The notes beneath the pieces were generated by a model. That model was not told the origin of the DNA and searched no databases. It saw only the letters and a program-made list of their open reading frames with translations. From Nitrospira sp. (lineage in GTDB: Bacteria > Nitrospirota > Nitrospiria > Nitrospirales > Nitrospiraceae): a stretch of 64,000 nucleotides of DNA. A program made the position numbers and the translations under genes. The DNA lies in the NCBI GenBank assembly GCA_018242765.1, contig JAFEBH010000025.1, positions 140,858-204,857 of the forward strand. The letters are read 5' to 3'. Position 1 is the first letter of the stretch. The number at the start of each line of letters is the position of its first letter. Positions 1 to 64,000 of the stretch are shown one piece after another.

Positions 1-964
1 CGATGGCCAAACGCACGGCGTGAGGCACTACCATCCCGATAAACCCAATCATGCCACTCATGGATACTACGGCACCGGTCACCAAGGCTGTCAGCACAAA
101 GATGGAGCGCTTTGCCTGTTCCATATCAACACCAAGCGAACGAGCCGCGTCTTCCCCTACTGCCAGAATATTCAAGACACACATCTGTCTGAACAGTAGA
201 AGGAGACCAATCGAAAGATAGACCCCTACCCCAATGAGTCCGCTATAGGTAGGTGACGTGAGTGTTCCCATCAACCAGGCCATCATGCCATACGAGCGGT
301 TGGGGTCCAGGACCGAGGTAACGAACATGATCAAGGCAGAAAAGATGGCGTTGAGGATCACTCCCGTCAACAGCAAGCTGTGAATCGGCAACCGTTCTGA
401 GCTGGTTGCCATTCGATAGACGATCACCAATGCGACGATCCCACCGGCAAAGCCACAGGCCGGCAATGCCGCTTCCGCTAAAACGGTCGTCCCTGCGCCA
501 CACAACACCCCCACGGCTGTGCCAAGCGCTGCTCCGCTGGAGACCCCAAGTACATAGGGATCGGCCAAGGGGTTGCGCAGCAGTGCCTGTAAGACGACGC
601 CTACTGCGGCCAAAGAGCATCCCACCAGAAACCCCAGCAACACCCTCGGGAGTCTGATCTGGAGTAGAATCGTGCGAGTGATATCTGTTGCGTTGCGGTC
701 CGTTCCAGGCTCATCACGTAGAATCGCGTCGACCAACACCCGGAGAATCTCTCCATACGCAATGGGTTGTGTTCCGAAGTGAAGACACATCAAGCTTACG
801 ACCGCCGACGTCAGCGTCAACAGCCCGAGTATCAGAATCAAACGTGACCGGGTAAGGAAAGCCCCTTGAAGAATACTGCCACGAGCAGAAGCCGCACCGC
901 CTGATCCGTCAGACAACCGATCGGCACAGGAACGTGGAGGCCCTGTGACGCTCGGCTGTTTCAC
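1..964 (-). CDS. FecCD/BtuC-family ABC transporter permease; 3' end runs off the window edge
   Basis: Minus-strand frame is open from GTG at 964 to position 1. It is absent from the ORF track because there is no stop in the window. Translation is multi-TM: ...LILILGLLTLTSAVVSLMCL...GVSSGAALG...MIGFIGMVVPHAVRLAI, which includes the family-typical IGF(I/V)G-x-VVPH motif. It starts 7 nt after the binding-protein stop. Confidence 0.85.
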   Translation of the reverse strand, partial: MKQPSVTGPPRSCADRLSDGSGGAASARGSILQGAFLTRSRLILILGLLTLTSAVVSLMCLHFGTQPIAYGEILRVLVDAILRDEPGTDRNATDITRTILLQIRLPRVLLGFLVGCSLAAVGVVLQALLRNPLADPYVLGVSSGAALGTAVGVLCGAGTTVLAEAALPACGFAGGIVALVIVYRMATSSERLPIHSLLLTGVILNAIFSALIMFVTSVLDPNRSYGMMAWLMGTLTSPTYSGLIGVGVYLSIGLLLLFRQMCVLNILAVGEDAARSLGVDMEQAKRSIFVLTALVTGAVVSMSGMIGFIGMVVPHAVRLAI

Positions 965-971
965 AAGATCC

Positions 972-2042
972 TCATGGATGAAGCGCAGGGGTATTGGGGC
1001 TGAACAGTTCCGGATGGATCGCCCGGACAAGCTGCTCCACGCCCTCAACGACGCGAGGGCCCGGACGATTCAGGAGACTTGACGAGACTTCATGAAATCT
1101 CTGTTGTTTGACGGCCGAGAGCGAGTCCCACCGCCGCCACTGCTGTTGCTCACTTTGCGGCACCGTTTCCACCTCGCCGCTCGGGAAAATCAGCACTTCC
1201 GGATCTTCCTTCAAGACTGTCTCCATACTCAGCCGTGGATAGGCCACACCGGCCTGAGCGGCGACGTTGACTCCTCCTGCAAGACCGATCATCTGATGGA
1301 GAAAACTTCCCGGCCCGACGCTGATCAACGGCTGGCTATTCAAGACATACAAGACTCGTTTCGCAGGGAGGGTCTCCACTTTGAGCTTAAGCTCGGCCAT
1401 ACGCTGACGCATGTGCTGCGTCACGTCGTTCGCGGCCGAGGTTTTCTCGAACATCGTGCCCAGCGTATGCAGTTGGAGCGGGATGTCCTCGACTGTCTTC
1501 GCATCAAGCACAAACACCGGAATTTTGAGCTGTTCGAGTTTCGCCTGTAGATCGGGACGGAGAAAGTCTTTGGGTGCGAGCACCAGGTCTGGTCGCAAGG
1601 CAATAATCGTTTCCACATTGGGATTTGCATATCCGACCTTGGCTTTGGACTTGGCACCAGCCGGGTAATCGCAAAACTCCGTGACCCCGACGATCTGGTC
1701 CTCCAAGCCAAGCGAAAACAGCATCTCGGTGATGCTCGGCGCCAATGACACCACGCGAGCCGGCGGCTTGGCCAGATACATGCGTCGCCCGACATCATCG
1801 ACAAAGGCTCTGGATGAAACATGGGCCATAAACGGCATGCCGGTGAGAATGCCCTGTTGCCGTCGTTTCATCACACCAACATCTCCTTCATCATATTCAG
1901 CAGACTGCGAGACACCCACAAGCAGCCCGATCAGAAACCAGGCCATCAGAATCAGATACTGTGGTCGCCATCGCGTCAATAAAAAATCCTCAAGGCCTGC
2001 ACAGACCTTGAGGATTACACCCGCTTCTTCATCCTCACGCAT
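972..2042 (-). CDS. ABC transporter periplasmic substrate-binding protein, BtuF/FhuD-like (cobalamin/siderophore class)
   Basis: 356 aa. N-terminal signal anchor (YLILMAWFLIGLLVGV) followed by RVVSLAPSITEMLFSLGLEDQIVGVTEFCDYP, typical of this binder class. GGGGA RBS before the ATG at 2042. Sits between a cobalamin riboswitch and the permease. Confidence 0.85.
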   Translation of the reverse strand: MREDEEAGVILKVCAGLEDFLLTRWRPQYLILMAWFLIGLLVGVSQSAEYDEGDVGVMKRRQQGILTGMPFMAHVSSRAFVDDVGRRMYLAKPPARVVSLAPSITEMLFSLGLEDQIVGVTEFCDYPAGAKSKAKVGYANPNVETIIALRPDLVLAPKDFLRPDLQAKLEQLKIPVFVLDAKTVEDIPLQLHTLGTMFEKTSAANDVTQHMRQRMAELKLKVETLPAKRVLYVLNSQPLISVGPGSFLHQMIGLAGGVNVAAQAGVAYPRLSMETVLKEDPEVLIFPSGEVETVPQSEQQQWRRWDSLSAVKQQRFHEVSSSLLNRPGPRVVEGVEQLVRAIHPELFSPNTPALHP

Positions 2043-2069
2043 TCCCCAGCCTCGAGGGAACGACGGTCA

Positions 2070-2290
2070 TATCTTCGAGCAGGTCTTCTGGCTCATGGTT
2101 CTCCCTACTCCCCGTCCCTTCCCATCTCTTGGACGCTATCGGCTCACAGCCCTCAGCTCAACGCTACAGGCTGACAGCTCCATGGCGACAGTGGCATCGA
2201 CGGGTTTCGTCCCCATTCACAGCGGCGGGACCGCGAGGGCTTCGACCCTCTTCCCTCACTCGAAGGCTCGTACATTGAGCACAATAGGAG
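2070..2290 (-). promoter_or_regulatory. Cobalamin (B12) riboswitch in the 5' leader of the ABC uptake operon
   Basis: Reverse complement reads AGGGAAGAGGGUCGAAGCCCUCGCGGUCCCGCCGCUGUGA ... GAUGCCACUGUCGCC ... GGGAAGG ... AGCCAGAAGACCUGCUC. The last element is the B12 box at 2077-2093, about 35 nt upstream of the start codon. The conserved core blocks occur in the canonical order. The outer boundaries are approximate. Confidence 0.8.
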
Positions 2291-2441
2291 AGGGCTGAAG
2301 AAGTTGTCAAGATCCATACGAATGAACCGCATCACCTCCCGATGCATCATGAGAAGAATCAGATGCTTGTGAGCGTTCGTCCAGCTATGGTACTATCCCT
2401 CCGTTAAACTGAATTTCACTTCAGCGAGAAGGAGTACGATC

Positions 2442-2633
2442 GTGGCATTTATGTGTGAAGTGTGCCAAAAGAAGCCGGTCTCCGGGAATAATGTCAGCCA
2501 TGCGAATAATAAGACCCGGCGCGTGTTCAACCCCAACATTCAAACCGTACGAGCTGTGGTCGGCAAGAGCCACAAGCGGATCCGTGTCTGCACCCGCTGC
2601 CTGCGTTCAGGATTGGTCAAGAAAGCCGTCTAG
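2442..2633 (+). CDS. rpmB: 50S ribosomal protein L28
   Basis: 63 aa: [37 protein letters not shown]...[10 protein letters not shown], the classic L28 sequence. AAGGAG RBS lies 7 nt before the GTG at 2442. Confidence 0.9.
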
Positions 2634-2658
2634 TTCGTTCCGCGCCGTTCACGCACCA

Positions 2659-2973
2659 TTAGGGTGCGCCCCAGAGAACCCGGCCTCCTCGCTCAACCAA
2701 CTTGATGACCAATGGATCGTCAGGCGACAGAGTGAGGGTCCGGTTTCCATCTTTGCTCCTCAGCACAAGGCCCACCTCTCCGTTCACGTCCAAGCCAAGG
2801 CCGGCTCGTGCCTTACCCTTGGCATCCAGTAACAGAAACTCCTCCGCATTCACCCCATTGGGATTCTGGGCATGAACCGATGGTGGCGAGAACAATTGAT
2901 GGCTCAGTCCACCCCCAACCATTCCACCAATAAATGTGACAGCGCACAGCACGAGCATCTGTTTGTGGGTCAT
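2659..2973 (-). CDS. Small membrane-anchored hypothetical protein
   Basis: ORF 2659..3009. The internal ATG at 2973 is preceded by an AAGGAG RBS. The N-terminal TM helix is LVLCAVTFIGGMVGGGL. No recognisable family. Confidence 0.5.
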   Translation of the reverse strand: MTHKQMLVLCAVTFIGGMVGGGLSHQLFSPPSVHAQNPNGVNAEEFLLLDAKGKARAGLGLDVNGEVGLVLRSKDGNRTLTLSPDDPLVIKLVERGGRVLWGAP

Positions 2974-3047
2974 CGCTGCTCCTTTTTTGAAATCACCATG
3001 AGGGAACAAGATGGCGAGAAGGGAGATTCACGTACAGGAAGGGAGTT

Positions 3048-3072
3048 TGGAGCGGGCGATGGGATTTGAACC
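3048..3072 (-). repeat. Duplicated 3' end of tRNA-Gly (25-nt perfect direct repeat of 3219-3243); not a functional tRNA
   Basis: TGGAGCGGGCGATGGGATTTGAACC occurs at 3048 and again at 3219. Beyond the repeat, the upstream copy has no matching 5' acceptor strand. A base change also breaks its T-stem. Confidence 0.8.
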
Positions 3073-3218
3073 ACACTCCGTCGCCGGATCGGCCCTGAAA
3101 CCTACCTCCCGGCTCCTGCAGAGGGGGCCAGCCCCCTCGCACACTCCCCACGAAAGGGGCGCACCCCTTTCGGAATCCCCTGCCGTGGGTTCAAATCATC
3201 TCGACTGTAACGTGGATT

Positions 3219-3293
3219 TGGAGCGGGCGATGGGATTTGAACCCACGACAACTTGCTTGGGAAGCAAGGACTCTACCACTGAGCTACGCCCGC
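3219..3293 (-). tRNA. tRNA-Gly (anticodon CCC), CCA encoded
   Basis: Reverse complement folds as a cloverleaf: GCGGGCG TA GCTC AGTGGTA GAGT C CTTGC TTCCCAA GCAAG TTGTC GTGGG TTCAAAT CCCAT CGCCCGC T CCA. Confidence 0.9.
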
Positions 3294-3458
3294 TCGGTAG
3301 AGATCTTATACAGGAACACCGGCTGACTGTCCAGCTGCAGGTGGGGGCCAGATGGACAGCCTATGGTGAGAGTTGGTCGAGGAATTCATATGCATGTCCA
3401 GGTCACGAAACAAAACGGACGGGAAGGACCGAAGTATTAAGACCTGCATAGGTCCAAT

Positions 3459-3851
3459 CTACCCACTGAATCGTTCCAACTGGCGTACCCGTTTTCTGAA
3501 TTCTGTACCTGCGACTGCCTTGATGAGGCGGGGGTCATCCGTGATCATAGTGATCGATTCCATCTCTGCCAATGCAAGGTACAAGCAATCGTAGACGCGG
3601 TGATTCAATCTGGTGGCTAATGCGTATGCGCGGGCTATTAATATGTCGGATTCTACAAGCCGATCAAAATACAGAGGGATGGCGCGCATCATCGCTTCTC
3701 CCTGTTCGGGCGTTATTTCTCTACGTTTTACCTTTTTCCATGCCGTATTGCTCGCCTCGACCAGAACAAGCTCCGGTGCCAGAAGGGTTTCGCCTCTCGC
3801 AAGGACGGTACGGGCTGCCAACGCCCCCCGTTCCTCGACAAACCATTTCAC
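3459..3851 (-). CDS. vapC: PIN-domain toxin (VapC-like), probably start-compromised
   Basis: 130 aa from GTG. The in-frame codons immediately upstream (3852-3872) encode VVDASVA, the PIN N-terminal acidic motif. No ATG/GTG/TTG precedes that motif after the vapB stop. Confidence 0.6.
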   Translation of the reverse strand: MKWFVEERGALAARTVLARGETLLAPELVLVEASNTAWKKVKRREITPEQGEAMMRAIPLYFDRLVESDILIARAYALATRLNHRVYDCLYLALAEMESITMITDDPRLIKAVAGTEFRKRVRQLERFSG

Positions 3852-3877
3852 TGCGACGCTGGCATCAACAACCCACT

Positions 3878-4112
3878 TTACCGGTCTCGATCCTCCCGTA
3901 TCAGGGCAGTTGAATCCGTCTGCCGACGTTTGGGCGTCAACCCACGAATACGATCAGCCAACGCAAGTGTTTCCTGTACGTTAGGGAGTGCGGCAGTGGA
4001 GAGAATAGCCCACAGTTCCTGCTCCAGAGATTGTCCGTGGACTTCAGCCCTAGCTTTCAACGCCGCAATGAATGATACGATCATCCAGGTTACGGACAAT
4101 AACTTATCCCAT
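3878..4112 (-). pseudogene. vapB: VapB/FitA-type ribbon-helix-helix antitoxin, disrupted
   Basis: An RBS-preceded ATG at 4112 reads M G TAA(stop) V I V R N L D D R I I H, the family-typical IRNLDD strand. The remainder (AALKARAEVHGQSLEQELWAIL...) continues in a different frame. The track ORF 3878..4099 starts at a TTG in that second frame. This implies a nonsense codon plus a 1-nt frameshift. Confidence 0.5.
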
Positions 4113-4122
4113 ATTCACCTCA

Positions 4123-4150
4123 ATTGTGATGGCAGTAATGCTATCACAAT
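4123..4150. promoter_or_regulatory. Perfect 8-bp inverted repeat; candidate vapB operator
   Basis: ATTGTGAT-N12-ATCACAAT lies 11-38 nt upstream of the ancestral vapB ATG. Confidence 0.35.
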
Positions 4151-4579
4151 AGCCGTGCCCAGCAAATATCAACGCAACCAATAGGGAATCAATACGCCTG
4201 GCACAGAGGAACACTACCGCCACTCAAAAGCGGAACGCATACAGAAACTGCTCGAGACACTCACAACAGGTTGACTCTTTCGAATTTCTGAACCGAGCAT
4301 AGCAAGGCACATCGATTCAGATCCTCGATGTTGATGAAACGGAAGGACATATCGGATTCTTATAAGCCCACCTCTCACCTACTCTCATTGAGAGTAGCCC
4401 TCACTTTCCCACATGCTTCAGGTTGTCAAGTGACGGCAAGCTAGCACTCGACATGAAGGCCCAATCAGTACGTCCAAACGCTAAAGACGCGCAGGATGAA
4501 AGGGGTGTCGACAGCCTGCCCGTCTACCTATCAACCTCCCGGGCTTTTCTGACAATCACACAAAGACTCCCGACCCCTT

Positions 4580-4855
4580 TTATTCAACAGAGAAGTCCTC
4601 GACCCGGTCTTGCCGTTGCTGAAACACGACGGCAATGTTCATCCCGCGCGCGCAGATGGCCTCCGCCTCAGCGAGCGTCAAGCACTTTTCTGGAAGCCTC
4701 TGGGAATTGCTGAAGTTGTAATACCGAATAATGGTCTTCACATTCTCTGCTGCGAGACAGGAAAGACTCGCGGTCGTATTCCATGGCGTATCGATGATGG
4801 TCATGGCAGGGCCCCTTCTAACAATAAGTCGATCGGATTTCCTGACACAATCCAC
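4580..4855 (-). pseudogene. N-terminal fragment of a DUF1906 / Rv2525c-like glycoside-hydrolase-like protein
   Basis: TIIDTPWNTTASLSCLAAENVKTIIRYYNFSNSQRLPEKCLTLAEAEAICARGMNIAVVFQQ matches the N-terminal pattern of this family. The ORF stops after 91 aa, whereas the domain is normally more than 200 aa. No continuation is seen in the other frames downstream. Confidence 0.45.
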
Positions 4856-4916
4856 ATGATGGCACTATCCCTTAGCGCACCACGCGAAACCTCGCCACCT
4901 AAAGACAAATTTCACA

Positions 4917-5462
4917 TTATGCTGCTGCTCTCACTAGCCTGTCGAAAGGATCATGTATTCCAAGTTTTGTAAAGACACGATAGAAGCTATGGTTCCCGCC
5001 GGCGAGAAGAAGCCCATCAACACTATTCATTAGAATCTGATGCGCGTCGCTATACTTCGTGACCCATTCGGGCTTTTTAATTTCCTGTGGTAGCACCTCT
5101 AAAATATTTTGAAACATATGAAAATCAAGGCCCCAGGCCACCAATAGTCCCAAGCCAATCGCCACAGGCGTCTTCCAGGTTTTACCTTGGAGCCACGTAA
5201 AAACTTGTTCGGCCTTGAACACAAGAGTCAGTACTATCTCTAAGAACATGGACAGCACGAGATACTTCATCAAATGAGGACCTAGTTTATCCGCGCAGTC
5301 AATGGTTGTGCCGCACTTCGGCTGCTTCTGAAGGTCTTGAGGCTCTCCCTTTGTGGAACCAGAAGACGATTGGGCATACCCTGTCTCAGAGTTAACAAAG
5401 AACTGGAAGGTTCCTAGGCTAAGAAGAAGAATGAGCAGAAAGACACGAGCGAGTAATGACAT
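4917..5462 (-). CDS. Operon-terminal small membrane protein, unknown function
   Basis: 181 aa. Signal peptide/TM (LLARVFLLILLLSLGTF) plus two further hydrophobic helices. GAGGAGAA RBS. Only 28 nt downstream of the preceding eCIS gene. The stretch is visibly AT-richer. Confidence 0.6.
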   Translation of the reverse strand: MSLLARVFLLILLLSLGTFQFFVNSETGYAQSSSGSTKGEPQDLQKQPKCGTTIDCADKLGPHLMKYLVLSMFLEIVLTLVFKAEQVFTWLQGKTWKTPVAIGLGLLVAWGLDFHMFQNILEVLPQEIKKPEWVTKYSDAHQILMNSVDGLLLAGGNHSFYRVFTKLGIHDPFDRLVRAAA

Positions 5463-5490
5463 AAAGTTCTCCTCTTGCCAGAACTGGCTT

Positions 5491-7188
5491 TTAAGCGTGA
5501 TTGGTATCAGATTGGATCTCCGTACTTTCTTGAGATTGTTTCGTTGAGCCTATAAACGGCGACAGACACCACAGCATAAGGTTGTACAGACCGGAAAAGA
5601 ACAGTCCTAGAATTCCCCCGATGCCGATGTACGTAAACAATCCCTTGACGCCCTCTGCTGGCGGCAAGTGGTTTTCCCCCACAAACCACAGTAATCCCAG
5701 GATGGCTCCGCAAATCGTGAAGGCGATAAGGTCAAGACTCAATACGAACGGATTCTTCAACGGACGTCCTACCGGCTGCCCAAGGGGACTCACGACGCAC
5801 CGACAGTCGCGCTCGACAGACACACATCCTTCCTTGTCAGCGATCACATACGCGAGAGGAGCATAGCGATGATCGATGCCACGTGGCTCCCGCTCCTCAT
5901 ACATAACGTGCCCACTCGCGTCATTTGTTTTAGGCCATTCAATATCGCGCGTCGCGGCTCTGGCTGGGATCAACCAGTAATCTCCGCTTCGATACATGGC
6001 GGGGTGGCCATTGCTCTGACTGCGAAATGTAATCTTGAGATTATCTTCGAGTTCGACCTCTACCTCCTCGCGTACAACAATCGCGCCACTAGCAATCAGC
6101 CCATTGCGGTCGCCATGGTCCCATCGTCGTAACACCGCACGACACAACTGCAGTGACGCCTCGTTCTGTGCCAGTGGATGCGTGCTCTTGAGTGTCACAA
6201 TCGTTTCCATCCCCCCCAAATCAATTTTCTCGATTTGATACAATGGTCCAGGGGTCCCCCTGAGGACGTTAGATTCATCGACGATCTCGACCCAATCATC
6301 GATATTCAATCCGCCTCGGCTATCGCTCCCGAAATACTTCAAGGTCACAAGCAATTCTTTATTATTGTGTTTAGAACACATGGCAGATTGAATGGGAAAC
6401 GTCACGGAGCCATTTTCTCGTGACCACTTGAAGGTAGCACTCCCAGATGCCGCAGTGGCTCCCTGATGAATCTCGACACGATAGAGTTGATTCTCGCCAC
6501 CTTGGTACTGTGGAGTCGTCTCAGTGCTATGCCCCCCCACCGAGGCACGCAGTGTAACGCACCCCTTCTTCTGTAATTGTTCCTCCAGAAGCTGTTGGGC
6601 GTACTCGACGAACGCTTTTCGCTTCTCTTGGACTCTCTGAGGGTTCCGAGGCCAGAGTGCTTCTCCCTTCTCGAGGCGCTGTAATTCCTTCAGCCGCGAC
6701 TCAACTTCTCCGGTCACGTGGTCATCCAGCAGAAGCGTTTTCACTTGCCACACAATCTGTCCACGAGACGACGTGTCGGCTCCTCCGAGCGCCACTTCCC
6801 GGATGCCGTCGTCTTCGGCCGCCGTCACATGCCGTTCCCACACATCGAGATAGACCAAATACTTGCCATCCGTGAGTTGCTCAGCCGCTGGGTAGTGAGG
6901 CTGCTTGTCGTACGGTTGGTCTGTGGCGTTGGTGCACCCGATACCCTGGACGTAGTAACGCCCCTTCTTAATGTGAAAGCCTGTTTCGCCTTCCTTAATC
7001 TGGAAACTCGTCGCTGTCATGCCGCCATGCGGACCGATCACATCGGCCGTCAGCGAGCGGATGGACTCCAAGAAGATCGAGACTTGTTCATTCCAATCCG
7101 CATCAAGCTGAACACGCCCTTGCTGCATGAGAACGCGCGAGAACCGTTTTTCGTGGTCATACGTCAGACGAGAAAAATCACCTTTCAT
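5491..7188 (-). CDS. DUF6519-like eCIS-associated protein with a C-terminal two-helix membrane anchor
   Basis: 565 aa. The N-terminus MKGDFSRLTYDHEKRFSRVLMQQGRVQLDADWNEQ matches the DUF6519 signature as I recall it. The C-terminus has FVLSLDLIAFTICGAILGLLWFV and LFTYIGIGGILGLFFSGLYNLMLWCL. Confidence 0.7.
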   Translation of the reverse strand: MKGDFSRLTYDHEKRFSRVLMQQGRVQLDADWNEQVSIFLESIRSLTADVIGPHGGMTATSFQIKEGETGFHIKKGRYYVQGIGCTNATDQPYDKQPHYPAAEQLTDGKYLVYLDVWERHVTAAEDDGIREVALGGADTSSRGQIVWQVKTLLLDDHVTGEVESRLKELQRLEKGEALWPRNPQRVQEKRKAFVEYAQQLLEEQLQKKGCVTLRASVGGHSTETTPQYQGGENQLYRVEIHQGATAASGSATFKWSRENGSVTFPIQSAMCSKHNNKELLVTLKYFGSDSRGGLNIDDWVEIVDESNVLRGTPGPLYQIEKIDLGGMETIVTLKSTHPLAQNEASLQLCRAVLRRWDHGDRNGLIASGAIVVREEVEVELEDNLKITFRSQSNGHPAMYRSGDYWLIPARAATRDIEWPKTNDASGHVMYEEREPRGIDHRYAPLAYVIADKEGCVSVERDCRCVVSPLGQPVGRPLKNPFVLSLDLIAFTICGAILGLLWFVGENHLPPAEGVKGLFTYIGIGGILGLFFSGLYNLMLWCLSPFIGSTKQSQESTEIQSDTNHA

Positions 7189-7197
7189 GCTTCACTC

Positions 7198-9321
7198 CTA
7201 ACTGGCGAGGATGACTCCAGCTTCCATCCCCGCCGGTATGTATTCGTTAAGCCGTCCTTCCAAGTTCGCAAGCCGCTGAGGGTGATGCAGATCATGAAAC
7301 ACCCCCAGTTCGCCTTCATCCTCTGCCCCCCGAACAATTTCCGAGCGACACGATGCAGAAAGTTGACAGTACGAGGCCATGCCATGTTGTCGGCTGGTGA
7401 AAGACGGGCGCATGCGGTTCCGTACGGCTCGTCGTGCAACAGCCACGTCCTCAGGAGTAGCCGTCGGCTGCTTCGTTCGAAGCTGGCGTTCCGCTTCCTG
7501 CTCGGCAAGGTCAGGCTGGCACTGATGACGGCTCGGTGTGCGTGATTCTGCAGGCACATAGCAGAATCGCAATGCTCCCCGTTGACGCCGATCGACATGG
7601 ATGGCACCGGTAAAGATGACATCGGCGGCTGCATCGATCGCATGGGCTCGCACCTGTCCGAGTATCGTGCTGCGCTCAATACATAACACCGCATGAGCCG
7701 CCTCATGATTCGGCGCACCCACAGCCGTTGCCTCATCACCTCCGGCGTCGATGATGCTGTTGATCACACGAATGTGGATCGGCTCAGTTCTGACCTCATG
7801 CTGCGACACCAACACCGGACCAACGATAGAGGACTCAATTACAGCCTTCTTCCCGAGACGAGTCAGCGTGAGGCTCGGCGACGCGTCTTGTCCCTTGCCG
7901 GGCACAAGCGTGCAATGCCGGAGTAGGACCTCGGCCTGTGTCGTGTCCTGTCCACCTTGCACGAGAAGAGTGCCGTCAATCAGGAGCCCGTCGAGCATCA
8001 GTCGACTCCCAGAATCGACCGTGACCTTGAACGCCCCTCGAATGACAGGGCGGGCCCTATTCGCAGCGCGTAGGTGCAGAGATTGATTCGGCCCGAGACT
8101 CAAAGAAACGACTCCGACGTCAAACTTCCCACTCGACTCAATCTCGATCACGGCGTGAGTTGGTTGATTCGTTTTCCATTGTTGCAACGTGGCGATCAAG
8201 TTTTGGCCTACGCTGACCTGATAGGGACGAGGATTCAGCGCTGTCGTCCGCACCTTCCCGACTACGTGAATCATCGGTCGATCATACTCACCGCCCCCCA
8301 CATCCGCGCTGAATCCATAGTGATAGGCAACATGTACCGTTTGAGGGGGATGCGCGAACACAATCCGTCCGCGTTCCGGATCCACGACAACCGCCGGCCG
8401 AGACTTTCTGAACGAATAGTTCCAGTCACTCAGGTCGGCCGAGACCAGATCCTTCAAGTCGACCGGGGTTTTGGCCCCGTCGATCCAGATACAGAAGCTC
8501 TTGCCTGCTCCGTAGTAATCAGCCAACCGATCACTCAGCGCACGCCGACGAATCGGAACCGGCAAGTTCATTTCATCGGCAATATGAGTTGGTTCCGGTT
8601 CTTCAATCGGCAAGGTATACAACGGGACATCGTGGCCGAATGCATCGAACCGATATCGCCCCTTAGCCGTATCGACAGCAGCAGCCTCTGTCCGTCCAAC
8701 AGGATAGGCCCTCACACGCCAGACAAAGAGGCCCACATGCGTCGGATTGTATCGACCTGGCGAACAGCGAGAAGCGAGACGGCGAACATCGACCGTGTGA
8801 GGCAGGACATCAAAGGGGGTATTCAGGAGATCAAGTTCGTCTCCACGACGGAGATCGATCATGTTGTTCCGAGACATCACGCGATGTTTCACTCCTTGAG
8901 TCCCGGCAACCAGGCGATAGAACTCCACCGCTCGCGCAGGCCATCCTGCAATATCACCGGCAAGAAACTCTAGGAGTGCGAGCGATCCCTTCCGGCGACG
9001 AAACCGCAGCGTGTTGGCAACTTCACGTCGCGAGGCGAACACGGCCTCTTGTGTCGTTGGACGTTCATCGTCGACCACGCCACGCTCACGTATTTCTGGA
9101 GCAGGCCGGTAGCCCACCAAGTCACCGAGATAAGGCACAACCCAGTCATTACAAGTCTCGATAAACCAGTTCTCATAGAGACGTTCAATGTCGTGCTCGA
9201 CAATGCCGATCTGCTCGGCGATCACGCTCAACAGCGCCTTTAACGGTTCGCCCGCCTCCTCATCACGCTGGCGGTGCACGACCGGTAAGAGTGCATAAAC
9301 CTGATCGACGGTTTTACTCAT
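7198..9321 (-). CDS. Tail protein I (gpI)-like baseplate protein fused to a parallel beta-helix-like domain
   Basis: 707 aa. The N-terminus LLPVVHRQRDEEAGEPLKALLSVIAEQ...WVVPYLGDLVGY resembles the P2 gpI/eCIS tail-protein N-terminal domain. The C-terminal half has repetitive short beta-strand rungs (LRHCTLVPG, VIESSIVGPVLV, IRVINSIIDAG, LCIERSTILGQV, VIFTGAIHV). Confidence 0.65.
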   Translation of the reverse strand: MSKTVDQVYALLPVVHRQRDEEAGEPLKALLSVIAEQIGIVEHDIERLYENWFIETCNDWVVPYLGDLVGYRPAPEIRERGVVDDERPTTQEAVFASRREVANTLRFRRRKGSLALLEFLAGDIAGWPARAVEFYRLVAGTQGVKHRVMSRNNMIDLRRGDELDLLNTPFDVLPHTVDVRRLASRCSPGRYNPTHVGLFVWRVRAYPVGRTEAAAVDTAKGRYRFDAFGHDVPLYTLPIEEPEPTHIADEMNLPVPIRRRALSDRLADYYGAGKSFCIWIDGAKTPVDLKDLVSADLSDWNYSFRKSRPAVVVDPERGRIVFAHPPQTVHVAYHYGFSADVGGGEYDRPMIHVVGKVRTTALNPRPYQVSVGQNLIATLQQWKTNQPTHAVIEIESSGKFDVGVVSLSLGPNQSLHLRAANRARPVIRGAFKVTVDSGSRLMLDGLLIDGTLLVQGGQDTTQAEVLLRHCTLVPGKGQDASPSLTLTRLGKKAVIESSIVGPVLVSQHEVRTEPIHIRVINSIIDAGGDEATAVGAPNHEAAHAVLCIERSTILGQVRAHAIDAAADVIFTGAIHVDRRQRGALRFCYVPAESRTPSRHQCQPDLAEQEAERQLRTKQPTATPEDVAVARRAVRNRMRPSFTSRQHGMASYCQLSASCRSEIVRGAEDEGELGVFHDLHHPQRLANLEGRLNEYIPAGMEAGVILAS

Positions 9322-12300
9322 ACTGGCCTCGGGGTTAATTCAATCGCACTCGGGACGGCAAAAGGGATGTAGCCCAACTGGGCAGGACGAACGGCTCCCG
9401 CGACGATGCGTGCAGGACTGACGCTGATCGCGTCCTTCGGTTGGTCCTGAGGCGTCTTTTTCATGTCCTCGATTTTTTTGCGGGCCAGCCGATCTAGCTC
9501 AGGGATCGGCAAGAGACGCCGCTGCGCTCCCGCTTCTTGTATCTGGGGAACATAATCAAACACATCGACATCGACAGAGTGCACACCACGGACGTTCTGG
9601 ATGGTTGAGATCACCTCGCTGAGATAGGCATCTTGCCCCAAGGCGCGCTTCGCGAAACTGAATTGTGCGAACAAGGTTGTCCGGACCTGCTGCTCGACAT
9701 CGGCCCATTGGTAGTCCGGATGCACCGCTACCCTGGCCGACAAGACAAGGACGAGCAATTCGCGTGAGGCAAGAGAAAATTGGTGACGGGGATCTCCATA
9801 CTTTCGCAAGGCCTCGGTTAAATGGTTGTAGAGGTCGGAACCCTGATCAATCGGACCGTCTTCGATCCCGGCAATCGTGAGATGAATGAATTGTTGCCGC
9901 CCGTGTCGTAACAACTCGGCCCGAGCCGTGCCGATTCCCGCAAAACTGCGGGCAAAGTCTTCGTAGTCTTGGACCGAGACCACACGATCAAATGCCATCA
10001 CCCCGAGAAACGCATTGGCCCGGACGAGGTCGGTCCCTTCTGGATCGGCGCCTCCGGACGCCCGTAGGGGGTTGTCCACTGCTTTCACACCCAACGGGCG
10101 TGTCATGAGGAGTCGAACCCGTTCAGCCTCGACATTCCCAACGGTACCGATTCCTGATCGGTACTCGGCCTTCACATTCTCGATCCCGGTCGGGAGACGT
10201 GTCCCATTCTGGCCGTCGCCGAAAATAATAGTCGTCTTCTGTTCCTCGTCCGTTTGCACCACAAAAGCACGATCCCTAGACCCGAGATCCGTCAGACGCA
10301 TGGCCTCCTTCCAGCGAACGCCATTGACGTAGACGCTCAAGGAGCTGGCAATACCAGCAGGCGTAGAGGCCGCCGTATAAGTCAGGGGGTTCTGAGCTAA
10401 TGGGAAATGTTGCAGCGCTTTGCCGGCGTCACCACTTCCGAGGACTTCCCTGCGACTCTCACCGTGAGTGGCACGCACGACGTTGCCGTAGATTTCTACT
10501 GTCTCCCGTTTATACTGGAACTTCAAGCTACTCTTGAGCACAACCGTCGTATGAGTTGCATTCCCCGGAGCGGGAACGAGAGTCCTTTTCTTCTCATCCG
10601 CCTTGTCGGACGCGGCGGGATAAGCAGGTTGTTGTGATGCAGGAGATGTTGTTGTCTTATCGGTCTTAGGCAACATCGCCCATCCATCCTCCACAGCACT
10701 CACCTGTACCAATTCACTTCGTCTCGTCCCTTGTATCGTGATCTCGCCCTTCGCCTCTTTCTCTTGTTCTGACGGAAGTGTGATCCGCTCAAGGGGTTGT
10801 GTGACATCGACTTCTTCCCCCGTGACGATCAACCAGCGACCGGGCTTCAGTCCCTCCACATAGCCGTCGAGCTCAATGTGTGTAGAAGCTTCTCCCCCAA
10901 TCGAATCAACAAACGGTTCGCCGGCTAGAGACAGTTCTTCACTTTGCGCATAGACAACCGTTTGACGAATAATGCCGAACCCCTCTTTGTCCTGGAACCA
11001 AGGCTGTTCTTCACCACCTGCAGAAGACAGGACCAACTTGCTGGTTTTACCCGTGATTCCGTACAACGCGCGTGACATACCCGTATCGACCGTGCTGACC
11101 CTCATCGGCACAACGATCCCTTGTGGACTATATTCAAGGATGACCCAACTGTTCGACGTAATCTTGTCGTAACTCGCATCGAGGTAAACCGTGTTCGGTG
11201 TCTTGTCCGCTGTATCAACTTGCCATTCGTAAAACGTCATCACTTTAGTTTTGTCGTTCAGCGCTGTCGGTTCCTTTGGCGCGTTATGACCAAACAGTGA
11301 CGCCTTCACCCGAAACGCGTACACTGTCACCGGATGGGTCTCTTCCAAACGTGTATGAGGGAGGCGTTCGGACACTCCCCCGTCTTTCGACAGAGGGTTT
11401 GCTGTGAGCGCAGCATAGACGAGTTCGGAAACCGGACCGTCGGCAGGCTGCCTGTCGAGCACAAAGGGCTGGGCGGACTCTTCATCCTTTGTCCCATCCC
11501 CACGGTCCTTCTTGAGTGTCTTGCTCAGCGTCGTACTGAGGTCCAGCATCCATTCTCTGGTTTCCCCTGTGCGAATTTGTTTCGCACGATGTTCAAGCGT
11601 CGTGACCTTCTTTGAGAGATCCGCAAGACGTTCTTGAGGAGGCATACGTGCCGTGATCGTTTGTTTCAGCGAATCAAGGATCTCGCGTTTGATCTTCTCT
11701 GCCTTGGTCGGCTGCTGAGCTCCTTCCGAAGTAAGGCTCTGAATGGAAGACTCTAAGGCTTGTTCCACTTCTTCCTGCAGGGGTTTCGGCTGCAAAGTCA
11801 CCATCGTTCGCTTATTCGCGAGATCTGGGTCATGGACGACGGCAATTCGGCGATAGAACGGTCTTGCTGAGTCCTGAAAGTCAAACAACACCACGTCATT
11901 GGGCTTAAGACCCGGTGCAGTACCCTCGAAATACACCGTCTTCAGCATATCGACATTGTCCGGAGTGATCCTCTGCGGACGAGTCAGACGGGGCTGCAAC
12001 TTGTTCCAACTGGCTCGTGCGTCAAGTTCCTCCGATGTTTCAAACGCTTGAGGCAACTCACCAGGACCGGGAATGGTTTGGACACGCGCGCCGGCAGGAA
12101 TGGTGACGGAAGGCTCCTTCGTTGCTGAAGTAGTTCGCCCTTGATCGGGCAAGGAGGGCGCGGCGCTCTCCACCGTATAGGCCAGATGAACACTCGCTGC
12201 CACACCGGGACGTGGCACGTACCCGACCAATCGAGCCAACTCGACGAGAGAACGATGTTCGGTCGCGGTTCGAAGATACCCTTCGTTGGCAATCCGTTCC

Positions 12301-12551
12301 TGATAGAAGGTCAACACATCGGCAACAGTGGCCCACGCGTCGAGCAGCGCCACAGCCGGATCATCGCCGGTATCCGAAGTCAGTCGTCCGAGAATAGGAA
12401 ATCCCCGACGCGAAAGCTCGGCCTTCATACTTCTGAGAAACGCCGAGTGTGTCCCGACTCGATAGCGGAGGCGGTCCAATCCCGAGCGGTTACTCACAGA
12501 GAGAGGAGTCCTGCTCTCGGCAGCCTCCCAAGAATCGTGAGACTTCGTCAT
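9318..12551 (-). CDS. Baseplate J (gpJ/gp6)-like wedge protein, paralog 2 (Afp12 position)
   Basis: 1077 aa. N-terminus: ALLDAWATVADVLTFYQERIANEGYLRTATE...ARLVGY. C-terminus: GGADPEGTDLVRANA...VVSVQDYEDFA. Both are gpJ-family signatures. 4-nt overlaps on both sides. Confidence 0.75.
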   Translation of the reverse strand: MTKSHDSWEAAESRTPLSVSNRSGLDRLRYRVGTHSAFLRSMKAELSRRGFPILGRLTSDTGDDPAVALLDAWATVADVLTFYQERIANEGYLRTATEHRSLVELARLVGYVPRPGVAASVHLAYTVESAAPSLPDQGRTTSATKEPSVTIPAGARVQTIPGPGELPQAFETSEELDARASWNKLQPRLTRPQRITPDNVDMLKTVYFEGTAPGLKPNDVVLFDFQDSARPFYRRIAVVHDPDLANKRTMVTLQPKPLQEEVEQALESSIQSLTSEGAQQPTKAEKIKREILDSLKQTITARMPPQERLADLSKKVTTLEHRAKQIRTGETREWMLDLSTTLSKTLKKDRGDGTKDEESAQPFVLDRQPADGPVSELVYAALTANPLSKDGGVSERLPHTRLEETHPVTVYAFRVKASLFGHNAPKEPTALNDKTKVMTFYEWQVDTADKTPNTVYLDASYDKITSNSWVILEYSPQGIVVPMRVSTVDTGMSRALYGITGKTSKLVLSSAGGEEQPWFQDKEGFGIIRQTVVYAQSEELSLAGEPFVDSIGGEASTHIELDGYVEGLKPGRWLIVTGEEVDVTQPLERITLPSEQEKEAKGEITIQGTRRSELVQVSAVEDGWAMLPKTDKTTTSPASQQPAYPAASDKADEKKRTLVPAPGNATHTTVVLKSSLKFQYKRETVEIYGNVVRATHGESRREVLGSGDAGKALQHFPLAQNPLTYTAASTPAGIASSLSVYVNGVRWKEAMRLTDLGSRDRAFVVQTDEEQKTTIIFGDGQNGTRLPTGIENVKAEYRSGIGTVGNVEAERVRLLMTRPLGVKAVDNPLRASGGADPEGTDLVRANAFLGVMAFDRVVSVQDYEDFARSFAGIGTARAELLRHGRQQFIHLTIAGIEDGPIDQGSDLYNHLTEALRKYGDPRHQFSLASRELLVLVLSARVAVHPDYQWADVEQQVRTTLFAQFSFAKRALGQDAYLSEVISTIQNVRGVHSVDVDVFDYVPQIQEAGAQRRLLPIPELDRLARKKIEDMKKTPQDQPKDAISVSPARIVAGAVRPAQLGYIPFAVPSAIELTPRPV

Positions 12552-15500
12552 CGTCCCCCCTCTAAGGTCATCGCCAGCGTTCCGAACTCCGGAGAGTTAG
12601 GATCATTATCGAGTCGCGCAATCTCGAACAGACCAACCGGGAGCACCCCTTCGCGAATTCCCTTGTCCGACGACAGACCCACACGCTGAAATTGAGTGAC
12701 TTCGATATTCCGAACACCGGGAACAGCTTGTGCTACGGCGACAAGACGGCTGAGATAGATGCTCTCTCCGAACGTGAGCAGATCGGGATGGAAGAATCCT
12801 TTTCGTCCATGAGGAAGCACCCCGTTCCCGAGCACAGCACGGAGTTCTTCACGCACATGGTCCCGAAGTTGATGCGGATGGAGCGTGACAGTCAGTGCAA
12901 TCTCCAGCGGCACATAGCGTGCAGGAAGGACAACGACCTCATGCCCGATGCGTCGATAGGCGTGCAGACTTCTGGTCAGTTCATCGCGCAGCCCATCCTC
13001 AAGCACGAGTCCGTGCAACGGGTCGATGAACACGCGCACTTCATACCACCCTTGTGCCCAGCGGAGTTCAGCAGCCGCGCGCTGCACCTTCGGGTTCCGT
13101 TCCGCGAGACGAGCATAGTCCTCCGCTGCCACCGCTCGCTCAAGATGAGAGCGGAGGCTTGCCGGGGCCTTGAGTTTGGCCGTGGCGATCGATTCAGGGT
13201 CGGAGCCTCCCTGCGCCCGAAAAGGATTTCGTACACGGAGCACACTCGATCCAGAAACCGTGGCGGAACGATACACGAGATGTGAAATGGCTTCCGCCAC
13301 TACGTTGCCTCTCGTGCCGTTTCCAATGCGGTACGTCGCCTTCATCGCCACACCAGGCTCGACGCGGCGTCCGAGATCACCGTTACCGAAACGTACATGT
13401 GCGACCTCTCGATCATCGACTTCCACCACGACATGCCGATCTTCTCGACGGCTGTTCAGGAGGTCGCGCCGGGGCCTCCACTCCTTTCCATCTTGGTCTT
13501 TTCCCTCATGCTCCTCTTTAATCGTGAGAGACGGCAGCGCCGCGCTGATATCCTTTCGTATTGCCCCCCGTGTCGATCCGTTGACATCCTGTGGTATTGC
13601 ATGCTGTGCCGATCCATAGAGAAGAGGATTGTTCGGCTTCAGCCATTCACTGTACTGTGGATCAAAAAGAGCTCCCACCTCTTGGGCATCACGTTCCGTC
13701 AGACAGTATCCAGAGTAGGCACGCTCGCGCAGTGCAAACAGACGTTGCATTTTATGGGCGAACACAGATCTTCCTGAGGACACACTCTGGCGAGATGAGG
13801 AAGGCAGCAGGAGCCGACCTTCCCGAAGCAGAAGCTTCTTCAACGTCTTGGTCGCATGTGTTGTGGCCTCTGAGCCAGAACGGATATTCAAATCGGCGAG
13901 GAGTTCTTCGTCAAAAATTGCCGTCAGAGTCGCCATTTCACCCACTGACAGACCCGCCACATTTCGTTCATCGGCCTCCTGTTTACGTTGCTGCACAGCT
14001 CGCCAAATCTCCACGACTCGAAGCCGGAGATCACGGATGATCTGGTCGATGACTCTTGCTTGATGCCGGGCGATCGTGCCGGTGTCAGGAAACGGGACAG
14101 CCTGCGTGACCGGCCCATGCGTCAAGACTGGGTGAAACGGCGCAGCCTGGACCGCTGTGTCAGCGGGCTGCCCTTCCCCTTCACAGGCGGTCGGTTCATT
14201 CTGTGCCGGAACGATCCACGCCTCCTGCTCAGTGACCGTACGCCCATGGTCCACAAGCACGACATTACCTCTGGCAACCGTCACGTCGTTGATCAGTTCA
14301 CAGCATGGTGCGTCGCCGATCGCCGAGATCACCAAGGGAAAACGAAGGGCATCCTCACGGTCCCATTCAATATGGACCACCGGCTGGGCATGCAGCTCAT
14401 CACAACCAGGCGTCACCTTTGCCAGCCGAACTGCGTGCCGATGCTGAGGATCTGCATCAGCCATGTGGCCTGTCCGAGGGCCTTTGACTTCTTCCAAAAT
14501 CAGGACATCGCCAGCACGCAATTGCTTCAGCGCGCGTTCACCACCCTTGTCTTCATCCCGAAGCGTGGCAGACGTCGCTCCGGCAGGCAACGAACAGACT
14601 CGATGGTCCCACGTATAAAAGTTGATGCAGTTGTGTGCGGTATACAAGTGTATTGGCCGATCCTCGATCGGTTCAAACACTTCGTATTGATTCGATGGTA
14701 CCTCATCCATGTCTCGTCCGGACATGACGACGTTCCGGCCGGTCATGGTCTGATTCGTATCGGAAACAAAATAGACCTCACCTGGCCAAAGCGGCATATC
14801 GTCGGCGGTTTCAATGCAGACCCACGCGCGGGCGTTGCAGCCGTCATGCAAGGCATAGTCGATCAAGCGCAGATGCCGCCGGACGGAGATCCGCTGCCTG
14901 GCCGTGTGGAGATAGGCTTCGGTCGCGACGGCATCTTGATAGTAGCTGAGTTGGTCGCCGATATAGGCCAACACTTCAACCAGCATCAGTCCCAAGTCGG
15001 GAGCATGCCGTTCCTGCCACGCCGGTGCGATGGTTGCAAGGCGGTCGAAAATCAGTTGGCGAAAACTCGCGTAGTCCTTGGCGAGGTAGTTGATCTCCGG
15101 TTCTTCGCGCAGAGCCCTGGCCTCTTGGATCGAAGCACAAACCGGACTGGTCGGTGCCGCACCGCGAAAGACAAAGTCAACCTTGGCGTACAGAGGATCA
15201 AATCCAGGAAGCGGCTCCGTTCCAGGCCGGTTGTACTCATCCCCTTTCACGACATGCAGCGTATAGGTTGAGAAATCACCCCACTGATTGACCGTGATCT
15301 CGAGAACGTCATCCTCATCCTTGCGCGAACCTCGAACCGGCTTCACATGCGTCGCAACGAGACCTTTCACCCGCACGCCGCCATCAATCCGCACGTTTTC
15401 TTTGTTCACCACCCCCTGAAACTTACCTAGCAGGTAGACACGGAGGAGCGGCTGCTTCTTGTCGCCGACCACAATCTCCTCAACCTCGATATAGTCAAGA

Positions 15501-15571
15501 CCATTGAGGCCCGGCTTTTGGCGCACCGCTTCCCGCCGGCGGTCGTCTCGACAGATCACTCCAGACTCCAC
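12548..15571 (-). CDS. Baseplate J (gpJ/gp6)-like wedge protein, paralog 1 (Afp11 position)
   Basis: 1007 aa. Motifs: LMLVEVLAYIGDQLSYYQDAVATEAYLHTA and GGSDPESIATAKLKAPASLRSHLERAVAAEDYARLA. Confidence 0.8.
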   Translation of the reverse strand: MESGVICRDDRRREAVRQKPGLNGLDYIEVEEIVVGDKKQPLLRVYLLGKFQGVVNKENVRIDGGVRVKGLVATHVKPVRGSRKDEDDVLEITVNQWGDFSTYTLHVVKGDEYNRPGTEPLPGFDPLYAKVDFVFRGAAPTSPVCASIQEARALREEPEINYLAKDYASFRQLIFDRLATIAPAWQERHAPDLGLMLVEVLAYIGDQLSYYQDAVATEAYLHTARQRISVRRHLRLIDYALHDGCNARAWVCIETADDMPLWPGEVYFVSDTNQTMTGRNVVMSGRDMDEVPSNQYEVFEPIEDRPIHLYTAHNCINFYTWDHRVCSLPAGATSATLRDEDKGGERALKQLRAGDVLILEEVKGPRTGHMADADPQHRHAVRLAKVTPGCDELHAQPVVHIEWDREDALRFPLVISAIGDAPCCELINDVTVARGNVVLVDHGRTVTEQEAWIVPAQNEPTACEGEGQPADTAVQAAPFHPVLTHGPVTQAVPFPDTGTIARHQARVIDQIIRDLRLRVVEIWRAVQQRKQEADERNVAGLSVGEMATLTAIFDEELLADLNIRSGSEATTHATKTLKKLLLREGRLLLPSSSRQSVSSGRSVFAHKMQRLFALRERAYSGYCLTERDAQEVGALFDPQYSEWLKPNNPLLYGSAQHAIPQDVNGSTRGAIRKDISAALPSLTIKEEHEGKDQDGKEWRPRRDLLNSRREDRHVVVEVDDREVAHVRFGNGDLGRRVEPGVAMKATYRIGNGTRGNVVAEAISHLVYRSATVSGSSVLRVRNPFRAQGGSDPESIATAKLKAPASLRSHLERAVAAEDYARLAERNPKVQRAAAELRWAQGWYEVRVFIDPLHGLVLEDGLRDELTRSLHAYRRIGHEVVVLPARYVPLEIALTVTLHPHQLRDHVREELRAVLGNGVLPHGRKGFFHPDLLTFGESIYLSRLVAVAQAVPGVRNIEVTQFQRVGLSSDKGIREGVLPVGLFEIARLDNDPNSPEFGTLAMTLEGGR

Positions 15572-15574
15572 GCG

Positions 15575-15937
15575 CTACACCTTTCGGATAAAATGGGCCG
15601 TCCGACGCTCATTCGTCCGGCGCACCACGTAATGAATCATAATAATGAGTCGGCCTTCCTGGTCGTTGCTCGTCACGTCCAACCGTTCAACCGCGATGAG
15701 ATCTCCGAGCCAGCGTTGTAAGCCGGCTTGAACGGCAAACTGCAGCGCAGCAGCGAGCTCGGAATTGTTCGGTGCAAAGACCATCTGCAACAGGCCGCTG
15801 CCGAAATCAGGGCGGTTGACGCGTTCACCGGGATTGGTGAACAGAAACTCTTCGATCATGTCGCGGATATGATCCGCTTCACCCGTTGTAGCCGTACGCC
15901 TCATCCGGTCGAAATGAAAGGGATAGTCGATATTCAT
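15575..15937 (-). CDS. GPW/gp25-like baseplate wedge protein
   Basis: 120 aa. HIRDMIEEFLFTNPGERVNRPDFGSGLLQMVFAPN is the gp25/GPW core motif. Confidence 0.9.
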   Translation of the reverse strand: MNIDYPFHFDRMRRTATTGEADHIRDMIEEFLFTNPGERVNRPDFGSGLLQMVFAPNNSELAAALQFAVQAGLQRWLGDLIAVERLDVTSNDQEGRLIIMIHYVVRRTNERRTAHFIRKV

Positions 15938-16257
15938 TAATTCCCCCTGACACGCATCTGCGTCACGACGATAGTGACACCAGTCCCATTCGGTGCACAG
16001 ACCGCCTGACTATCTTGCAGCAACACCGGAATTCCCCCTGCCTTCACACGTAATGCCGCCGTCACCCACTGGGCTGTGACACAGGGGACCGGTGAACCGC
16101 TGACATTAAATGGACATCCAGCAATCGTATGCGGTGCAGTCTGAGTCACCACCATCTGCCCACTGACCTTCACCCGAAGATTGGGGGCCGTCGCTTGGGC
16201 CTGTCCCCCATGCAAACAGAGCACTGTCGCCCCCATGTGCAGGAGATACCCTGGCAT
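15937..16257 (-). CDS. PAAR-like / DUF4280-like spike-tip protein
   Basis: 106 aa, Cys/Gly/Val-rich beta protein (GATVLCLHGG...AGCPFNV...PCVTAQW...AVCAPNG). Located directly after the spike gene and shares a start/stop nucleotide with it. Confidence 0.7.
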   Translation of the reverse strand: MPGYLLHMGATVLCLHGGQAQATAPNLRVKVSGQMVVTQTAPHTIAGCPFNVSGSPVPCVTAQWVTAALRVKAGGIPVLLQDSQAVCAPNGTGVTIVVTQMRVRGN

Positions 16258-16754
16258 TACATCACCTCCAGTGCGCCGCCATTGACGGACACTTGCGGAC
16301 CAGTAAGTTTGATGCTGGCATTCTGGCCATTAGTGATCTCGAGCCCCATTGCATTCATCACGATTTTCATTCCCGCCGTTGTCTCGATCGTGATGCCCCC
16401 TGCACCGGTCACATCGTTCAGCGTGATGGTTCCCACATCGGTTTTCAGCACCTTCATCTCAGCTACCGCTGGCGTTGCCGGCAGCTCACCCTGCGCCCAA
16501 AAACATCCGGTCCACACCGGATACTCCGGATCGCCATGCTCGAACTCGATCCAGACCGAAGCATCCGTCGGCGGAATGAGAAAGAGCCCCACGTTCTTCC
16601 CGGCATAGGGCAACGCCGGAAGGGCCCACCCGCTTTCATGTTCACCGAACACATCCTGCACCTTCGCGCGGATCCGTCCCATCATCAGCGGATCGCGGTT
16701 GTCCGACACTACCCCACGAAATTTTCCGTAAAACGGCGCGCCCTGGCTGCTCAT
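16257..16754 (-). CDS. gpV/gp5 OB-fold spike (VgrG-like, Afp8 position)
   Basis: 165 aa. FYGKFRGVVSDNRDPLMMGRIRAKV...GWALPALPYAG...PPTDASVWIEFEHGDPEYPVWTGCFW is the phage baseplate assembly protein V signature. Confidence 0.85.
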   Translation of the reverse strand: MSSQGAPFYGKFRGVVSDNRDPLMMGRIRAKVQDVFGEHESGWALPALPYAGKNVGLFLIPPTDASVWIEFEHGDPEYPVWTGCFWAQGELPATPAVAEMKVLKTDVGTITLNDVTGAGGITIETTAGMKIVMNAMGLEITNGQNASIKLTGPQVSVNGGALEVM

Positions 16755-17866
16755 GGCACCACCACCGGCGCCAAGGCACCGCGGCCTTCACGCCTGAGCG
16801 AAAAGCTCTGCTTGTATTCACCGCGCTTGATCCGATGCGTCACTTCCTGCACGTAATACATGCCGTCGTAGCTTTGCCCCACACCACGAACCCCAACCAA
16901 TCGACGTGAACGTAAGGCTCGCCCATAGCGCACGGCGTCCACTTCCCCTGTCGCCGTCACCGCATCCGACGACTGACTTGCCGAGGACAGACCCCGCAAC
17001 GCGGCCTGAATCGGATTGAGATTGGAGGTATTCCTGGGTAACGTCTTCCGCAACGAGCTGGCTGGTTGCCGAGCCAAGGGTGGATGCAGACCGCTGGGCA
17101 AGGGAATCGAGATGGACCGCTTGGTGAAGGGTTCGAGAATCGTGACTTGTGGCTCAGCCGGACCCAGCGCATCGAAGCTGAACGACATCGGTTGATCCAC
17201 ATTCGTATCGGCTCCCATATTCATGGTGAGTGCCGGTTGCGGCAATCCCAATCGGTTGTCGAGGCCCCAATAGGCGTCATTGATGCCAGGGCTTAGGGTC
17301 GGCTCGATGTAAAACACGAAGCCGTTTCGCTGAGCGAGTTCGCGGATGAAATCGAGATCGCTCCCCTGCTGCGAGGGAATCCGGTCGACCTGAATCGGCA
17401 CATCCGTCGTCGGCGTCACGCGAGGCAGCAGCCCCAACGTCGGATAGTTGCCGATCAACTTGTTGACGATGACCCAATCGGCCTGGTTGGGAAAGATTTC
17501 GCTCTTCTCCTCCAGACTGAGTTTCAAGCTGATATCCTTCCCAAACACGGTCAACGTGGACTCTCCAGGCCGATTGCTGGGAGCGATCTGATGATTGGTG
17601 ATGATGCCGTCGATCAATATTTGAGGGAACACCCCGACGAAGACTTGAATAATGACCCGGCTCGGCGGATCAAGCAGCCCGCTGAGCAAGAGTCCATAAT
17701 CGAGGATCGTCTCCTTCCCCAGACTGAACGACAGCTTGAACCCGTCGAAATCTTGATCACGATTCGTGACTTCCACATCAATCAGCGCCTCCATCACCGG
17801 ATAGGGCGCGGGGATGGCAATCGTGGGGCCGATCAATAATTGGAGACGGACGCCCAAGCTTGGCAT
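16751..17866 (-). CDS. gpD/gp27-like baseplate hub protein (Afp7 position)
   Basis: 371 aa. The C-terminal YDGMYYVQEVTHRIKRGEYKQSFSLRREG is typical of the phage late control D / VgrG N-terminal family. Confidence 0.75.
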   Translation of the reverse strand: MPSLGVRLQLLIGPTIAIPAPYPVMEALIDVEVTNRDQDFDGFKLSFSLGKETILDYGLLLSGLLDPPSRVIIQVFVGVFPQILIDGIITNHQIAPSNRPGESTLTVFGKDISLKLSLEEKSEIFPNQADWVIVNKLIGNYPTLGLLPRVTPTTDVPIQVDRIPSQQGSDLDFIRELAQRNGFVFYIEPTLSPGINDAYWGLDNRLGLPQPALTMNMGADTNVDQPMSFSFDALGPAEPQVTILEPFTKRSISIPLPSGLHPPLARQPASSLRKTLPRNTSNLNPIQAALRGLSSASQSSDAVTATGEVDAVRYGRALRSRRLVGVRGVGQSYDGMYYVQEVTHRIKRGEYKQSFSLRREGRGALAPVVVP

Positions 17867-17868
17867 AG

Positions 17869-18183
17869 CTAGATCGCCCCCGATTGGGGAAACGTAATCC
17901 GCAATCGACGACCAACCGTCCTCGTCAATTCGTCAGACCGCATGGCGTTATTCGCATCGCACAGGCGCCAGAATTGCTCGGGATCGCCGAGATACCGCGC
18001 CGTGATATTGTCGAGCCGCTCCCCTTGTGTCACGACATGTTCAGCCACAATCGGCGTATTGGGGCTGACGGCCGGCACAAATCGGCGGCGCAGGTAGGCG
18101 ATCTCCTTCCCTTCTGCCGGTTCGTACTTCGCGTTTTCGATACCGTGGTACCGACTGGTCGGAGGAAACATCGTGCACCTCAC
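17869..18183 (-). CDS. LysM/gpX-like small baseplate protein
   Basis: 104 aa. GERLDNITARYLGDPEQFWRLCDANN...LRITFP resembles the LysM-like tail protein X. The GTG start overlaps the upstream stop (GTGA). Confidence 0.6.
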   Translation of the reverse strand: MRCTMFPPTSRYHGIENAKYEPAEGKEIAYLRRRFVPAVSPNTPIVAEHVVTQGERLDNITARYLGDPEQFWRLCDANNAMRSDELTRTVGRRLRITFPQSGAI

Positions 18184-18836
18184 CCAAGCTTGATGGATGT
18201 CGCAAGATTCTGCGTACTCACGGCTACATTACTGGTCGCCATCACTTCCTTCGCGATCTGATGCACCATGAAGAGCGAGTACCCGGGGTTCGTCAGCTTC
18301 AAGTCGGCGTAGCTCAACACCGTCAGCGTCAAATCGACCTTCGCTCGAATTGGATTGAGCATCGGATCGTAGGCTTCTTCCGTGATACTGAAGCCAGTGA
18401 CCCGCACCGGCAGCACGCGCGTTGCGCCCCACACAAATAAGGTCAACGGAGCCTCCGGTGGAATGATTTCAATGTTGCCGGCTTGGGCCAGCGTTGAGTT
18501 GGCGATGACCGTTACGCTCTTCGGATACAGCAACATCTCCAGCGCCGACAGGGTCGGAGAGATCCCGGAGATCAGGGCCAGGGGATTGGCCTGCTCGAGT
18601 TGGTCGGTGGCATCTACTTCAATATTGAGTGTGATCGTCTCCTTAGGCGGACCCGTCAGCCGAAACGCTTCCGATCGGTCGCTCGTGTCGCCACCACCCG
18701 TTGACCGTGCCTCCAGTCGGCGTGTCATGGTATCCGGGTTGTATTGAAACACCACCACGCTGGCGAGCGGATTCATGGCATCCACGCCAACAATCGCGCC
18801 TTTGACTAATCGAGGAGAACCGGGGAAGGAACTCAT
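18180..18836 (-). CDS. Second tube-like protein (Afp5-type inner tube/tube initiator)
   Basis: ORF extends to 18884, but the likely start is MSSFPGSPRL at 18836. VVFQYNPDTMTRRLE...ITLNIEVDATD is the CIS tube-protein N-terminal motif. Confidence 0.7.
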   Translation of the reverse strand: MSSFPGSPRLVKGAIVGVDAMNPLASVVVFQYNPDTMTRRLEARSTGGGDTSDRSEAFRLTGPPKETITLNIEVDATDQLEQANPLALISGISPTLSALEMLLYPKSVTVIANSTLAQAGNIEIIPPEAPLTLFVWGATRVLPVRVTGFSITEEAYDPMLNPIRAKVDLTLTVLSYADLKLTNPGYSLFMVHQIAKEVMATSNVAVSTQNLATSIKLG

Positions 18837-18893
18837 AACTTTAGTCCTAATTGAATCAGAGCAGCACTCTATCCAAGACAGCAAAAACCGAAC

Positions 18894-20234
18894 TCATGGT
18901 GCGACGGGCACCCTAGCTGCCCGCTCAGCGATAAGTTGGTCAATCGTAAGCCGTCGCCCATCGCTTGTTCGCACAAATACCTCGCCACCGCGCCTTTCCT
19001 GTCCAGCACGGAGAAAAATATGAAACACTCGGTAGCCTTCTTGGCTCCTGAACGCGAACACATTTGTGCCATTGGGTCTAGTCTCTTCGAAATTGAATCG
19101 GATGGTCGGATCACCAATGACATTTCGGAGAAGCTCAGCTTCCACATCGAGACCAGCTCGATGTGCTCGATCAAACTCAGCCTGGCTGAAGTTCGTGCCA
19201 ATCCGTCGATCGTAGTTGGGCACCCTAAAACGCTCTGCCAGTAGATGGAGAAGGTTCAGCTGAAAGCTGATATCGTCAGATGAGAGTAAGTCGTCAAGGT
19301 CTAAGTAACCAGAGTCGAAGTTATCAATCAAAAGAGGCACGAATCTCCCACCATCCTGAACACGACCCGCACTTGTAATGAGCCGCAGGGGAACCACTTC
19401 TCCTCGATCTATGAAACCACGCAGATGGCAGTCAAAGGTCGTGAGCGCTGTCTCATCAACTACATCGTAGACAATCCGTCTCCCATCGAGCCGATACTGG
19501 ATGCCTGTAGAAATCGCATTGAGTCGGTCGACCAATTCCTGACGTCGATCGAAGGCAGAGGCTTCTCCTCTGCCTGGTGGTCTCACTTCAACTGTGCGCT
19601 GGATAGTCGGTGCGCCTGTTGCCTGCTGCACCACATGCGTCAACTCATGAGCAATTAACCGCTGTCCCTCGTTTGTCCCTGGAGCGAACCGCCCTGCACC
19701 AAACACAATGTTATGTCCGACGGCGTACGCACTAGCGTTTACGTCACGAGCTGATTGTGCAGCGGCTGCACCGGAATGCACCCGCACCTGGGAGAAGTCA
19801 TATCCAAAACGCTGCCCCATATCTTGCTGTAGAGCCGGTTTCAGCAACTGGCCTGTTGAGTTCAAAACTTCATGCACACTCGGCGGCACATCCCCTACCC
19901 CAATTACACCAGCGGTTGCTCGTCGTTGCACCAAGGGCTGAGTCCTGCCTCCGTTCTGTTGCCTAGTCACATCCGCAGGCGACATCCACATGACTTGCTC
20001 AGCTACACGATCGGCTTCTTGCTCAAACACATCGCCTGGCTCACTGATCGCCAGCTTGGTTTGCAGCAGCTTCCCGCCAACACCCAGTTTCTTCTTCTGA
20101 CATTCCGCACACTGCCCTCCACCCATGGTGTGTGTCCCGCAGACACATTTGCGTTGCAAAACACCGCGTGAGACTGGCGTGAAGGGCATGAAACTATTGC
20201 GCCTTGTCTGGTTGTGCGTTTTCTCACTCAACAT
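18894..20234 (-). CDS. DUF4157-led eCIS cargo protein 2 with an unassigned C-terminal domain
   Basis: 446 aa. N-terminal module: LQRKCVCGTHT..CAECQKKK..LAISEPGDVFEQEADRVAEQVM...FGYDFSQVRVHSG...AYAVGHNIVFG...HELTHVVQQ. About 235 aa follow with no motif I recognise. Confidence 0.8.
   Translation of the reverse strand: MLSEKTHNQTRRNSFMPFTPVSRGVLQRKCVCGTHTMGGGQCAECQKKKLGVGGKLLQTKLAISEPGDVFEQEADRVAEQVMWMSPADVTRQQNGGRTQPLVQRRATAGVIGVGDVPPSVHEVLNSTGQLLKPALQQDMGQRFGYDFSQVRVHSGAAAAQSARDVNASAYAVGHNIVFGAGRFAPGTNEGQRLIAHELTHVVQQATGAPTIQRTVEVRPPGRGEASAFDRRQELVDRLNAISTGIQYRLDGRRIVYDVVDETALTTFDCHLRGFIDRGEVVPLRLITSAGRVQDGGRFVPLLIDNFDSGYLDLDDLLSSDDISFQLNLLHLLAERFRVPNYDRRIGTNFSQAEFDRAHRAGLDVEAELLRNVIGDPTIRFNFEETRPNGTNVFAFRSQEGYRVFHIFLRAGQERRGGEVFVRTSDGRRLTIDQLIAERAARVPVAP
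19599..20162 (-). repeat. DUF4157 leader module, copy B (paralogous to 22135-22704)
   Basis: The protein blocks are near-identical between the two cargo genes. Nucleotide similarity is visible, for example ccacccatggtgtgtgtcccgcagacaca versus ccacccatggtgtgcgtgccacaggcaca. Confidence 0.7.
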
Positions 20235-20362
20235 TTCTATTCACTCAGCCCTATTGATCTCTCATGAAACCGTGACTCCTCTGCCACCACTCGGCAGAAC
20301 CTCTTGACTCTGGGAAGGTAGGCTGTCCCCTTTTCAATTCGTTCTGCTGACATCTAACCGCC

Positions 20363-20728
20363 TTAAGCCTGGTTTACAGTAGTTAACCACTTCTCAAAGT
20401 CCTGCAATGTCATAAGAACTTCTGGCTTCAGCCGGTAGTCGTCGTTGTCAAAATCGACAAAGCACTCTGCTGGCAAACCTGCGTATGCAGGACCACTTTG
20501 TGCTGCATAAGCTCTGAAACGCACACCGGTGTCTTGGTCGAGGATTGCATATGAGTAGTAGACATCACCTGCCGAGTCTGATGCGCCAAAACGTGCCATG
20601 AGCAGTGTGCCGAAAGCCTGCACATCAAACGCCTCATCGTCCGTTAGTGTCGGATTTGTCTCATATCGACTAGCGAGTTTGGCACCGCGCACCTCTTTTG
20701 CACCAAGCCGGACATAGCGCGATCGCAT
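20363..20728 (-). CDS. Small protein translationally coupled to cargo protein 1; candidate immunity/accessory protein
   Basis: 121 aa. Its ATG shares one nucleotide with the upstream TAA (TAATG at 20726-20730). No recognisable family. Confidence 0.6.
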   Translation of the reverse strand: MRSRYVRLGAKEVRGAKLASRYETNPTLTDDEAFDVQAFGTLLMARFGASDSAGDVYYSYAILDQDTGVRFRAYAAQSGPAYAGLPAECFVDFDNDDYRLKPEVLMTLQDFEKWLTTVNQA

Positions 20729-22803
20729 TAGTCACCCTCCGGTCGCTCTTCAGTGCTTCCAGTGGCTACAAAACGTCCAAGTGCTGGAATCAGCATCAGC
20801 AGTGCTGCGGACCCCGCACCCAGCAAGGCTTCATCACCAGGCACTGGATCGAACACCGCAATCAAAGCGAGAATTCCCAGAATGATTGCGCCCACCACCA
20901 ACAACGCAATTGCGATTGCCGCAAGTGCACGCACCAGGATTTCCCCGATTGTTAGCAACACTTCACCAATGAAACCTAGGGCTTGACCAATTGCTTCTAC
21001 CATCCGTGTCAACGTCGCGCTGAGTTCAGCTAGAATTGCAGTAGCAACACGTGCAGCAACCACTGTAACCACTACTGGAATCAGTCGCTGAGTTTGCTCA
21101 CGCAACAGCCGTCGAATCCTGTCAAGCAGATCAGACAATGCCACTGCAGGCACACCAACGCATAGCGCGACCAGCGCGTTCCGCACTAATTCAGTCAATA
21201 CGCTGCGCAGTTGGTTACGTAACTCAGAAATTAAGGTGTCTGAGACTAGCCTCACCAGGGTTGTTACGATTGAACGCACCTCTGCCCCAACGGCCTGGTC
21301 GAGCAGTTGTGCGATCTGCTCAGCGGTAGCTCGGCTCAACACCTGGTCGGCAACCGGCCCAAGATACGGTCGCAACATTTGTCGGATCTGTGTACCAAAG
21401 TGACGCTCGGCTAACCGAATCAAATCACCAAGACTCTGTCGTCGTAGTGTTGCCTCAAGTGGCCTCTGTATGTGATCACGAATGAATCCATCCAACACCT
21501 CCTGCGCCGGACCGCCAACCACGCGGTCAACATATCTTGCAGTCTCCTCTGCAGACACACCACAAGTGTAGGTATCTGAACCACCGCCAGTACACCAATA
21601 CCCAATAGCACCTGGTGCAACCGTCTTTGCTTTCAATGTACGTGTGCGGTCTCCAATAAAATCGCCGATTACGGTGGTATTAGGTAACACCCCGGTCAGC
21701 CTGGTAAATGATGGTCGCAGAGGGCCACGCAGGTAACCTCTCTGAAAATCGCGGTCATCATCGCTTGCTGTCCCACAGATACCGGTACCATACAACCGGT
21801 CTACCGACTGATCGGCACGACGAATATAGTGTTCCGATTCAAGTACACCTCGTGTCGGTGCTGAGCCTATTGGCTTGATCTCTCCAATTTCGTAGAGGAT
21901 CCCGGATCGACGCATTAAATCGGCATAACCTAAACTGGTATCAACACCCTGGCAACCTTGACTGTCAATGTTCCGCTTTGTCGCACGTGGAATCGGCACC
22001 TCGTTCAACATAGGTAGCAAGAAGGTCTGGATCTGGGTATGTGCTCGCTCCCCGGCACCCATAGGTCCATTGTCGTTCTCATCCTCCTCTGTCATTGAAG
22101 TCGCGCACCCACCTGCCCCGCGTGTAGTTGCTCGCTGCACTGAGTAGCTTGCATCTACACCCGACTGTTGAACGACATGAGTCAACTCATGTGCAAGCAA
22201 GCGTCGGCCCATGTTTGTTTCAGTCGAAAATTGACCTGTACCAAATACGATATTGTGACCCACCGTGTAGGCATGGGCGTTCACATGCCGCACCGATTGC
22301 TCGACAGTCCCACCGGAATGCACTCTCACATGACTAAAATCCTGACCAAATCTTGGCTCGAAGAAGGCACGTGTAGCTCCATCAAGTGGCTGCCCTGGTG
22401 ATTTCAAAACATCACTCACACTCGACGGAGCTTCTGCCAATCCTGTTGCACCGCCGACTGCTCGCCGTTGAACCAACGGCTGTGTCATTCCGCTCTTTTG
22501 CCGTTTACTCACATCCGCCGGCGACATGCGCATCACTTGCTCAGCGACACGATCTGCTTCCTGCTCATACACATCGCCAGGTTCACTGATCGCCAGTTTG
22601 GTTTGCAGTGGCCTACCCTCGACACCCAGTTTTTTCTTTTGACACTCCGCACACTGTTCTCCACCCATGGTGTGCGTGCCACAGGCACACTGGCGTTGAA
22701 GAAGACCAGTACAGCCTGACCGAGGAGCCTGATTCCTTCCAGCTTCAGCTTGTACGGCAGTCCGTTCCATTCCCACTCTTCCCTCAGTCTCGCGGCCCCT
22801 CAC
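20728..22803 (-). CDS. DUF4157-led eCIS cargo protein 1, multidomain with a hydrophobic C-terminus
   Basis: 691 aa. It has the same leader module as cargo 2, including HELTHVVQQ. The middle domain carries GERAHTQIQ...LGYADLMRRSGILYEIGEIKP. The C-terminal ~150 aa are very hydrophobic (ALVALCVGVPAVAL; LAAIAIALLVVGAIILGILALIAVF; LLGAGSAALLMLIPALG). Confidence 0.8.
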   Translation of the reverse strand: MRGRETEGRVGMERTAVQAEAGRNQAPRSGCTGLLQRQCACGTHTMGGEQCAECQKKKLGVEGRPLQTKLAISEPGDVYEQEADRVAEQVMRMSPADVSKRQKSGMTQPLVQRRAVGGATGLAEAPSSVSDVLKSPGQPLDGATRAFFEPRFGQDFSHVRVHSGGTVEQSVRHVNAHAYTVGHNIVFGTGQFSTETNMGRRLLAHELTHVVQQSGVDASYSVQRATTRGAGGCATSMTEEDENDNGPMGAGERAHTQIQTFLLPMLNEVPIPRATKRNIDSQGCQGVDTSLGYADLMRRSGILYEIGEIKPIGSAPTRGVLESEHYIRRADQSVDRLYGTGICGTASDDDRDFQRGYLRGPLRPSFTRLTGVLPNTTVIGDFIGDRTRTLKAKTVAPGAIGYWCTGGGSDTYTCGVSAEETARYVDRVVGGPAQEVLDGFIRDHIQRPLEATLRRQSLGDLIRLAERHFGTQIRQMLRPYLGPVADQVLSRATAEQIAQLLDQAVGAEVRSIVTTLVRLVSDTLISELRNQLRSVLTELVRNALVALCVGVPAVALSDLLDRIRRLLREQTQRLIPVVVTVVAARVATAILAELSATLTRMVEAIGQALGFIGEVLLTIGEILVRALAAIAIALLVVGAIILGILALIAVFDPVPGDEALLGAGSAALLMLIPALGRFVATGSTEERPEGD
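22135..22704 (-). repeat. DUF4157 leader module, copy A
   Basis: See the 19599-20162 entry. Confidence 0.7.
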
Positions 22804-22829
22804 TTACTCACTTTGCCTACAACTTCCTC

Positions 22830-23108
22830 TTACTGTTTCTTCGCTGAGTGACTGGTCCCAATTCCCTGATACACCGCTTGAGCAATCTGCCGTCCAAGCT
22901 GGACGGGGCTTGCACCCTCTGACATATTCATCACTGTGTGCGGCACAGAAGCACGGGCGCCTCCGGCCATGGTGTCCGGTCCAACGCCATTCACTTCAAT
23001 CAAGCGTGCCAATTCCTGCTCGACGGCCCCCTGCACGAGTGCCCGTTGGCTCCCTCGGAGAGGTAGGTCGTCCAGGATTAATCGCTCGATGTGCAATCGG
23101 ACGTTCAT
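22830..23108 (-). CDS. Small conserved-looking hypothetical protein between the ATPase and the cargo genes
   Basis: 92 aa (MNVRLHIERLILDDLPLRGSQ...). 4-nt overlap with the ATPase stop. Confidence 0.55.
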   Translation of the reverse strand: MNVRLHIERLILDDLPLRGSQRALVQGAVEQELARLIEVNGVGPDTMAGGARASVPHTVMNMSEGASPVQLGRQIAQAVYQGIGTSHSAKKQ

Positions 23109-25222
23109 GCCACCACTTCCGTTTCCTCATCCCATTGGAAATCGGCTTCGTAAATGGGTCGCTCCAGTTTGCGAAACTCCGCCCGAGCCGCCTCAAAGAT
23201 GAGCGGCATGGTCACGGGTGTACCGGCACCCGCTGCGAGAAACGCGGCGTTCATCGCAACATTGTTGATATTGCCACCATTCAGGTTGAGCTGTGCCAAC
23301 CGATCGAAGTCCAGTTGGGCCGTTTCTGTTTCTCGTGGAAAGACCCGTTCCCAGATGGCCTTTCGCTCTTGGATGCCGTGGGCACGGAACTCCACGACGA
23401 ACCGAATGCGGCGCATGAAGGCCTGGTCCAACGCACTTTTCCGATTTGTTGCCAGGATGGCCAACCCCCGATAGGCTTCGATACGCTGTAAGAGATAATT
23501 GATCTCGATGTTGGCATAGCGGTCGTGGCTGTCTTTCACGTCGCTCCGTTTGCCGAACAACGCGTCGGCCTCATCGAAAAAGAGGATCGCGCCGCCGTCC
23601 TCGGCGGCGTCGAACAACCGCCGGAGGTTTTTTTCCGTTTCTCCGATGTACTTACTGACCACCGCCGACAGGTCGATCCGAAAGAGACTCAATCGCAAGT
23701 CGTTCGCCAGCACTTCGGCTGCCATCGTCTTGCCGGTACCGCTCTCGCCGGCAAAGAGGGCATTGATGCTCAATCCGCGAGAGCGCTTCGCCGCAAAGCC
23801 CCAGTCGCTATAGACCCTGGTACGGTTCGCCACCTGTGCAGCCAGTTCATGTAGGAGCTTGAGCTCCGGTTCAGGCAACACAATGTCTTCCCAAGTCGCC
23901 TTTGGTTCGATCCGCTGCGCCAACAGCTCCAAACGTGGGCGGGTGTCCACAACACAAGCCTCCCAGAGCTGCTGGGGAATGGACTGTTGTCCGATGGCAG
24001 GAGATGACAGCGTCGTGCGCGCGATCTGATGGATCGTCGTGAGATTCAAATTAAACTGGCCGGCAAGTCTCGCCGCTGTACCGTTCTGCTGAGCCCCCAA
24101 AAGAGAATCCCACGCCTGATGTTGTTCGGATTTCGTCGGCTTCCTGATATCGAATGCGACTGAGGCACGGCCCGTTTCCATCCGACGATCCTGCGTATCA
24201 AGGAAAAAGATGCCGCTGCTCCGAGCTAAGAAGCGATGCAGCGCGGACGCATGGGTATCGCCTGTGGCCGTTTTCTCCATCTCATGGGCGTCCAGGTACA
24301 AGGCAAATGGCCAGAGAACCCCTTCACGCATGAGCAACCGCGTCAGCTGTTCCAGTTCGGCTGGTGGCGATGGGAGCAACTCGATTGGGAACCGATAGAG
24401 AGACAAGCGCAGTGCCGCTGCCGCATGACTCGCGACCAGTTGCTTGCTCGATGAATCGACACCCAGCAATTGCATGACCGGAACTGCCTGCAGCGACCAG
24501 GCCTCTCCTACCTGGCGAATCATGCTGTCCACTGTTGACCGTTGCGACGGTGGGAGATCTAGACCTCGATCTTCATACCGGAGTGGCAGTAGCAATGGCA
24601 CGAGTCGATCATCCAGATAGTTGAGCCCTTTGATGTAATTCACAATGCGCTCGTCGGCCCGCAGGGCGCTCGTCGTCAGCGGCTGTGCACCAGGTTGGTT
24701 GATTTCGAGCAGCCGCCAATATCTCAAGGGCCTCTCAGGCGACAGCACATCCCAGGCCGGCTCAGCAAACAGCGCCAACGCGAGCGCAAAGGTGGGATAG
24801 CGGCGCGCCGGATCATCCTGAGCCTGCGCACAGAGCAACGCCATTCTGGTATCAAACTCCATCGCCGCACAGAGGAGAAGCACTTCACTCTCAAACCTCG
24901 ACAAGCCCAAGTTACGGCGCAGCACAATCAACGCCGGTGGCTGGTCTACTGTTTCAAATGCCGCTAGTTCCTCAGCAGCTCGCGCCAGTTGCTTCTCACT
25001 GACACTGTTAGTTCCAACGGCAGGTTGAGCCTGTTTCGCGTCACGTCCTGATGAACGTCGAACACCTTTGTGCGGAGCCGAGCGAGGTTCTGGCTGTACC
25101 CGTGACGCTGCACCAGCTGACTGCTCGATAAACCAGGCCAGGCGGAACCGTAGCCATGCTAGTGCTTTCCTCAAATACTCATCATTCTGTTGCTGCCACG
25201 ATCTTGACTTCGAGGCTTTCAT
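23105..25222 (-). CDS. eCIS AAA+ ATPase (Afp15-like)
   Basis: Walker A is GESGTGKTMAAE and Walker B is ILFFDEADALFGKR, within a single C-terminal AAA module after an N-terminal region of about 450 aa. The likely start is the ATG at 25222, which overlaps the cap-gene stop (ATGA). The track ORF extends to 25273. Confidence 0.9.
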   Translation of the reverse strand: MKASKSRSWQQQNDEYLRKALAWLRFRLAWFIEQSAGAASRVQPEPRSAPHKGVRRSSGRDAKQAQPAVGTNSVSEKQLARAAEELAAFETVDQPPALIVLRRNLGLSRFESEVLLLCAAMEFDTRMALLCAQAQDDPARRYPTFALALALFAEPAWDVLSPERPLRYWRLLEINQPGAQPLTTSALRADERIVNYIKGLNYLDDRLVPLLLPLRYEDRGLDLPPSQRSTVDSMIRQVGEAWSLQAVPVMQLLGVDSSSKQLVASHAAAALRLSLYRFPIELLPSPPAELEQLTRLLMREGVLWPFALYLDAHEMEKTATGDTHASALHRFLARSSGIFFLDTQDRRMETGRASVAFDIRKPTKSEQHQAWDSLLGAQQNGTAARLAGQFNLNLTTIHQIARTTLSSPAIGQQSIPQQLWEACVVDTRPRLELLAQRIEPKATWEDIVLPEPELKLLHELAAQVANRTRVYSDWGFAAKRSRGLSINALFAGESGTGKTMAAEVLANDLRLSLFRIDLSAVVSKYIGETEKNLRRLFDAAEDGGAILFFDEADALFGKRSDVKDSHDRYANIEINYLLQRIEAYRGLAILATNRKSALDQAFMRRIRFVVEFRAHGIQERKAIWERVFPRETETAQLDFDRLAQLNLNGGNINNVAMNAAFLAAGAGTPVTMPLIFEAARAEFRKLERPIYEADFQWDEETEVVA

Positions 25223-26490
25223 TGTACGGTGACCTTCTTCGTCGTATCGAATTCCGGCGGCGTCTTGCTCCAATCGACCAGAAGGCTATCCACTCCATCC
25301 ACCCGTAGTCGGACGAAATAGATCCCAGGCACGATGTTCTTCAGGCGAAACTTCAAGGTATCCGTCTGTGCTGGGCGTGTTTCCGGATGCAGCTCTCGAT
25401 CGCCCAACAGGAGCGCCACACGCTGGGTCGCCTGTACCCTGGGACTCACTTGAACGGTTAATATCGCATCTCGCCTGACTGGCTTCGGAGTAACGTTCTC
25501 AATTTTTGGCGCAATAGACAGACTGAGGGCATTGGTCATCCGCTCATTCCCCGCTGCCGCCGGATCGATCGGTGTGATGTGGGCGGCCACGGTATAGAAC
25601 CCTGCCGGCAACTCGGTCGGCTTGTTCGGAACGGTCACCTTCAGCTCCTTGTCCGTTCCGTTCTTGGCCGGAATCTCCACAGTCTTCTTGAGCAACGGAT
25701 GCATCAGGTGCACTACCACCGAACTTTCACCCAAATGATGCCCCTTGATCAGGAGCTCATCTCCCAACAGTGCAGTGGGCTGTTGTTTCGGCAGTTCTGT
25801 CATATCGATCAATTTCTTACTCGGCTCTCGTGTCGGAACCGTAATCTCCGTCAGCGTTGGGAACGGCGTCGTCAAATCCGGCTGGACCACGACTCCCCGA
25901 TCATTTTTTCCGCGCAGCAACACCGGTAAGGGCGTCCTCGTCAGTCGTGTACTCTCGATCAGCACCACGGAGACTTGGTAGGCTGCCGATAGGCGGTAAT
26001 GGATCTGAAAGGTCGTCCAAAGCTTCGACATTTCTTCAAACAGCAGCGGCTGAAGGGTAATGCGAACACGCTCGACCTGGTCTGCCAGATCGCTGGCGGC
26101 CAAATCGCGGTCGGCCCGCACGGCATCTCTGATTTCGTCCGTCCCTAAGAGCGGATGGTCATGTAAAATGCGCATGGCCTCGCCGAGCAGGGCGTGACTT
26201 CTCGTCTCATCACGTTCATCGCCGCTGTACGCCGTCAGCAAGTAGTACAGTGTGAGCGGCAACGGGGGCTGGCCGGTTTCACCGGATTTCACTCGGCCCG
26301 GCATTTCCATATTGCGAAAGGCCGCATCCGGTAACGCCTGATAGAGAAAGAGATTGATCCGTTGTTTGTCGGCATTAATCCCTTCCGGCGCTTTGTCTAA
26401 TGGCCTGACCGTCACGTGTTCCACTCCACCTTTTTCCAGCAGTCGACGCAATGTCGCGGTCACCGAGGCAATCGCCAGTGAATTGCTCAT
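25219..26490 (-). CDS. DUF4255 (Pvc16/Afp16-like) tail terminator/cap with a long C-terminal extension
   Basis: 423 aa. The N-terminus MSNSLAIASVTATLRRLLEKG...INLFLYQALPDAAFRN is the DUF4255 signature. The C-terminal ~220 aa look like two beta-sandwich repeats. Confidence 0.8.
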   Translation of the reverse strand: MSNSLAIASVTATLRRLLEKGGVEHVTVRPLDKAPEGINADKQRINLFLYQALPDAAFRNMEMPGRVKSGETGQPPLPLTLYYLLTAYSGDERDETRSHALLGEAMRILHDHPLLGTDEIRDAVRADRDLAASDLADQVERVRITLQPLLFEEMSKLWTTFQIHYRLSAAYQVSVVLIESTRLTRTPLPVLLRGKNDRGVVVQPDLTTPFPTLTEITVPTREPSKKLIDMTELPKQQPTALLGDELLIKGHHLGESSVVVHLMHPLLKKTVEIPAKNGTDKELKVTVPNKPTELPAGFYTVAAHITPIDPAAAGNERMTNALSLSIAPKIENVTPKPVRRDAILTVQVSPRVQATQRVALLLGDRELHPETRPAQTDTLKFRLKNIVPGIYFVRLRVDGVDSLLVDWSKTPPEFDTTKKVTVQ

Positions 26491-27779
26491 CCGCCACTCC
26501 GCCCACCACGGCGTTTGAGATAATCGTCAAGACTCATGGCCAATGATGGCTTGGGGTTCTTCTGGTGGCGGACCGGAGGAGGCACCGCACGAACCTCCAC
26601 CCGACCGATAGTCACCTGCACAACCGGTTCTAACGGCTTTCCTCTGCTTGCCGCTGATGCCTGACTGATCGTCGCTGCCGTCATGGGTGAATCTGCTCGA
26701 CGCACTGCGACAAAGTTATTCGAGGTCCTAGGCAACGTACGAGGGGTGGCTATCGGTTCTTGTTGGTCCAATGCTGAGGACGATGTCCCTGAAAAATCTC
26801 CTGGCTGACGCGACATGAGATACTGCGATGGAGCAGCACCCTTCGTTGTCCGTACCGAAGCGACAAGAGAAGGATCAAGAGACAAGTCACCGGCATTGTG
26901 TCCAGCAGCAGCTTGCTTGCGTACCTCGGCGAGAGTCCCTTCTGATTCACTCACGGTTGTCGGAAATCGATGGTGCTGCTCGCCATCACTCCGCGCTGTT
27001 GTTGCTCTGGCAAGAGGTTGCTGGGACGACGATGCACTGACTCGTCCCCCACGCGTATTGATAGGGCTGTTCGGCTCCTGGTCATGGGCTTGTGTTGTTG
27101 GAACAAACGAACGGTTGTCCGGAGATTCACTTGAAGACTCATCCATCAATAGAGAGCTTCCGCCTTGCCCGGCACTCTTTGTCTGCGCACTCGGTATCCG
27201 TAACGGTGACCTTGCGGATTGTGCTGCAACCCTTGGCCATAAGGCTGGCATCTCCTGAGGTGGCATCATCCGCATGCTGGAAGTTGAATCAGACACAACG
27301 CTCGGATCAATCGACGAGAGGCTGATTGTATTGGCCTCTGATGGATTTCTTACTGAGGTCCCGTGAGGCTCAAAATGTCTTGAGTTCGGCGCTCCTACGG
27401 TTGATACGCTGTTCATCGCCAGGTCTACTTCCTTCAGCTCTGACAGAAGCGCTGTTTCAGAAGAAGCAAGCAGTCGCTCACCCTCGGCGATAGGTACGGC
27501 GGCCTGTTCCCGATGCTGAGTTTCTCTTTCAAGATGGGATCCACCGTCTCCTCGGTTCTGCCCTGACGTCTCCGAAGATTGGTGCATGGTCGGATCATGT
27601 CTTGGAACCGCCTGATTGACCTCAATTGCCCGATGCGGTTCTTCCCCAGGATCCCCCCCTCTCACCTCTTCGCCTCTGGAGTTCGGCGATACTGGGTCAA
27701 ACATCGAGGGCAGGCGCGGCTGAATTGTCCGTTCAGGATGCCTTGTACGAATGAGAAGGTTCGTCAGATAATCGCTCAT
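26487..27779 (-). CDS. Low-complexity Ser/Pro-rich protein with conserved termini; putative tail-length determinant (Afp14 position)
   Basis: The likely start is the ATG at 27779 (ATGA overlap). The N-terminus is MSDYLTNLLIRTRHPERTIQPRLPSMFDP. The centre is long and disordered. The C-terminus is VVQVTIGRVEVRAVPPP...SLDDYLKRRGG. Confidence 0.55.
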   Translation of the reverse strand: MSDYLTNLLIRTRHPERTIQPRLPSMFDPVSPNSRGEEVRGGDPGEEPHRAIEVNQAVPRHDPTMHQSSETSGQNRGDGGSHLERETQHREQAAVPIAEGERLLASSETALLSELKEVDLAMNSVSTVGAPNSRHFEPHGTSVRNPSEANTISLSSIDPSVVSDSTSSMRMMPPQEMPALWPRVAAQSARSPLRIPSAQTKSAGQGGSSLLMDESSSESPDNRSFVPTTQAHDQEPNSPINTRGGRVSASSSQQPLARATTARSDGEQHHRFPTTVSESEGTLAEVRKQAAAGHNAGDLSLDPSLVASVRTTKGAAPSQYLMSRQPGDFSGTSSSALDQQEPIATPRTLPRTSNNFVAVRRADSPMTAATISQASAASRGKPLEPVVQVTIGRVEVRAVPPPVRHQKNPKPSLAMSLDDYLKRRGGRSGG

Positions 27780-28504
27780 CCCTGCACCATGTCCAGATAG
27801 CACTGGCGCCGCCAGGCACTCATCCTGAGGATGTCACCCTCGGCCCACCCGTACGCCGAGGCCAGAAGATGAACCTCACCCAACAACCGCTTTGCCCAGG
27901 CACCGATCTCACGCCACACAAACGATGCAATGTCGAAGAGCGCCTGCCATTGATATCCGCATGCGGCACAAGTCACCGCAAGCTCCACATCACCTTGAGG
28001 ATCGGCTTCTGCCATCCGTTCAATCACCGGTTCTGCAAGCGAACTCGGGAATGCCGTTGTCGTCTCGCCGCGATGCATGACTCGAATCAGACACCGTTCC
28101 AGTAAGAGCTGTTTGGCTGCACCTGGTTCGGGCTTGTGCACGACCATCATCAAGTCCTCACTCGTCGGCAGTCGGAACGTCACCTGGTAGTCGTCGACGT
28201 CACAGACAAACTCTTCTTGCGTCTCACTCTTCAGCGGCACTCGAATCTGATCGACCTCAAACACGAGATCAAGACTATCCCGGCATTGAGGACACACCAC
28301 CACTGTCTGCACGCATGATCCAAACAACTGTTCCCGCAACGCGAGTAAGAGTGCGTCACGACGGCCGATCGGCAGGCGGGCCAGTTCACCGACCGCCGTC
28401 TTCGGAAGCGCCTCAGCCAACAGACTCAGTGCTTGATTGACTGAGGACTGCCCCACACCACGTTCCCACACTCTCAACAGAGCACTCGCGGTGAGTACGT
28501 GCAT
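27776..28504 (-). CDS. Conserved eCIS protein with a CxxC...CxxC zinc ribbon; possible assembly chaperone
   Basis: 242 aa. CPQC and CAAC are spaced about 115 aa apart. It sits immediately downstream of the tube gene. Confidence 0.6.
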   Translation of the reverse strand: MHVLTASALLRVWERGVGQSSVNQALSLLAEALPKTAVGELARLPIGRRDALLLALREQLFGSCVQTVVVCPQCRDSLDLVFEVDQIRVPLKSETQEEFVCDVDDYQVTFRLPTSEDLMMVVHKPEPGAAKQLLLERCLIRVMHRGETTTAFPSSLAEPVIERMAEADPQGDVELAVTCAACGYQWQALFDIASFVWREIGAWAKRLLGEVHLLASAYGWAEGDILRMSAWRRQCYLDMVQG

Positions 28505-28510
28505 CGGCTG

Positions 28511-29038
28511 TTATGCTGCCGGTTCAGTAAAAGTCGGTTCCGTCGGCTCGGCTACCTCGTAATCTCGTTCCCAACCTTCGTTCTCCAGCTTGATGGTCTG
28601 GATAGCTACGGCATTGGCATTGGCATCGAGATCAGGTTGAGCCTGGAACTCCGAGACCCAGCAGCGATAGACCTTGTACGCAATCGCCAGTTGACCTGCC
28701 TCGTTGTACATCTCGATAATAATGTCCTTTCGGAAGTCCTTGAGCGAGACCTCCGCTCCCAATCCAGACCCGAAATTCCACACTTTGTTCGCCCATTTTT
28801 CGAACTCGGTATCGTGAGTCACCCCGCGCTCCAGCGTGATCGCTTCATACTTCGTACGGCCGGGGGACTTTCTTCCGGTCGATGGATCTCCACCTTCTCG
28901 GTGTTCCACGACTTCGGTGCTCCGCTTCAGCGACCCCACCTTGCTGATCCCGGCCACGTACTTCCCATCCCATTTCACTCGAAACTTAAAGTTCTTGTAG
29001 GGATCGAACCGCTGTGCATTCACGCTAAACTGCGCCAT
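28511..29038 (-). CDS. Major tail tube protein (Afp1 / T4 gp19-like)
   Basis: 175 aa. FKFRVKWDGKYVAGISKVGSLKRSTEVVEHREGGDPSTGRKSPGRTKYEAITLERGVTHD is the conserved phage tail tube region signature. Confidence 0.92.
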   Translation of the reverse strand: MAQFSVNAQRFDPYKNFKFRVKWDGKYVAGISKVGSLKRSTEVVEHREGGDPSTGRKSPGRTKYEAITLERGVTHDTEFEKWANKVWNFGSGLGAEVSLKDFRKDIIIEMYNEAGQLAIAYKVYRCWVSEFQAQPDLDANANAVAIQTIKLENEGWERDYEVAEPTEPTFTEPAA

Positions 29039-29062
29039 ACTTATCCCTCCTCACATCAATCG

Positions 29063-30838
29063 CTAGACTTCGATTTGTCCCGCCATCTGTTGCAACTTAA
29101 TAATGACAAACTCCGCCGGTTTGAGCGGTGCAAAGCCGACCACGATGTTCACAATACCGAGGTTGATATCGTTCTGCGTCGTGGTCTCCTTGTCGCATTT
29201 GACGAAATAGGCCTCACGCGGTGTCGTGCCTTGAAAGGCTCCCTGTCGAAACAAATTGTGCATAAAGGCCCCGATGTTTAGTCTGATCTGTGCCCACAGG
29301 GGCTCATCGTTCGGCTCAAAGACGACCCACTGCGTGCCTCGATAGAGACTCTCTTCAATAAAGAGCGCCGTGCGGCGGACGGGAACATACTTCCACTCAT
29401 CGGCGAGTTGATCGGCGCCACGCAGCGTGCGCGCCCCCCAAATCACTCGACCATTGATCGGGAATATGCGCAAACAATTGATCCCCAGCGGATTCAGCAT
29501 GCCGTTCTCATTATCATTAAGGGAAACGTTCAGACCCTGAATGCCGTTGATGGCTGCATCAAGTCCGGCAGGCGCTTTCCATACACCGCGTGCAGTATCA
29601 GTGCGTGCCATGACCCCGGCAATAATTCCGCACGGAACAAAGGTATCAATTTGCCCATCACGGAGCGGGTCGGCTTCAAGCACCCGTGGAAAGTACAAGG
29701 CAGCATTGCGGGCCATGGTGCCAGACAGTCCGAGCCCTCCCAGGCCCTTCTTGGCCTCAGCTGTCGCTGTATCTTTGTTCTTACTCCAACTTGCTGGAGA
29801 GTCGACAATCAGCATCGCCCGTCGTTCGGTGCAGTACGCCATGGCCACTTGATACACAATGGGAGGTACATCGTCTTCTCGTTTGTCCGGGGGGATACAG
29901 AGAAGGTTAAACAGATCCGCTTTGTCCAGTGCGAACATTCCGGTTTTGAGATCTTTTTTACCCTCATATTCCGCCTGCTTCAGATCACCGCCATCGGACC
30001 CCTTCATGTCTTCTTCAGCTTTTTTCAGTTCAGTTTCAGCCTTGGTAATGTCACCTGGTACCTGCGGCCTGGCATCTTTTGCTGCGATAAGTTTAATTTC
30101 GGCGCTTGTGGCTGCATCCGCCAACTCACTCTTGGCAGTTTCCTTCGCAGACGCTAAGGCCTTTTCTGCCGCATCGATCTTCGCTTGGTCCGGTGGGTTA
30201 GCACTGGTTGCCTTATTCAATTCGTCGTTCAGCTTTTTAAGCTTGTCTGATGTGTCTACCGCCTTCTTGACCTTGGGCAGTTTGTCACCTGTCAATTCCA
30301 CTAGACTTGATTCAGCCTTAAGCACTCTATCGATCCGCCGCGTGGTGTCAGCGACCGTCAGATTCAAGAACTTTTCACTACTATTCCCCAGCCGAACTGT
30401 AAGGTTGAATAGAGCATCGGTGGCGCTGAGCCCTAAACGTGTCCGCATCTCATCGGAGACTTCCACGTCTATCGTTGCCCGCAGCTTCTTACCCCATGTG
30501 CCAGGACTTTTTGCGACGAGAGCCAGATCATCTACTCCCAAGCTCGCCCTAGCATCGTCAGGTGCCTGCGGATCCTTATAGAGTCTGACAATGATCGCTT
30601 GACTACCGCCGTTCAGATAAAAATCTCGAACAGCGTAACTCATGGGATAGTTCACCCCCAACCCGCCAAACTGCCGTTCAAAGTCCCCGAAACTGTTTAT
30701 TGTCACCGGCTCGTTCGCAGGCCCCCAAATAGCCCGGCCCAAGAATGCTGTAATGGAAGTCGCAACTCCCGTAATCGTACGCACTCCGCTCGGGATTTCT
30801 TCGATGTACACTCCTGGATATGTCGGCGATGTCGGCAT
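29063..30838 (-). CDS. Contractile tail sheath protein
   Basis: 591 aa. The N-terminus PTYPGVYIEEIPSGVRTITGVATSITAFLG is the canonical sheath N-terminus. The conserved C-terminal half includes ADLFNLLCIPP...YFPR...WGARTL. GGAGGA RBS. Confidence 0.92.
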   Translation of the reverse strand: MPTSPTYPGVYIEEIPSGVRTITGVATSITAFLGRAIWGPANEPVTINSFGDFERQFGGLGVNYPMSYAVRDFYLNGGSQAIIVRLYKDPQAPDDARASLGVDDLALVAKSPGTWGKKLRATIDVEVSDEMRTRLGLSATDALFNLTVRLGNSSEKFLNLTVADTTRRIDRVLKAESSLVELTGDKLPKVKKAVDTSDKLKKLNDELNKATSANPPDQAKIDAAEKALASAKETAKSELADAATSAEIKLIAAKDARPQVPGDITKAETELKKAEEDMKGSDGGDLKQAEYEGKKDLKTGMFALDKADLFNLLCIPPDKREDDVPPIVYQVAMAYCTERRAMLIVDSPASWSKNKDTATAEAKKGLGGLGLSGTMARNAALYFPRVLEADPLRDGQIDTFVPCGIIAGVMARTDTARGVWKAPAGLDAAINGIQGLNVSLNDNENGMLNPLGINCLRIFPINGRVIWGARTLRGADQLADEWKYVPVRRTALFIEESLYRGTQWVVFEPNDEPLWAQIRLNIGAFMHNLFRQGAFQGTTPREAYFVKCDKETTTQNDINLGIVNIVVGFAPLKPAEFVIIKLQQMAGQIEV

Positions 30839-30907
30839 TGGTGTCCTCCACTCAGCTGTTGGTTCGTTCTAATTCACCTCTGACTTCCCTCTTTCTTGCC
30901 CCGTCAA

Positions 30908-31342
30908 TCAGTGACTGATTCTGCTTGCCTCTCGAAGCCTCTGCACAATGTCTTCTCGACCGATGTTGATAAAGTCTCTCCGGTGCGAAGTGAGCTGGAA
31001 CGTACAGGCCGCCGTCAGGTCTGGTGTCACGCTCATAATGATCAAATCCGGATACGTAGCGAGCAGCTGACTGCAAAGACCAGGCTCATGCTCGCCTTCC
31101 TGAGTGAGGATGACAGCATCGGCATTAGCCCGACCGGTCTCTTGCAATATTTTCATCGGCCCACGACAATCGCCGACCACTTCCATATCGTCCTGTTCGT
31201 CCACGAGCCTTCGAACAGTATCGGGAACCATTGCGGGATGATTCGCAAAAAGCACCCTAATCCTGTCCACTGACGACCTCACATTGCTGAATACACACGG
31301 TAGTGCCACTAGCGCTGAATTCCCATAGATCTGGATGATCAA
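30908..31342 (-). CDS. Stand-alone receiver-like (pseudo-receiver) protein
   Basis: REC-like layout IRVLFANHPAMV...MEVVGDC...ADAVILTQEGE...LIIMSVTPD, but without the acidic pocket or the phospho-acceptor Asp. The start is uncertain: TTG at 31342 or GTG at 31282. Confidence 0.55.
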   Translation of the reverse strand: MIIQIYGNSALVALPCVFSNVRSSVDRIRVLFANHPAMVPDTVRRLVDEQDDMEVVGDCRGPMKILQETGRANADAVILTQEGEHEPGLCSQLLATYPDLIIMSVTPDLTAACTFQLTSHRRDFINIGREDIVQRLREASRISH

Positions 31343-31470
31343 TTTGGATCTACAGCGTGATCAAGACGGATCTAGATCTTCTCGAATCCTTCACGCGCGA
31401 GCGTGTACGCATTTCCCGTTGTTTCCGAAAAATCGATCGTGGCTACTTTGGGGAAGGAAGGGAGGGGTGG

Positions 31471-32151
31471 CTAGACGCTGCCGGCTCTACTTACTCGTTC
31501 TTTCACATGTTTCACAACTAAATAACGATTGGGTACCTGAAGTTTATCGAGAATATTATGAACATGATTCTTGACCGTCGACACTTCGACGTGAAGTCTG
31601 GTCGCGATTTCCTTATTGCTCAACCCATCTTCAATCAGCTGCACAATCTCGGTCTCTCGTCTGGTCAGAGCTATGCCGTTCGACACTCCGACTCTTTCTT
31701 CCTGACGAGCAAGCAATGACATTCGACAGAATGCGAGGTGAGCGATTCTTGGAGAACAGAGGGTCTCTCCTCGTGCGATCACCCGGAGATTGGCTTCCAG
31801 GTCCTTGAGAGACGCGTTCTGTAGCAAATAGCCGGAAGCCCCTCCGGCCTCAATACAATAGAGAATATCGGCTTCTCGATCAGGGACATCGATCACCAGG
31901 ACCTTCACTCCCAGCGGCAACCCATTCACCCAAGGACTGTTCTTTTCACCCTGTTGACGCAATAATGGAAACTCTACAATCAGGACATCAGATCTACATT
32001 CAGCGATATTCCGTTCTGGCTCCCCTAATTGCGCCGCCATGTGCACGACGCAGAAGGAACCGCACTGCGAAAGACAACAACTGAGAGATTCACGAAGAAG
32101 CTGGTTACTATGGACGATGGCGATCCGAACTTCTGAAGTCTGCATGACCAT
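31471..32151 (-). CDS. LuxR/NarL-family transcriptional regulator with an atypical receiver domain
   Basis: The C-terminal HTH is LTRRETEIVQLIEDGLSNKEIATRLHVEVSTVKNHVHNILDKL. The N-terminal REC-like fold reads IAIVHSNQ where DD is expected and DVLIVEFP where the D-L-x-MP acceptor is expected. Confidence 0.8.
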   Translation of the reverse strand: MVMQTSEVRIAIVHSNQLLRESLSCCLSQCGSFCVVHMAAQLGEPERNIAECRSDVLIVEFPLLRQQGEKNSPWVNGLPLGVKVLVIDVPDREADILYCIEAGGASGYLLQNASLKDLEANLRVIARGETLCSPRIAHLAFCRMSLLARQEERVGVSNGIALTRRETEIVQLIEDGLSNKEIATRLHVEVSTVKNHVHNILDKLQVPNRYLVVKHVKERVSRAGSV

Positions 32152-32663
32152 CCAATCGTGAGCATCAACAGAGGTTCCGCAAGACGACCATTCGAATCCT
32201 GTTCTTCAAATAGGGTCCAACGCCAACTTGAACATCGGCTACTTGGATCAAGAGGCTCACGAAGTCTAAACATATGGAATGCAAACATCATTCCATTGAA
32301 ATAATTATCTTGTCTCTCTCACTGATTACTTTTTACGATCCCATACAATCCTCATGCGATTCTAAGCCCTGTACTTTATTGGAGTTTTCATGTTCCATTC
32401 GCATGCTGTCTACGCTCGATTCACATCCAATCTGTCTCAAAGAAATACGCCACGCAAAGGTGTCACGACTGCTGTATCGAAAAAGATTCAGAGCTGGTGA
32501 ATCTAAAAGGATTCAATCCGCTCTTAGCGGAACTGAGAGAGTTTGACGAACGTAAGATGAGGTCGCTTCAGAAGAATACGAAGAGAAACTCGCGCTGGAT
32601 CTACACCTGCATGTTATCGCTCAGCTTACGTAGGAAGGCATTCACTCCGCAAAGGGCCTGTCG

Positions 32664-33875
32664 CTATTGGACACGTTCCACCGTCGCAAATTTTCGTCGC
32701 CCGATTTTCAGGCGATGCTGCTTGCCCTGAACAACCTCGAGCGTGGCATTGGCATCGCCCTGTTTCTGCCCATCGATCTCGACGCCGCCTTGAATGATCA
32801 ACCGGCGCGCTTCGCTCTTGCTGGGAACTAGCCCTGTTTTAGCGACGAGATCAACCAGCCCGATGGCCTTTCCATCTCGCAGGTCCTGCGCAGTCAGCTG
32901 CACGCGCACATCCGGCTCATCGGGAAATTCTTGTTTCTGGAACTTGTGTGAGAACTCCGCTCTGGCCTGTTTCCCTGCTTCAGCTCCGTGGTACTGCGCC
33001 ACAATCAGTTCAGCGAGCGTCTGTTTGGCTTCCATCGGATGCAGTGATCTGGCCTGACCGAGATCTTCCCTCGTGAGCAATTCATAATAGCGATACATCA
33101 ACGTGTCACTGATCGACATCACCTTGCCGAACATCTCGCCTGGCTTGTCTTCCAGCGCGATGTAGTTGCCGACGCTCTTGCTCATCTTCTTCACGCCGTC
33201 AGTGCCTTCGAGCAACGGCATCGTGATGACCACCTGTGATTCTTGACCATAGTCTCGTTGTAACTCGCGCCCGACTAGTAGGTTGAATTTTTGATCCGTC
33301 CCTCCCAACTCTACATCCGCTTTCAACGCGACGGAGTCGTATCCCTGAACAAGTGGATAGAGAAATTCGTGGACACTGATGGGCTTTTGCTCATGATACC
33401 GTTTGTGAAAATCATCCCGTTCCATCATTCTGGCGACTCGATAATGTGCGGCCAACTGGATCAATCCATCGGCCGTCATCGGTCCCATCCAGCGACTATT
33501 GAATTCGATAGTGGTCTTCTCAGGATCGAGAATCTTGAAGATCTGACGCTGGTAGGTCTTGGCATTCTCTTGGACTTGTTCTTTTGTCAGGGCCTTGCGT
33601 GTCTCGGATACGCCGGTCGGATCGCCGATCATGCCTGTGAAATCACCGATCAGGAAAATCACGTTGTGTCCCAGGTCTTGGAAGTGTTTCAGTTTATGGA
33701 TAAGGACCGTATGTCCAAGGTGCAGATCGGGCGCCGTCGGATCGAATCCCGCCTTGATACGTAGGGGCCGCTTCTCCAAGAGCGATCGCTTCAGCTTGGC
33801 CTCGAGCTCGGTCTGCTGAATGACCTCCACCGCACCACGGAGTATCAAGTCGAGTTGTTGGGCTATATCCTTCAT
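32664..33875 (-). CDS. tyrS: Tyrosine--tRNA ligase
   Basis: 403 aa. Contains HLGH (HIGH motif), KMSKS and a C-terminal S4-like domain. Confidence 0.92.
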
Positions 33876-34318
33876 GACACACGTCGCTCCGTCTCTTGTT
33901 GTGTCTCCCCTGTAGAGACCATCACCAATGGTTTCAGCCGTTCAAATTTCTTGGCCCCGATTCCTTTGACGCCACGAAGATCCTCAACTGTCCGGAACCG
34001 TCCCGCCGACTCTCGAAACACAATCACCCGTTGTGCCAAGACAGCACCAATACCGGGCAAGGCCTCCAATTCATCGGCAGTGGCTCGATTCAGATCCAGC
34101 AATACCGGCGTCTGAAGGTGGGCTACCTTGATCGATGCTTTGGTCGCACCGCCCTGATCCGGCTCATGATGAGTGGGATGGATCACAAACTGCGTGACCT
34201 CCCCTTGCATGGAGACGTGATGCGGTTGGACGGACGGTTGACGCACCCATCCCATCCACAACACAACTCCTATCGTGACGGCCAGCATTCCCAATTTAAG
34301 GAATAGAGACTTGATCAT
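33872..34318 (-). CDS. ComEA-like helix-hairpin-helix DNA-binding protein
   Basis: N-terminal TM followed by [55 protein letters not shown]. Confidence 0.75.
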
Positions 34319-35748
34319 CCCTTCCCCGTCTTTCTCAGCTGGTGAATAGCAGCCCCATCAAGATCTTCGATGGCTTCCATGACGCCCTCGGCGAGCGTCG
34401 GATGGGCATGGATGAGTCCAGACACTTGGGTAGCCGTCGCCCCGACTTGCATCGCCAACGCCGGTTCATGGATGAGATCCGCTGCATGGGCTCCGAGGAT
34501 ATGCATGCCCAAGATCCGATCCGTCTCAGCATCGGCAATAACTTTGTAAAACCCCGTTGTGTCTCCCGTCGCCTGAGCCTTCCCCAGAGCCCCATAGCGA
34601 AATCGTCCGACCTTCACCGCTTGGTTCGGATCCTTCCCATTCTGCACCGCACGCGCCCGGGCCTGTTGTTCGGTCAATCCCACACGTCCGATCTCCGGTA
34701 GCGTGAAGATACCGGCTGGGATCACGTCATAATCGATGGCTCGTTGATGCCCAAGAATATGCTCGACCGCCACCTGCCCTTGCGTTGATGCGACATGAGC
34801 CAACATCGCCTTGCCTGTCACATCACCGATTGCATAGATACCTGAGACATTCGTGCGCATGTGTTCATCAACCAGCACTTCGCCACGCTGCCCAATCGAA
34901 ACACCGACCTGTTCCAATCCGATCCCTCGCGAGTTGAATCCGCGCCCCACCGAGACTAAGAGCTTCTCGGTCGTCATCGTGCTTCCGTCTTTCAACGACA
35001 GCACCACTGATTCGGATGATCGTTCTACCTGCTCCACGGTGGTTCCGGTCAGGACCGTGACCCCACGCTTCTTCAACTCCCGCTCCATCGTGGACGAAAT
35101 CTCCTCATCCTCCAATGGGAGGAGCCGCGGCATCAGCTCCAGAATAGTAACCTGCGTCCCAAGACCGCTGTACAACGCGGCGAACTCGCACCCCTCCACC
35201 CCACCACCCAGGATGGCAAGGCTGGCCGGAACCTGTGTCAGGTCGAGTATCTGCTGGCTCGTCACAATCTGCCGACCATCAATGGGAAATTGGGGGAGGT
35301 TCGGCCATGAAGATCCGGTGGCGATCACCAATGCATCGGCATGAATCTCACGCTGTGCTCCATCCGGCAGTGTCACGGCAAGGGTGCGTGCGTCCTTGAC
35401 AACCCCCTGCCCTGTGACCTGTTCGATCCCCCAACCTTTGAACAGAGTCGCAATCCCTTTCACAAGCGTGGCAACCACCTTCTCTTTCCGAGTCACCATG
35501 CGGGCAAGATCGTAGGTCACAGGCGCCTGAAGCACGAGCCCCAGATCCTCCGATTTCTTGAGCTTGTCACCGAGCTCCACGACGGAGAGCAGCGCCTTGC
35601 TGGGAATACAGCCCCAGTTGAGGCAGACCCCGCCGAGCTGTTCTCGCTCGATGACTGTCACCCGCGCGCCGAGTTGAGCCGCACGAATGGCTGCGACATA
35701 GCCGCCGGGACCAGCTCCAAGAATCGCGATGTGGGGTGAAGAAGTCAT
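34315..35748 (-). CDS. lpdA: Dihydrolipoyl dehydrogenase
   Basis: 477 aa. FAD motif GAGPGGYVAAIRAAQLG and redox-active GGVCLNWGCIPSKALL. Confidence 0.92.
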   Translation of the reverse strand: MTSSPHIAILGAGPGGYVAAIRAAQLGARVTVIEREQLGGVCLNWGCIPSKALLSVVELGDKLKKSEDLGLVLQAPVTYDLARMVTRKEKVVATLVKGIATLFKGWGIEQVTGQGVVKDARTLAVTLPDGAQREIHADALVIATGSSWPNLPQFPIDGRQIVTSQQILDLTQVPASLAILGGGVEGCEFAALYSGLGTQVTILELMPRLLPLEDEEISSTMERELKKRGVTVLTGTTVEQVERSSESVVLSLKDGSTMTTEKLLVSVGRGFNSRGIGLEQVGVSIGQRGEVLVDEHMRTNVSGIYAIGDVTGKAMLAHVASTQGQVAVEHILGHQRAIDYDVIPAGIFTLPEIGRVGLTEQQARARAVQNGKDPNQAVKVGRFRYGALGKAQATGDTTGFYKVIADAETDRILGMHILGAHAADLIHEPALAMQVGATATQVSGLIHAHPTLAEGVMEAIEDLDGAAIHQLRKTGKG

Positions 35749-35839
35749 TGGATCAATCGCTCATCGTTGATTGAGGCATTGCAACCAGTCACCAATGATC
35801 CAATCACACAATGGTTCGGCGATCCAACGGACAAGACGT

Positions 35840-36226
35840 TCAATGTTTCTGACTGGCGAGAAAAGCCTCGTATTGCGCGGCCGTCATCAGTCGATCAACT
35901 TCTCCGGGACTGCTCAGCTCGATGACAGCCATCCATCCCTTGCCATAGGGGTCTGAATTCACCACCTCAGGATGATCTTTTAGATCTGTATTGATCTTGG
36001 TGACCGTGCCGCTCACCGGCGTGTAGATCGTTGAAGTGGTTTTGGTCGACTCAACCTCCCCGATCTGCTGTCCGACCTTCACCGTCGCCCCGACCTTGGG
36101 AAGCTCCAGAAAGACGATGTCGCCCAACGCATCCTGCGCAAAGTGGCTGATCCCCACCGTCGCTTGTTTGCCGTCAACTCGAACCCACTCATGCTCTTGA
36201 TGATAGCGCAAATCGGATGGAATCAT
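35840..36226 (-). CDS. gcvH: Glycine cleavage system protein H
   Basis: 128 aa. YHQEHEWVRVDG...GISHFAQDALGDIVFLELP...GEVESTKTTSTIYTPVSG, which includes the lipoyl-lysine motif. Confidence 0.92.
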   Translation of the reverse strand: MIPSDLRYHQEHEWVRVDGKQATVGISHFAQDALGDIVFLELPKVGATVKVGQQIGEVESTKTTSTIYTPVSGTVTKINTDLKDHPEVVNSDPYGKGWMAVIELSSPGEVDRLMTAAQYEAFLASQKH

Positions 36227-36356
36227 GTCGGCTCCGTTTTTGAGATTCAGTATGAGAAGCTGAGGTTCAGGCGAGGACAGGCACCCGATTGCTCAGCCTC
36301 AACCCTGACCTGGTAAATTCCTCAGGATGGTAGAGGGAGCGAGTGGCATTGTCAAG

Positions 36357-36387
36357 AAACGGGCCGGCCATCATCGCCGGCCCGTTT
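36357..36387 (-). terminator. Rho-independent-type hairpin downstream of ndk
   Basis: AAACGGGCCGGC-(6 nt)-GCCGGCCCGTTT is a perfect 12-bp stem. On the minus strand it is followed by TTTCTTG. It lies 10 nt after the ndk stop. Confidence 0.6.
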
Positions 36388-36397
36388 ACGAATGATG

Positions 36398-36817
36398 CTA
36401 TGCGAAGATCTCCATACCGGGGAAGAAGTAGCCGATCTCAAACTGAGCAGTCTCCGGCGAGTCTGAACCATGCACGGCATTGAACTCGATATTCGCTCCA
36501 TGGGTTTTGCGAATGGTTCCCGCGTCCGCCTTTGCCGGGTCCGTCGCGCCCATCAGCTCCCGGTTCCTTTTAATGGCATTCTCACCTTGGAGCACAATGA
36601 CCACGGCAGGACCGGAAGACATGAAGGCGCACAAGCTCCCGAAAAATGGTCGCGCTTTGTGGACCGCATAAAACCCTTCCACAACAGACTGAGACATATG
36701 AATCATCTTGATGGCAATCGGCTTCAATCCCGCTTGTTCATATCGAAGGATAATATCCCCGATGACATTTTTCTTTACAGCATCCGGTTTGACGATGGCC
36801 AATGTTCGTTCGTTCAT
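36398..36817 (-). CDS. ndk: Nucleoside diphosphate kinase
   Basis: [14 protein letters not shown]...NAVHGSDS. The track ORF extends upstream to 36943, but the canonical N-terminus begins at 36817. Confidence 0.92.
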
Positions 36818-37018
36818 GATCGATCCGACTCCTCTAGTATTGAATATTATTAGCGAATCCACTGGAACAGTGGACACATTATAGGAGGGCACTCTTCCGG
36901 CTTGCAAGCATGGTGCAGCGGCACGACACAGCACCTCCAGCACAATTTTTTGTACGGCAACCGCTCATCCGGAACTCATCGAAGGGCTCGCACGAGGAGA
37001 GAAGACGTCCCTCCGACC

Positions 37019-38533
37019 TCAGACGGCCTTGAGACGAAAGAAACCGTAGACGACCATCTTGAACAGCACCCATCTCTGCCCGACACGTCGAATCATGTTG
37101 GTGCCGTAGGTCCGTGCTTCGTAACGAATGGGAATCTCCACAATCTGCAGATTGAGCTTGGACGCACCGAACAGCAGATTGAAATCCCCAGGAGGATCGA
37201 CATCGTCGAAATACTGTCGATTGGCCGCCAGGCGTTCATAGTCACGCCGGAAGAAGACTTTGGTCCCACAACGCGGGTCCTTGATTCGCTGATTGAGCAG
37301 CCACGAGAATGCCGCTCCAAATACCGTATTGACGAACAGAACGAGCAGACGCCTCGTATGTCCCTCCTGAGGGTAGATCAGCCGACAGCCTATGATGAAC
37401 TCCCCCTTTCCGCTCGCGATCGCTTCATAGAATTTCGGAAGGGCCTCCGGTGGCATCGACACATCCGCGTCCAGGATCATGAGAATATCGCCCAGGGCAT
37501 GGGCAAATCCCTTGCAGATCGCATCGTGTTTTCCTTGCCCATCCTGTACCAAGAGTTTGATATTCCTACTTGGATAAAATGCCCTGACGCGTGTGATCTC
37601 TTCCACGGTTCCGTCGATCGAATGCCCGTCGACAAACAGAATCTCCTGGCGGCCTCCGAACTCCGGAATCCGTCTCAAGATCGCATCAATATGGCCTTGT
37701 TCGTTCCGACACGGGATGACGATGGTCGTTGAATAGGGCCGTTCCGGCCTCCGGAGCCTCGCACGAGCAATCACATAATGCGACAGACAGAGTCCACGCC
37801 ATCCTGGGAGATGGGCGAGCAGCCTGTTGCACAACGGACCAAGCAGCGGAACTGACAAGGGTAACAACAATCGTCGCTCGACCTTCACGACATCGAAATC
37901 GGCGAGATACAGGAGATTCGTGAGATCCGCCGGCGAGAGCCAGCTTTGCTCGCGCTGCGGCATCTTCAGCCCAACGTTCTCACACAACCGGAGAATCGGT
38001 TCCCACACATGGTTGTGAGACGACATGATGACTCTGGTCTGGGCGGTACAGAGACGGCGTAGACGTTTGAACGCCGCCTGGACATCCAGCAAATGGCCGA
38101 CCACATCCGCGAGAATGATGACATCGAAGTGTTCATCAAGCTCGAGTGTTTCGACATCCCCGACTCGAAACTCCAAGGCCGGATGCCGTTGAGCCGCCTC
38201 CTTCACCATGACAGGACTCAAATCGATACCAAGTCCACGCGACGGCTTCAACGCGGCAAGGAGATTGCCGATCCCTGACCCGATTTCCAAGACCCGTAAT
38301 CCCTCGGGTACAAGAAACTTGAGATAGCGGGTTTGATCATCGTAGTAGGCCTTGGCCTTCTTCTCCCAGAACAGCCGATGCGGGGCGTAGGCATCGAAAT
38401 GATCGCGGATCGCTTTTTTCTTGGTACTGGTCTGGAATCGCCCTCCCGGATGAAAAGGATCAGACGACGTCTCGAGATCCGTCTCATCCCAATCCGGCGA
38501 GGGAAAGAGTTTATAAAGTCTCGCTGGTCCCAT
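37019..38533 (-). CDS. Fusion protein: class I SAM-dependent methyltransferase + family 2 glycosyltransferase
   Basis: 504 aa. N-terminal half has VLEIGSGIGNLL. C-terminal half has TIVIPCRNEQGHI...LFVDGHSIDGT...LMILDADVS. Confidence 0.75.
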   Translation of the reverse strand: MGPARLYKLFPSPDWDETDLETSSDPFHPGGRFQTSTKKKAIRDHFDAYAPHRLFWEKKAKAYYDDQTRYLKFLVPEGLRVLEIGSGIGNLLAALKPSRGLGIDLSPVMVKEAAQRHPALEFRVGDVETLELDEHFDVIILADVVGHLLDVQAAFKRLRRLCTAQTRVIMSSHNHVWEPILRLCENVGLKMPQREQSWLSPADLTNLLYLADFDVVKVERRLLLPLSVPLLGPLCNRLLAHLPGWRGLCLSHYVIARARLRRPERPYSTTIVIPCRNEQGHIDAILRRIPEFGGRQEILFVDGHSIDGTVEEITRVRAFYPSRNIKLLVQDGQGKHDAICKGFAHALGDILMILDADVSMPPEALPKFYEAIASGKGEFIIGCRLIYPQEGHTRRLLVLFVNTVFGAAFSWLLNQRIKDPRCGTKVFFRRDYERLAANRQYFDDVDPPGDFNLLFGASKLNLQIVEIPIRYEARTYGTNMIRRVGQRWVLFKMVVYGFFRLKAV

Positions 38534-38685
38534 AGGGATCCGTGCACGGCTAGCAGTGGATCCACAGTAGCACCGGCAGATCGTTTTGGCACGAGTTCCG
38601 AAAGAATCGGCGGGAAGAGATTGTGGTCACACCACGTCAGAGCACCGACGATGCGCTGCCGACAGAGGACACTGGATGTTCATGA

Positions 38686-39195
38686 TCAGCGATCACACTC
38701 CAGGCCATATTGTTTCCGAATGTTTTGGGCAACATCTGGTGGTTCTTTGGTCAAGAGCGCACAGGTCGTAAAGTTGCCGATGACCTTTTTCCTGCCCTTA
38801 TCGACGTAAGTCCAGTCGACAATTTCCGTCTTTGCAAACGAATACATCTGGCCCTTCTTCAATGATCGAACCACCGGCAGATTTTCGATCTGCCCCGACC
38901 ACAGATCGCCTTCCCCTTTCAGATTGGAAATCCAGAGGTACTCAAGACTCTCCCCTTCACTCACCCGCACCTTCACCGAATAGTGGCCGGTATCGGACGG
39001 CGGTGATCCCGCTTTTTTCAGAAAACCCTCCAGTCCGGCACGGGCGCGCGCCATGGCCTTTTGCATCGCCGGATCCTCATCGCTGATCTCGACCGTACTA
39101 TCGCTTTTCGCCTTGTCGGTGAATGAATCAGCGAACACCGGTGGGGACATCAGTGCCACAATGAGCCCAATCTTCAGCGCTACCAGTCCTCTCAT
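38686..39195 (-). CDS. Secreted DUF2314-like protein
   Basis: Signal peptide followed by EYLWISNL...WSGQIENLP...IVDWTY. Confidence 0.55.
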   Translation of the reverse strand: MRGLVALKIGLIVALMSPPVFADSFTDKAKSDSTVEISDEDPAMQKAMARARAGLEGFLKKAGSPPSDTGHYSVKVRVSEGESLEYLWISNLKGEGDLWSGQIENLPVVRSLKKGQMYSFAKTEIVDWTYVDKGRKKVIGNFTTCALLTKEPPDVAQNIRKQYGLECDR

Positions 39196-39341
39196 ACCTA
39201 CCCTCCCACGCGCGTGCAGAACATCCGTCCGTCTAGGGCGACCATATTGACCCTTCTGCCGACTCTAATGCAAGATCGTCGGTTGGCTCCCCACCTCACC
39301 TCATCACCGCTCAAAGTCTCCCGACCACCCCCGTTGACAGA

Positions 39342-40217
39342 ATGAGTTCATCTGGTCATTGTTACACCGACACCATGTCGCGTCGTCACGGTGCCCCCCA
39401 CACGCCTTCCCGCCACCAGCGTCCCAAGCATCCACTGGTACGCGTTGTTCGTGGAAGCTGGCGGGTGCTCATCGCATGTCTGCGTGCCATCCTCAAGGCT
39501 CCGCCGACCATTCAAGTATGGAGTACGGTAGCCATCCTCATCACTGTGGCTTTAACCATCAATTGGATCTATCACGCCTATTATAAGCCGACGGAACTAT
39601 TCTTTCCGGTCGAACCGGCCTTTCACAAAAGCCCTCGTGAAACGTGGGGAGAGTATGGACCACTGTTCGAGATCCATTCGACGGCGATCATTACACCGGA
39701 GCTGCTGGCCGCCATCGCGCAAGCCGAAGGCTCCGGCAATCCTGTTGCGCGAACCTACTGGAAATGGCGCCTCACCTCGCACAATCCGCTGGAGTGGTAT
39801 CAACCTGCCTCCACGGCTGTCGGGATGTTTCAGATCACCGACGGCACGTTTCAAGAAGGGAAACGCTATTGTATTCACAACCATGTCGTCGTTGAAACGG
39901 GACCATGGAACAATTTCGATTCCTGCTGGTTCAACAGCCTGTATAGTAGAGTCATTCCTGGACATGCCATGGAACTGACCGCCTCGTTGCTCGACCGACA
40001 GGTCACGCGGTTGATTGGAGACCGCGAGGCTACGTTCGAACAAAAACAGGAGCTGGCCGCAGTCATACATCTCTGCGGCGCAGGAGCCGGCCGCAACTAT
40101 GTCAAACGGAACTATCGACTGACGCCGCACCAGCACTGTGGCGCCCATGATCTCAGAACCTACCTACTGAGGATTTCCGCTTTGAAACAGCAGTTCACGT
40201 TCCTCAGGGGACAGTGA
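39342..40217 (+). CDS. Membrane-anchored lytic transglycosylase (SLT-like) domain protein
   Basis: TM helix (VWSTVAILITVALTINWIY) followed by LLAAIAQAEGSGNP...AVGMFQITDGTF. Confidence 0.55.
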   Translation: MSSSGHCYTDTMSRRHGAPHTPSRHQRPKHPLVRVVRGSWRVLIACLRAILKAPPTIQVWSTVAILITVALTINWIYHAYYKPTELFFPVEPAFHKSPRETWGEYGPLFEIHSTAIITPELLAAIAQAEGSGNPVARTYWKWRLTSHNPLEWYQPASTAVGMFQITDGTFQEGKRYCIHNHVVVETGPWNNFDSCWFNSLYSRVIPGHAMELTASLLDRQVTRLIGDREATFEQKQELAAVIHLCGAGAGRNYVKRNYRLTPHQHCGAHDLRTYLLRISALKQQFTFLRGQ

Positions 40218-40278
40218 GGACGAGTGCTACGTCATGAGTGCTGAGTCTGATCGAAAAACGTAAGAGTCAGCAGAGGGA

Positions 40279-41169
40279 TTAGCAAGGGTTGACGGAAGCG
40301 AGCGCACCCAACGAGGACTCCATGTCCGCCAGGATCTGAGTCCGGCTCGGTTCAGCGGTGAGATACCCGATGAAGCTATGCCCACCAGAATAGGTTGGAG
40401 AAAGCAGCAACGGACTGATCCCCCAATTGGTATTGGCCGGTAACGTGCCAGGCAGGGCAAGGCGAATCCCATTGATGAGCAGATCGGCGCTCGACGTACG
40501 GTAGAGTCCGTTGCCACGCACTGTATCGGCCGGTGTGGCAACCCCCACAATCTTCACGGCACCCACCGGTGGCTTCTGCACCTGTCCAAACACCTCGTCA
40601 TATGACGCATTACTGTAGAGATTTCCTTGAGAATGTGGCACGACAAGCACACGACGGCAGGATGGGAATGCAAGTTGTTCCCGATAGGTGGTCGCATGGC
40701 GAGTGATCGTCGCCTGATCGATTTGATCGGCCTTAGTAATCGGACGTTGCAAGACCTGGGCAATCATGCCGGAGGTCGCCAATCCCACTCCTTCCAACCC
40801 GCGCCAAAAAGCAGGCACCGTAAGCCCTAACCGTTGCTGACCTGCTTCAAGAAAATCTTTAACGGCTCCGGAGGTCGGATTGATGTTCAGAAAGAACAGA
40901 TGGCACATGGCCTGAACGGACGGAATCATCGTCGGGAGCTTGCTTAGAAACTCCAGCTCCAATTTCCCACCGTTCAGTCTCGCTTCATCGAGCGTCGTCG
41001 TCACCCCGTTCACAAAATAGATCGCCGCGCGAGGAGCCCCCGCATTCTGGCAAGCCGGTTGAGGTTGTCCTTGCACGTCCGCATCAGGCAACCACCCCGC
41101 TCCCATGAGCGCGAGCAGCGACAGCACAAGAGACCATCGGATGCTCACGATTGACATGCCGTCACCCAT
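40279..41169 (-). CDS. Secreted hypothetical protein, possible alpha/beta-hydrolase
   Basis: Signal peptide, and a VVPHSQGN motif that resembles the nucleophile elbow. The functional call is weak. Confidence 0.35.
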   Translation of the reverse strand: MGDGMSIVSIRWSLVLSLLALMGAGWLPDADVQGQPQPACQNAGAPRAAIYFVNGVTTTLDEARLNGGKLELEFLSKLPTMIPSVQAMCHLFFLNINPTSGAVKDFLEAGQQRLGLTVPAFWRGLEGVGLATSGMIAQVLQRPITKADQIDQATITRHATTYREQLAFPSCRRVLVVPHSQGNLYSNASYDEVFGQVQKPPVGAVKIVGVATPADTVRGNGLYRTSSADLLINGIRLALPGTLPANTNWGISPLLLSPTYSGGHSFIGYLTAEPSRTQILADMESSLGALASVNPC

Positions 41170-41669
41170 TGGTCCGCCGGCAGCACAGGGATGCTCGCGG
41201 TCTTCACCTGATCATCGGCTTTCAGATAGGCCTCCGAACGGCTCGACGTATTCAAAAGTTGCGCGCGCACGTCAACAAACACCGTATGGAAGTCACGAGG
41301 TCGTCTCGCCATCAGGCACTCCAAGGCCCGAAACCGTTCCGTTGCGTGGGTGAGGGATAGGGTTGGACTGCCTGCATCAATCAGGGATGACTGAACGGCC
41401 CTCGCATACTGACGCACGGCCTTCTTGAGATCAGCGCTGGCCTGGTCAGCATAGGTCGTGTCGATATACCGATCGACGTCATCACGCACCCCGTTCGTGT
41501 CGGCATCCACCCCGGCAACGGTCTCCGTTTGGATCGGGGACGATAATGGTGCGTTCTCCCCGCTGCAGGATATCAACAGACCAGCCAACAATCCCGTTGT
41601 CACAACAAAGGCAAACACCTCGATTCCCCACCGGCACAACGAATGGCTCTGGTTCTCGCGGCCTGTCAT
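41145..41669 (-). CDS. Hypothetical lipoprotein
   Basis: LLAGLLISC lipobox-like signal. No recognisable family. Confidence 0.45.
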   Translation of the reverse strand: MTGRENQSHSLCRWGIEVFAFVVTTGLLAGLLISCSGENAPLSSPIQTETVAGVDADTNGVRDDVDRYIDTTYADQASADLKKAVRQYARAVQSSLIDAGSPTLSLTHATERFRALECLMARRPRDFHTVFVDVRAQLLNTSSRSEAYLKADDQVKTASIPVLPADQWVTACQS

Positions 41670-41759
41670 GGAACGACTCTACCGAGCCCTCACGGGGAAA
41701 CGCAACTCTCGCACGGGATGCTTCGGTTCATGGTATGGTGGGTACGCAACCGCACCGTG

Positions 41760-43073
41760 ATGAATACCAACCCCTCCATAGCTCCGGAGAGGCCCCACGC
41801 ACTCCGCACAACGGTCCTGGCCGGTGCGATCGGGAATGTGCTGGAATGGTATGATTTCGCGCTCTTCGGATACTTTGCCCCCGTCTTGTCCGTCCTGTTT
41901 TTTCCTGCCTCCGATCCCTCATTGTCGTTGATCGCCACATTCAGCGTGTTTGCCGTCGGATTTTTGGCCAGACCGCTGGGTGCGCTGTGCTTCGGCTATT
42001 GGGGAGATACGCGAGGACGCCGATCAGCGCTTTCATGGTCGGTCATCCTCATGGCAATCCCCACCTGTCTCCTCGGCCTGCTGCCGACCTACGCGCAGAT
42101 CGGCCTCGCCGCGCCAATTGCGTTGACCCTCTTACGGTTTATTCAAGGATTCTCAGTCGGTGGAGAATTTACCGGATCCGTGACCTTTCTGATCGAACAT
42201 GCCGCACGAAACGAACGAGGCTATATCGGCAGTTGGGCCGGTTTCAGCGCACAAATCGGCGCCTTGTTGGGCTCCGGAGTCGGCGCTATCGCCGGTGCGA
42301 GTTTCACGCCGGAGACTCTGCACGATTGGGGCTGGCGCATTCCGTTCTTGGCAGGAAGTGTCATCGCCGTAGTCGGTTGGTATCTCCGCCGAAACCTCCC
42401 TGAATCACCGGCCTTTGAACGACTCCAACAAAGTGGAGTGGTCTCGTCCACACCGATTCGTGACTTCGCAACGCAGAACCAGGCACCGCTGCTTCAAGTT
42501 GTCGGCCTCGTGCTGCTGCACGGCGTAGGGTTCTATATCTTTTACGTCTATCTCCCCACCTATCTGACGAAGGTAACCGATCTCCCGATGCAGACCGCCT
42601 TAACCATCAATACCATCTGTATGGCCATGATGGCGGTGCTGATCCCGATCATGGGCAAGGTAGCCGATCGAGTCGGACCTCAATGGGTCCTCACCGCCGG
42701 TGCGGTTGGGCTCGCGTTCGGCACCATCCCATTCTTCATGTGCTTCAGCAGCGGACAGGTGATGGCGGTGGTCATGGCGCAGTTGGGTGTCACCCTCTTC
42801 GTCGCCGCCTACATGGGCCCCTTCTTTGCCGTCGTCGCCATCCTCTTTCCGGTTGCCCATCGCTACACGGGGCTTTCAATTTCGTACAATATGGCATCGG
42901 CTCTGTTTGGTGGGACCGCTCCGTTGATCGCCACCATGATTGTTGAACGAAGTGGAAGCCCGCTTGCTCCAGGCTGGTACGTGAGTCTCTGTGCCATCAT
43001 CTCGCTTTTCGTGCTTCTGACCATTCAGGCCGAAAAGAATGCCGCCGCTCAAGCCCATCCCAACCCTCATTGA
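41760..43073 (+). CDS. MFS transporter (ProP/metabolite:H+ symporter-like)
   Basis: MNTNPS...GNVLEWYDFALFGYFAPVL...GYWGDTRGRR, with 12 predicted TMs. The track ORF starts upstream at 41643. Confidence 0.85.
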   Translation: MNTNPSIAPERPHALRTTVLAGAIGNVLEWYDFALFGYFAPVLSVLFFPASDPSLSLIATFSVFAVGFLARPLGALCFGYWGDTRGRRSALSWSVILMAIPTCLLGLLPTYAQIGLAAPIALTLLRFIQGFSVGGEFTGSVTFLIEHAARNERGYIGSWAGFSAQIGALLGSGVGAIAGASFTPETLHDWGWRIPFLAGSVIAVVGWYLRRNLPESPAFERLQQSGVVSSTPIRDFATQNQAPLLQVVGLVLLHGVGFYIFYVYLPTYLTKVTDLPMQTALTINTICMAMMAVLIPIMGKVADRVGPQWVLTAGAVGLAFGTIPFFMCFSSGQVMAVVMAQLGVTLFVAAYMGPFFAVVAILFPVAHRYTGLSISYNMASALFGGTAPLIATMIVERSGSPLAPGWYVSLCAIISLFVLLTIQAEKNAAAQAHPNPH

Positions 43074-43107
43074 CAGCGAAGACACACCGTGCTGTAGTTC
43101 CCCTGGC

Positions 43108-44553
43108 ATGACCTCGCCACCCCTGATAGATCACACGAATCTAGGTACGGGTCTGTCCGGCCCACCCGTCTCACGCTGGTGGGGGTATTTCCCTGAACTT
43201 CGCCGTGACACCCTCGGCTTTCTCTTACGCTGCCAAACCTATGGCGACGTCGTCAAACTCCCAATGGGACATGTCCTGGAGTTTTTCCTGCGGCAACCAG
43301 ATGCCGCCATGTACGTCCTGAACCATCCCGCTGATGTGAAACACATCCTGGTGACGAATCAAGACAATTATCAGAAGGGACCGGTTCCGCCGGTTGAATC
43401 CAGAATTTTCGGGCAAGGCGTCCTGCATACAGAAAGCACTATCCACCATCGTCAACGACGGCTTTTCCTCCCATTTTTTCACGGGCATCAAGTCGCCGCG
43501 TACAGCAGCCTCATCACCAGCACGGCCCACGCCCATGTCGCAGAGTGGTATGATGGCATGACAGTCGACATCGGACAAGAAATGGCTCACCTCACCCTCT
43601 CGATTATTTGGCGCCTGCTGTTCGGACAAGACTTACAGGCGGATGCCAGCCTCATCCGTGATGCCATTTCAGCCGGCCAACGGCTCATCAAGCTACAGTA
43701 CGACTCGTTCCTCGCAAGCCTGATCCCGCTCTGGATTCCCCTTCCTCGGCATCGTCGATTTCTGCGTGGTTTCCACGTGATAGAAGAAACACTCATTCAA
43801 TTGATTCGTGATCGGCGACGTAATCCCTCGTATCGGAACGACGTACTCTCGCTCTTACTGGCCGCGAAGGATGCCGATGGTCACTCACTGAACGAGAGAG
43901 AGATTCGTGATGAGCTCATGACTTTTTTGCTGGCCGGCCATGAAACCACTGCCAATGCGTTGACCTGGACCTGGGCTCTTCTGTCTCAGACCGAATCGGT
44001 TAGGGAACGGTTGGTCTGCGAGTTGAATGACGTGCTGGGCGATCGACCTCCTGACGCGGCCGACCTGCCTCGGTTGCGCTATCTCAAGATGATCTGGGAC
44101 GAGTCGCTTCGCCTCTATCCTCCCGCATGGAGCCTCCATACTCGTGTCGCCCATGCCGAGGATCGACTTCCATCGGGGGCAATCCTTCCGCCCGGATCGT
44201 GGGTCTTCATCAGCCCCTGGAATCTGCACCGAAATCCACGCTGGTTCCCTGATCCCACGCAGTTTGATCCGGAGCGGTTTTCTGAGGCAGCATGCCAGAC
44301 TCGCCCGGCCTTCACGTATATCCCATTCGGTGCCGGCGGGCGTCGATGTCTGGGGGAATCCTTCGCAGAACTTGAGGGGCTCTTGGTCCTAGCGACTGTG
44401 GCATCAAAGATTCGCCTGCGCCTGAATGACGGACGGGTGATTAAGCCGGAACCTGGCATGACCTTACATCCTCACATCCCGGTGCAGATGACCGTTGAAC
44501 AACTCCGCCCCCTCCAAACACCGAGCACCGTGGCATCAGTCGACTGCTTCTGA
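43108..44553 (+). CDS. Cytochrome P450
   Basis: AGHETT (I-helix), ESLRLYPP (ExxR region) and FGAGGRRCLGESFA (heme Cys loop). Confidence 0.88.
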   Translation: MTSPPLIDHTNLGTGLSGPPVSRWWGYFPELRRDTLGFLLRCQTYGDVVKLPMGHVLEFFLRQPDAAMYVLNHPADVKHILVTNQDNYQKGPVPPVESRIFGQGVLHTESTIHHRQRRLFLPFFHGHQVAAYSSLITSTAHAHVAEWYDGMTVDIGQEMAHLTLSIIWRLLFGQDLQADASLIRDAISAGQRLIKLQYDSFLASLIPLWIPLPRHRRFLRGFHVIEETLIQLIRDRRRNPSYRNDVLSLLLAAKDADGHSLNEREIRDELMTFLLAGHETTANALTWTWALLSQTESVRERLVCELNDVLGDRPPDAADLPRLRYLKMIWDESLRLYPPAWSLHTRVAHAEDRLPSGAILPPGSWVFISPWNLHRNPRWFPDPTQFDPERFSEAACQTRPAFTYIPFGAGGRRCLGESFAELEGLLVLATVASKIRLRLNDGRVIKPEPGMTLHPHIPVQMTVEQLRPLQTPSTVASVDCF

Positions 44554-44627
44554 CTCCTAGTCATCTGCCCGCTGATGTGATACAACCCGCCAGTGCGCAT
44601 CAGAACTTCACGCCACATCATGAACGC

Positions 44628-45830
44628 ATGACTGACAAGAGAGTATTCACGGCGGTCGGCTGCAGCCTACTCAGTATGATCGGCATGGTTCTGCAGGCCG
44701 GCTGCTTGTCACCGGTCAGTTTGACACGAGCCGTGATCGCCTACGACGATGCCATCACCGAATCGCAATCCAAGCAACTGCTGGTGAACATCGCTCGAGC
44801 GCAACACCATCAGCCGATTCACTTCACCGGCGTCTCCAATGTCGCGGCGACGTTCGATTTTCGGTTCACCGCCGGCGCCACACCGGCATTGACCGGTGAT
44901 GCCAGCCGAACGATCCTCCCAGTGATCGGCGGAAGCGTGGCTGAGAATCCCACGATCAGCATCGCCCCGATTGAGGGCGAAGAGTTTACCCAACGCCTCC
45001 TCACGCCGTTCCATGAAGCCAAACTGACCTTGCTCCTGCGGCAAGGAATCGATATCGACCTCCTCCTTCGATTGATGGCCAAGGAAGTCCGAATGAGCCA
45101 TGGCGATGGGACAATCGCCTATCGAAACAATCCGTCCGACAAGGCCAGCTACGAGATGTTCCGACGGGTGGTCCTTCATCTCTCCGCAATTCAAGATCAC
45201 AATAGCCTCTATGTCGAGCCCTTGAATGTGGAACAAAGTTGGACCATTCCAGCGGAATCAGTCACCGCCGAAGGTTTCAAAGCACTCGAACAGGAGTACC
45301 ACGTGTCCTACCATGCCAAGGACAAAACGTTTACGTTACGGAAACAAGTTGAAGTCGGGACATTCATCACGAATTACGATCCGAATCTCCTGTCTCGAGA
45401 CGAGCGGGCCCATTTGCAGCATGAGAATGAACAAGGGCTCCCGCACGATGTGACGTTTGATATTCGACCGGGACACTATGGCGGTGACTGGCCACTCAAG
45501 GGAGACGTTCGGCTACGCAGTTTCAACGCGATGCTGAATTTTCTCGGGCTTTCCATCGCGGAAGAGCCGGAATACCATGTCGAGAAAGACACCCGCACGC
45601 CGGAGGTTGCTGAAAATCCCGTAAAGACGATGGACCTTCTCGTCTTGTCGTCAGCTCCGTCCGAACTCGACCTCGCGATGAAATCTCATGGGAACTACTA
45701 CGCCGTGAATACGACCGGCCCTCAAGCGCGATGGAACCGCGAAGCGTTCAAACTCTTGTCGCAACTGTTTCAGATGACCGTCACGGAAGTCCCGCGGGCC
45801 GGCGTCCCAAGCATTACGATCGCGAAATAG
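44628..45830 (+). CDS. Hypothetical lipoprotein
   Basis: MTDKRVFTAVGCSLLSMIGMVLQAGC lipobox, then about 380 aa with no recognisable family. Confidence 0.55.
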   Translation: MTDKRVFTAVGCSLLSMIGMVLQAGCLSPVSLTRAVIAYDDAITESQSKQLLVNIARAQHHQPIHFTGVSNVAATFDFRFTAGATPALTGDASRTILPVIGGSVAENPTISIAPIEGEEFTQRLLTPFHEAKLTLLLRQGIDIDLLLRLMAKEVRMSHGDGTIAYRNNPSDKASYEMFRRVVLHLSAIQDHNSLYVEPLNVEQSWTIPAESVTAEGFKALEQEYHVSYHAKDKTFTLRKQVEVGTFITNYDPNLLSRDERAHLQHENEQGLPHDVTFDIRPGHYGGDWPLKGDVRLRSFNAMLNFLGLSIAEEPEYHVEKDTRTPEVAENPVKTMDLLVLSSAPSELDLAMKSHGNYYAVNTTGPQARWNREAFKLLSQLFQMTVTEVPRAGVPSITIAK

Positions 45831-46017
45831 TGCGTCACGAATATCGAGGCGTGAAGCAACGCTGAGCTCTCGCAGAGTGCGCAAAAGGCTGTCGAGCAAG
45901 GAGGCCCGCACATACGTTGGTCGTCGTCTTTCGCAAGCGACCGACGTTTCACAAGATACGCTTCACGCCGGTTGAAGCGACGTGAGAACGCCGCTGGCGG
46001 TCTTTTTCCGCGTCCGG

Positions 46018-46404
46018 CTACGCGTCGACCCGATCGAGATTGGGCTTCGGTGGACGGCGACCGATCAGATAGATAATACCGGGGAAAAGCATGGTCGTTC
46101 CCGGGAAAATAATCCGATTTCCCCACCAAGGCAGTTCCCAACCGGATAACTTGAGCTTGAGAAGTCCCAACCCATAGGTGAGCGATATCGACGCCAGGAT
46201 TCCATAGACATAGGCAGGCACCAGCGTCGTGGACTGATCTTCGCTTCGCTGGCGTGAAGCGGCAACAATGCCCTTGAAGAGAAGATACACGGAAAGGATG
46301 AGACAGGCAGTTCCGTAATACACTGCATATTCTTGCATAGCACCGACCTCGTTAATGCCGTTGAACACCCGATCAGCTGCTAATTTATAGCGTATCTTCT
46401 CCAA
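46018..46404 (-). CDS. Small integral membrane protein, hypothetical
   Basis: 128 aa with 3 hydrophobic helices. Confidence 0.4.
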   Translation of the reverse strand: MEKIRYKLAADRVFNGINEVGAMQEYAVYYGTACLILSVYLLFKGIVAASRQRSEDQSTTLVPAYVYGILASISLTYGLGLLKLKLSGWELPWWGNRIIFPGTTMLFPGIIYLIGRRPPKPNLDRVDA

Positions 46405-46558
46405 ACTTGTCGAGCCGGATCCCTGTTATTCCTCGACAAGGATCCTGTCGCTCTGGCCCTTCCGCTTGTTTTTTTTGCCTACTCCCAAGACAATGGCGTC
46501 ACAATGGTCGGAGGATATCCGGATTACCACTTCTCGCTCACGCACAGGAGTATCACGT

Positions 46559-46864
46559 ATGAAAATGTTGGTCATTGTATTCCGTGAATCACTCGTGGAA
46601 CAGATACACGCGTTACTCACTGAGTACGAAGTAGCCGCCTACAGCGAACTGCACAATGTCACCGGGAAAGGCGCGACAGGCTTAACCAGCCAATTCTTTC
46701 TCGCCCCCACGACCAACCGCATGATCTTAACGGCGGTCTCCGACCAGTTGGCCTACCGTCTCATTGATGTATTCACACGTTTCCGATCGGAACAAGAATC
46801 GGCCACAGGCGACAGTATCGTCCCACTCCATGTATTTGTCTTAGCTTGTGAGCAAGTGGTGTAG
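46559..46864 (+). CDS. P-II-fold-like small protein, hypothetical
   Basis: MKMLVIVFRESLVEQIHALLTEYEVAAYSELHNVTGKGATG resembles the GlnB-like beta-alpha-beta start. The call is weak. Confidence 0.35.
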   Translation: MKMLVIVFRESLVEQIHALLTEYEVAAYSELHNVTGKGATGLTSQFFLAPTTNRMILTAVSDQLAYRLIDVFTRFRSEQESATGDSIVPLHVFVLACEQVV

Positions 46865-47009
46865 CTCACCCCGTTGGCCTCATCACACCCACACGCAGAG
46901 AACCCGCTTGGATGGTTGTACGCGTCCTGCCTACACCACGCTCACACACAACGGCCTCCAAGAGGCTCCTCTTGAAGGCCGTGTTGGAACTCGCGGTGGG
47001 AACGCTCGT

Positions 47010-47378
47010 TCAGTGCGTATCTCCCTCCAATGACTCCACGGCTTCTGTCGCATGCTTCTTCGCCTTGTCCCTCTTGGCCTTTGCCCTCTTTTTCATCTCC
47101 TTTCGCTCAGCCTTGAGCGCATCTCTTTTCTCCTTCATCTCCGATCGCATCTGCTCCCGCTTGGCCTTTGCGGCGGCCTTCATCTCGTCTTTCTTTGACT
47201 TAAAACTCTCCCTCATCTGTTCCTGCTCGGCCTTCATCTCGCCTTTGGCTTCGCCGGCCACAGAGCCCATTTCACTCTTCAATTCTGAGCCGAGATTAGT
47301 CAGCTCATCTGCCATCGCCACGACACCAGTTCCAACCGCGAGGGCGAACGCCACTGCCGGTACAACGATGAACCGCAT
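47010..47378 (-). CDS. Secreted Lys/Glu-rich helical protein
   Basis: Signal peptide MRFIVVPAVAFALAVGTGVVAMA followed by KE-rich repeats. Confidence 0.5.
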   Translation of the reverse strand: MRFIVVPAVAFALAVGTGVVAMADELTNLGSELKSEMGSVAGEAKGEMKAEQEQMRESFKSKKDEMKAAAKAKREQMRSEMKEKRDALKAERKEMKKRAKAKRDKAKKHATEAVESLEGDTH

Positions 47379-47958
47379 GAACTACCTCCCCTGAAATAGG
47401 TGACCCGAATATGACCGACGCTGGAAACCAGCGCCCAGTCTACGGCTACCGTGAGACGGGATTTCTGGCAACTGATTTTGTGGTTTTCGACTCGAGCATT
47501 TCGCAGAAATGATAGAACAAGCCGTGCGCACAGACCCGCATACCTACGGCGCCCAGCTGGTTGTCCCCTGGAGGCCGTGCAAGATCATGCGGGTGAGGTG
47601 CGCACGCCCAATGGAGCTACTTACAGCCGCGCACTACGCCCTGATCTGCCACAGCAAATACACCAACCCAACCGCCACTGCCGCGACGACGACAAGATGC
47701 ATGAACATCCTCCTCCCTATCCTTGAGCGTGAAGACCGGTTTGACGCCGGAAACCGGCGTTCGATCTACGGGTATCGCGAGATGAGTTTTCACGCAACGC
47801 ATTTCAAGATTTTCGACGGGACCGCTTCGGTTCGGCCACGAATGCAAAGGGTTTGGCACGACAACCAAACCGGTAGTACCATGCAGACGATGCCGGTCAC
47901 ACCATGTTGTCATCACCGAACTCAGCGCTCACACCGCCGACGACATGCCTCGCCGTCG

Positions 47959-48450
47959 ATGCGCGGCACCATCACGTCAGGCAGATTCGTTATCGGCTTA
48001 CTGGCGTGGATCCTCACTGCATCGGGACTCCAGCACGATCCTGCCATAGCCGATCAACCGCCCCCTGTCGGGCTATGGCACAACAGCGACGACCGGACAG
48101 CCGCGCACGGAAATTTGCATTACCGAGCAGGAGGGGGTGCTCACTGGACATCTTGAGCGCAGCCTGTCACCTGATCCCTCGAAGGAAGAGACTCATTGCA
48201 GAAAATACACGGATGACCGGAAAGATCAGCTCCTCAAGGGCATGGAAATCATCAGAGGGGTTCGTCCGGCGCAAGACCCGTGGTGGGAAGGAGGCCGTAT
48301 CTTTGATCCGGATAACGGGAACACCACTTCCTGCGGTTGCGTCTCACCGATGACAATCGTTCGCCGGTGGTTCGTGGCGATATCGGCCCATTCTCTCGCA
48401 CACAAACCTGGTACCGAGTTCATAATGGAGGAGGAGGTTCGGTCAAGTAA
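47959..48450 (+). pseudogene. DUF2147-family secreted protein interrupted by two compensating frameshifts
   Basis: The signal peptide plus VGLWHNSD is in frame 1. TGQPRTEICITEQEGVLTGHLE...GGRIFDPDNGNTTSCG is in frame 2. LRLTDDNRSPVVRGDIGPFSRTQTWYRV is back in frame 1. The shifts occur near 48090 and 48338. Confidence 0.6.
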
Positions 48451-49043
48451 GTCTATCAGCACTGAGGCGACGCCGGTGCCGCTGTAGGATTCGGTTCAAG
48501 GTTTGAAACATCTGCTTCGAAGAGAATTTCGGAGGTATTATTTGTGATTGTTCTTACTCTGTAGCCTTCCCAAGCGCATGGCGACGAGGTCTTTCCTGGA
48601 AAGATCATCCTTGGTACCTCGGGTAATCGTATCGCCTCCTCCACAACCATCTTTCCCGCCGTCGTGTCCGGAGGATGTGCCATTGATGTGTTGAGTCCCA
48701 TCACTACTGCACAGCATTTGTTCGACATTCAGAATATTGTTCTCGTGTATCATTTCTATTGCGGGGACACGACTTTTACAACGGATCGTCTCATTGAAGC
48801 GTCTAAGCAAGAGCAGGAAGCGAATAGTTCAGAGCTGTACGATCGACACAATGTCTGTATCAAGAATTATGAGACATTGCCTTCATCAAGACACGGCCCT
48901 TATCCGTCGCCATATCGGCACCCTACGCACGCAAACATCTATGGCTATTTCTACAGTGATACGGACCGGATGACGATGTGGGTTTGATCAGGCGGTTGTC
49001 GTAAGCCACCTGCCCAAGTGGTTTACGACAACCAGTTCACTTT

Positions 49044-49946
49044 TCATCGTTTCACCAATTCGACCCTCCGGTTCTTCGCTCGGCCTTCTTCTGTACGATT
49101 GTCCGCGACTGGCTGTTCCATGCCGAATCCTGCTGCCGTCAGTCGTGTTGCGTCGACGCCTTGCGCCACCACAGCCTTCATCACAGCGCGGGCGCGGTCT
49201 TCTGACAGTTTTTTGTTCGACTTCGCATCGCCGATTTTATCAGTATGGCCTTCTATCGAAATCTTGAAATCAGGATTTGCCTTCAGCATGGAGGCGATCT
49301 CTTTAATCATTCCCTGTGCATCCGACTTGAGATCGGACTTGGCGGTATCAAAATTGATATAGAGAGTGGCGAACCCCTGCTTCTTGATTTGTGCAGCTAA
49401 CTGACCGGCCGTCACCGTCTGTTGCAGCATAGCCGGCTCGATGATGGCTAAGCGGTACCCGGAGGCGCTGATAATATTGAGAGCAACCCACGTCGTCGCA
49501 CCGTCTTTCTCGATCCGGAACACATGGCGCCCAAAAGTATACTTGGTTAGATTGACGCGCACACCTCCTAACGACTGAATGGCGTTTTCGTAGTTGCGAA
49601 GAATGGCCAATTCCCCCACATCCTTGATTGCCGAATAGTCTAGCTCGGTCACACGTCCTTCAGTCTGAAAGGTGGAGTTTTGAATCGCGTCGGACTTGCA
49701 GCCGTTTGATCCGCAATCAATCGGCCCATCTTGGAAACGGTCGAAGTCGACGCTCTTTTTCCCTCGTATCTCGAAGTCGGCCATGCCGCTCAATAGAGGA
49801 TGATCTGTCTCAGCTGCCTGCAATGGAACGGTGCTGAGCAAGACTACGACGGTCCACCATAGCAACCCGTAATGCCCAATGATCCGATATGATACGCGGT
49901 GCATGTCCATCTCCCCTCTGATATTTTCAACGACCACTCTGGACAC
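49044..49946 (-). CDS. OmpA-family (OmpA_C-like) protein
   Basis: The C-terminus is ISIEGHTDKIGDAKSNKKLSEDRARAVMKAVVAQGVDATRLTAAGFGMEQPVADNRTEEGRAKNRRVELV. Confidence 0.8.
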   Translation of the reverse strand: MSRVVVENIRGEMDMHRVSYRIIGHYGLLWWTVVVLLSTVPLQAAETDHPLLSGMADFEIRGKKSVDFDRFQDGPIDCGSNGCKSDAIQNSTFQTEGRVTELDYSAIKDVGELAILRNYENAIQSLGGVRVNLTKYTFGRHVFRIEKDGATTWVALNIISASGYRLAIIEPAMLQQTVTAGQLAAQIKKQGFATLYINFDTAKSDLKSDAQGMIKEIASMLKANPDFKISIEGHTDKIGDAKSNKKLSEDRARAVMKAVVAQGVDATRLTAAGFGMEQPVADNRTEEGRAKNRRVELVKR

Positions 49947-50036
49947 CGTTCGTTAGGGAATGCGTCCGCGAATGGTATCTGTCTCCCCTTGAATCGTATG
50001 GTTTGATTAATTATCATTCAGCAGTATAATCACTGC

Positions 50037-50387
50037 ATGTACAAGAGCGCGGCATGCCTCATTCTAATAGCAATCGGAAGCGTCTCGCCAAGTCTATCGC
50101 TTGCCGATGAGGAGATACCATCTCCACAGCCCAGCGCGAAGGACCGGTTACAGCAAGTGCTGAATGAAGAAGGGGGCACAACCGTCTACATGGATGCTGC
50201 CGGAAATATACATAACACAACCAATCTCCCGAACGGCGAACAAATCATCCGGGTACAGCCACCACAAATTCCCGGACTCAATCTTGGTCCCCCGCTGCAA
50301 TTGAAGAATCGGACCCTTCAGCTTTCGCCCACGCCCCCTGTTCCGCCCACGCCCCCTCCGCCAGAGTACCCACAGAGGGCTCGGTAG
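50037..50387 (+). CDS. Small secreted Pro-rich protein
   Basis: Signal peptide and a PTPPVPPTPPPP tail. Confidence 0.45.
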   Translation: MYKSAACLILIAIGSVSPSLSLADEEIPSPQPSAKDRLQQVLNEEGGTTVYMDAAGNIHNTTNLPNGEQIIRVQPPQIPGLNLGPPLQLKNRTLQLSPTPPVPPTPPPPEYPQRAR

Positions 50388-50395
50388 AATTCATC

Positions 50396-50902
50396 TTGAC
50401 GATCCATTCGCCTGCGCGGCATACTCAGCAGTTCATGCATGCCATTGCCGTCATCATCCTTCTGGCGACTCTTGTGCTCCCCGTTGGGTCTAGCATGGCG
50501 TTCCCACCGGCCGGCACGAAAGACCTATCTACGCTTCAGGCTCAGGCCAATCAGGGAAATGCGGAGGCACAGAACGGCCTCGGGGAGCTGTATGCCAAAG
50601 GGAAAGGAATGCCACAGGACCATGCCCAAGCGCGAACCTGGTATGAGAAGGCCGCAGCACAGGGTCATCCGATGGCACAAAACAACCTCGCGGAGCTCTA
50701 TTTCGCAGGGCTCGGCGGTCCTCAAGACCTTGTGCGGGCCTATATGTGGGTGAATCTTGCAGCCTCACATATGCAGGGTGACGAAAAGAAGCAAGCGGAA
50801 GAAAATCGTGATGATGTCGCCCAGCGCATGACTCCCGCACAAATCACAGAAGCCAAGAGGCTTTCACAACAGTGCCAGGCCAACCAGTTTAAGGGTTGCT
50901 GA
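50396..50902 (+). CDS. Sel1-like repeat (SLR/TPR) protein
   Basis: AEAQNGLGELYAKGKGMPQDHAQARTWYEKAAAQGHPMAQNNLAELYFAGLGGPQD. The likely start is the Met at 50435, before the signal peptide. Confidence 0.8.
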   Translation: MTIHSPARHTQQFMHAIAVIILLATLVLPVGSSMAFPPAGTKDLSTLQAQANQGNAEAQNGLGELYAKGKGMPQDHAQARTWYEKAAAQGHPMAQNNLAELYFAGLGGPQDLVRAYMWVNLAASHMQGDEKKQAEENRDDVAQRMTPAQITEAKRLSQQCQANQFKGC

Positions 50903-51025
50903 GAGCTACTCGCATTTCCCAGCACTCACTGGCATCTATCCTTCCAATCCCATACTTCAGGTCAAACCTCTCGGCATCGCGAAAATGGCAACCAGGTGAT
51001 TGCGTACAAATGGTAGCTAAGGGAG

Positions 51026-52108
51026 TTACGAGACGTGGGAAACGCGGGTGTTGCCATGCATCCGACTGAAGACGTCCCAGTCGAACTGCTTCGGCATAAC
51101 TGCGTGGAGTGGAATCGGACTGATTGATCCCCGTTCACGATAGGCCAAGAGACAGCCGACAATCTCTTCAGGCGATTCGATCAGCCGGTGCACAACTTCA
51201 TAGGCAAGATGCTGAGCAATTGCTTTGTCCTCGGGTATCGGCCGGGCACCCCGAAGCGTATGGCCAAGAATAGTGGCTTTGGTGGCTGGCGTGAGTGGAT
51301 AGTGATCCGACCGCGCCTGCCGTTCCGGCCATTGGGCGATCACACTGGCCACGTAATCAACGAGACCATGGACTCCGCCGTCCTTATGGTGCCGATGCGG
51401 TGTACGCTCGGCGACGACGAATAGGTGACTCTTGTTCGGCACACCCAATGTCCGCTTGAGCGTGCCCAGAATGATCTCATCAATATAGGCGTTGGGGTCT
51501 GGATGTTCATTGACCAACAAGCCCTCGGCTCGAGCTTGGTACGCGCATGCCAGCGCAAGATGCCCTGAGCCGGCGCCCATGATCTCCACAAAAAACACAC
51601 TTCCCATCGCCGCGCTGGTGGCTTTGAGAGATTCAATGGACTGATCCGCCAGTGTCACTGCGGACTGAAACCCGAGAGAGATTGTTCCTTCAAGATTGTT
51701 GTCAATGCTGCCGGGAATGCCAACCACCTGCACGCCGAATTCTTCGTAAATGGCACGAGCTCCTCGCATGCTGCCGTCGCCTCCAAGCACAATCAGTGCG
51801 CCATCTCGCACGTAAGGCTCCAGGTGGCGCATGGCTACGTGCTGCACCATCTCCTGTTTGAACTCTTCGAAACGGCTACTGCCGATGGGGCTGCTGGGAT
51901 GGCTGCCCATGCCGCGAGTATGTTCTTCGGTAACACGTTCGATCCAATTATTGGCCAGACCCAGATAGCCGTGCCGAACGAAATAAACCTCCAACCCCAT
52001 GCGTTGGCCGGTCACATGCAATTCTTTTAGGGCAGCGCCGGCGCCGGCAAAATCCCCTCCGGACACGAGGGCCACAATCCGCTTGAGTCCTCTGGGCTTG
52101 AGTGTCAC
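51026..52108 (-). CDS. Phosphofructokinase-family protein (divergent)
   Basis: RIVALVSGGDFAG...LIVLGGDGS...GIPGSIDNN...FFVEIMGAGSGHLAL. The likely GTG start at 52108 overlaps the upstream stop (GTGA). The track ORF extends to 52201. Confidence 0.75.
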   Translation of the reverse strand: MTLKPRGLKRIVALVSGGDFAGAGAALKELHVTGQRMGLEVYFVRHGYLGLANNWIERVTEEHTRGMGSHPSSPIGSSRFEEFKQEMVQHVAMRHLEPYVRDGALIVLGGDGSMRGARAIYEEFGVQVVGIPGSIDNNLEGTISLGFQSAVTLADQSIESLKATSAAMGSVFFVEIMGAGSGHLALACAYQARAEGLLVNEHPDPNAYIDEIILGTLKRTLGVPNKSHLFVVAERTPHRHHKDGGVHGLVDYVASVIAQWPERQARSDHYPLTPATKATILGHTLRGARPIPEDKAIAQHLAYEVVHRLIESPEEIVGCLLAYRERGSISPIPLHAVMPKQFDWDVFSRMHGNTRVSHVS

Positions 52109-53334
52109 GCGGTCTTTCCTCGCGCGCTCCACCGTGACCCATGTATTGCGCACAACTCGTTCCCGCTCGGACAGGCCGACTGCTGTTGAGTAGCCAGACA
52201 TCCGTCCCTGTTCGACCGTGAGCAGTACGACATTGTCTTGGCTTTCCTTGTAGTCGCTGAACTCACTGAGGCTTCATGGAATGGGCGTTGGTCCAAATAG
52301 ATCATCAAAGCCCGCAATGTGGAACTGTGGGTATAGAGGCAAGCCACTTTTCCCTTTTGTATGACGCCTAATCGATGGAGGCCATCGATGACATCGACAT
52401 AGAGGTCGAAGAAGGAGTTACCATCCGGATAACAATACAGCGGATCTTTCATCAGCCGCTTGGCTGTGGATGTCTCGACGCCGAACGCACGTGCCGCTTC
52501 TTCGACTTCAAGGGACTTCTCCAATCCCGTGACCCAACCGAAATCCGACGATTCGAGAGCCGACTCGGCAATCGGTTCAGATGCGAACGTACCTTGCAGC
52601 AGCGCCGCAGATACCTGTTCGTACAGCTGCCTGGTATTTGGGCTACGACTGATGCAATGCAGAAACGTACGCGGATCGAGGTAGTTGGTGAGATGCAAGA
52701 AATCGAGCTGCTGCCCCACAACACCGATCATGCGAGCGAGCGCCGACCCCACTGCATCGGCTTTGGCAATACCTCGTTCACGGTCCAATTGATTCGGCAA
52801 GCGGCACCCGACGCGATGGGTCTTGCTATCAACTTGCGACACCCCATGGCGCATCGTGAAGAACAGTGTTCGGTCACCAAGATCCCGAGGCAACAACCAA
52901 AACCGGTCGTTGCCCAGTTCCAACACAATACGACTCTCCGCCAGCGCAGGGGTGAGCTGCGCGCGGGGCACGATGGCAACCGGACGCCGATAAGTCGGTT
53001 TGGCGACCGCCCCGATCGTGGCCCGGAGTAAGTGCTGCAGCGAACCTTCGGCAAGGAGTGCGTTCCAGGCGGCAAAGAACACAAGCTGGTCATCGATGAG
53101 GCGTTCCCGAGCCGACCGGTACTCTTCAGCGGTTGCAAACCCGGACTTGGAGCGTTCGACGAACGAGCGGAGTTGCTCCATCTTAACTTGGACGCGATCA
53201 GCATCATCGCTGGACGCTTCTCTTAGCGTGGGTTGGACGAGTCCCCGTTCCGACGCTCGTTGAGCAAGGGCGCGACCATAGGCAAGGAGTCCTTCAATGG
53301 AGACGAAATCCAGTGAGTTGCTCATGGTTTCCAA
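52105..53334 (-). CDS. Histidine phosphatase superfamily protein with an unknown N-terminal domain of about 150 aa
   Basis: FFTMRHGVSQ (RHG motif), CISRSPNTRQL and LYTHSSTLRAL (second His). Confidence 0.6.
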   Translation of the reverse strand: METMSNSLDFVSIEGLLAYGRALAQRASERGLVQPTLREASSDDADRVQVKMEQLRSFVERSKSGFATAEEYRSARERLIDDQLVFFAAWNALLAEGSLQHLLRATIGAVAKPTYRRPVAIVPRAQLTPALAESRIVLELGNDRFWLLPRDLGDRTLFFTMRHGVSQVDSKTHRVGCRLPNQLDRERGIAKADAVGSALARMIGVVGQQLDFLHLTNYLDPRTFLHCISRSPNTRQLYEQVSAALLQGTFASEPIAESALESSDFGWVTGLEKSLEVEEAARAFGVETSTAKRLMKDPLYCYPDGNSFFDLYVDVIDGLHRLGVIQKGKVACLYTHSSTLRALMIYLDQRPFHEASVSSATTRKAKTMSYCSRSNRDGCLATQQQSACPSGNELCAIHGSRWSARGKTA

Positions 53335-53719
53335 TCATAGGCCAACGCATACCCCTCAGCAAGGGAGGAAAAATGATGGGACATAAAATTTATGCCAATG
53401 AGGGATGAGGCCGGAAACTCGTGAGACAGAGCGAGCTCAAGGTCCTATCGGCCCGGCGATGCCGACACAGATCATACTCGACCACTGTAATCCATCACCT
53501 GTGAAGTGGCGATTCGAAACACACTGCTATGACCCACCAGGCTGTCAACGTTACAAACCGGGGCGTCCCTATCACGATTCCGGGCGAAGAGGCGACATGG
53601 TGTGTATCGATGATGACATAGAGCGAGCGGCGCAAGAAGATCGAGGTCGCCTCTCAGAAGTGTGATTGCAAGACCCAACCCCGTGGCTTGAACTATAGCC
53701 GCACTGCGTGAGACCCATT

Positions 53720-54301
53720 CTAGAGGGATGCTTCAATCTCATCTCGAAGGCTTGCGAATGTTACAGTTTTGCCTCTGAAACGGACACGTTGATGAGGAAT
53801 ATTGCACATAAACCATTTTCTGGATTCAAAGCGAAGGAGAGTTTTCCACACTGTGTCAAATACCTTTAGTAAATCCCTGCGATCTATTCGTGTCGGAATA
53901 ACTGATAGGTTCAGCGCCTTTGTTCGTCGCGCAAGAGGATCGACACGACTTCTGTACTTTGTGTCTCCGTATGCCTGGTGAAGGATTGCATCTTTCAGTA
54001 CCATTGGTACTGGGCCACCCCATTCATATTTGATCTCCCAAAGATGAGCGTGCATTAGAATATCACGCAGTACATAAACGTCATGTAGAGCTTCCCTATG
54101 CCGAAGCCTTGGAAAAACAGATAAGACGATATCAACAGCATTTCGCTTTAAAACAGGCTCTGGCTTTGGGCAAGTGTCGCGCAGACGAGACACGTAGGAT
54201 TCGAACATCGCGACAAGTAATATGACCCCAGATGCACAATAACCGCATTCATGATGTGTCGATTGAATACGGCTAGGACGGGCATGCTTACGCAGTATCA
54301 A
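53720..54301 (-). CDS. Hypothetical protein with an R-x4-H (HEPN-like) motif
   Basis: 193 aa from a TTG start, in a locally AT-rich patch. Contains VLRDILMHAHLW. The upstream in-frame sequence is open but has no start codon. Confidence 0.35.
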   Translation of the reverse strand: MILRKHARPSRIQSTHHECGYCASGVILLVAMFESYVSRLRDTCPKPEPVLKRNAVDIVLSVFPRLRHREALHDVYVLRDILMHAHLWEIKYEWGGPVPMVLKDAILHQAYGDTKYRSRVDPLARRTKALNLSVIPTRIDRRDLLKVFDTVWKTLLRFESRKWFMCNIPHQRVRFRGKTVTFASLRDEIEASL

Positions 54302-54462
54302 TCGATCAATTAGATCAGCGGTTGCAGATATGCTGACCCGATAATGGTAATCAGATCATCCTGGATTCGTGGCATTTTGCCGCTCCTGATTCCTTGGATA
54401 CAGTCGTAGCCAGAGTGGACCCGACCTGCGGGTGGCGCTCCTCGGCAATCGTAGCTTCTGGA

Positions 54463-54660
54463 CTAACGCTTGGTCGGGCAGCCACTGGAAGGAGGGACGG
54501 GGGTTGGAGAACACCCCGCTTTCAGCTTCACCCCTAAAGCCCTGATGACGTGTAGGATCGTATCAACGGTTGGGCTCCGTTCGCCAGACAAGGTTTTGTG
54601 CCGTCTTTCACGAGGCAGTGCCATATCCCACGCCAAAACATCGCAAAGGGCCGTCATCAC
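54463..54660 (-). CDS. XRE/HigA-like HTH fragment
   Basis: LSGERSPTVDTILHVIRALGVKLKA resembles the C-terminal half of an XRE-family HTH. The N-terminal helices are not recognisable. Confidence 0.3.
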   Translation of the reverse strand: MMTALCDVLAWDMALPRERRHKTLSGERSPTVDTILHVIRALGVKLKAGCSPTPVPPSSGCPTKR

Positions 54661-54707
54661 TTCCCCAACAGAGATTCACTCACGCGACTCTGGATGGGGC
54701 CATGATT

Positions 54708-55061
54708 TTATCGGAGCAGCAATATCAGGACCAACCCCAGTGACACCACCACCATCACTCCCATGGCGAGACATAGCGTGAGAAGACGTCGATACCGATG
54801 TTCCGCCGGAACCATACCCTGTTCGAGCGTCTCGAGCGCTGCTCGCATTTGTGTCGCCAAGTCCTTGATGTCGGTGTCGTTCCGTGCCACTGCAGCCTGA
54901 AGCTCAGTAATCTGCTGTTGCAGCGTCGCCATCTGATCGCCAGGCACATCGCCACGCTTTTTAGTAAACACAGGAGCCGCAGCAGACAAGATGGTCCCCA
55001 CATGCGGCAGTGCGACTTTCAACGCAGGAAGGAACCAAGCCGGCATCGTTGAAGACCTCAC
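54708..55061 (-). CDS. Small coiled-coil protein with a C-terminal TM anchor
   Basis: 117 aa. The C-terminus is LLTLCLAMGVMVVVSLGLVLILLL. Confidence 0.4.
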   Translation of the reverse strand: MRSSTMPAWFLPALKVALPHVGTILSAAAPVFTKKRGDVPGDQMATLQQQITELQAAVARNDTDIKDLATQMRAALETLEQGMVPAEHRYRRLLTLCLAMGVMVVVSLGLVLILLLR

Positions 55062-55070
55062 GAAGGCGGT

Positions 55071-56144
55071 TTGAATCGGATTAGCAACTCAGATTCATTA
55101 TGCAGTGAAATTGTCTCTGAATCGCGCGTTATTCTCACAATGGCTCAATCACTTGTCAATCCCTCTCAGTTCACCCTCCCATCTGAAAGGATTCCTCCTC
55201 TCGTCCCATATCCTCCTGTGACTGCCATACACCGCCAGGCCACTCAGGAGGAGTCTATGGAGCAAGGCAACGGCACGAGCCAAGCGAACACACCGACTTT
55301 CCGGCGTGATCCCCGCCTCTATCAAATTGTCAGCCTGTCGACTCTCCTTCTCTACGGCCTCTTCTGGCTTCATTTCGATGTCTCAATCTGGCAGATCCTC
55401 ATCACACTCGGTGTCGCCCAACTGACCCAGTATGCCGGCACCCGTTATTTCAACCTCCCTTTCTTTGATCCTAAGAGCGCACTGATTTCCTCTCTTTCAC
55501 TATGCCTTCTACTTCGCACCAATGATCTTGCAGTTGCTGCTCTAGCCTCGTTCATTGCCATTGGTAGCAAGTTCGTCATCCGCTGGAAGAACAAACACAT
55601 CTTCAATCCGACGAATCTTGCTCTTGTTGTCATGCTCGTGAGTGGTCTCGGCTGGATTTCTCCTGGACAATGGGGACAGGTGGCTTGGTTCGGCTTTCTG
55701 GTCGCGTGTCTTGGGAGCCTTGTCATAACACGAGCAGCTCGCGCCGATGTCACACTGGCATTTCTGACCTTCTATATCGGACTGCTCATCGCCCGAGCTC
55801 TGTGGCTTGGTGATCCATTGACGATTCCACTGCATCAGGTTGAGAGTGGCGCACTGCTCATTTTCTCCTTCTTCATGATTTCCGATCCCAAGACGACACC
55901 GGACTCACGATGCGGGCGGATCCTGTTTGCGCTGATCGTCGCCCTCACCGCCCTCTACACCCAATTCGGATTTTTCAAACCCAATTGCCTGCTGTGGGGA
56001 CTCATCATCTGTTCACCAATCGTGCCGTTCATTGACCGACTCTTGCCAGGTCTTCATTACAACTGGTTGAGACCAACTATCGGTCACGGTTCTGTGCCTG
56101 TTCAACTGACTCCGGTGCTTCAACCACAAAGGAGGTTTTCATGA
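55071..56144 (+). CDS. RnfD/NqrB-like polytopic membrane protein
   Basis: DPRLYQIVSLSTLLLYG...GSKFVIRWKNKHIFNPTNLALVVML...FMISDPKTTP. The probable start is the internal Met at 55257. Confidence 0.6.
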   Translation: MNRISNSDSLCSEIVSESRVILTMAQSLVNPSQFTLPSERIPPLVPYPPVTAIHRQATQEESMEQGNGTSQANTPTFRRDPRLYQIVSLSTLLLYGLFWLHFDVSIWQILITLGVAQLTQYAGTRYFNLPFFDPKSALISSLSLCLLLRTNDLAVAALASFIAIGSKFVIRWKNKHIFNPTNLALVVMLVSGLGWISPGQWGQVAWFGFLVACLGSLVITRAARADVTLAFLTFYIGLLIARALWLGDPLTIPLHQVESGALLIFSFFMISDPKTTPDSRCGRILFALIVALTALYTQFGFFKPNCLLWGLIICSPIVPFIDRLLPGLHYNWLRPTIGHGSVPVQLTPVLQPQRRFS

Positions 56145-57490
56145 ATCCTGTACTCGGCCCCATCATGACCTTTGCCATAAGTCTATTTCTCTGGTGCAGT
56201 GAAGCATCAGCATTCTGCGGATTTTATGTCGGCAAAGCGGATACCAAGCTCTTTAACAAAGCATCCGAAGTTGTCATTACTCGCCATGACAACAAGACCG
56301 TCATCACAATGGCCAATGACTTCAAGGGCGATGTGAAGGAATTTGCAATGGTTGTCCCAGTACCAACCGTGCTGGAGAAAGACCAGATCCACATCGGCGA
56401 TCCGTCCGTGCTGAAACACCTGGCCGATTACTCGGCGCCTCGGCTCGTCGAATACTTCGATCCCAACCCTTGTCAGGCGCCATCCCCGGAAAGTCGTGTC
56501 ATGGACATGATGGCGAAGTCGGCTGCGGCTCCGGCGAGACAAGAACGAGAAAAGGCGCTCGGCGTGACCGTTGAAGCACAGTATGCAGTCGGCGAATACG
56601 ACATCCTTATTCTCTCAGCCAAGGAAAGCACCGGTCTCGAAACCTGGCTGAGTGAAAACGGGTACAAGATGCCAAAGGGAGCGTCACCTGTGCTCCAGAG
56701 TTACTTAAAACAGCGCATGAAGTTCTTTGTGGCCAAGGTGAATGTGTCCGAACAATCCAAGCTTGGCTTTACCCATCTGCGTCCTCTCCAAATTGCGTTT
56801 GAATCACCCAAGTTCATGTTGCCGATCCGGCTCGGGACGGTGAATGCCGACGGGACACAAGAACTCTTCATCTATACCCTGACACAGCAAGGCCGCGTCG
56901 AAACAACAAACTACCGAACGATTCGGTTACCGGAAGCCCAGGAGATTCCGCTCTATGTCAAAGACAAGTTCGGCGAGTTCTATCAAGACCTGTTCTCGCA
57001 GCAAGTGAAACGCGAGAGTGAGCGAGGCGTATTCCTTGAGTATGCCTGGGATATGAATTGGTGTGATCCCTGCGCCGCGAACCCGTTATCGGCTGAAGAG
57101 CTGCGGAGTTTGGGCGTTTTTTGGCAAGACAACCCTAAGGTGGTGGAGCACGGACGACCGTTCATGCCACAGGCGCAGAACGTCTTTCTCACAAGACTGC
57201 ACGTTCGCTACGATGCCGCCCACTTTCCAGAAGACCTCATGTTTCAGGAAACGTCCGATCGGAATAATTTCCAAGCCCGCTATATCCTTCGCCATCCATG
57301 GACCGGCATTGACGACTGTCCCACCGCAACCACCTATCGAGAACAGTTGCGGGAACGGTATGAGCGTCAAGCACAGACACTCGCCAATCTGACCGGGTGG
57401 AACATCGGAGAGATTCGCAAGGCCATGAACCTCGCCTCATTGCCGGGAGACGCGGATAAGAAATGGTATCAGCGCTTGTGGGTAGACTGA
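56141..57490 (+). CDS. DUF2330 domain protein (secreted)
   Basis: Signal peptide followed by FCGFYVGKADTKLFNKASEVVITRHDNKTVITMANDFKGDVKEFAMVVPVP. 4-nt overlap with the upstream gene. Confidence 0.75.
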   Translation: MNPVLGPIMTFAISLFLWCSEASAFCGFYVGKADTKLFNKASEVVITRHDNKTVITMANDFKGDVKEFAMVVPVPTVLEKDQIHIGDPSVLKHLADYSAPRLVEYFDPNPCQAPSPESRVMDMMAKSAAAPARQEREKALGVTVEAQYAVGEYDILILSAKESTGLETWLSENGYKMPKGASPVLQSYLKQRMKFFVAKVNVSEQSKLGFTHLRPLQIAFESPKFMLPIRLGTVNADGTQELFIYTLTQQGRVETTNYRTIRLPEAQEIPLYVKDKFGEFYQDLFSQQVKRESERGVFLEYAWDMNWCDPCAANPLSAEELRSLGVFWQDNPKVVEHGRPFMPQAQNVFLTRLHVRYDAAHFPEDLMFQETSDRNNFQARYILRHPWTGIDDCPTATTYREQLRERYERQAQTLANLTGWNIGEIRKAMNLASLPGDADKKWYQRLWVD

Positions 57491-57567
57491 CCGAACGTGT
57501 GGCCGGCACAGTCGGCCTGGCTGTGCCGGCAATGACTCGATGCCGACGCGAGATGAACTGGAAGGGT

Positions 57568-58482
57568 CTACACCTCAAGAGAGAATGAGGTCGAAGTCTC
57601 TGTAATCCTCTGATAGGCGATAAGCAAATTGTGACTGGATGTCAACGGTTCATCCGGACGTAGCCTATCCTCGGCTACATGTCGGTGATCATCCGTCGTA
57701 GATCCTGGCTCTTGTCGTAATTCCTTGGCGAGCTGCTCGCGTACCTTGTCGAGGAGCGCCGGCAGATGATGTCGAACTTTTTCGGTATCGATTCTCAGTT
57801 CATTCAAGGCGTCGAAAACCTGCTTCATCAATGCAGCGAATTGCTCGCCGTTCACCGGTGCCACAAGATGCGTTGCGTCAACGGAGTTAGGTGACGGGGT
57901 GGGCACCGTGGTACCGTCGGACGACTGCGGGATCACCGCCGCCGCCCCTGGCGCCCCACCCGGGGTAACGCCTGAAACCGACACAACCGTCACGGACCGG
58001 ACAATCTCGATGCTGAGATCCAGACTGGAGAGACTCTCCAGCCCATGAAACCCGTCGGCGAGGTGAACAGTTTGGGCCTTGGCCTCCTCATCATCCCCTT
58101 GAAAGAATCCACGAAAGATACTCGAGACGTTTTCAAACAATTTCTCGAGGTCCGTCACTTCGGCCTCGTTGAGATCTCCACTGACTGCCACGCCGAAATT
58201 GCGAGCACGTGCACTCTGCGCCAACCCAGCGCTGACAGTCCCAGTTCCTTGCGAAGTCTCAATAGAGGACTGGAGAGAACCGGCTTTATACTCCTCATCA
58301 ATATCGGCCACCAGCGTCACTCGGTCGCCATCGGCCGTGATCACATTCAACCGTCCTGAAAATTCATGTGAGATCGAGAGCCCGCTGATCTTGGTATCCA
58401 GTCGCTGGATTCCCCCATCCGATCGTGACCCCAGACTGAAGAGTTGTTGTGGATCAAACGATGTGAGGGACTGAACCTGCAT
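57568..58482 (-). CDS. Acidic hypothetical protein
   Basis: 304 aa ORF with coding-like composition and no recognisable motif. Confidence 0.45.
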   Translation of the reverse strand: MQVQSLTSFDPQQLFSLGSRSDGGIQRLDTKISGLSISHEFSGRLNVITADGDRVTLVADIDEEYKAGSLQSSIETSQGTGTVSAGLAQSARARNFGVAVSGDLNEAEVTDLEKLFENVSSIFRGFFQGDDEEAKAQTVHLADGFHGLESLSSLDLSIEIVRSVTVVSVSGVTPGGAPGAAAVIPQSSDGTTVPTPSPNSVDATHLVAPVNGEQFAALMKQVFDALNELRIDTEKVRHHLPALLDKVREQLAKELRQEPGSTTDDHRHVAEDRLRPDEPLTSSHNLLIAYQRITETSTSFSLEV

Positions 58483-58613
58483 GACCTATTCTCTGTCTTA
58501 CCAAGATGAGAAGAAGACCGTCCTGTCACTCACCTATCGGTGCACAGACGACCGAACTTGAGGAACTCTATGTTATAGTGACGCCAATGTCCCTATCGAC
58601 ATGGAGGTCCACA

Positions 58614-59012
58614 ATGCAGAACCGTTTACAATGTTTGGCAGTCGTGGGTGCAAGTCTAGTGCTGGGACTGACCGGCTGCACGATCAAATCCACCGTGAAA
58701 GAAATCACTGATACCACGTCCAACATCACAGGGACGACATCAGGGGCAGCCTGGTGGAGCGAGGATGGCCAGCTCAAACCGGACTTCAAGGCAACGGCCT
58801 TTGTGACTTTTAATCAGGCGAATCTCCAACAGGATTTGGCAGCAGGACGAGGCGAGTACCTGGCGTCGATGGGCAGACTGTTGGGAGTGTCGGCTGACCG
58901 CGAACCAGCCTTTTTCTCTGCCGTCCAAGCCAGCTATACCAAGACAGTTGATCAGAGTCCCGGAGAGCTGCTTGCGCTTCTGCGCGAAACATCAAAACCG
59001 TTCGTGCACTGA
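58614..59012 (+). CDS. DUF3015-like lipoprotein
   Basis: MQNRLQCLAVVGASLVLGLTGC lipobox, followed by FVTFNQANLQQDLAAGRGEYLASMGRLLGV. Confidence 0.55.
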   Translation: MQNRLQCLAVVGASLVLGLTGCTIKSTVKEITDTTSNITGTTSGAAWWSEDGQLKPDFKATAFVTFNQANLQQDLAAGRGEYLASMGRLLGVSADREPAFFSAVQASYTKTVDQSPGELLALLRETSKPFVH

Positions 59013-59020
59013 TCAGTAAA

Positions 59021-62000
59021 TCAAGCAGGCTGCTGAACGGTTGCCGAACCAGGCGGTTCGGCAACCGTGAGGTCAGCGTGGCGCCCGATCACCGTGCGGA
59101 CCACTGCGCCATCTCTCAATACGAGAAAGTTTGTGGGTATGGCAGAAACACGAGGGCCCGGCAGGATCACCCCGGCGAGGTTCAATGGGTCTGTGGCTGA
59201 CAGTTTGATCTCTTGCCCTGTCCCTGGCGATGCAGTCATTTTCCTGATCGCTCGCAAGCCCTCCACCGCTTCAGGCAACGCGAATTGTTCTCCTGTGAAT
59301 CCGTCGACGAACCGGCCGCCGCGCACTTCCCCGGCCATCTCCATCCTCCGATACTGCACCAACAGATCTCGCCACGAAGAAACTAGCGATTCACGCACCA
59401 ACAGATCTCGAAACACCACGCCGTAGCGGCGGAGCAATTGCTGAGCCACGTGTTCGCTTACACTGACAGCCGACAGCCGGTCGCTCTCAGCTGTCCGCAA
59501 CAGCGACCACCGGCCGGCCGAGTGCCGAGGCCGCCGCGATCGCTCACGCCCTTCAGCGCGACGTCGATGCGGGTCCATGAGCGCCCGAAGATTATCGAAT
59601 CCATCAGCCGTGACCAACCCAGCCGCCACCAATTCCCACAATCCCTGTTCCACTTCCGTCGCAAGATGATTGGTGCTCCTCACAAGATCACCGAAGAAAC
59701 TGGCGCCCTGTTGCTGCAGCGTACGATAGAGATCTTGTCCCACTGCACTCAACGGTGCGAAAGGATCAAGACCCTCTACAGCCACATCACGATAGTACGC
59801 AGTGAGCAACCAGTTCCTCTCGTCGCGAGGAAAGACACTGATGGGCGCAAGGCTGGTAGGAGTGATGCGCCGCCGCTCCATCCCGCCACCCTGAGTCAAT
59901 TTCGGATGAGGTGAGAGACGCCCCCAGCTCACCGCTCCACTCAGACACAGTCTGTCTAACAGTTCCGGTTCGTACTTGGCCATGCGGACTCGTAAAAGCT
60001 GTGGCTCCCAGGCAGAGGCTGCAGCTTCAAACCCGGCTAGCTGTTTGATCACCTCAGTCAGCCCCGCCTCACCATGCTGACGAGCCCCTGGCATCACATG
60101 CTGCCATTGCAGCAAGAATCGCATGAAGTCCGACGCTGTGACCGGCTCCACTTCCTTGCGCAAGATGCCGATCGTCAGGCGATGGATCCGAGCTAACAGG
60201 CGGCGGTGACACCATTCCGACGTAGAAACGATCGAGAGGACTGAGGACTGCCCTTCGACAGGCTCAGAGTCCCGAGCACCGTCGAGGGAAGGACTGAGTG
60301 CTGATATTCCTCGGAATCGACCACGGAGAACTTGCCCCTGCCCTTCCAATCTCATCATCGCTGTCTCCACTGCGGGCGATGGCACATGCAGCCGATGGGC
60401 CAATTCGTCTATCGTTGTCGGGCCAATGCTCTCCATCCACCCCAACACGATCACATCGAGCATTGAGTCATCCCTACCCGTTAATACTTGTTCGACTCTC
60501 TCATGATATTCTGTCGCACTCCATCCCCTCACTCCTAACCCCTCACCCCTCACGGTGAGTAGGAGTGCCCGCCCGGATTCCACAAGTTCTGGTAAATAGG
60601 AGACCCACTGTGTGGCTTCAGACTCCGGCACCCAGACCAAGGTCAACAGTGCATCGTGCAGTTCATCGGCATCACGCACCAGCGGCCATGATTCACGGCC
60701 CACTTCCTCAATCGCCTTCGGATCGAGCGCGCCGATCTCTCCAAGCAGTTCCGGCGGCAAGGTCCGCCGTAGTTCAACTGCACGAGATCGCCGTTCCTCC
60801 AATGGGGCATCGTCCAGAAAGGCATAGGGATTGGCATTGAGAATTTCATGGGAAAAGCCTGACGGCGCCGGCGTCTCCACCGCCACACAGCGGATCGCGC
60901 CGGATTCGACCCGTCGGAGAACCTCCGTGAGCCCCTCCACATCCATCGCCTCCGTCAGACAGTCGCGCAGTGTCTCCTGTACCAGCGGATGGTCAGGAAT
61001 GTGTCGGGCCGCCCGTTGCCCTGTGAGGTTTTCCTGGCAAGCGATCGCATCAGGAAAGACCGCAGCCAACAAATCCTCTGCTTTCATCCGCTGAATCTGC
61101 GGAGGAACTTTCCTGCCGTTGGAAAAACGCAGCAGCGCCAGCGCTCGTGACACATTCCATCGCCAGCGGGTGGTGAACATCGGCGCGAGTAGGACGGCCT
61201 GGATCAAGACCTCACGCACCGTCTTGGAGTGGAGATAGCCGAAGACAGATTCAAGCGGAAAACTGTGCTTCTCACCGAGCGAGATTACAAGACCATTGTC
61301 CGTCGCCGCAGCCTGTAACTCGAAGTCGAATGTCACACAGAACCGTTTGCGCAGCGCCAGCCCCCAGGCCTTGTTGATCCGTCCGCCGAATGGTGCGTGG
61401 ATCACCAGCTGCATCCCGCCGCTTTCATCGAAGAACCGTTCGGCGACAATGGTATCTTGCGTCGGGACTACGCCAAGCACACCCTTTCCTGCCAACACAT
61501 ATTCAATCGCCTGTTGAGCGCCCCGTTGATCGAGTCCGCATGCGTGGTGAAGCCACTGAACAGGTGAGGCGTAAGAGGTCAAGGGTGAAGAAGTTCCGTT
61601 CGCAATTCTATCAATCTCAGCGCGCAATAACGCCACTTCCGCGGAGAGTTCGGTTGTACGGGAAGGAGCCTCGCCGCGCCAGAAGGGAATGCTGGGTGGT
61701 GCACCGTGAGCATCCTCCACCCGCACCTTGCCCATTTCAACGCCTTTGATCCGCCAGGATGTGTTGCCGAGCAACATGATGTCGCCGGCGAGACTCTCCA
61801 CGGCAAAATCTTCATCCACCGTGCCCACCACCGTACCGTCCGGCTCTGCCACCACCGCATAGTTCGCTGTGTCGGGAATCGCGCCACCGGAGGTGATCGC
61901 CGCAAGCCTCGCCCCACGCCGCCCCTTGATCCGACCGTTAATACGGTCATGGTACAGATAGGCCAACCCTCTTCCTCGGTTGGTGGCGATCCCTTCCGTC

Positions 62001-63424
62001 AACATGCGGACGATCCGATCAAACGTTGCCCGCTCTAGATGACGATAGGGATCAGCACAGCGCACAAGCGTAAACAGGTCCTCTTCCGTCCAGCTCTGGG
62101 TCGCTGCCGCCGCGACGATCTGTTGAGCCAGGATATCCAATGGTGCCGATGGGACCTCTATGCGATCCAACGTTCCATTCTTGATCGCACAGATCAGCGC
62201 CGCACATTCGAGTAATTCGTCTCTCGTCGTGGCGAACAGGCGGCCTTTTGGAATGGCCTTGATCCAGTGGCCGGCACGACCGATTCGCTGGAGACAGGTC
62301 GCAATCGCTCTCGGTGAACCGATCTGGCAAACCAGATCGACGGTGCCCACATCAATGCCGAGTTCCAGTGATGCCGTTGCCACGACCACGCGCGTCTTGC
62401 CCGACTTCAAGCGTTCCTCGGCTGATAAACGGATTTGCCGTGAGAGGCTGCCGTGATGGGCCGCGACCGCGTCAGGCCCGAGATTCGAAAGCCGTTCCTC
62501 CAGATAGTGCGAGACCCTCTCGGCCAAGCGGCGTGTATTGACGAACACCAAGGTCGTGCGATGTTCTCGCACCAATTCAGCCAACCGGTCGTAGATATCG
62601 GACCAGATCGCATTGGTGGCAATGGCACTCAGCTCATCTTTTGGTACTTCAACCGCGAGATCCATCTGGCGGGTGTGGCCGACGTTGATGATACGGCAGA
62701 GGGCTGAAGGCTGAGGACTCGGGACTGAGTAGAGATCAGTTGATAGAGCACGTTTGCCCACAAGAAATGCGGCCACGGTTTCAATGGGGCGTTGCGTAGC
62801 GGAGAGGCCGATACGCTGCGGCTTCGTGAACGTCAACGCTTCCAGCCGTTCGAGTGACAGCGCCACATGGGCACCACGTTTATTTGGCGCAAGGGCATGG
62901 ATCTCATCGACAATCACTGTGCGCACTGTCTGCAACAGCCGTCGGCTCTTGTCAGCCGTCAGTAAGATGAAGAGAGACTCCGGCGTCGTCACGAGAATGT
63001 GCGGCGGCCGCTTGAGCATCTGCTGTCGATCCGCCATCGGGGTATCGCCGGTACGGACCAGCACGCGCAACTCCGGCATCATGAGTCCGGCTTGAAGTGC
63101 ACGCTCACCGATCTCGGCAAGAGGCTTCTGGAGATTTTTCTGGATGTCGTTACTCAGGGCCTTCAGCGGGGAAACGTAAAGCACCTGAGTGTGATCATCA
63201 AGCTCGCGATTGAGGGCTTGCTTGAAGAGGTGGTCAATGCAGGAGAGAAAGGCTGCGAGGGTCTTGCCCGATCCGGTCGGTGCCGCGATCAGTGCATCTG
63301 CTCCAGACTGAATCGCTGGCCACGCCTGTTGCTGAACCTCCGTTGGTTCACCGACCGACGACTGAAACCATTCAGCAATGAGGGGATGAAAACCCGAGAG
63401 CGGCATGGTGTGGAATCGTACCAC
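59021..63424 (-). CDS. lhr: Lhr-family large ATP-dependent DEAD/DEAH helicase
   Basis: 1467 aa. Contains APTGSGKTLAAFL and VIVDEIHAL, helicase motifs V-VI, and the long Lhr-type C-terminal extension. Confidence 0.9.
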   Translation of the reverse strand: MVRFHTMPLSGFHPLIAEWFQSSVGEPTEVQQQAWPAIQSGADALIAAPTGSGKTLAAFLSCIDHLFKQALNRELDDHTQVLYVSPLKALSNDIQKNLQKPLAEIGERALQAGLMMPELRVLVRTGDTPMADRQQMLKRPPHILVTTPESLFILLTADKSRRLLQTVRTVIVDEIHALAPNKRGAHVALSLERLEALTFTKPQRIGLSATQRPIETVAAFLVGKRALSTDLYSVPSPQPSALCRIINVGHTRQMDLAVEVPKDELSAIATNAIWSDIYDRLAELVREHRTTLVFVNTRRLAERVSHYLEERLSNLGPDAVAAHHGSLSRQIRLSAEERLKSGKTRVVVATASLELGIDVGTVDLVCQIGSPRAIATCLQRIGRAGHWIKAIPKGRLFATTRDELLECAALICAIKNGTLDRIEVPSAPLDILAQQIVAAAATQSWTEEDLFTLVRCADPYRHLERATFDRIVRMLTEGIATNRGRGLAYLYHDRINGRIKGRRGARLAAITSGGAIPDTANYAVVAEPDGTVVGTVDEDFAVESLAGDIMLLGNTSWRIKGVEMGKVRVEDAHGAPPSIPFWRGEAPSRTTELSAEVALLRAEIDRIANGTSSPLTSYASPVQWLHHACGLDQRGAQQAIEYVLAGKGVLGVVPTQDTIVAERFFDESGGMQLVIHAPFGGRINKAWGLALRKRFCVTFDFELQAAATDNGLVISLGEKHSFPLESVFGYLHSKTVREVLIQAVLLAPMFTTRWRWNVSRALALLRFSNGRKVPPQIQRMKAEDLLAAVFPDAIACQENLTGQRAARHIPDHPLVQETLRDCLTEAMDVEGLTEVLRRVESGAIRCVAVETPAPSGFSHEILNANPYAFLDDAPLEERRSRAVELRRTLPPELLGEIGALDPKAIEEVGRESWPLVRDADELHDALLTLVWVPESEATQWVSYLPELVESGRALLLTVRGEGLGVRGWSATEYHERVEQVLTGRDDSMLDVIVLGWMESIGPTTIDELAHRLHVPSPAVETAMMRLEGQGQVLRGRFRGISALSPSLDGARDSEPVEGQSSVLSIVSTSEWCHRRLLARIHRLTIGILRKEVEPVTASDFMRFLLQWQHVMPGARQHGEAGLTEVIKQLAGFEAAASAWEPQLLRVRMAKYEPELLDRLCLSGAVSWGRLSPHPKLTQGGGMERRRITPTSLAPISVFPRDERNWLLTAYYRDVAVEGLDPFAPLSAVGQDLYRTLQQQGASFFGDLVRSTNHLATEVEQGLWELVAAGLVTADGFDNLRALMDPHRRRAEGRERSRRPRHSAGRWSLLRTAESDRLSAVSVSEHVAQQLLRRYGVVFRDLLVRESLVSSWRDLLVQYRRMEMAGEVRGGRFVDGFTGEQFALPEAVEGLRAIRKMTASPGTGQEIKLSATDPLNLAGVILPGPRVSAIPTNFLVLRDGAVVRTVIGRHADLTVAEPPGSATVQQPA

Positions 63425-64000
63425 ACCCTACCAAGTAGCTCTATCGCGGGTCAGTCAAGAATCCCTGACTCACCCGGCTCACCTCCCTCGTTACCGATAC
63501 CGGTTGGTCCAGACATTCTTGCGCGTCCGGTCAGGCTGTCACCCTACGGCTACCGCATTGCCGCCGCTGTCGATTCTAATTTATGAAAGATTCGCATAGC
63601 TGCAGCCATGGCTCTCAATCAGGCACGTCGTCTGCCAACTTTTTGAGATCGAACTAGTCGGGCTGCTGCTGGTATCAGGCTACCAGCCAACAGCGGCATG
63701 CAGAGAAATGTGAGTCCCAGCACTAAAGCATGTATCATCATAGAGTCCTCCAAGGGAATAGCATTGTGTCCTCTCTCGGTTAATCCTTGGTCGGACTTTA
63801 CTGACAGTCCTTTCAGGACACGTCTCATCCATCTGCTACATTTCGGCCTAACACTCAAGTCGTCGGCCGCACGATGACCCTTCCCAGGTCGACCGCCACG
63901 CCAACAACGGACATGTCCGGTCCTTGAGACTCTCACCGGACGAGTTATCCACCGCAGTATGAAAGGCCCAACTATGTGGGTGTTCCTGATCATCCTGCTC

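Follow-up and report, generated by a model that had tools for sequence, protein, structure and literature searches.

Nitrospira sp., a nitrite-oxidizing bacterium, carries on its chromosome a contractile injection system (CIS) of lineage II that, in the reading which we hold to have somewhat better than even chances, is tethered to a membrane through a transmembrane (TM) hairpin on its DUF6519 protein and has lost most of its terminal hydrolase by gene decay. As a class, CISs are already known and widespread; the variant described here is a "tail fibre" with a TM hairpin. If the tether is true, the machine would stay on the producer's own membrane rather than being released.

Genomic setting and class of the locus

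The window, i.e., the whole stretch of 64 kb that was analysed, contains 21 successive ORFs on the minus strand running from position 30838 to 4917, with intergenic spacings from −55 to +128 nt and nine overlaps, so that the tight gene train reported in the preliminary description is borne out. The genes on either side are housekeeping ones (TyrRS, Lpd, GcvH, NDK, P450, PFK, and Lhr). The ORF scan of the window found no capsid, portal, terminase, integrase, or Tss genes, in agreement with the absence of capsid, portal, terminase, and Tss genes noted earlier, and no head, repressor, or T6SS membrane genes occur within the 64 kb. Because of the core profile matches (Table 1), the cellular flanks, and the lack of head and replication genes, the locus is almost certainly a non-phage CIS of the Afp/PVC-like "eCIS" superfamily.

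Part of the gene order, namely sheath-tube-initiator-X-cap-ATPase-92aa-DUF4157, is kept in 80 species genomes from many phyla, and another part, hub-spike-PAAR-gp25-J1-J2-707aa-DUF6519, in about 40 metagenome loci. Judged by gene content rather than by a tree, the locus is in keeping with subtype IIa or IIc of eCIS lineage II and not with the Afp/PVC type: it has a PAAR-like gene, afp11 in two copies, and afp8 in the form of separate hub and spike ORFs, which agrees with what Chen 2019 describes for IIa and IIc (PMC6899500).

Upstream of the sheath, the GerE regulator is also kept in the Nitrospiraceae MAG L009, and regulators of this type are reported eCIS neighbours (PMC8213781). The small ORF between regulator and sheath found no match in family searches; it is called as a gene in four metagenome contigs and has a counterpart of 56% identity in L009.

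Table 1. Coordinates and supporting matches of the CIS genes and their neighbours in the window
Feature	Coordinates	Strand	Evidence or remark
LuxR/GerE-type HTH regulator	31471..32151	-	Candidate regulator, non-structural; adjoins cluster upstream; Pfam GerE E 2e-16
Small ORF, regulator-sheath interval	30908..31342	-	Called as 115 aa, 30908-31255
Contractile sheath, 591 aa	29063..30838	-	Pfam Phage_sheath_1C, Phage_sheath_1
Inner tube, 175 aa	28511..29038	-	Phage_T4_gp19 E 6e-47
Tube-fold, tube-initiator-like protein, 242 aa	27776..28504	-	T4_baseplate E 8e-16; PHROG "baseplate hub" E 1e-9
Ser/Pro-rich low-complexity protein, 430-438 aa	26487..27803	-	Last ~45 aa conserved
Tail terminator/cap, Afp16/Pvc16 type	25219..26490	-	Pvc16_N/DUF4255 E 6e-47
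AAA+ ATPase, Afp15-type, N-terminal winged helix	23105..25273	-	Pfam AAA E 3e-26, WHD E 7e-24
92-aa conserved protein past ATPase	22830..23108	-	No family match
Cargo A: N-terminal module common with cargo B, DUF4157 (HExxH), unique C-terminal part	20728..22803	-	eCIS_core E 2e-30
121-aa ORF	20363..20728	-	1-nt overlap with cargo A stop codon
Cargo B: N-terminal module common with cargo A, DUF4157, different ~240-aa C-terminal domain	18894..20234	-	eCIS_core E 4e-30
Second tube-initiator-like protein (CIS_tube)	18180..18884	-	Pfam CIS_tube E 6e-6, 26.6 bits, below cut-off 27
Small Tail-X/LysM-like baseplate protein	17869..18183	-	Phage_tail_X E 0.007, below cut-off; PHROG baseplate hub and endolysin-LysM-type matches
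gp27/gpD-like baseplate hub, 371 aa	16751..17866	-	Weak: NCBIfam VgrG_rel E 4e-5, PHROG tail E 2e-7; position conserved
gp5/gpV-type spike, OB-fold	16257..16754	-	Phage_base_V E 2e-23
PAAR-like spike tip	15937..16257	-	DUF4280 E 1e-4, 22.9 bits, below cut-off 26.3
gp25-type sheath initiator/wedge protein	15575..15937	-	GPW_gp25 E 1e-18
Baseplate_J wedge copy 1, Afp11/Cis11a-like, 1007 aa	12548..15571	-	TIGR02243 E 2e-101
Baseplate_J wedge copy 2, paralogue, 1077 aa	9318..12551	-	TIGR02243 E 2e-74
Baseplate-periphery protein, right-handed beta-helix domain, 707 aa	7198..9321	-	Adaptor position ahead of fibre
DUF6519/eBAP5 fibre-class protein, 565 aa	5491..7188	-	DUF6519 E 9e-80
Predicted inner-membrane protein, 181 aa	4917..5462	-	Signal-like segment and 2 TM helices (hydrophobicity)
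Rv2525c-like glycoside hydrolase remnant, first ~83 aa	4517..4855	-	Truncated partner of 181-aa protein

Structural parts of the particle

Family calls were graded against the Pfam curated cut-off, with NCBIfam/TIGR, PHROG, and PDB comparisons in addition. Most core ORFs matched structural families above this cut-off, including the sheath, the spike, the gp25-type protein, and the two gpJ-like proteins, all of which had been named earlier. The gpX/LysM-like protein, the gpD-like hub, and the PAAR-like tip were recovered as well, but by weak, sub-cut-off, or non-Pfam matches, none of which reaches the Pfam cut-off. The Pfam search with the hub gave no match, and NCBI names a member of its cluster "phage late control D family protein"; the tip has relatives of 35-73% identity in about 25 loci.

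The best PDB matches of the sheath are the Streptomyces CIS sheath (8bky, E 2e-73) and Cis2 of H. borinquense (9ezm, E 1e-67), and Baseplate_J copy 1 matches the Baseplate_J chain of 9gtp (an entry shared with the 8bky sheath sequence) with E 2e-15. The two Baseplate_J copies are 27% identical over the J domain (E 1e-21). The inner tube is conserved at 79-93% identity over 80 genomes and the relatives of the CIS_tube-like protein at 47-67%; the proteins with a tube fold number three and not two. The Ser/Pro-rich protein, which is possibly a length or cap-assembly factor, had no match in family and PDB searches, and its relatives align with only ~10% of the query, at the C-terminus.

The 707-aa protein had been called gpI-like, a name that no profile backs, as neither Tail_P2_I nor any other family matched at E≤5. 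Its homologues number at least 5,788, and in this part Pfam recognizes no domain in any of them. In its AF2 model a beta-helix spans residues ~365-590, and Foldseek matched it to PL6/pectate lyases (E 1.5e-3, with probabilities of up to 1.0), and in the metagenome loci its gene invariably lies between J2 and DUF6519. Every structural class is encoded, and the locus is "complete", as had been proposed, in this sense only: no tape-measure homologue was found in it, which is normal for lineage II (PMC6899500), and the terminal hydrolase is a stub.

ATPase and putative cargo

The hallmarks that had been listed for an eCIS, i.e., a DUF4255 cap, a dedicated AAA+ ATPase, and DUF4157 proteins (two copies), are all present. 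By analogy with Alg15 of AlgoCIS (bioRxiv 10.64898/2026.05.27.728243), the ATPase is a probable cargo loader. The two DUF4157 proteins share 69% identity confined to their first ~205 aa and have unrelated C-terminal parts, the same architecture as that of Cgo1 and Cgo2, whose N-terminal part is the loading signal for the AAA+ protein (bioRxiv 10.64898/2026.05.27.728243). Cargo A ends in about five hydrophobic helices (hydrophobic segments at 538-676), and the C-terminal domain of cargo B has no match in Pfam or the PDB. The 121-aa ORF, a candidate immunity or chaperone partner of cargo A, had no match in family searches and has homologues in same-species contigs only; pairs of a DUF4157 toxin and a downstream partner have been demonstrated in H. 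borinquense (PMC11566945). Of 84 related loci, 43 have the 92-aa gene at the corresponding place.

A fibre-class protein with a predicted transmembrane hairpin

The DUF6519 gene was overlooked in the preliminary description. DUF6519 is listed among the markers of eCIS tail fibres, and eBAP5 is defined as the baseplate anchor of tail fibres (PMC12923769). Here the protein carries no receptor-binding extension, and its C-terminus is a predicted two-helix TM hairpin (aa ~482-546, nt 5551-5745). From hydrophobicity, the helices are uncharged, 23 and 30 aa long, with basic residues ahead of the first; in the AF2 model they span residues 485-504 and 513-546, and the hairpin follows the final strand of the conserved fold as an added element. 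It is from these two sources that membrane insertion and topology are predicted.

The hairpin is kept in all 16 clusters of at least 56% identity, and those named by organism are all Nitrospira. Its helices are about as conserved as the folded domain, and the loop between them is not conserved. The next ~100 matches, at 44% identity or less and with ~80-87% of the query aligned, stop short of the hairpin, which ~60 metagenomic homologues of 34-42% identity lack as well. In three of the ~100 distant clusters there is one hydrophobic segment, itself borderline. Among the homologues surveyed, the TM hairpin is confined to the Nitrospira clade, and other TM-bearing clades may exist since the survey took the best 120 and the best 80 matches.

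The terminal membrane protein and its decayed partner

The 181-aa protein had been described as a membrane-anchored distal protein, and it now looks more holin-like than structural given the hydrolases paired with it in relatives. Its family comprises ten clusters (all organism-named ones Nitrospira), and in their alignment residues F82 to P99 are invariant. The protein co-occurs exactly with the TM-bearing DUF6519, its gene always directly following. In relatives, the next gene encodes either an Rv2525c-like GH+SH3 protein or an Amidase_2 protein, both without signal peptides, an arrangement that resembles a holin ahead of an endolysin; a distant family member adjoins a Peptidase_M15_4 protein. 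In tblastn with an intact 289-aa homologue (from L165) as the query, residues 1-83 alone match, at 66% identity, and a 74-aa Rv2525c_GlyHyd-like stub is found in six of six same-species contigs, with the rest of the cluster intact. Although a holin-like or a membrane adaptor function may both be considered, the pairing with two unrelated hydrolase types argues for the former, and the protein is most likely, as far as its sequence tells, the holin-type partner of a lost endolysin.

Possible modes of action

Since its "fibre" ends in two predicted membrane-spanning helices, the machine is probably tethered to its own membrane. A precedent is the Anabaena tCIS, whose fibre-like Cis13 binds the baseplate with its N-terminal domain and has a TM helix at the C-terminus; deletion of this helix yields free particles (PMC8894136). 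The DUF6519 and 707-aa proteins have no sequence match to tCIS Cis12, Cis13, or Cis19, so the likeness is one of architecture and not of homology. Particles would assemble in the cytoplasm, the ATPase would load the two effectors via their common N-terminal sequence, and the particle would dock baseplate-first on the producer's cytoplasmic membrane, with the N-terminal domain of DUF6519 binding the baseplate and the C-terminal hairpin taking the place of a receptor-binding part. Firing would then be outward through the membrane, as in the tCIS or T6SS, and not from a free particle. The 181-aa protein and a signal-less hydrolase would strip or breach the wall, or lyse the producer, the hydrolase gene having decayed here. 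Against this reading, the window encodes no T6SS-like trans-envelope complex to take the tube across the periplasm and the outer membrane of a diderm.

The same data also accommodate a classical extracellular CIS, whose particles would form free in the cytoplasm, leave by holin/endolysin lysis of the producer, bind targets through the DUF6519 fibre, and inject the two DUF4157 toxins, because extracellular particles are classically released by a holin-endolysin pair, lysis cassettes being known for Afp, MAC, and tailocins, and DUF6519 is a fibre marker. No eCIS marker family is missing, the DUF6519/eBAP5 domain has been described as anchoring tail fibres, sister lineages end in a small membrane protein followed by a signal-less peptidoglycan hydrolase, and the T6SS membrane complex is absent from the window. 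We nevertheless regard release as rather unlikely: the fibre protein, which lacks a receptor-binding extension, ends in two predicted TM helices, so that on a free particle hydrophobic helices would be exposed in large numbers; the hydrolase is cut down in all six sampled contigs of this species, with the cluster otherwise intact; and neither of the two closest characterized relatives, the CIS of Streptomyces (cytoplasmic) and the haloarchaeal "T6SS" (attached to the membrane), is a released free particle. The earlier assignment to the eCISs thus stands for the superfamily and not for the extracellular mode, and by analogy we infer that membrane tethering is the better supported of the two.

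Less probable still is a cytoplasmic CIS that acts on the producer in regulated cell death or stress, like those of Streptomyces and Chloroflexota/Deinococcota, with the 181-aa protein as a CisA-like recruiter. The best solved match of both sheath and Baseplate_J is the Streptomyces CIS, a tape measure is missing as in CIS-Sc, and conservation in the 181-aa protein is highest in the short loop joining its two TM helices. Against it, the gene content does not fit subtype IId, since afp11 is present twice, afp8 is split, and there is a gene of the fibre class; the hydrolase pairings point to a holin and not to an adaptor; and the ORF after cargo A is a candidate partner like those of antagonistic systems.

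A defective prophage tail module or R-type tailocin, suggested by the homology of the proteins to those of phage tails, is close to refuted, as the AAA+ ATPase, Pvc16 cap, and DUF4157 are eCIS-specific and missing from tailocins, head, terminase, integrase, and repressor genes number zero in 64 kb, and related sheaths have >516 matches in species genomes vs four short fragments in IMG/VR, and DUF6519 >321 in cellular collections vs none in IMG/VR fragments. Also in favour of this reading, a tRNA-Gly lies 1.6 kb past the cluster, with its 3' end duplicated over 27 nt and a toxin-antitoxin pair next to it, but the repeat encloses only ~144 nt and not the cluster.

Gene Content and Classification of the Locus

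The window holds, from position 30838 down to 4917, 21 consecutive ORFs, all on the minus strand, with gaps of −55 to +128 nt and nine overlapping pairs, and thus the single gene train of the preliminary description. The class named there, an eCIS-type contractile injection system (CIS), is correct, and the system belongs to a known, widespread lineage. Profile searches against Pfam and NCBIfam recovered the sheath, the gp19-type tube, the Phage_base_V spike, gp25, and the two gpJ-like proteins, both of which are Baseplate_J proteins matching TIGR02243; this core of the eCIS superfamily (sheath, tube, gp25, Baseplate_J, and spike) lies in one cluster and scores above the cut-offs of both collections. 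The hallmark proteins were found in the same way, namely the Afp16/Pvc16 (DUF4255) cap (Pvc16_N, E 6e-47), the Afp15-type ATPase (AAA, E 3e-26, plus WHD), and two eCIS_core/DUF4157 proteins, as was a T4_baseplate-type tube-fold protein, and the CIS_tube match fell slightly below its cut-off. By gene content, the locus is a member of the eCIS superfamily.

Some of the earlier assignments are less secure. The LysM/gpX-like protein is matched weakly by Tail-X (E 0.007), the PAAR-like tip matches DUF4280 with 22.9 bits, under the cut-off of 26.3, and the 371-aa protein called a gpD-like hub owes the name “late control D family” to one member of its NCBI cluster only. The gpI-like label given to the 707-aa protein found no support, with zero family matches in Pfam (E ≤ 5), NCBIfam, and PHROGs, and the 565-aa protein that had been left unclassified is a DUF6519 protein (E 9e-80). 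In line with the earlier claim, the ORFs scanned over the 64 kb of the window include no capsid, portal, terminase, or TssJLM/ClpV gene, and no integrase. The TssBC pair of a canonical T6SS was not found there either; the sheath is a single phage-type protein. Sequence searches of the PDB gave no usable match for the 438-aa protein, the cap, the 707-aa protein, the DUF6519 protein, or either cargo C-terminal domain. An exact-sequence look-up of the 1007-aa Baseplate_J protein also returned no match, its start codon probably being called differently elsewhere, and promoter and terminator scans at both cluster ends performed no better than on shuffled sequence.

In the classification of Chen et al. 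2019 (PMC6899500), two copies of afp11 are present in subtypes IIa and IIc, afp8 is split in IIa, IIb, and IIc, afp10 is missing in IIb only, and lineage II is generally devoid of afp14, the tape measure. The Nitrospira locus has two TIGR02243 Baseplate_J paralogs of 1007 and 1077 aa (27% identical, E 1e-21), a split afp8 in which the 371-aa gpD-like ORF is followed by a 165-aa Phage_base_V ORF, and DUF4280 at the afp10 position, the hub and PAAR-like matches being weak; a tape-measure homologue was not found in the window. The duplicated afp11, the split hub and spike, the PAAR-like gene, and the missing tape measure together fit subtype IIa or IIc, as judged from gene content, and the genes at the afp12/13 positions lean toward IIa.

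Features of the window discussed in the text
Feature	Positions	Strand	Remark
LuxR/GerE regulator and small ORF after it	30908-32151	-	upstream of sheath
Segment of sheath gene replaced in L083	29663-30586		924 nt
Low-complexity protein, 430-438 aa	26487-27803	-	Ser/Pro/Gln-rich; between tube initiator and cap
92-aa ORF	22830-23108	-	overlaps end of ATPase gene
Cargo A (DUF4157)	20728-22803	-	
Cargo B (DUF4157)	18894-20234	-	
707-aa protein	7198-9321	-	
DUF6519 (eBAP5) protein, 565 aa	5491-7188	-	fiber position
181-aa membrane protein	4917-5462	-	
Rv2525c-like glycoside hydrolase stub	4517-4855	-	first ~83 of 289 aa left
FitA-like RHH antitoxin and PIN toxin	3459-4099	-	after hydrolase stub
tRNA-Gly(CCC)	3219-3293	-	
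27-nt direct repeat	3046-3072 and 3217-3243		perfect; 171 nt apart
Cobalamin riboswitch	2061-2278	-	79.7 bits
Periplasmic binding protein gene	972-2042	-	directly downstream of riboswitch

The Fiber-Position Protein and Its Predicted Hairpin

DUF6519 has been defined as eBAP5, the baseplate-anchor domain of eCIS tail fibers, and in other organisms macroglobulin, lectin, or pectin-lyase modules come after it; transmembrane (TM) segments go unmentioned in the paper that describes it (PMC12923769). In the Nitrospira protein the conserved fold stops at about residue 461, and a short linker then leads to two uncharged helices, FVLSLDLIAFTICGAILGLLWFV and LFTYIGIGGILGLFFSGLYNLMLWCLSPFI, with basic residues just before the first of them. 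AlphaFold2 (mean pLDDT 80.6) predicts a helical hairpin with helices at 485−504 and 513−546, and a C-terminus made of such a TM hairpin argues, as far as the sequence goes, against a receptor-binding fiber.

Every one of the 16 clusters with 56% identity or more has both helices, and all the organism-named ones among these are from Nitrospira. The next ~100 matches listed, at 44% identity or less and mostly 430−500 aa long, cover ~80−87% of the query and stop before the hairpin; three of them carry one borderline hydrophobic segment each, probably not a TM helix, and the hairpin helices are absent from ~60 metagenomic homologues at 34−42% identity as well. Within the clade, the helices are about as conserved as the folded domain, and the 12-residue loop between them is variable. 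Foldseek gave weak matches of the N-terminal domain to a phi812 baseplate protein, phage DUF4815 proteins, and tail-fiber proteins, and the genes located 3′ of DUF6519 in distant loci are heterogeneous, with no common theme. The G+C content is 0.50 for the hairpin, 0.46 for the 181-aa gene, and 0.555 for the cluster; foreign origin was considered as an explanation of the low values and set aside, because hydrophobic coding by itself lowers G+C.

The 181-aa Membrane Protein and the Wall Hydrolases

The gene that always comes after the TM-bearing DUF6519 gene encodes a 181-aa protein, composed of a signal-like N-terminal segment that may be a cleavable signal peptide, a variable stretch of ~30 aa, two hydrophobic helices with an invariant block (F82−P99) between them, and a conserved C-terminal domain. 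It has no family match in Pfam or PHROGs. The close family comprises 10 clusters among 5.8 billion proteins, with Nitrospira as the source of all the organism-named ones, and a profile search added 144 more distant representatives. Where the contexts of distant members were inspected, the contigs were mostly too short to be of use; one distant member adjoins a Peptidase_M15_4 protein.

In relatives, the 181-aa gene is followed by a peptidoglycan hydrolase that lacks a signal peptide and belongs to one of two families, either an Rv2525c-like glycoside hydrolase with an SH3 domain (loci L165 and L085−L087) or an Amidase_2 protein (L170, L171, and L088−L090). In the window only a stub of the former is left, and the same stub, with the antitoxin and toxin genes behind it, occurs in six out of six sampled contigs of the same species, close relatives having the intact hydrolase or Amidase_2 at that place. 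One membrane-protein family combined with interchangeable wall hydrolases is what a holin and its endolysin would look like, to judge from these gene neighborhoods, and lysis cassettes are known from Afp, MAC, and tailocin clusters. The possibility that the 181-aa protein confers immunity against a hydrolase effector was also considered, and it is argued against by the pairing of the same family with two unrelated types of hydrolase.

Cargo Proteins and Other Conserved Families

Cargo A and cargo B, the two DUF4157 proteins (eCIS_core, E 2e-30 and 4e-30, with the motif HELTHVVQ in the DUF4157 domain), share 69% identity in the ~205 residues at the N-terminus, a stretch that includes the N-terminal region and DUF4157, and are unrelated beyond. 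The C-terminal part of cargo A contains about five strongly hydrophobic helices, and its stop codon overlaps by 1 nt with a 121-aa ORF that turned up in no other species. For both C-terminal domains, searches gave no match to a known family or toxin (Pfam E ≤ 5; PDB sequence search), and the 121-aa and 92-aa ORFs have no family match at the same Pfam threshold. The similarity between the two cargo proteins begins upstream of the publicly called starts (646 and 410 aa) and takes in a CxC…CxxC motif; translation may in fact begin at the starts of the longer ORFs, of 691 and 446 aa.

The same architecture is known for Cgo1 and Cgo2 of AlgoCIS (PMC8894135), with an N-terminal loading region, DUF4157, and a variable C-terminal domain, the N-terminal part being common to both effectors; this region is a loading signal, and an AAA+ protein is required for loading (bioRxiv 10.64898/2026.05.27.728243). 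Cargo A also resembles Tme of Streptomyces (PMC11126660), in which DUF4157 is combined with several hydrophobic helices. The Nitrospira proteins are putative effectors, and their C-terminal domains match no known toxin family.

Two further large families conserved across the lineage are highlighted by this locus, a β-helix baseplate protein and a small protein encoded after the ATPase. The former, the 707-aa protein, has at least 5,788 homologues, at ~48% identity across phyla; none has a Pfam domain over this part, the family lacks a Pfam model, and its members are named only “hypothetical protein”. The AlphaFold2 model, of middling confidence (pLDDT 63.7), contains a right-handed β-helix at ~365−590, matched in Foldseek to PL6 and pectate lyases and to phage tailspikes. 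Systems with eBAP5 are said to hold a Tail_P2_I adaptor at this position, and family scans gave no Tail_P2_I match to the 707-aa protein. In 43 of 84 related loci, which come from many phyla, the 92-aa ORF lies where it does in the window. Another protein of the cluster, the low-complexity one of 430−438 aa, varies in length among 80 related loci, with only the last ~45 residues conserved (…VQVTIGRVEVRAVPPP…SLDDYLKRRGG), and the 438-aa form has no family match (Pfam E ≤ 5). It may replace the missing tape measure or serve in cap assembly.

Comparison with Characterized Systems

The best solved match is CIS-Sc of Streptomyces coelicolor (subtype IId; PMC12237407, PDB 8BKY/9GTP), both for the sheath (8bky, E 2e-73, 251 bits) and for Baseplate_J (E 2e-15). 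This system shares with the Nitrospira locus the simple Cis16-type cap, the missing tape measure, and a membrane protein encoded downstream of the baseplate genes. However, it has one cis11, a contiguous cis8, and no fiber-class gene, whereas the Nitrospira locus has two J paralogs, a split spike, a DUF6519 gene, and a β-helix baseplate protein; moreover, CisA is bitopic and is not fused to a baseplate component.

Second comes the sheath of the Halogeometricum borinquense CIS, described as an “archaeal T6SS” (PMC11566945; Cis2, PDB 9EZM, E 1e-67, 232 bits), the sole characterized subtype IIa system. Here the likeness extends to the layout, with two structural subclusters, a cargo region between them, DUF4157 proteins with partner genes downstream, a duplicated cis11, a split spike, and no tape measure. 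For both, the proposed mode is a membrane-attached one, and in the haloarchaeon the membrane at which the system works is the cytoplasmic one. The haloarchaeal system is plasmid-borne in an archaeon, whereas the Nitrospira host is a diderm bacterium, and the anchor proposed for the haloarchaeal system is a separate protein with six TM segments, Hbor_38620, encoded upstream of the cluster, in contrast to the TM segment fused to DUF6519.

The sheaths of PVC, Afp, tCIS, and AlgoCIS are more distant than these two. That of the Anabaena tCIS (PMC8894136, PDB 7B5H) matches with E 5e-37, but this system offers the closest parallel for the fiber-position protein, in which an N-terminal baseplate-binding domain is joined to a C-terminal TM segment, an arrangement that is predicted for the DUF6519 protein. 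In tCIS, the N-terminus of Cis13 binds the baseplate and its C-terminal helix penetrates the thylakoid membrane, and removal of the helix frees the particles; the system is tethered to the internal membrane face, and loss of the cell wall, giving ghost cells, is proposed in its action (PMC8894136). There are differences too, since tCIS has one helix instead of a two-helix hairpin, and Nitrospira is without thylakoids, so its target would be the cytoplasmic membrane. PDB sequence searches of DUF6519 and the 707-aa protein gave nothing at E ≤ 1 against the 7B5H chains (Cis13, the Cis12 extension, and the Cis19 crown), and zero 7B5H chains were among the matches listed by Foldseek on the PDB library; with no sequence similarity to the tCIS parts, a tether in Nitrospira would therefore be a case of convergence.

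Finally, Afp and PVC (subtype Ia) have in common with the Nitrospira locus the sheath, tube, gp25, Baseplate_J, spike, Afp15-type ATPase, and Afp16-type cap. They differ by three sheath paralogs (E 1e-40 to 1e-43 against the Nitrospira sheath), Afp12, an adenovirus-type fiber (Afp13), a tape measure (Afp14), toxins at the 3′ end, and another gene order.

Proposed Mode of Action and Alternatives

The sequences compared here show which genes are present and how they are conserved, that the cargo is modular, and that hairpin, membrane protein, and hydrolase form a block specific to the clade. On this basis we tentatively propose, as a reading that has a real chance of being right while falling short of probable, that the Nitrospira clade has independently made a lineage-II “extracellular” system membrane-tethered, by fusing a TM hairpin to the eBAP5/DUF6519 tail-fiber scaffold, a change that also involved a small membrane protein confined to the clade and an enzyme degrading the wall; the species of the window would then have lost the enzyme and kept the machine. 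The new element would be this Nitrospira-clade variant, in which the fiber-position protein bears a membrane anchor and goes together with a holin-like protein and a wall hydrolase, and for that reason the label “extracellular” is doubtful.

The particle would assemble in the cytoplasm, and the ATPase would load both effectors by way of their common N-terminal module. The hairpins of DUF6519 trimers would hold the baseplate on the cytoplasmic membrane, and contraction would push the spike outward. More speculatively, the holin-like protein and the hydrolase might originally have breached or removed the wall, perhaps leaving exposed cells without a wall, as proposed for the tCIS ghost cells.

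The principal alternative is a conventional eCIS that is set free by lysis. Such a system would have to carry a fiber without a receptor-binding part and expose hydrophobic helices on its free particles, and the hydrolase has decayed with the rest of the cluster intact, all of which weakens this explanation. A cytoplasmic role like that in Streptomyces is less likely in view of the gene content: the two J paralogs, the split spike, and the DUF6519 gene rule out the cytoplasmic subtype IId (Streptomyces/Chloroflexota type). A prophage remnant, including an R-type tailocin or prophage tail, is essentially excluded by the presence of the ATPase, the cap, and the DUF4157 proteins and by the near-absence from IMG/VR, which yielded four short fragments with a related sheath and zero entries with DUF6519 and, taken with the wide cellular distribution, indicates a widespread cellular system and not a prophage tail.

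In soils, waters, and wastewater plants, Nitrospira oxidize nitrite, and some lineages oxidize ammonia completely; they grow there in dense biofilms, next to competitors and partners. If the proposed tethering is true, it would give a key nitrifier its first proposed CIS mode of action and would be a further convergent route of anchoring beside T6SS TssJLM, tCIS Cis13, the 6-TM protein of the haloarchaeon, and Streptomyces CisA. Marker genes alone could then not give the mode of action of eCIS-class loci, and a TM segment on the fiber-position protein could serve as a simple signature by which to re-sort the thousands of cataloged “extracellular” systems.

Distribution and Genomic Context

The locus recurs in several metagenome assemblies, and NCBI records give the name Nitrospira sp. 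to proteins that share at least 90% identity with those encoded in the window. Scanning a single genome from each species gave more than 516 relatives of the sheath, and the best 80 of these (54−78% identical) come from Proteobacteria, Nitrospirota, Verrucomicrobiota, Acidobacteriota, Gemmatimonadota, Chloroflexota, Cyanobacteria, and one methanogen. Their loci keep the order sheath, tube, tube initiator, variable protein, cap, ATPase, 92-aa protein, and DUF4157 proteins. A metagenome scan gave 321 DUF6519 relatives, with ~40 long loci that retain the order hub, spike, PAAR-like protein, gp25, J1, J2 (the two Baseplate_J paralogs), 707-aa protein, and DUF6519.

A related locus with identical gene order is present on the chromosome of Candidatus Nitrospira defluvii (FP929003, 2153061−2174656), the sheath being 57% and the tube 91% identical. 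No injection system is named for the genus Nitrospira in the literature searched, and the genus table of Geller et al. 2021 gives eCIS in 0 of 9 Nitrospira genomes; either the survey missed such loci, or the N. defluvii genome was left out.

Contig L083, from the same species, is 98.4% identical to the window on either side of the sheath gene, within which an unalignable segment of 747 nt (8630−9376 of L083) takes the place of the window sequence. The two sheaths (591 aa in the window and 532 aa in L083) are 88% and 91% identical at their ends and 46% over residues 85−392, so close strains differ by an intragenic swap of the variable middle of the sheath, presumably an outer domain.

The neighbors of the cluster are ordinary cellular genes. 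On one side, the cluster is flanked by genes for a LuxR/GerE regulator, TyrRS, lipoamide dehydrogenase, GcvH, and NDK, and then P450, PFK, an OmpA-family protein, and an Lhr helicase. The regulator and the small ORF after it, which resembles a degenerate receiver domain, are both kept upstream of the sheath in the Nitrospiraceae MAG L009, with identities of 46% and 56%, respectively. The other side holds a VapBC-type pair, a tRNA-Gly, and a binding protein under cobalamin riboswitch control. The 3′ end of the tRNA-Gly is repeated in a way that resembles a leftover attachment site; a tRNA-flanked island was rejected, as the repeat encloses only ~144 nt beyond the tRNA and leaves the cluster outside. 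In related contigs, the riboswitch-controlled binding protein gene is followed by FecCD and ABC transporter genes, which makes this a B12-regulated uptake operon.

Follow-up and report, generated by a model that had tools for sequence, protein, structure and literature searches.

The window, a stretch of 64,000 nucleotides from Nitrospira sp., was found to contain a complete CIS operon with a DUF6519 gene at its distal end (Table 1). The genes were found in the order gp25, two Baseplate_J genes, a gene of about 710 aa and DUF6519 in the window as well as in Nitrospira, Methylomonas and other loci. The two Baseplate_J proteins were also matched by TIGR02243 (E 1.6e-74 and 2.3e-101), and the eCIS markers Pvc16_N, eCIS_core and Afp15-like AAA were detected in the operon by Pfam. 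Pfam scans of all the operon proteins revealed no TssJLM or ClpV-type genes. No study of a Nitrospira CIS was found in the literature.

Table 1. Features of the distal part of the operon and of the genes upstream of it, with positions in the window
Feature	Position	Strand	Basis
Truncated Rv2525c-like glycoside-hydrolase endolysin gene remnant, first ~83 aa	4517..4855	(-)	PF08924, tblastn
181-aa small membrane protein, candidate holin-like or membrane partner	4917..5462	(-)	KD segments, alignment
DUF6519/eBAP5 baseplate-attached "fibre" protein gene, 565 aa, with predicted C-terminal membrane hairpin	5491..7188	(-)	ORF, Pfam PF20129
Hydrophilic C-terminal tail, aa 547-565, predicted cytoplasmic, poorly conserved	5494..5550	(-)	pLDDT <50
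Predicted TM helix 2, AF2 aa 513-546, hydrophobic core 517-542	5551..5652	(-)	KD19 1.71, AF2
Connecting loop, aa 506-512 in the model, predicted periplasmic	5653..5673	(-)	AF2, alignment
Predicted TM helix 1, aa 479-505, conserved A.T..GA.LG..W	5674..5754	(-)	KD19 2.29, AF2 helix 485-505, alignment (n=15)
DUF6519 core, aa 1-470, globular, predicted cytoplasmic, putative TssK / phage-RBP shoulder-like fold	5779..7188	(-)	Pfam, AF2, Foldseek
707-aa baseplate-periphery protein (P2 gpI / Mu gp48 / TssG-like adaptor)	7198..9321	(-)	Conserved position in all loci
Two paralogous Baseplate_J (Cis11-like) wedge proteins, 1077 and 1007 aa	9318..15571	(-)	Pfam PF04865
Rest of the CIS operon: gp25, PAAR-like, VgrG OB, hub, LysM-like, CIS_tube, two eCIS_core (DUF4157) cargo, AAA ATPase, Pvc16_N cap, T4_baseplate-like, gp19 tube, sheath	15575..30838	(-)	Pfam

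The DUF6519 gene had been described in an earlier note as the penultimate gene of the operon, located after a gpI-like baseplate-periphery protein. The word penultimate is right for the intact genes, as the 181-aa gene follows and the truncated hydrolase remnant lies beyond it. The gpI-like neighbour was identified as the 707-aa protein, the orthologues of which were found to contain weak N-terminal Mu gp48 / P2 gpI-type matches; a PDB sequence search with the 707-aa protein gave no match. This adaptor is likely to be the docking partner of the DUF6519 protein. The eBAP5 proteins have been reported with a Tail_P2_I adaptor (PMC12923769).

The 565-aa protein was matched by PF20129 (DUF6519) at aa ~1-467 with an E value of 9.4e-80 and 269.3 bits (cut-off 22.4), and its earlier assignment as a DUF6519-like protein, encoded where an eCIS-type operon usually has its tail fibres, was upheld. 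A protein of a Nitrospira sp. MAG was found to be 100% identical to it, and 7,999 homologues were found to have invariant motifs in common. The protein contained no signal peptide. The promoter and terminator scan around its gene gave no signal beyond the shuffle expectation. The AlphaFold2 (AF2) model had a mean pLDDT of 82.8, with the core mostly above 85. In Foldseek searches, the core was matched to the phi812 baseplate (9eui_Q, E 1.3e-6), to TssK (5y0e_C, E 4.3e-4; also 6giy_D and 6n38_F), to the Anabaena tCIS baseplate (7b5h_AA, probability 0.92, E 0.075) and to phage RBP and tail-fibre models (down to E 1.5e-9), all at global, full-length TM-scores of only ~0.2. The PDB sequence search with the protein gave only a marginal DUF4815/phi812 match (E 0.19). 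The N-terminal part is probably a baseplate-attachment domain, and a place of DUF6519 proteins on the baseplate is suggested by modelling in the literature and by these weak fold matches rather than by a solved structure of the family.

At the C-terminus, no soluble receptor-binding domain was found by Pfam, hydropathy or AF2, and a hydrophobic hairpin was present instead. Two strongly hydrophobic helices had been noticed earlier at nt ~5550-5750. Both peptides were located in the protein, with FVLSLDLIAFTICGAILGLLWFV at aa 481-503 (nt 5680-5748) and LFTYIGIGGILGLFFSGLYNLMLWCL at aa 517-542 (nt 5563-5640), and hydropathy and AF2 were in agreement on them. The Kyte-Doolittle 19-residue mean was found to have maxima of 2.29 (aa 479-506) and 1.71 (aa 516-539), against values below 1.6 in most of the other operon proteins, and two such windows were present anywhere in only 37 of 20,000 shuffles of the DUF6519 protein. 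In the hairpin region, AVLIMFWCG made up 70% of the residues and charged residues 7%; in the core, the shares were 43% and 26%, respectively. Both AF2 helices follow the final beta-strand of the globular domain, and the pLDDT within the hairpin was moderate (60-80). No charged or amphipathic faces were found on the helices. With a Hessa-type position-independent sum, the helices were only marginally hydrophobic (~-2 to +3.6 kcal/mol). The two helices are predicted to form an integral-membrane hairpin. Both ends of it are expected in the cytoplasm and the short loop in the periplasm, because the N-terminal domain is large and signal-less.

The hairpin, with invariant small-residue motifs, was conserved in each of the 15 full-length Nitrospira orthologues that were aligned (identity 56-90%). 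A loss of the hairpin from all orthologues, which the earlier note had named as a refutation, was therefore not seen. The second helix was rich in Gly and small residues and contained invariant G, G, S and LYN, and the length of the loop varied from 8 to 17 residues across the orthologues. The hairpin is under purifying selection, with a dN/dS of 0.10-0.21 that is similar to that of the core, and it persists across ~50% sequence divergence. The C-terminal tail was found to have a higher dN/dS than the hairpin and to be acidic or neutral, not basic. A frameshift or gene-fusion artefact was ruled out, as the ORF was unbroken in 16 clusters (90% identity) from independent assemblies with a dN/dS of 0.1-0.2.

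The hairpin was absent from the ordinary members of the family (0 of 97 distant DUF6519 proteins, and lacking in 79 of the 80 DUF6519 loci of other species). A soluble receptor-binding fibre, by the earlier note, should not carry such a feature. An apparent hydrophobic stretch in locus L069 was rejected as a TM segment, as it sits within a globular extension, and none of the 176 non-clade DUF6519 members contained a TM segment. An exhaustive phmmer search with aa 466-565 over 1.84 billion representatives retrieved only a protein of the same clade (P0014) and no homologue outside the clade. A profile of nine hairpins matched no more than two fragments, both from this family; the full-length members were not re-listed by this search, and its candidate selection may be imperfect. 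With no stand-alone homologue in either search, a membrane module known from elsewhere was ruled out. By these searches, the hairpin is a lineage-specific gain that is confined to the Nitrospira clade.

The 181-aa gene starts 28 nt downstream of the DUF6519 gene and was found to contain a strong Shine-Dalgarno sequence (AAGAGGAG) 7 nt before the start. Its product contained a signal-like segment at the N-terminus, followed by the presence of two predicted TM helices and the invariant loop KAEQVFTWLQGKTWKTP, and it may carry a cleavable signal peptide. Only 10 homologues were found, of which those that were named and traced to a contig belong to Nitrospira CIS loci; the identity to the counterpart in locus L001 was 34%. 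The gene was present in every Nitrospira locus examined. It was absent in the Methylomonas locus L008, where the operon ends with DUF6519, and locus L009 was uninformative, as its contig stops ~150 bp past DUF6519. The scan of the 181-aa protein with Pfam, PHROG and NCBIfam gave no match and thus no recognised holin family. Holins are very diverse, so that a missing family match is weak evidence against the identity of a protein as a holin. The AF2 model of the protein had a pLDDT of 49 and was unusable for a fold search. A lipoprotein or spanin was ruled out by eye, as the protein has no lipobox, and no spanin was recognised in the lysis cassette.

The hydrolase remnant of the window was matched by PF08924 (E 4.7e-8, profile positions 2-60 of 198) and, by tblastn, was 77% identical to residues 1-83 of an intact orthologue of 292 aa in locus L091. 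No Amidase gene was present in the window, the truncated Rv2525c-like gene being found in its place. Next to the small membrane gene, the orthologous loci contained three unrelated, interchangeable types of peptidoglycan hydrolase at the same position, namely Amidase_2 (L001, L002 and L090), Rv2525c-like with SH3_3 (L091-L093) and SH3_3 with CHAP (L010), all of them cytoplasmic and without a signal peptide. These hydrolases were found to be phage-endolysin-like (PHROG endolysin, E 1e-17), with a polycationic C-terminal tail. The small membrane protein and the hydrolase are most likely a holin-like/endolysin pair. The lysis step may be defective in the window, since the hydrolase is truncated there. 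The hairpin, the small protein and the hydrolase occur together in this clade only, and from this pattern in the sequences they appear to have been gained together at the 3′ end of the operon. The hairpin and the small protein were retained in the loci in which the hydrolase was lost or truncated.

The distal cassette resembles those of the tailocins and Afp in the presence of a small membrane gene followed by a signal-less hydrolase of swapped type at the edge of a phage-tail-like cluster. It differs from them in the lack of a holin-family match, the possible cleavable signal peptide, the lack of a spanin and the truncated hydrolase of the window. The membrane proteins Hbor_38620 of the haloarchaeal T6SS and CisA of Streptomyces have been proposed to link the baseplate to the cytoplasmic membrane, and the 181-aa protein is likewise a clade-specific membrane protein that is encoded with an eCIS-type cluster. 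By this analogy, it could play the role of a membrane adaptor. Hbor_38620 and CisA are, in contrast to the hairpin, stand-alone proteins off the particle with six TM helices or a single TM helix with a periplasmic domain, and no sequence relation of the 181-aa protein to them was detected.

Anchored CIS had been mentioned in the earlier note as described in other phyla. In the tCIS of Anabaena sp. PCC 7120, the TM helix of Cis13 anchors the machine, the truncation of this helix leads to free-floating CIS, and firing was observed only once cells had lysed and ghosts had formed (PMC8894136). Cis13 is a short fibre-like trimer that is inserted into the thylakoid by one predicted TM helix (aa 122-154) (PMC8894136; PDB 7b5h). 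The DUF6519 protein of the window is similar to it as a baseplate-attached protein in the fibre position of an eCIS-type cluster with a C-terminal TM segment, which is predicted only in the present case. It differs in its carrier, a 470-aa DUF6519/eBAP5 part apparently nearer to the tCIS "crown" and the TssK shoulder class, in its two-helix hairpin instead of a single helix, in its Nitrospira host, a bacterium that lacks thylakoids, and in the attached holin-like/endolysin cassette. From the size and the TM position given in the description of Cis13, the two proteins are unlikely to be orthologous. Nitrospira is not known to have intracytoplasmic membranes.

The DUF6519 proteins are named eBAP5 in the literature and are described as tail-fibre proteins of eCIS, with no TM segments reported in the members (PMC12923769). 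The protein of the window has the clear family core and the operon position after the two Baseplate_J genes and the gpI-like gene in common with them. The other members were found to end after the core or to carry macroglobulin, lectin or pectin-lyase receptor-binding domains, whereas the member in the window carries the hairpin. A further possible likeness is to TssK, which has a shoulder-type fold from the phage receptor-binding proteins and links the baseplate wedge to the membrane, a role that is here proposed for the DUF6519 protein. TssK is soluble and binds the separate TssJLM complex, whereas the DUF6519 protein has a predicted TM hairpin of its own and no TssJLM genes beside it.

The best available explanation of the hairpin, and one to which about half of our confidence is given, is that it anchors the DUF6519 baseplate protein, and hence the CIS, in the cytoplasmic membrane of the producer. 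The hairpin would be inserted into the membrane post-translationally, probably in a YidC-type manner, and the N-terminal domain, probably in trimeric form, would bind the gpI/TssG-like adaptor in the baseplate wedge. The finished CIS would in this way be held on a tether at the inner membrane, with its baseplate facing the membrane. A programmed lysis would strip the wall and expose the CIS while they are still bound to ghosts or to pieces of membrane, so that the lysis would probably expose the anchored machines instead of setting them free. The particle had been suggested earlier to be tethered to the membrane of the producer rather than simply released. The tethering stands as a predicted localisation, but the opposition of tethering and release is too simple because lysis, the cassette for which had been overlooked, seems to be built into the system. 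Both the small membrane protein and the hairpin may be components of the lysis apparatus, either in place of an anchor or in addition to one.

By analogy with Afp and the R-pyocins, a lysis cassette is also expected for an ordinary released eCIS, and this counts against anchoring. In such a system, the hairpin would act outside the cell, by insertion into a target membrane or by retention on vesicles, as a receptor-independent adhesin. The operon does have the eCIS hallmarks (Pvc16_N cap, AAA ATPase and eCIS_core cargo), and other members of the family carry receptor-binding domains at the same C-terminal position. A fully hydrophobic hairpin that is made near a membrane would, however, insert or aggregate before the release, no chaperone-like partner is evident, and the precedent of the tCIS favours insertion into the membrane of the producer; this use of the hairpin is considered quite unlikely. 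Simply unlikely is the use of the same anchor in a T6SS-like action, in which the hairpins, perhaps with the small protein, would form a minimal membrane complex for contact-dependent firing outward from living cells and the hydrolase would merely open the wall locally. The TssK-like fold matches of the N-terminal domain are in line with this, as is the reported structural similarity of eBAP3 and TssK (PMC12923769). Archaeal and Amoebophilus CIS with eCIS-type genes act as T6SS through anchors other than TssJLM, the invariant TM-loop-TM core of the small protein suggests a fixed interaction, and both membrane elements persist where the hydrolase is lost or truncated. Against it, the hydrolases are signal-less and phage-endolysin-like, unlike exported wall-remodelling enzymes, the operon lacks TssJ/L/M and ClpV-type genes, and no component spans the outer membrane.

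The hairpin might also be a lysis device instead of an anchor, that is, a two-TM module of class II holin type fused to the last structural gene. With the small protein, it would form a two-component holin, or a holin/antiholin pair, that releases the endolysin once the structural protein has accumulated. The class II holins are of ~90 aa with two TM helices, small-xxx-small motifs and a hydrophilic tail. The hairpin has this layout, it adjoins a small membrane gene and the endolysin position, and it is found jointly with both in this clade only. This is nevertheless held to be very unlikely, as the hairpin has no stand-alone homologue, its tail is acidic or neutral and not basic, the scan of the full-length protein gave no holin family match, the hairpin is kept where the hydrolase is lost, and the fusion to a 470-aa oligomeric domain should hinder the formation of holin rafts. 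A combination of both functions, anchor and trigger, is likewise given a slim chance. The hairpin and the small protein would then form a two-component holin-like device that is fused to the baseplate and gates the endolysin, whose release would not start until completed baseplates have docked on the inner membrane. Such a self-timed order of assembly and then lysis would leave loaded CIS arrays on the ghost membranes. In the nitrite-oxidising Nitrospira, it would be the counterpart of the ghost-cell strategy of the tCIS, evolved independently and outside the cyanobacteria. Finally, the marginal hydrophobicity by the Hessa-type sum and the moderate pLDDT of the hairpin would fit with an element outside the membrane, either a neutral leftover of a fusion or a buried structural element (for example in a trimer-of-hairpins bundle). 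Against this, the helices have no charged or amphipathic faces, and the hairpin is under strong purifying selection and is conserved over ~50% divergence; a hairpin outside the membrane is regarded as extremely improbable.

The deployment of a CIS, whether free, T6SS-like, thylakoid-anchored or cytoplasmic, is at present unreadable from the gene content (PMC12998442). Cis13 of Anabaena is the sole demonstrated membrane anchor that is borne by a fibre. If the DUF6519 protein of the window is indeed a membrane anchor, it would be a second and independently evolved one, on another baseplate protein (the TssK-like eBAP5), in another phylum and tied to a lysis cassette, and would suggest that the membrane tethering of eCIS-type machines is a recurrent solution. 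The TM segments on eBAP proteins would then be a simple sequence signature for the prediction of the mode of action. Caution is also called for in the annotation of the family, as not every DUF6519 protein should be catalogued as a receptor-binding tail fibre. The Nitrospira are key nitrifiers that form dense microcolonies, and a membrane-displayed weapon coupled to lysis would bear on kin sacrifice, competition and defence against grazing in nitrifying biofilms.

The 565-aa target protein, which has a 100% identical counterpart annotated as hypothetical in a Nitrospira sp. MAG, was found to contain a DUF6519 domain ending at about residue 467 (Pfam, E 9.4e-80), followed by the presence of a terminal hairpin of two hydrophobic helices. 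Both hydrophobic peptides quoted in the earlier note were recovered, at residues 481-503 and 517-542 (nt 5563-5748), and the hairpin that it had described was borne out by hydropathy, shuffling and AlphaFold2. The hydropathy peaks reached 2.29 and 1.71, against less than 1.6 for most operon proteins, and two such windows occurred in just 37 of 20,000 shuffles of the protein. The AlphaFold2 model, built on a 112-sequence alignment (mean pLDDT 82.8), placed the helices at residues 485-505 and 513-546, beyond the final strand of the globular part. The helices were almost devoid of charged residues, lacked amphipathic faces and contained the conserved small-residue motifs A.T..GA.LG..W (helix 1) and IG...G...S.LYN (helix 2). 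They were only marginally hydrophobic by a position-independent Hessa-type sum.

A tail of about 90-103 residues with both helices was found to be conserved in 16/16 protein clusters (56-100% identical to the query) from independent NCBI, JGI, ENA and Logan assemblies, of which all named ones were Nitrospira. The dN/dS of the hairpin against orthologues (0.10-0.21) was in the range of the core, and the last 19 residues were under looser constraint. None of 97 more distant DUF6519 proteins (identity <=45%) contained a hydrophobic segment; they ended 4-53 residues past the core. Among 80 loci of species-representative genomes from many phyla, the hairpin was found only in the Nitrospira locus L010, and long soluble extensions were present on some DUF6519 proteins of the other species. 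In an exhaustive phmmer search with residues 466-565 as query, P0014, a protein of the same clade, was the sole match among 1.84 billion representatives, and the further matches of a hairpin profile search were all fragments of the hairpin DUF6519 family. These sequence comparisons mark the hairpin as a gain of this clade that is under selection.

In the locus L064 of an uncultured Nitrospiraceae, the DUF6519 protein (1028 aa, 37% identity) was found to bear a long, soluble, beta-helix-like extension in place of the hairpin, so that "fibre" and "anchor" versions both exist in this family-level lineage. The ordinary DUF6519 proteins of about 460 aa include a large subgroup (P0019, P0030, P0031 and P0039, for example) with a conserved Cys-rich 30-residue tail at the end, C.F.PLSY.C.YSYYGQLGIGIGVDLLCPE, which may serve for docking or as a disulfide-stapled cap. 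The G+C content was 0.497 at window positions 4001-6000, a stretch that runs from the hairpin through the small membrane gene to the hydrolase remnant, against about 0.55-0.57 across the rest of the operon; this dip would fit either hydrophobic codon bias or a later gain of the 3′ module.

DUF6519 was catalogued in 2026 as eBAP5, a domain by which eCIS tail fibres are anchored to the baseplate and which is related to eBAP3 and eBAP4 (the Cis19 "crown" of the thylakoid-anchored CIS, tCIS, of Anabaena sp. PCC 7120); eBAP3 is TssK-like, a Tail_P2_I/TssG-like adaptor probably bears eBAP3 and eBAP5, and transmembrane segments are not mentioned (PMC12923769). Foldseek searches with the AlphaFold2 model matched a phi812 baseplate protein (E 1.3e-6), TssK (E 4.3e-4), an Anabaena tCIS baseplate chain (probability 0.92) and many phage RBP, tail-fibre and DUF4815 models. 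The predicted fold agrees in kind with the eBAP5 class, although the global TM-scores were low. Orthologues of the 707-aa upstream protein contained weak N-terminal matches to Mu gp48 (P2 gpI class), consistent with the earlier label "gpI-like".

The minus strand of the window was found to encode a complete CIS operon, which runs from about 30838 to 4917 (Pfam). The tandem Baseplate_J pair was kept in all DUF6519-type loci seen and recalls the baseplate with two Cis11 per wedge reported for the Streptomyces CIS. The eCIS_core proteins were of 691 aa (20728-22803, minus strand) and 446 aa (18894-20234). The last 140 or so residues of the former were very hydrophobic, with 4-5 TM-like segments at residues 538-679 (KD19 up to 3.2), making it by sequence a candidate membrane-inserting or pore-forming effector. 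The receiver-like ORF near the sheath gene gave weak CheB/MadR receiver matches, and together with the LuxR/GerE-type protein it is possibly a dedicated regulator pair for the operon.

Features of the window and hydrolase types of the compared DUF6519 loci
Feature	Position	Strand	Locus or context	Source
LuxR/GerE-type DNA-binding regulator and small receiver-like ORF	30908-31342 and 31471-32151	-	upstream of sheath gene	
Sheath, gp19-type tube		-	CIS operon	Pfam
T4_baseplate-like protein		-	CIS operon	Pfam
Pvc16_N cap, AAA ATPase		-	CIS operon	Pfam
Two eCIS_core (DUF4157) cargo proteins		-	CIS operon	Pfam
CIS_tube, LysM-like protein, hub		-	CIS operon	Pfam
VgrG OB domain, PAAR-like protein, gp25		-	CIS operon	Pfam
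Two large Baseplate_J paralogues, TIGR02243 (1077 and 1007 aa)	9318-15571	-		
707-aa protein		-	CIS operon, directly upstream of target gene	
Target gene, DUF6519 (565 aa)	5491-7188	-		
181-aa gene	4917-5462	-		
Truncated Rv2525c-like gene (first ~83 codons remain)	4517-4855	-	window	
FitA-like antitoxin and PIN toxin pair	3459-4099	-	3′ of hydrolase remnant	
Amidase_2 (PHROG endolysin E 1e-17, polycationic C-tail)			L001, L002/L003, L090	
Rv2525c-like glycoside hydrolase, SH3_3			L091/L092, L093	
SH3_3, CHAP			L010	
SH3_3 fragment			L006/L007	

The 181-aa gene starts 28 nt past the target stop codon, with a strong Shine-Dalgarno sequence. Its product contained an N-terminal signal-like segment and a variable linker, followed by the presence of two TM helices with the invariant loop KAEQVFTWLQGKTWKTP between them and a conserved C-terminal region; the AlphaFold2 model was too poor for use. 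Ten homologues were detectable in all, and those named or sharing a contig with a hairpin protein all came from the same Nitrospira CIS loci. In all Nitrospira loci examined, the hairpin gene was followed by a counterpart. The Methylomonas locus L008 contained no such gene, its DUF6519 protein (457 aa) closing the operon, and L009 was uninformative on this point, the contig stopping about 150 bp past DUF6519. Family profile scans gave no holin family match, and we infer a holin-like role with gene position as the sole basis.

The small membrane gene was followed in the Nitrospira loci, at a fixed position, by the presence of a signal-less peptidoglycan hydrolase, which swaps among unrelated types from locus to locus, independently of the DUF6519 phylogeny. 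Interchangeable cytoplasmic muralytic enzymes in one slot behind a small membrane protein are the hallmark of phage and tailocin holin-endolysin cassettes, which are known beside the Afp and R-pyocin clusters. The intact Rv2525c-like hydrolase of related loci has 289-292 aa, against which the window copy, directly 3′ of the operon, is truncated, so the lysis enzyme has apparently been lost in this genome. The earlier reading was correct for the hairpin and incomplete in missing the membrane gene and the hydrolase slot.

Since the target protein has no signal peptide, its large N-terminal domain would fold in the cytoplasm. C-terminal hydrophobic hairpins with a short loop can be inserted post-translationally in bacteria, for example by YidC, and the T6SS protein TssL is a known C-tail-anchored example. 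The hairpin may be inserted in this way. Read most economically, it would hold the baseplate-peripheral protein, and the CIS baseplate along with it, at the inner membrane. The single TM helix of Cis13 anchors the Anabaena tCIS, its truncation gives free-floating particles, and firing was observed in lysed ghost cells only (PMC8894136). On one polypeptide, the Nitrospira protein would unite an attachment domain of the crown/TssK type with a predicted anchor like that of Cis13. The membrane-tethered particle proposed earlier is partly supported, as a plausible reading and the leading explanation, although that proposal left out the probable lysis cassette.

Because a probable lysis cassette was gained with the hairpin, a tCIS-like mode is favoured, in which the CIS would be anchored and later exposed by lysis. 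It was rated likelier than T6SS-like firing out of living cells, than a hairpin serving as a holin component and than a hairpin acting on released particles.

Membrane anchoring is known for the tCIS (through Cis13), for the T6SS of haloarchaea (with Hbor_38620, a protein of six TM helices) and for the Streptomyces CIS (with CisA), so the anchoring idea itself is not new. The literature search found no CIS study in Nitrospirota. The new elements are the phylum Nitrospirota, the carrier of the predicted anchor (the TssK-like DUF6519/eBAP5), its hairpin form, for which the sequence searches gave no homologues beyond the clade, and the linkage of the predicted anchor to a probable lysis cassette.

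Follow-up and report, generated by a model that had tools for sequence, protein, structure and literature searches.

We report here that the gene at 18894-20234 in a 64,000-nt stretch of Nitrospira sp. DNA (the window) is real and encodes a protein of known kind, a DUF4157-type cargo of an extracellular contractile injection system (eCIS), a machine akin to a phage tail. Its payload, the C-terminal domain (CTD), represents a new family with clear boundaries and unusually high conservation and with a fold that the structure models indicate is probably zincin-like. Judged from its sequence relationships, the CTD is best read as spreading by horizontal transfer between eCIS loci, which belong to at least nine phyla. 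We hold, with slightly better than even confidence and guided by the models, that it is a horizontally mobile payload: an effector enzyme built on a zincin-like scaffold, loaded into the tube, and injected. The features are listed in Table 1. The factual statements of the original prediction on the gene, its leader, its CTD, and the next gene were all borne out.

Table 1. Features of the cargo gene and its neighbors, with positions in the window
Feature	Position	Strand	Basis or remark
Whole gene, 446-aa DUF4157-type eCIS cargo protein	18894..20234	-	
N-terminal leader, residues 1-99	19938..20234	-	LQR-K-C-x-C motif and E-Q-E-A-D-R-V-A-E-Q spacer, both common with cargo 1
DUF4157 / eCIS_core domain, residues 131-207	19614..19844	-	PF13699, E 3.5e-30, 104.4 bits, cutoff 22
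CTD, residues 210-446 (237 aa)	19607..18897	-	
CTD N-subdomain, residues 210-380, conserved zincin-like core (predicted) with every invariant residue	19095..19607	-	
CTD C-subdomain, residues 381-446, four-stranded beta-meander plus helix, sequence poorly conserved	18897..19094	-	
H330-x3-E334-R335 motif	19230..19247	-	Conservation; helix placement interpolated from aligned ranges
D304	19323-19325	-	Invariant
D315	19290-19292	-	Invariant
H358	19161-19163	-	Conserved at ≥90%
Tube-initiator-like gene (Afp5/Cis5-like), downstream neighbor	18180..18884	-	PF19266 and synteny
Cargo 1, 691-aa paralogue with shared leader and DUF4157 and a different, unassigned C-terminal part	20728..22803	-	
121-aa ORF, overlaps cargo 1 stop, belongs to cargo 1 rather than to the target gene	20363..20728	-	
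Pvc15/Afp15-type AAA+ ATPase, presumed cargo loader, heads the cargo block	23105..25273	-	PF00004, PF22977

The gene lies in an operon on the minus strand that begins with genes for a sheath (29063-30838), a gp19-type tube, a T4_baseplate-like protein, and a 438-aa protein. These are followed by a Pvc16_N cap, the AAA+ ATPase, a 92-aa ORF, cargo 1, the 121-aa ORF, and the target gene. Next come the tube initiator, a LysM-like protein, a 371-aa hub-like protein, a VgrG-like spike, a PAAR-like DUF4280 protein, and gp25, and the operon ends with two giant Baseplate_J-like genes, a 707-aa protein, and a DUF6519 protein. Nothing that resembles a promoter or a terminator was found in 17500-23500. 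The open frame of the target gene encodes 446 aa, and public gene calls and ESM Atlas give a 431-aa form that starts from M16 (nt 20189); neither start has a strong ribosome-binding site. The next gene had been described as tube-like and structural, which holds: it begins 9 nt past the target stop, its product is CIS_tube-like (PF19266, 26.6 bits, slightly below the cutoff of 27), and it is syntenic with the tube-initiator gene in many eCIS loci. The host genome, a Nitrospira whose TyrRS shares 97% identity with the enzyme of Candidatus Nitrospira nitrosa, contains four DUF4157 genes, two at this eCIS locus and two at a second CIS locus on another contig.

As proposed, the target protein and cargo 1 have the same DUF4157 leader. 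PF13699 matches the target at 104 bits, and its residues 24-205 form an ungapped alignment with residues 33-214 of cargo 1 (69% identity); in the alignment with the 691-aa cargo 1, no similarity was found past the leader/DUF4157 block. The translated DUF4157 domain closes with an HExxH motif (HELTH, residues 196-200). Within this genome, the leader motif occurs only in the target gene and cargo 1. The leader, being common to the neighboring cargo, is therefore system-specific, and its identity across CTD loci tracks structural-gene identity.

This construction is that of the AlgoCIS cargos Cgo1 and Cgo2, which consist of a leader, DUF4157, and a variable C-terminal domain and which fill the tube lumen (PMC8894135); loading there depends on the leader but on neither DUF4157 nor the C-terminal domain (bioRxiv 10.64898/2026.05.27.728243). 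In both systems, a system-specific leader is shared between the cargos of one locus, DUF4157 follows, the C-terminal domains differ, and the two cargo genes lie side by side next to an AAA+ ATPase gene. By analogy with AlgoCIS (bioRxiv 10.64898/2026.05.27.728243), residues 1-99 are presumed to be a loading signal. Loading has been demonstrated for Cgo1 and Cgo2 and is presumed for the target protein.

The CTD had been described as matching nothing nameable, and this stands as far as names go. No match was found in Pfam or NCBIfam, searches of PDB sequences (phmmer and profile) gave chance-level matches only, and no family recurred consistently when 85 CTD family members were run against Pfam at E values up to 1. 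A duplicate of DUF4157 was also considered and rejected (hhalign probability, ∼0). The description fell short in that the CTD belongs to a large, very conserved, unnamed family. A word-indexed search returned 194 database proteins with 50 to 82% identity over at least 94% of the domain (E down to 1e-121), with source names that include Caldilinea, Gemmatimonadales, Planctomycetota, and Mangrovibacterium. When 1.84 billion representatives of clusters made at 50% identity were scanned exhaustively with HMMER, 257 CTD clusters scored E ≤1e-3, 107 of them E ≤1e-30; the 257 clusters are 35 to 80% identical and represent at least nine phyla. A single-pattern scan of GTDB species genomes located 64 CTD loci in nine phyla (Chloroflexota, Acidobacteriota, Verrucomicrobiota, Bacteroidota, Actinomycetota, Pseudomonadota, Thermodesulfobacteriota, Gemmatimonadota, and Cyanobacteriota).

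Across 93 diverse CTD sequences, D304, D315, H330, and E334 are invariant, and R335 and H358 are retained in at least 90% (in all members of an 85-sequence set), as are six more Arg/Asp positions and two Tyr positions. Conservation of at least 89% was found at R213, R218, R230, R237, D268, R284, Y310, D312, D314, Y341, and D375. All of these positions fall within residues 210-380, and the last 66 residues contain one conserved position. The CTD is near neutral, with a pI of about 6.

AF2 models built with 64 to 93 homologues had a pLDDT of 93.1 and a pTM of 0.90 for residues 205-446 and a pLDDT of 95.8 and a pTM of 0.91 for residues 210-380. The remote homology and structure searches that had been recommended for the CTD produced no significant PDB match, but zincin-type neighbors dominate at low Z. 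Foldseek returned no PDB match at E <0.01 for the whole CTD or the N-subdomain, and ESM Atlas contained only unnamed look-alikes. VIA-align on the whole CTD was swamped by small beta-meander matches to the C-subdomain, and the N-subdomain was therefore refolded alone. Against 48,161 chains, its best Z was 5.1 with an rmsd of about 5 Å, and no match was individually significant; by our own count, about 40 of the 50 best neighbors, all at Z ≤5.1, are zincins or zincin derived. They include four YbeY-family entries (Z 4.5 to 5.1 over 107 to 118 residues), SjiH and the HExxH oxygenase domain of ChlB (Z 4.2 to 4.8), and the M35 proteins deuterolysin, AsaP1, and Pra1. Others are M1 aminopeptidases, M27, Wss1/SprT, Spartan, the VgrG2b effector domain, lugdulysin, M48, M56, selecase, and abylysin, together with anthrax LF and LF-N-like domains, Certhrax and EF N-domains, BoNT light chains, and NTNH. 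The named language-model neighbors were the effector proteases M27, M91, and M85/GtgA, along with M35, with scores all below 0.82 (0.76 to 0.81) that serve as leads only.

The putative active-site helix lacks an HExxH or HxxEH motif, and the family has H330-x3-E334-R335. From interpolated aligned ranges, H330 is no more than one helical turn away from the His that opens HExxH in deuterolysin (H128) and AsaP1 (H293) and from H114 in YbeY. Helix periodicity and topology in the model suggest that H330 and E334 are placed at i and i+4 on the equivalent of the zincin active-site helix, that H358, 24 residues on in the next long helix, takes the place of the gluzincin third ligand, and that the three residues cluster in space. 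The residue after H330 is hydrophobic, which excludes classic zincin catalysis. With the catalytic-Glu position hydrophobic, the CTD is best described as a zincin-like scaffold that probably has a His/Glu/His site and whose chemistry is non-canonical or not that of a protease. It may instead be a derivative that has lost activity and kept metal binding, and it could also be a non-catalytic pseudo-zincin like LF domain I or NTNH.

Known zincin-like proteins resemble the CTD in different respects. YbeY (UPF0054) and the HExxH alpha-ketoglutarate oxygenases are the best structural neighbors of the N-subdomain, at Z values too low for a claim of homology. These proteins, like the CTD with its putative site, have a metal site on the equivalent helix and no protease-type catalytic Glu; the YbeY motif is H-x3-H-x5-H, whereas that of the CTD is H-x3-E-R … H, and no sequence-level signal of YbeY or the oxygenases was found in the CTD. 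The C-terminal domain of Cgo1 is predicted to be metalloprotease-like (PMC8894135; bioRxiv 10.64898/2026.05.27.728243), a likeness to the CTD by description, but it has a canonical HExxH in place of H-x3-E-R. Anthrax LF domain I and NTNH (Z 3.2 to 3.4), much as predicted for the CTD, have a zincin-like scaffold that has lost HExxH and are part of proteins that are delivered. A conserved set of metal ligands is missing from both, but the CTD keeps the conserved His/Glu/His and Asp residues. eCIS-associated toxins (EATs), such as EAT4 (DUF4157 plus an M35 peptidyl-Lys metalloendopeptidase), share with the target the fusion of DUF4157 to a putative effector domain within an eCIS operon, and the structural neighbors of the CTD include deuterolysin and AsaP1, which are M35 enzymes. 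The CTD differs from M35 in that it contains no Pfam M35 signal, HExxH, or GTxDxxYG third-ligand motif, and from EATs in general in being far more conserved and widespread than a typical "cloud" toxin domain.

The CTD is rare where DUF4157 is found. Among 301 Nitrospirota genomes sampled, it occurs in 1 of the 24 that bear DUF4157, the sole carrier being the target genome, and among 151 Acidobacteriaceae genomes, it occurs in 2 of 18, for a total of 3/42 (∼7%) of the DUF4157-bearing genomes sampled. In related Nitrospirota loci, the structural genes follow the same order, and one to five DUF4157 genes separate the ATPase gene from the tube-initiator gene; the CTD was absent from the loci that were fetched, even by maximum-sensitivity profile search. 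CTD identity is decoupled from that of the structural proteins, at 71 to 73% with Caldilineaceae loci whose structural proteins are just 27 to 47% identical and at 34 to 42% in loci with structural proteins 55 to 87% identical. The maximum-likelihood CTD tree requires 25 phylum changes, against a minimum of 8, and nests the Nitrospira copy within Caldilineaceae (support, 98/85). No CTD match was found on plasmids (tblastn against PLSDB). Given this rarity, absence from related loci, decoupled identity, and mixed-phylum tree, the CTD is therefore not an assembly domain of all related loci, the outcome that the original prediction had named as its refutation. A core structural eCIS component would occur in all related loci and co-evolve with the structural genes, and the CTD does neither.

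DUF4157 lies directly upstream in the same ORF at 46 of the 64 CTD loci and, at lower similarity, at two more. Most "stand-alone" forms, mainly from Solirubrobacteraceae, have a start of about 50 residues with an LxLQRxAGNRAV-type motif that precedes the CTD, and one genome with such a form has two Pvc16_N cap genes on other contigs. The CTD thus nearly always stands behind an eCIS leader, with DUF4157 present or absent, and by sequence every family member looks like cargo. Fused architectures are DUF4157-CTD-DUF4157-X (one with PT-HINT), leader-CTD-DUF4157-X, DUF4157-X-DUF4157-CTD, and Peptidase_S8-…-CTD. An [LIVM]QR motif opens the CTD in 134 of 175 homologues and occurs at each module boundary of the target protein.

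Where a tube-initiator gene lies downstream (19 loci of one eCIS lineage, in Acidobacteriota, Verrucomicrobiota, Alpha- and Betaproteobacteria, Chloroflexota, and Bacteroidota), the CTD ORF ends −30 to +231 nt from that gene in 18. The CTD is also encoded at the ends of operons and by orphan genes that are remote from all eCIS genes. The closest sister locus (82% CTD identity) has adjacent structural genes of identical length and two other cargo genes with small downstream ORFs (encoding a 250-aa HEAT-repeat protein and a 79-aa protein), pairs that are unlike the 691-aa and 121-aa pair of the target locus. It retains the DUF4157-CTD gene as its last cargo, before the tube-initiator gene, with no small ORF behind it. 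This place by the tube initiator, kept while neighboring cargo/small-ORF pairs swap, is evidence that the CTD is not an ordinary variable toxin.

The target gene had been noted to have no adjoining immunity-sized ORF, and we agree: no same-strand small ORF lies between it and the tube-initiator gene 9 nt on. The sole small ORF in the vicinity is the 121-aa ORF that overlaps the cargo 1 stop. Neither this ORF nor the C-terminal part of cargo 1 travels with the CTD, as neither had a match in the 64 CTD loci. No conserved small partner was found at eCIS-embedded CTD copies, where the tube initiator comes next, and none was found downstream of stand-alone copies except in three Solirubrobacteraceae genomes. 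In these three closely related species (3 of 64 CTD loci), the orphan CTD gene has a 4-nt overlap with a 124- to 129-aa ORF that is very acidic and belongs to the RraB family (PF06877, E 5.6e-21), which was not found at the other 61 loci. A search of the target genome (99.6% complete), as had been recommended for orphan immunity genes, found no RraB-type gene (PF06877) and, by maximum-sensitivity profile search, no orphan CTD paralogue elsewhere. The target gene thus has no conserved adjacent small partner of the kind that defines a toxin-immunity pair. Many tested and validated eCIS toxins, EATs among them, have no immunity gene (Geller et al., PMC8213781; also PMC11297309). Since such a lack is common among tested eCIS toxins (PMC8213781), it is weaker evidence than had been implied. 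The effector reading of the original prediction is partly supported, by an AlgoCIS-type cargo build and by a CTD that is not in all related loci.

From the architecture, family, distribution, synteny, and fold neighborhood computed here, we infer a course of loading, metal binding, catalysis, and target as follows. The system-specific leader would direct the protein into the tube lumen, helped by the AAA+ ATPase encoded upstream, with DUF4157 after the leader as in other eCIS cargo. The payload would be the 237-aa CTD, with a predicted zincin-like alpha/beta fold in its first 170 residues. There, the canonical HExxH appears to be replaced by H-x3-E-R on the same helix, with a His in the long helix that follows and a pair of invariant Asp residues, and the His/Glu/His set would resemble a metal site minus the usual catalytic Glu. 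We read the CTD as an effector enzyme that would depend on metal and have a chemistry that is non-canonical or not that of a protease; contraction would release it into the target cell. An adjacent immunity gene would be unneeded if the substrate is absent or inaccessible in the producer or if the enzyme is inactive before delivery.

The CTD is retained by the tube initiator and is often fused to another complete cargo module, and either observation is as compatible with a helper as with an effector. The protein would then be a companion cargo and not a toxin, a pseudo-zincin co-loaded with variable toxins that aids release, processing at [LIVM]QR junctions, refolding, or translocation. We regard this as possible, if unlikely. 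It would account for the sister locus, which swaps its other cargos and small ORFs and keeps the DUF4157-CTD gene last before the tube initiator, and for the adjacency to that gene in five phyla. Recurrent fusions with a second full cargo module (one with PT-HINT), the lack of the canonical catalytic Glu, the [LIVM]QR motif at the CTD start and at the module boundaries of the target, and structural neighbors that are inactive zincin derivatives used for binding or translocation (LF domain I, Certhrax, EF N-domains, and NTNH) point the same way. However, the CTD is found in just ∼7% of the sampled DUF4157-bearing genomes, so most such systems work without it; orphan copies lie far from eCIS genes, AlgoCIS cargos load independently of one another (PMC8894135), and invariant D/D/H/E/R/H residues typify catalytic sites more than they do binding adaptors. 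A specific form, in which the DUF4157-CTD protein is a conserved companion pseudo-zincin of one widespread eCIS lineage, like the anthrax lethal factor PA-binding domain in function, we consider unlikely.

An antibacterial toxin with an immunity protein that is encoded elsewhere or was missed is decidedly less probable than the effector enzyme proposed above. The 4-nt overlap of the Solirubrobacteraceae CTD gene with the RraB-family ORF is a toxin-immunity-like layout and a lead, a Tox-PAAR-like gene follows the CTD in Desulforapulum, and YbeY metallo-RNases are the top structural neighbors. But the RraB-like ORF is confined to one lineage, the target genome contains no PF06877 gene, no eCIS-embedded CTD copy has a conserved small partner, and the CTD is near neutral rather than basic. 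That the protein serves the particle in structure or assembly, for instance as a plug or a baseplate-associated factor, is highly improbable. The conserved position beside the tube-initiator gene and the high CTD conservation would suit such a part, as would the co-purification of a Streptomyces davawensis DUF4157 protein with the tip, spike, and tube initiator (PMC11126660). It is opposed by the absence of the CTD from the related Nitrospirota loci fetched, which share the structural gene order, its rarity among DUF4157-bearing genomes, its decoupling in identity from the structural genes, the cargo leader on the target protein, and the copies that close operons or stand as orphans.

Roughly half of the toxins predicted for eCIS bear DUF4157, and the majority of those have no annotated effector domain (PMC11297309). 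One such unannotated tail is now a defined family with boundaries, invariant residues, a confident model, a probable fold class, and a phylogenetic and syntenic profile, and CTD-bearing bacteria in culture include Chitinophaga filiformis, Ideonella oryzae, Variovorax humicola, Nostocoides japonicum, and Vibrio sp. YIC-376. If the CTD is a helper, it would bear on how cargo is handled after loading, an open question for eCIS. If it is an effector, it would be among the most widely shared and best conserved eCIS payloads and would provide an entry point to the roles of eCIS in environmental bacteria, including nitrifiers such as Nitrospira.

The operon is most closely related to the sister locus of P0003 (ENA sample ERZ28573519), a homologue of the C-terminal domain (CTD, residues 210-446) of the 446-aa DUF4157-type eCIS cargo. 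The sister locus contains three cargo genes, with the DUF4157-CTD gene last. Between the window and this locus, the cargo-plus-small-ORF pairs are swapped, whereas the CTD gene is kept. In the window, the C-terminal 475 residues of cargo 1, the 691-aa paralogue sharing the leader and DUF4157, and its overlapping 121-aa ORF matched no Pfam family and have a homologue in none of the 64 CTD loci in GTDB species genomes.

Directly upstream of the sheath gene (window 30908-32151, minus strand) are a LuxR/GerE-type regulator and a 144-aa ORF, the regulator agreeing with the GerE regulators reported to adjoin eCIS operons (PMC8213781). The same Nitrospira genome carries a second, divergent CIS locus outside the window, on contig C18 (about 6-36 kb), with two sheath paralogues, two tube paralogues, Pvc16, VgrG, gp25, a baseplate J protein, an AAA ATPase, and two weak DUF4157 genes, whose products are 431 and 1945 aa long. 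The 1945-aa protein resembles tape-measure-related effectors of Streptomyces (PMC11126660).

Features of the window, the P0003 sister locus, and other CTD loci (L-numbers).
Feature	Location	Strand	Details
LuxR/GerE-type regulator	window 31471-32151	-	
ORF by sheath gene	window 30908-31342	-	144 aa; weak receiver-domain matches
Cargo 1 and overlapping 121-aa ORF	window 20363-22803	-	
DUF4157-CTD cargo	window 18894-20234	-	[LIVM]QR at residues 25-27, 102-104, 211-213
First cargo	P0003 sister locus		576 aa; then 250-aa HEAT-repeat ORF
Second cargo	P0003 sister locus		527 aa; then 79-aa ORF
RraB-family (PF06877) ORF beside orphan leader-CTD gene	L051:10783-11172		
RraB-family (PF06877) ORF beside orphan leader-CTD gene	L052:10783-11169		
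RraB-family (PF06877) ORF beside orphan leader-CTD gene	L047:10802-11176		
CTD and S8 plus P_proprotein genes, Mangrovibacterium	L003:10001-13449		
Tox-PAAR-like protein after leader-CTD gene, Desulforapulum autotrophicum	L054:10763-11965		

In the DUF4157-CTD cargo, an [LIVM]QR tripeptide lies at each module boundary (leader, pre-DUF4157, and CTD start). Of 175 CTD homologues (P0002-P0247), 134 have the tripeptide about 10 residues N-terminal of the GRGE motif, and its frequency is 3.8 times that expected from composition. One possible role of [LIVM]QR is as a site for processing or recognition.

The association of the CTD with subtilases recurs. In P0122 and P0143, the CTD is fused to the C terminus of Peptidase_S8 proteins, and in Mangrovibacterium its coding sequence lies immediately 5' of a gene for S8 plus P_proprotein. 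In D. autotrophicum, a leader-CTD gene (CTD behind a leader) is followed by a gene for a 400-aa Tox-PAAR-like protein. Three Solirubrobacteraceae genomes carry an orphan leader-CTD gene, located away from eCIS genes, that overlaps by 4 nt an RraB-family ORF encoding a very acidic product of 124-129 aa, a candidate immunity or partner protein.
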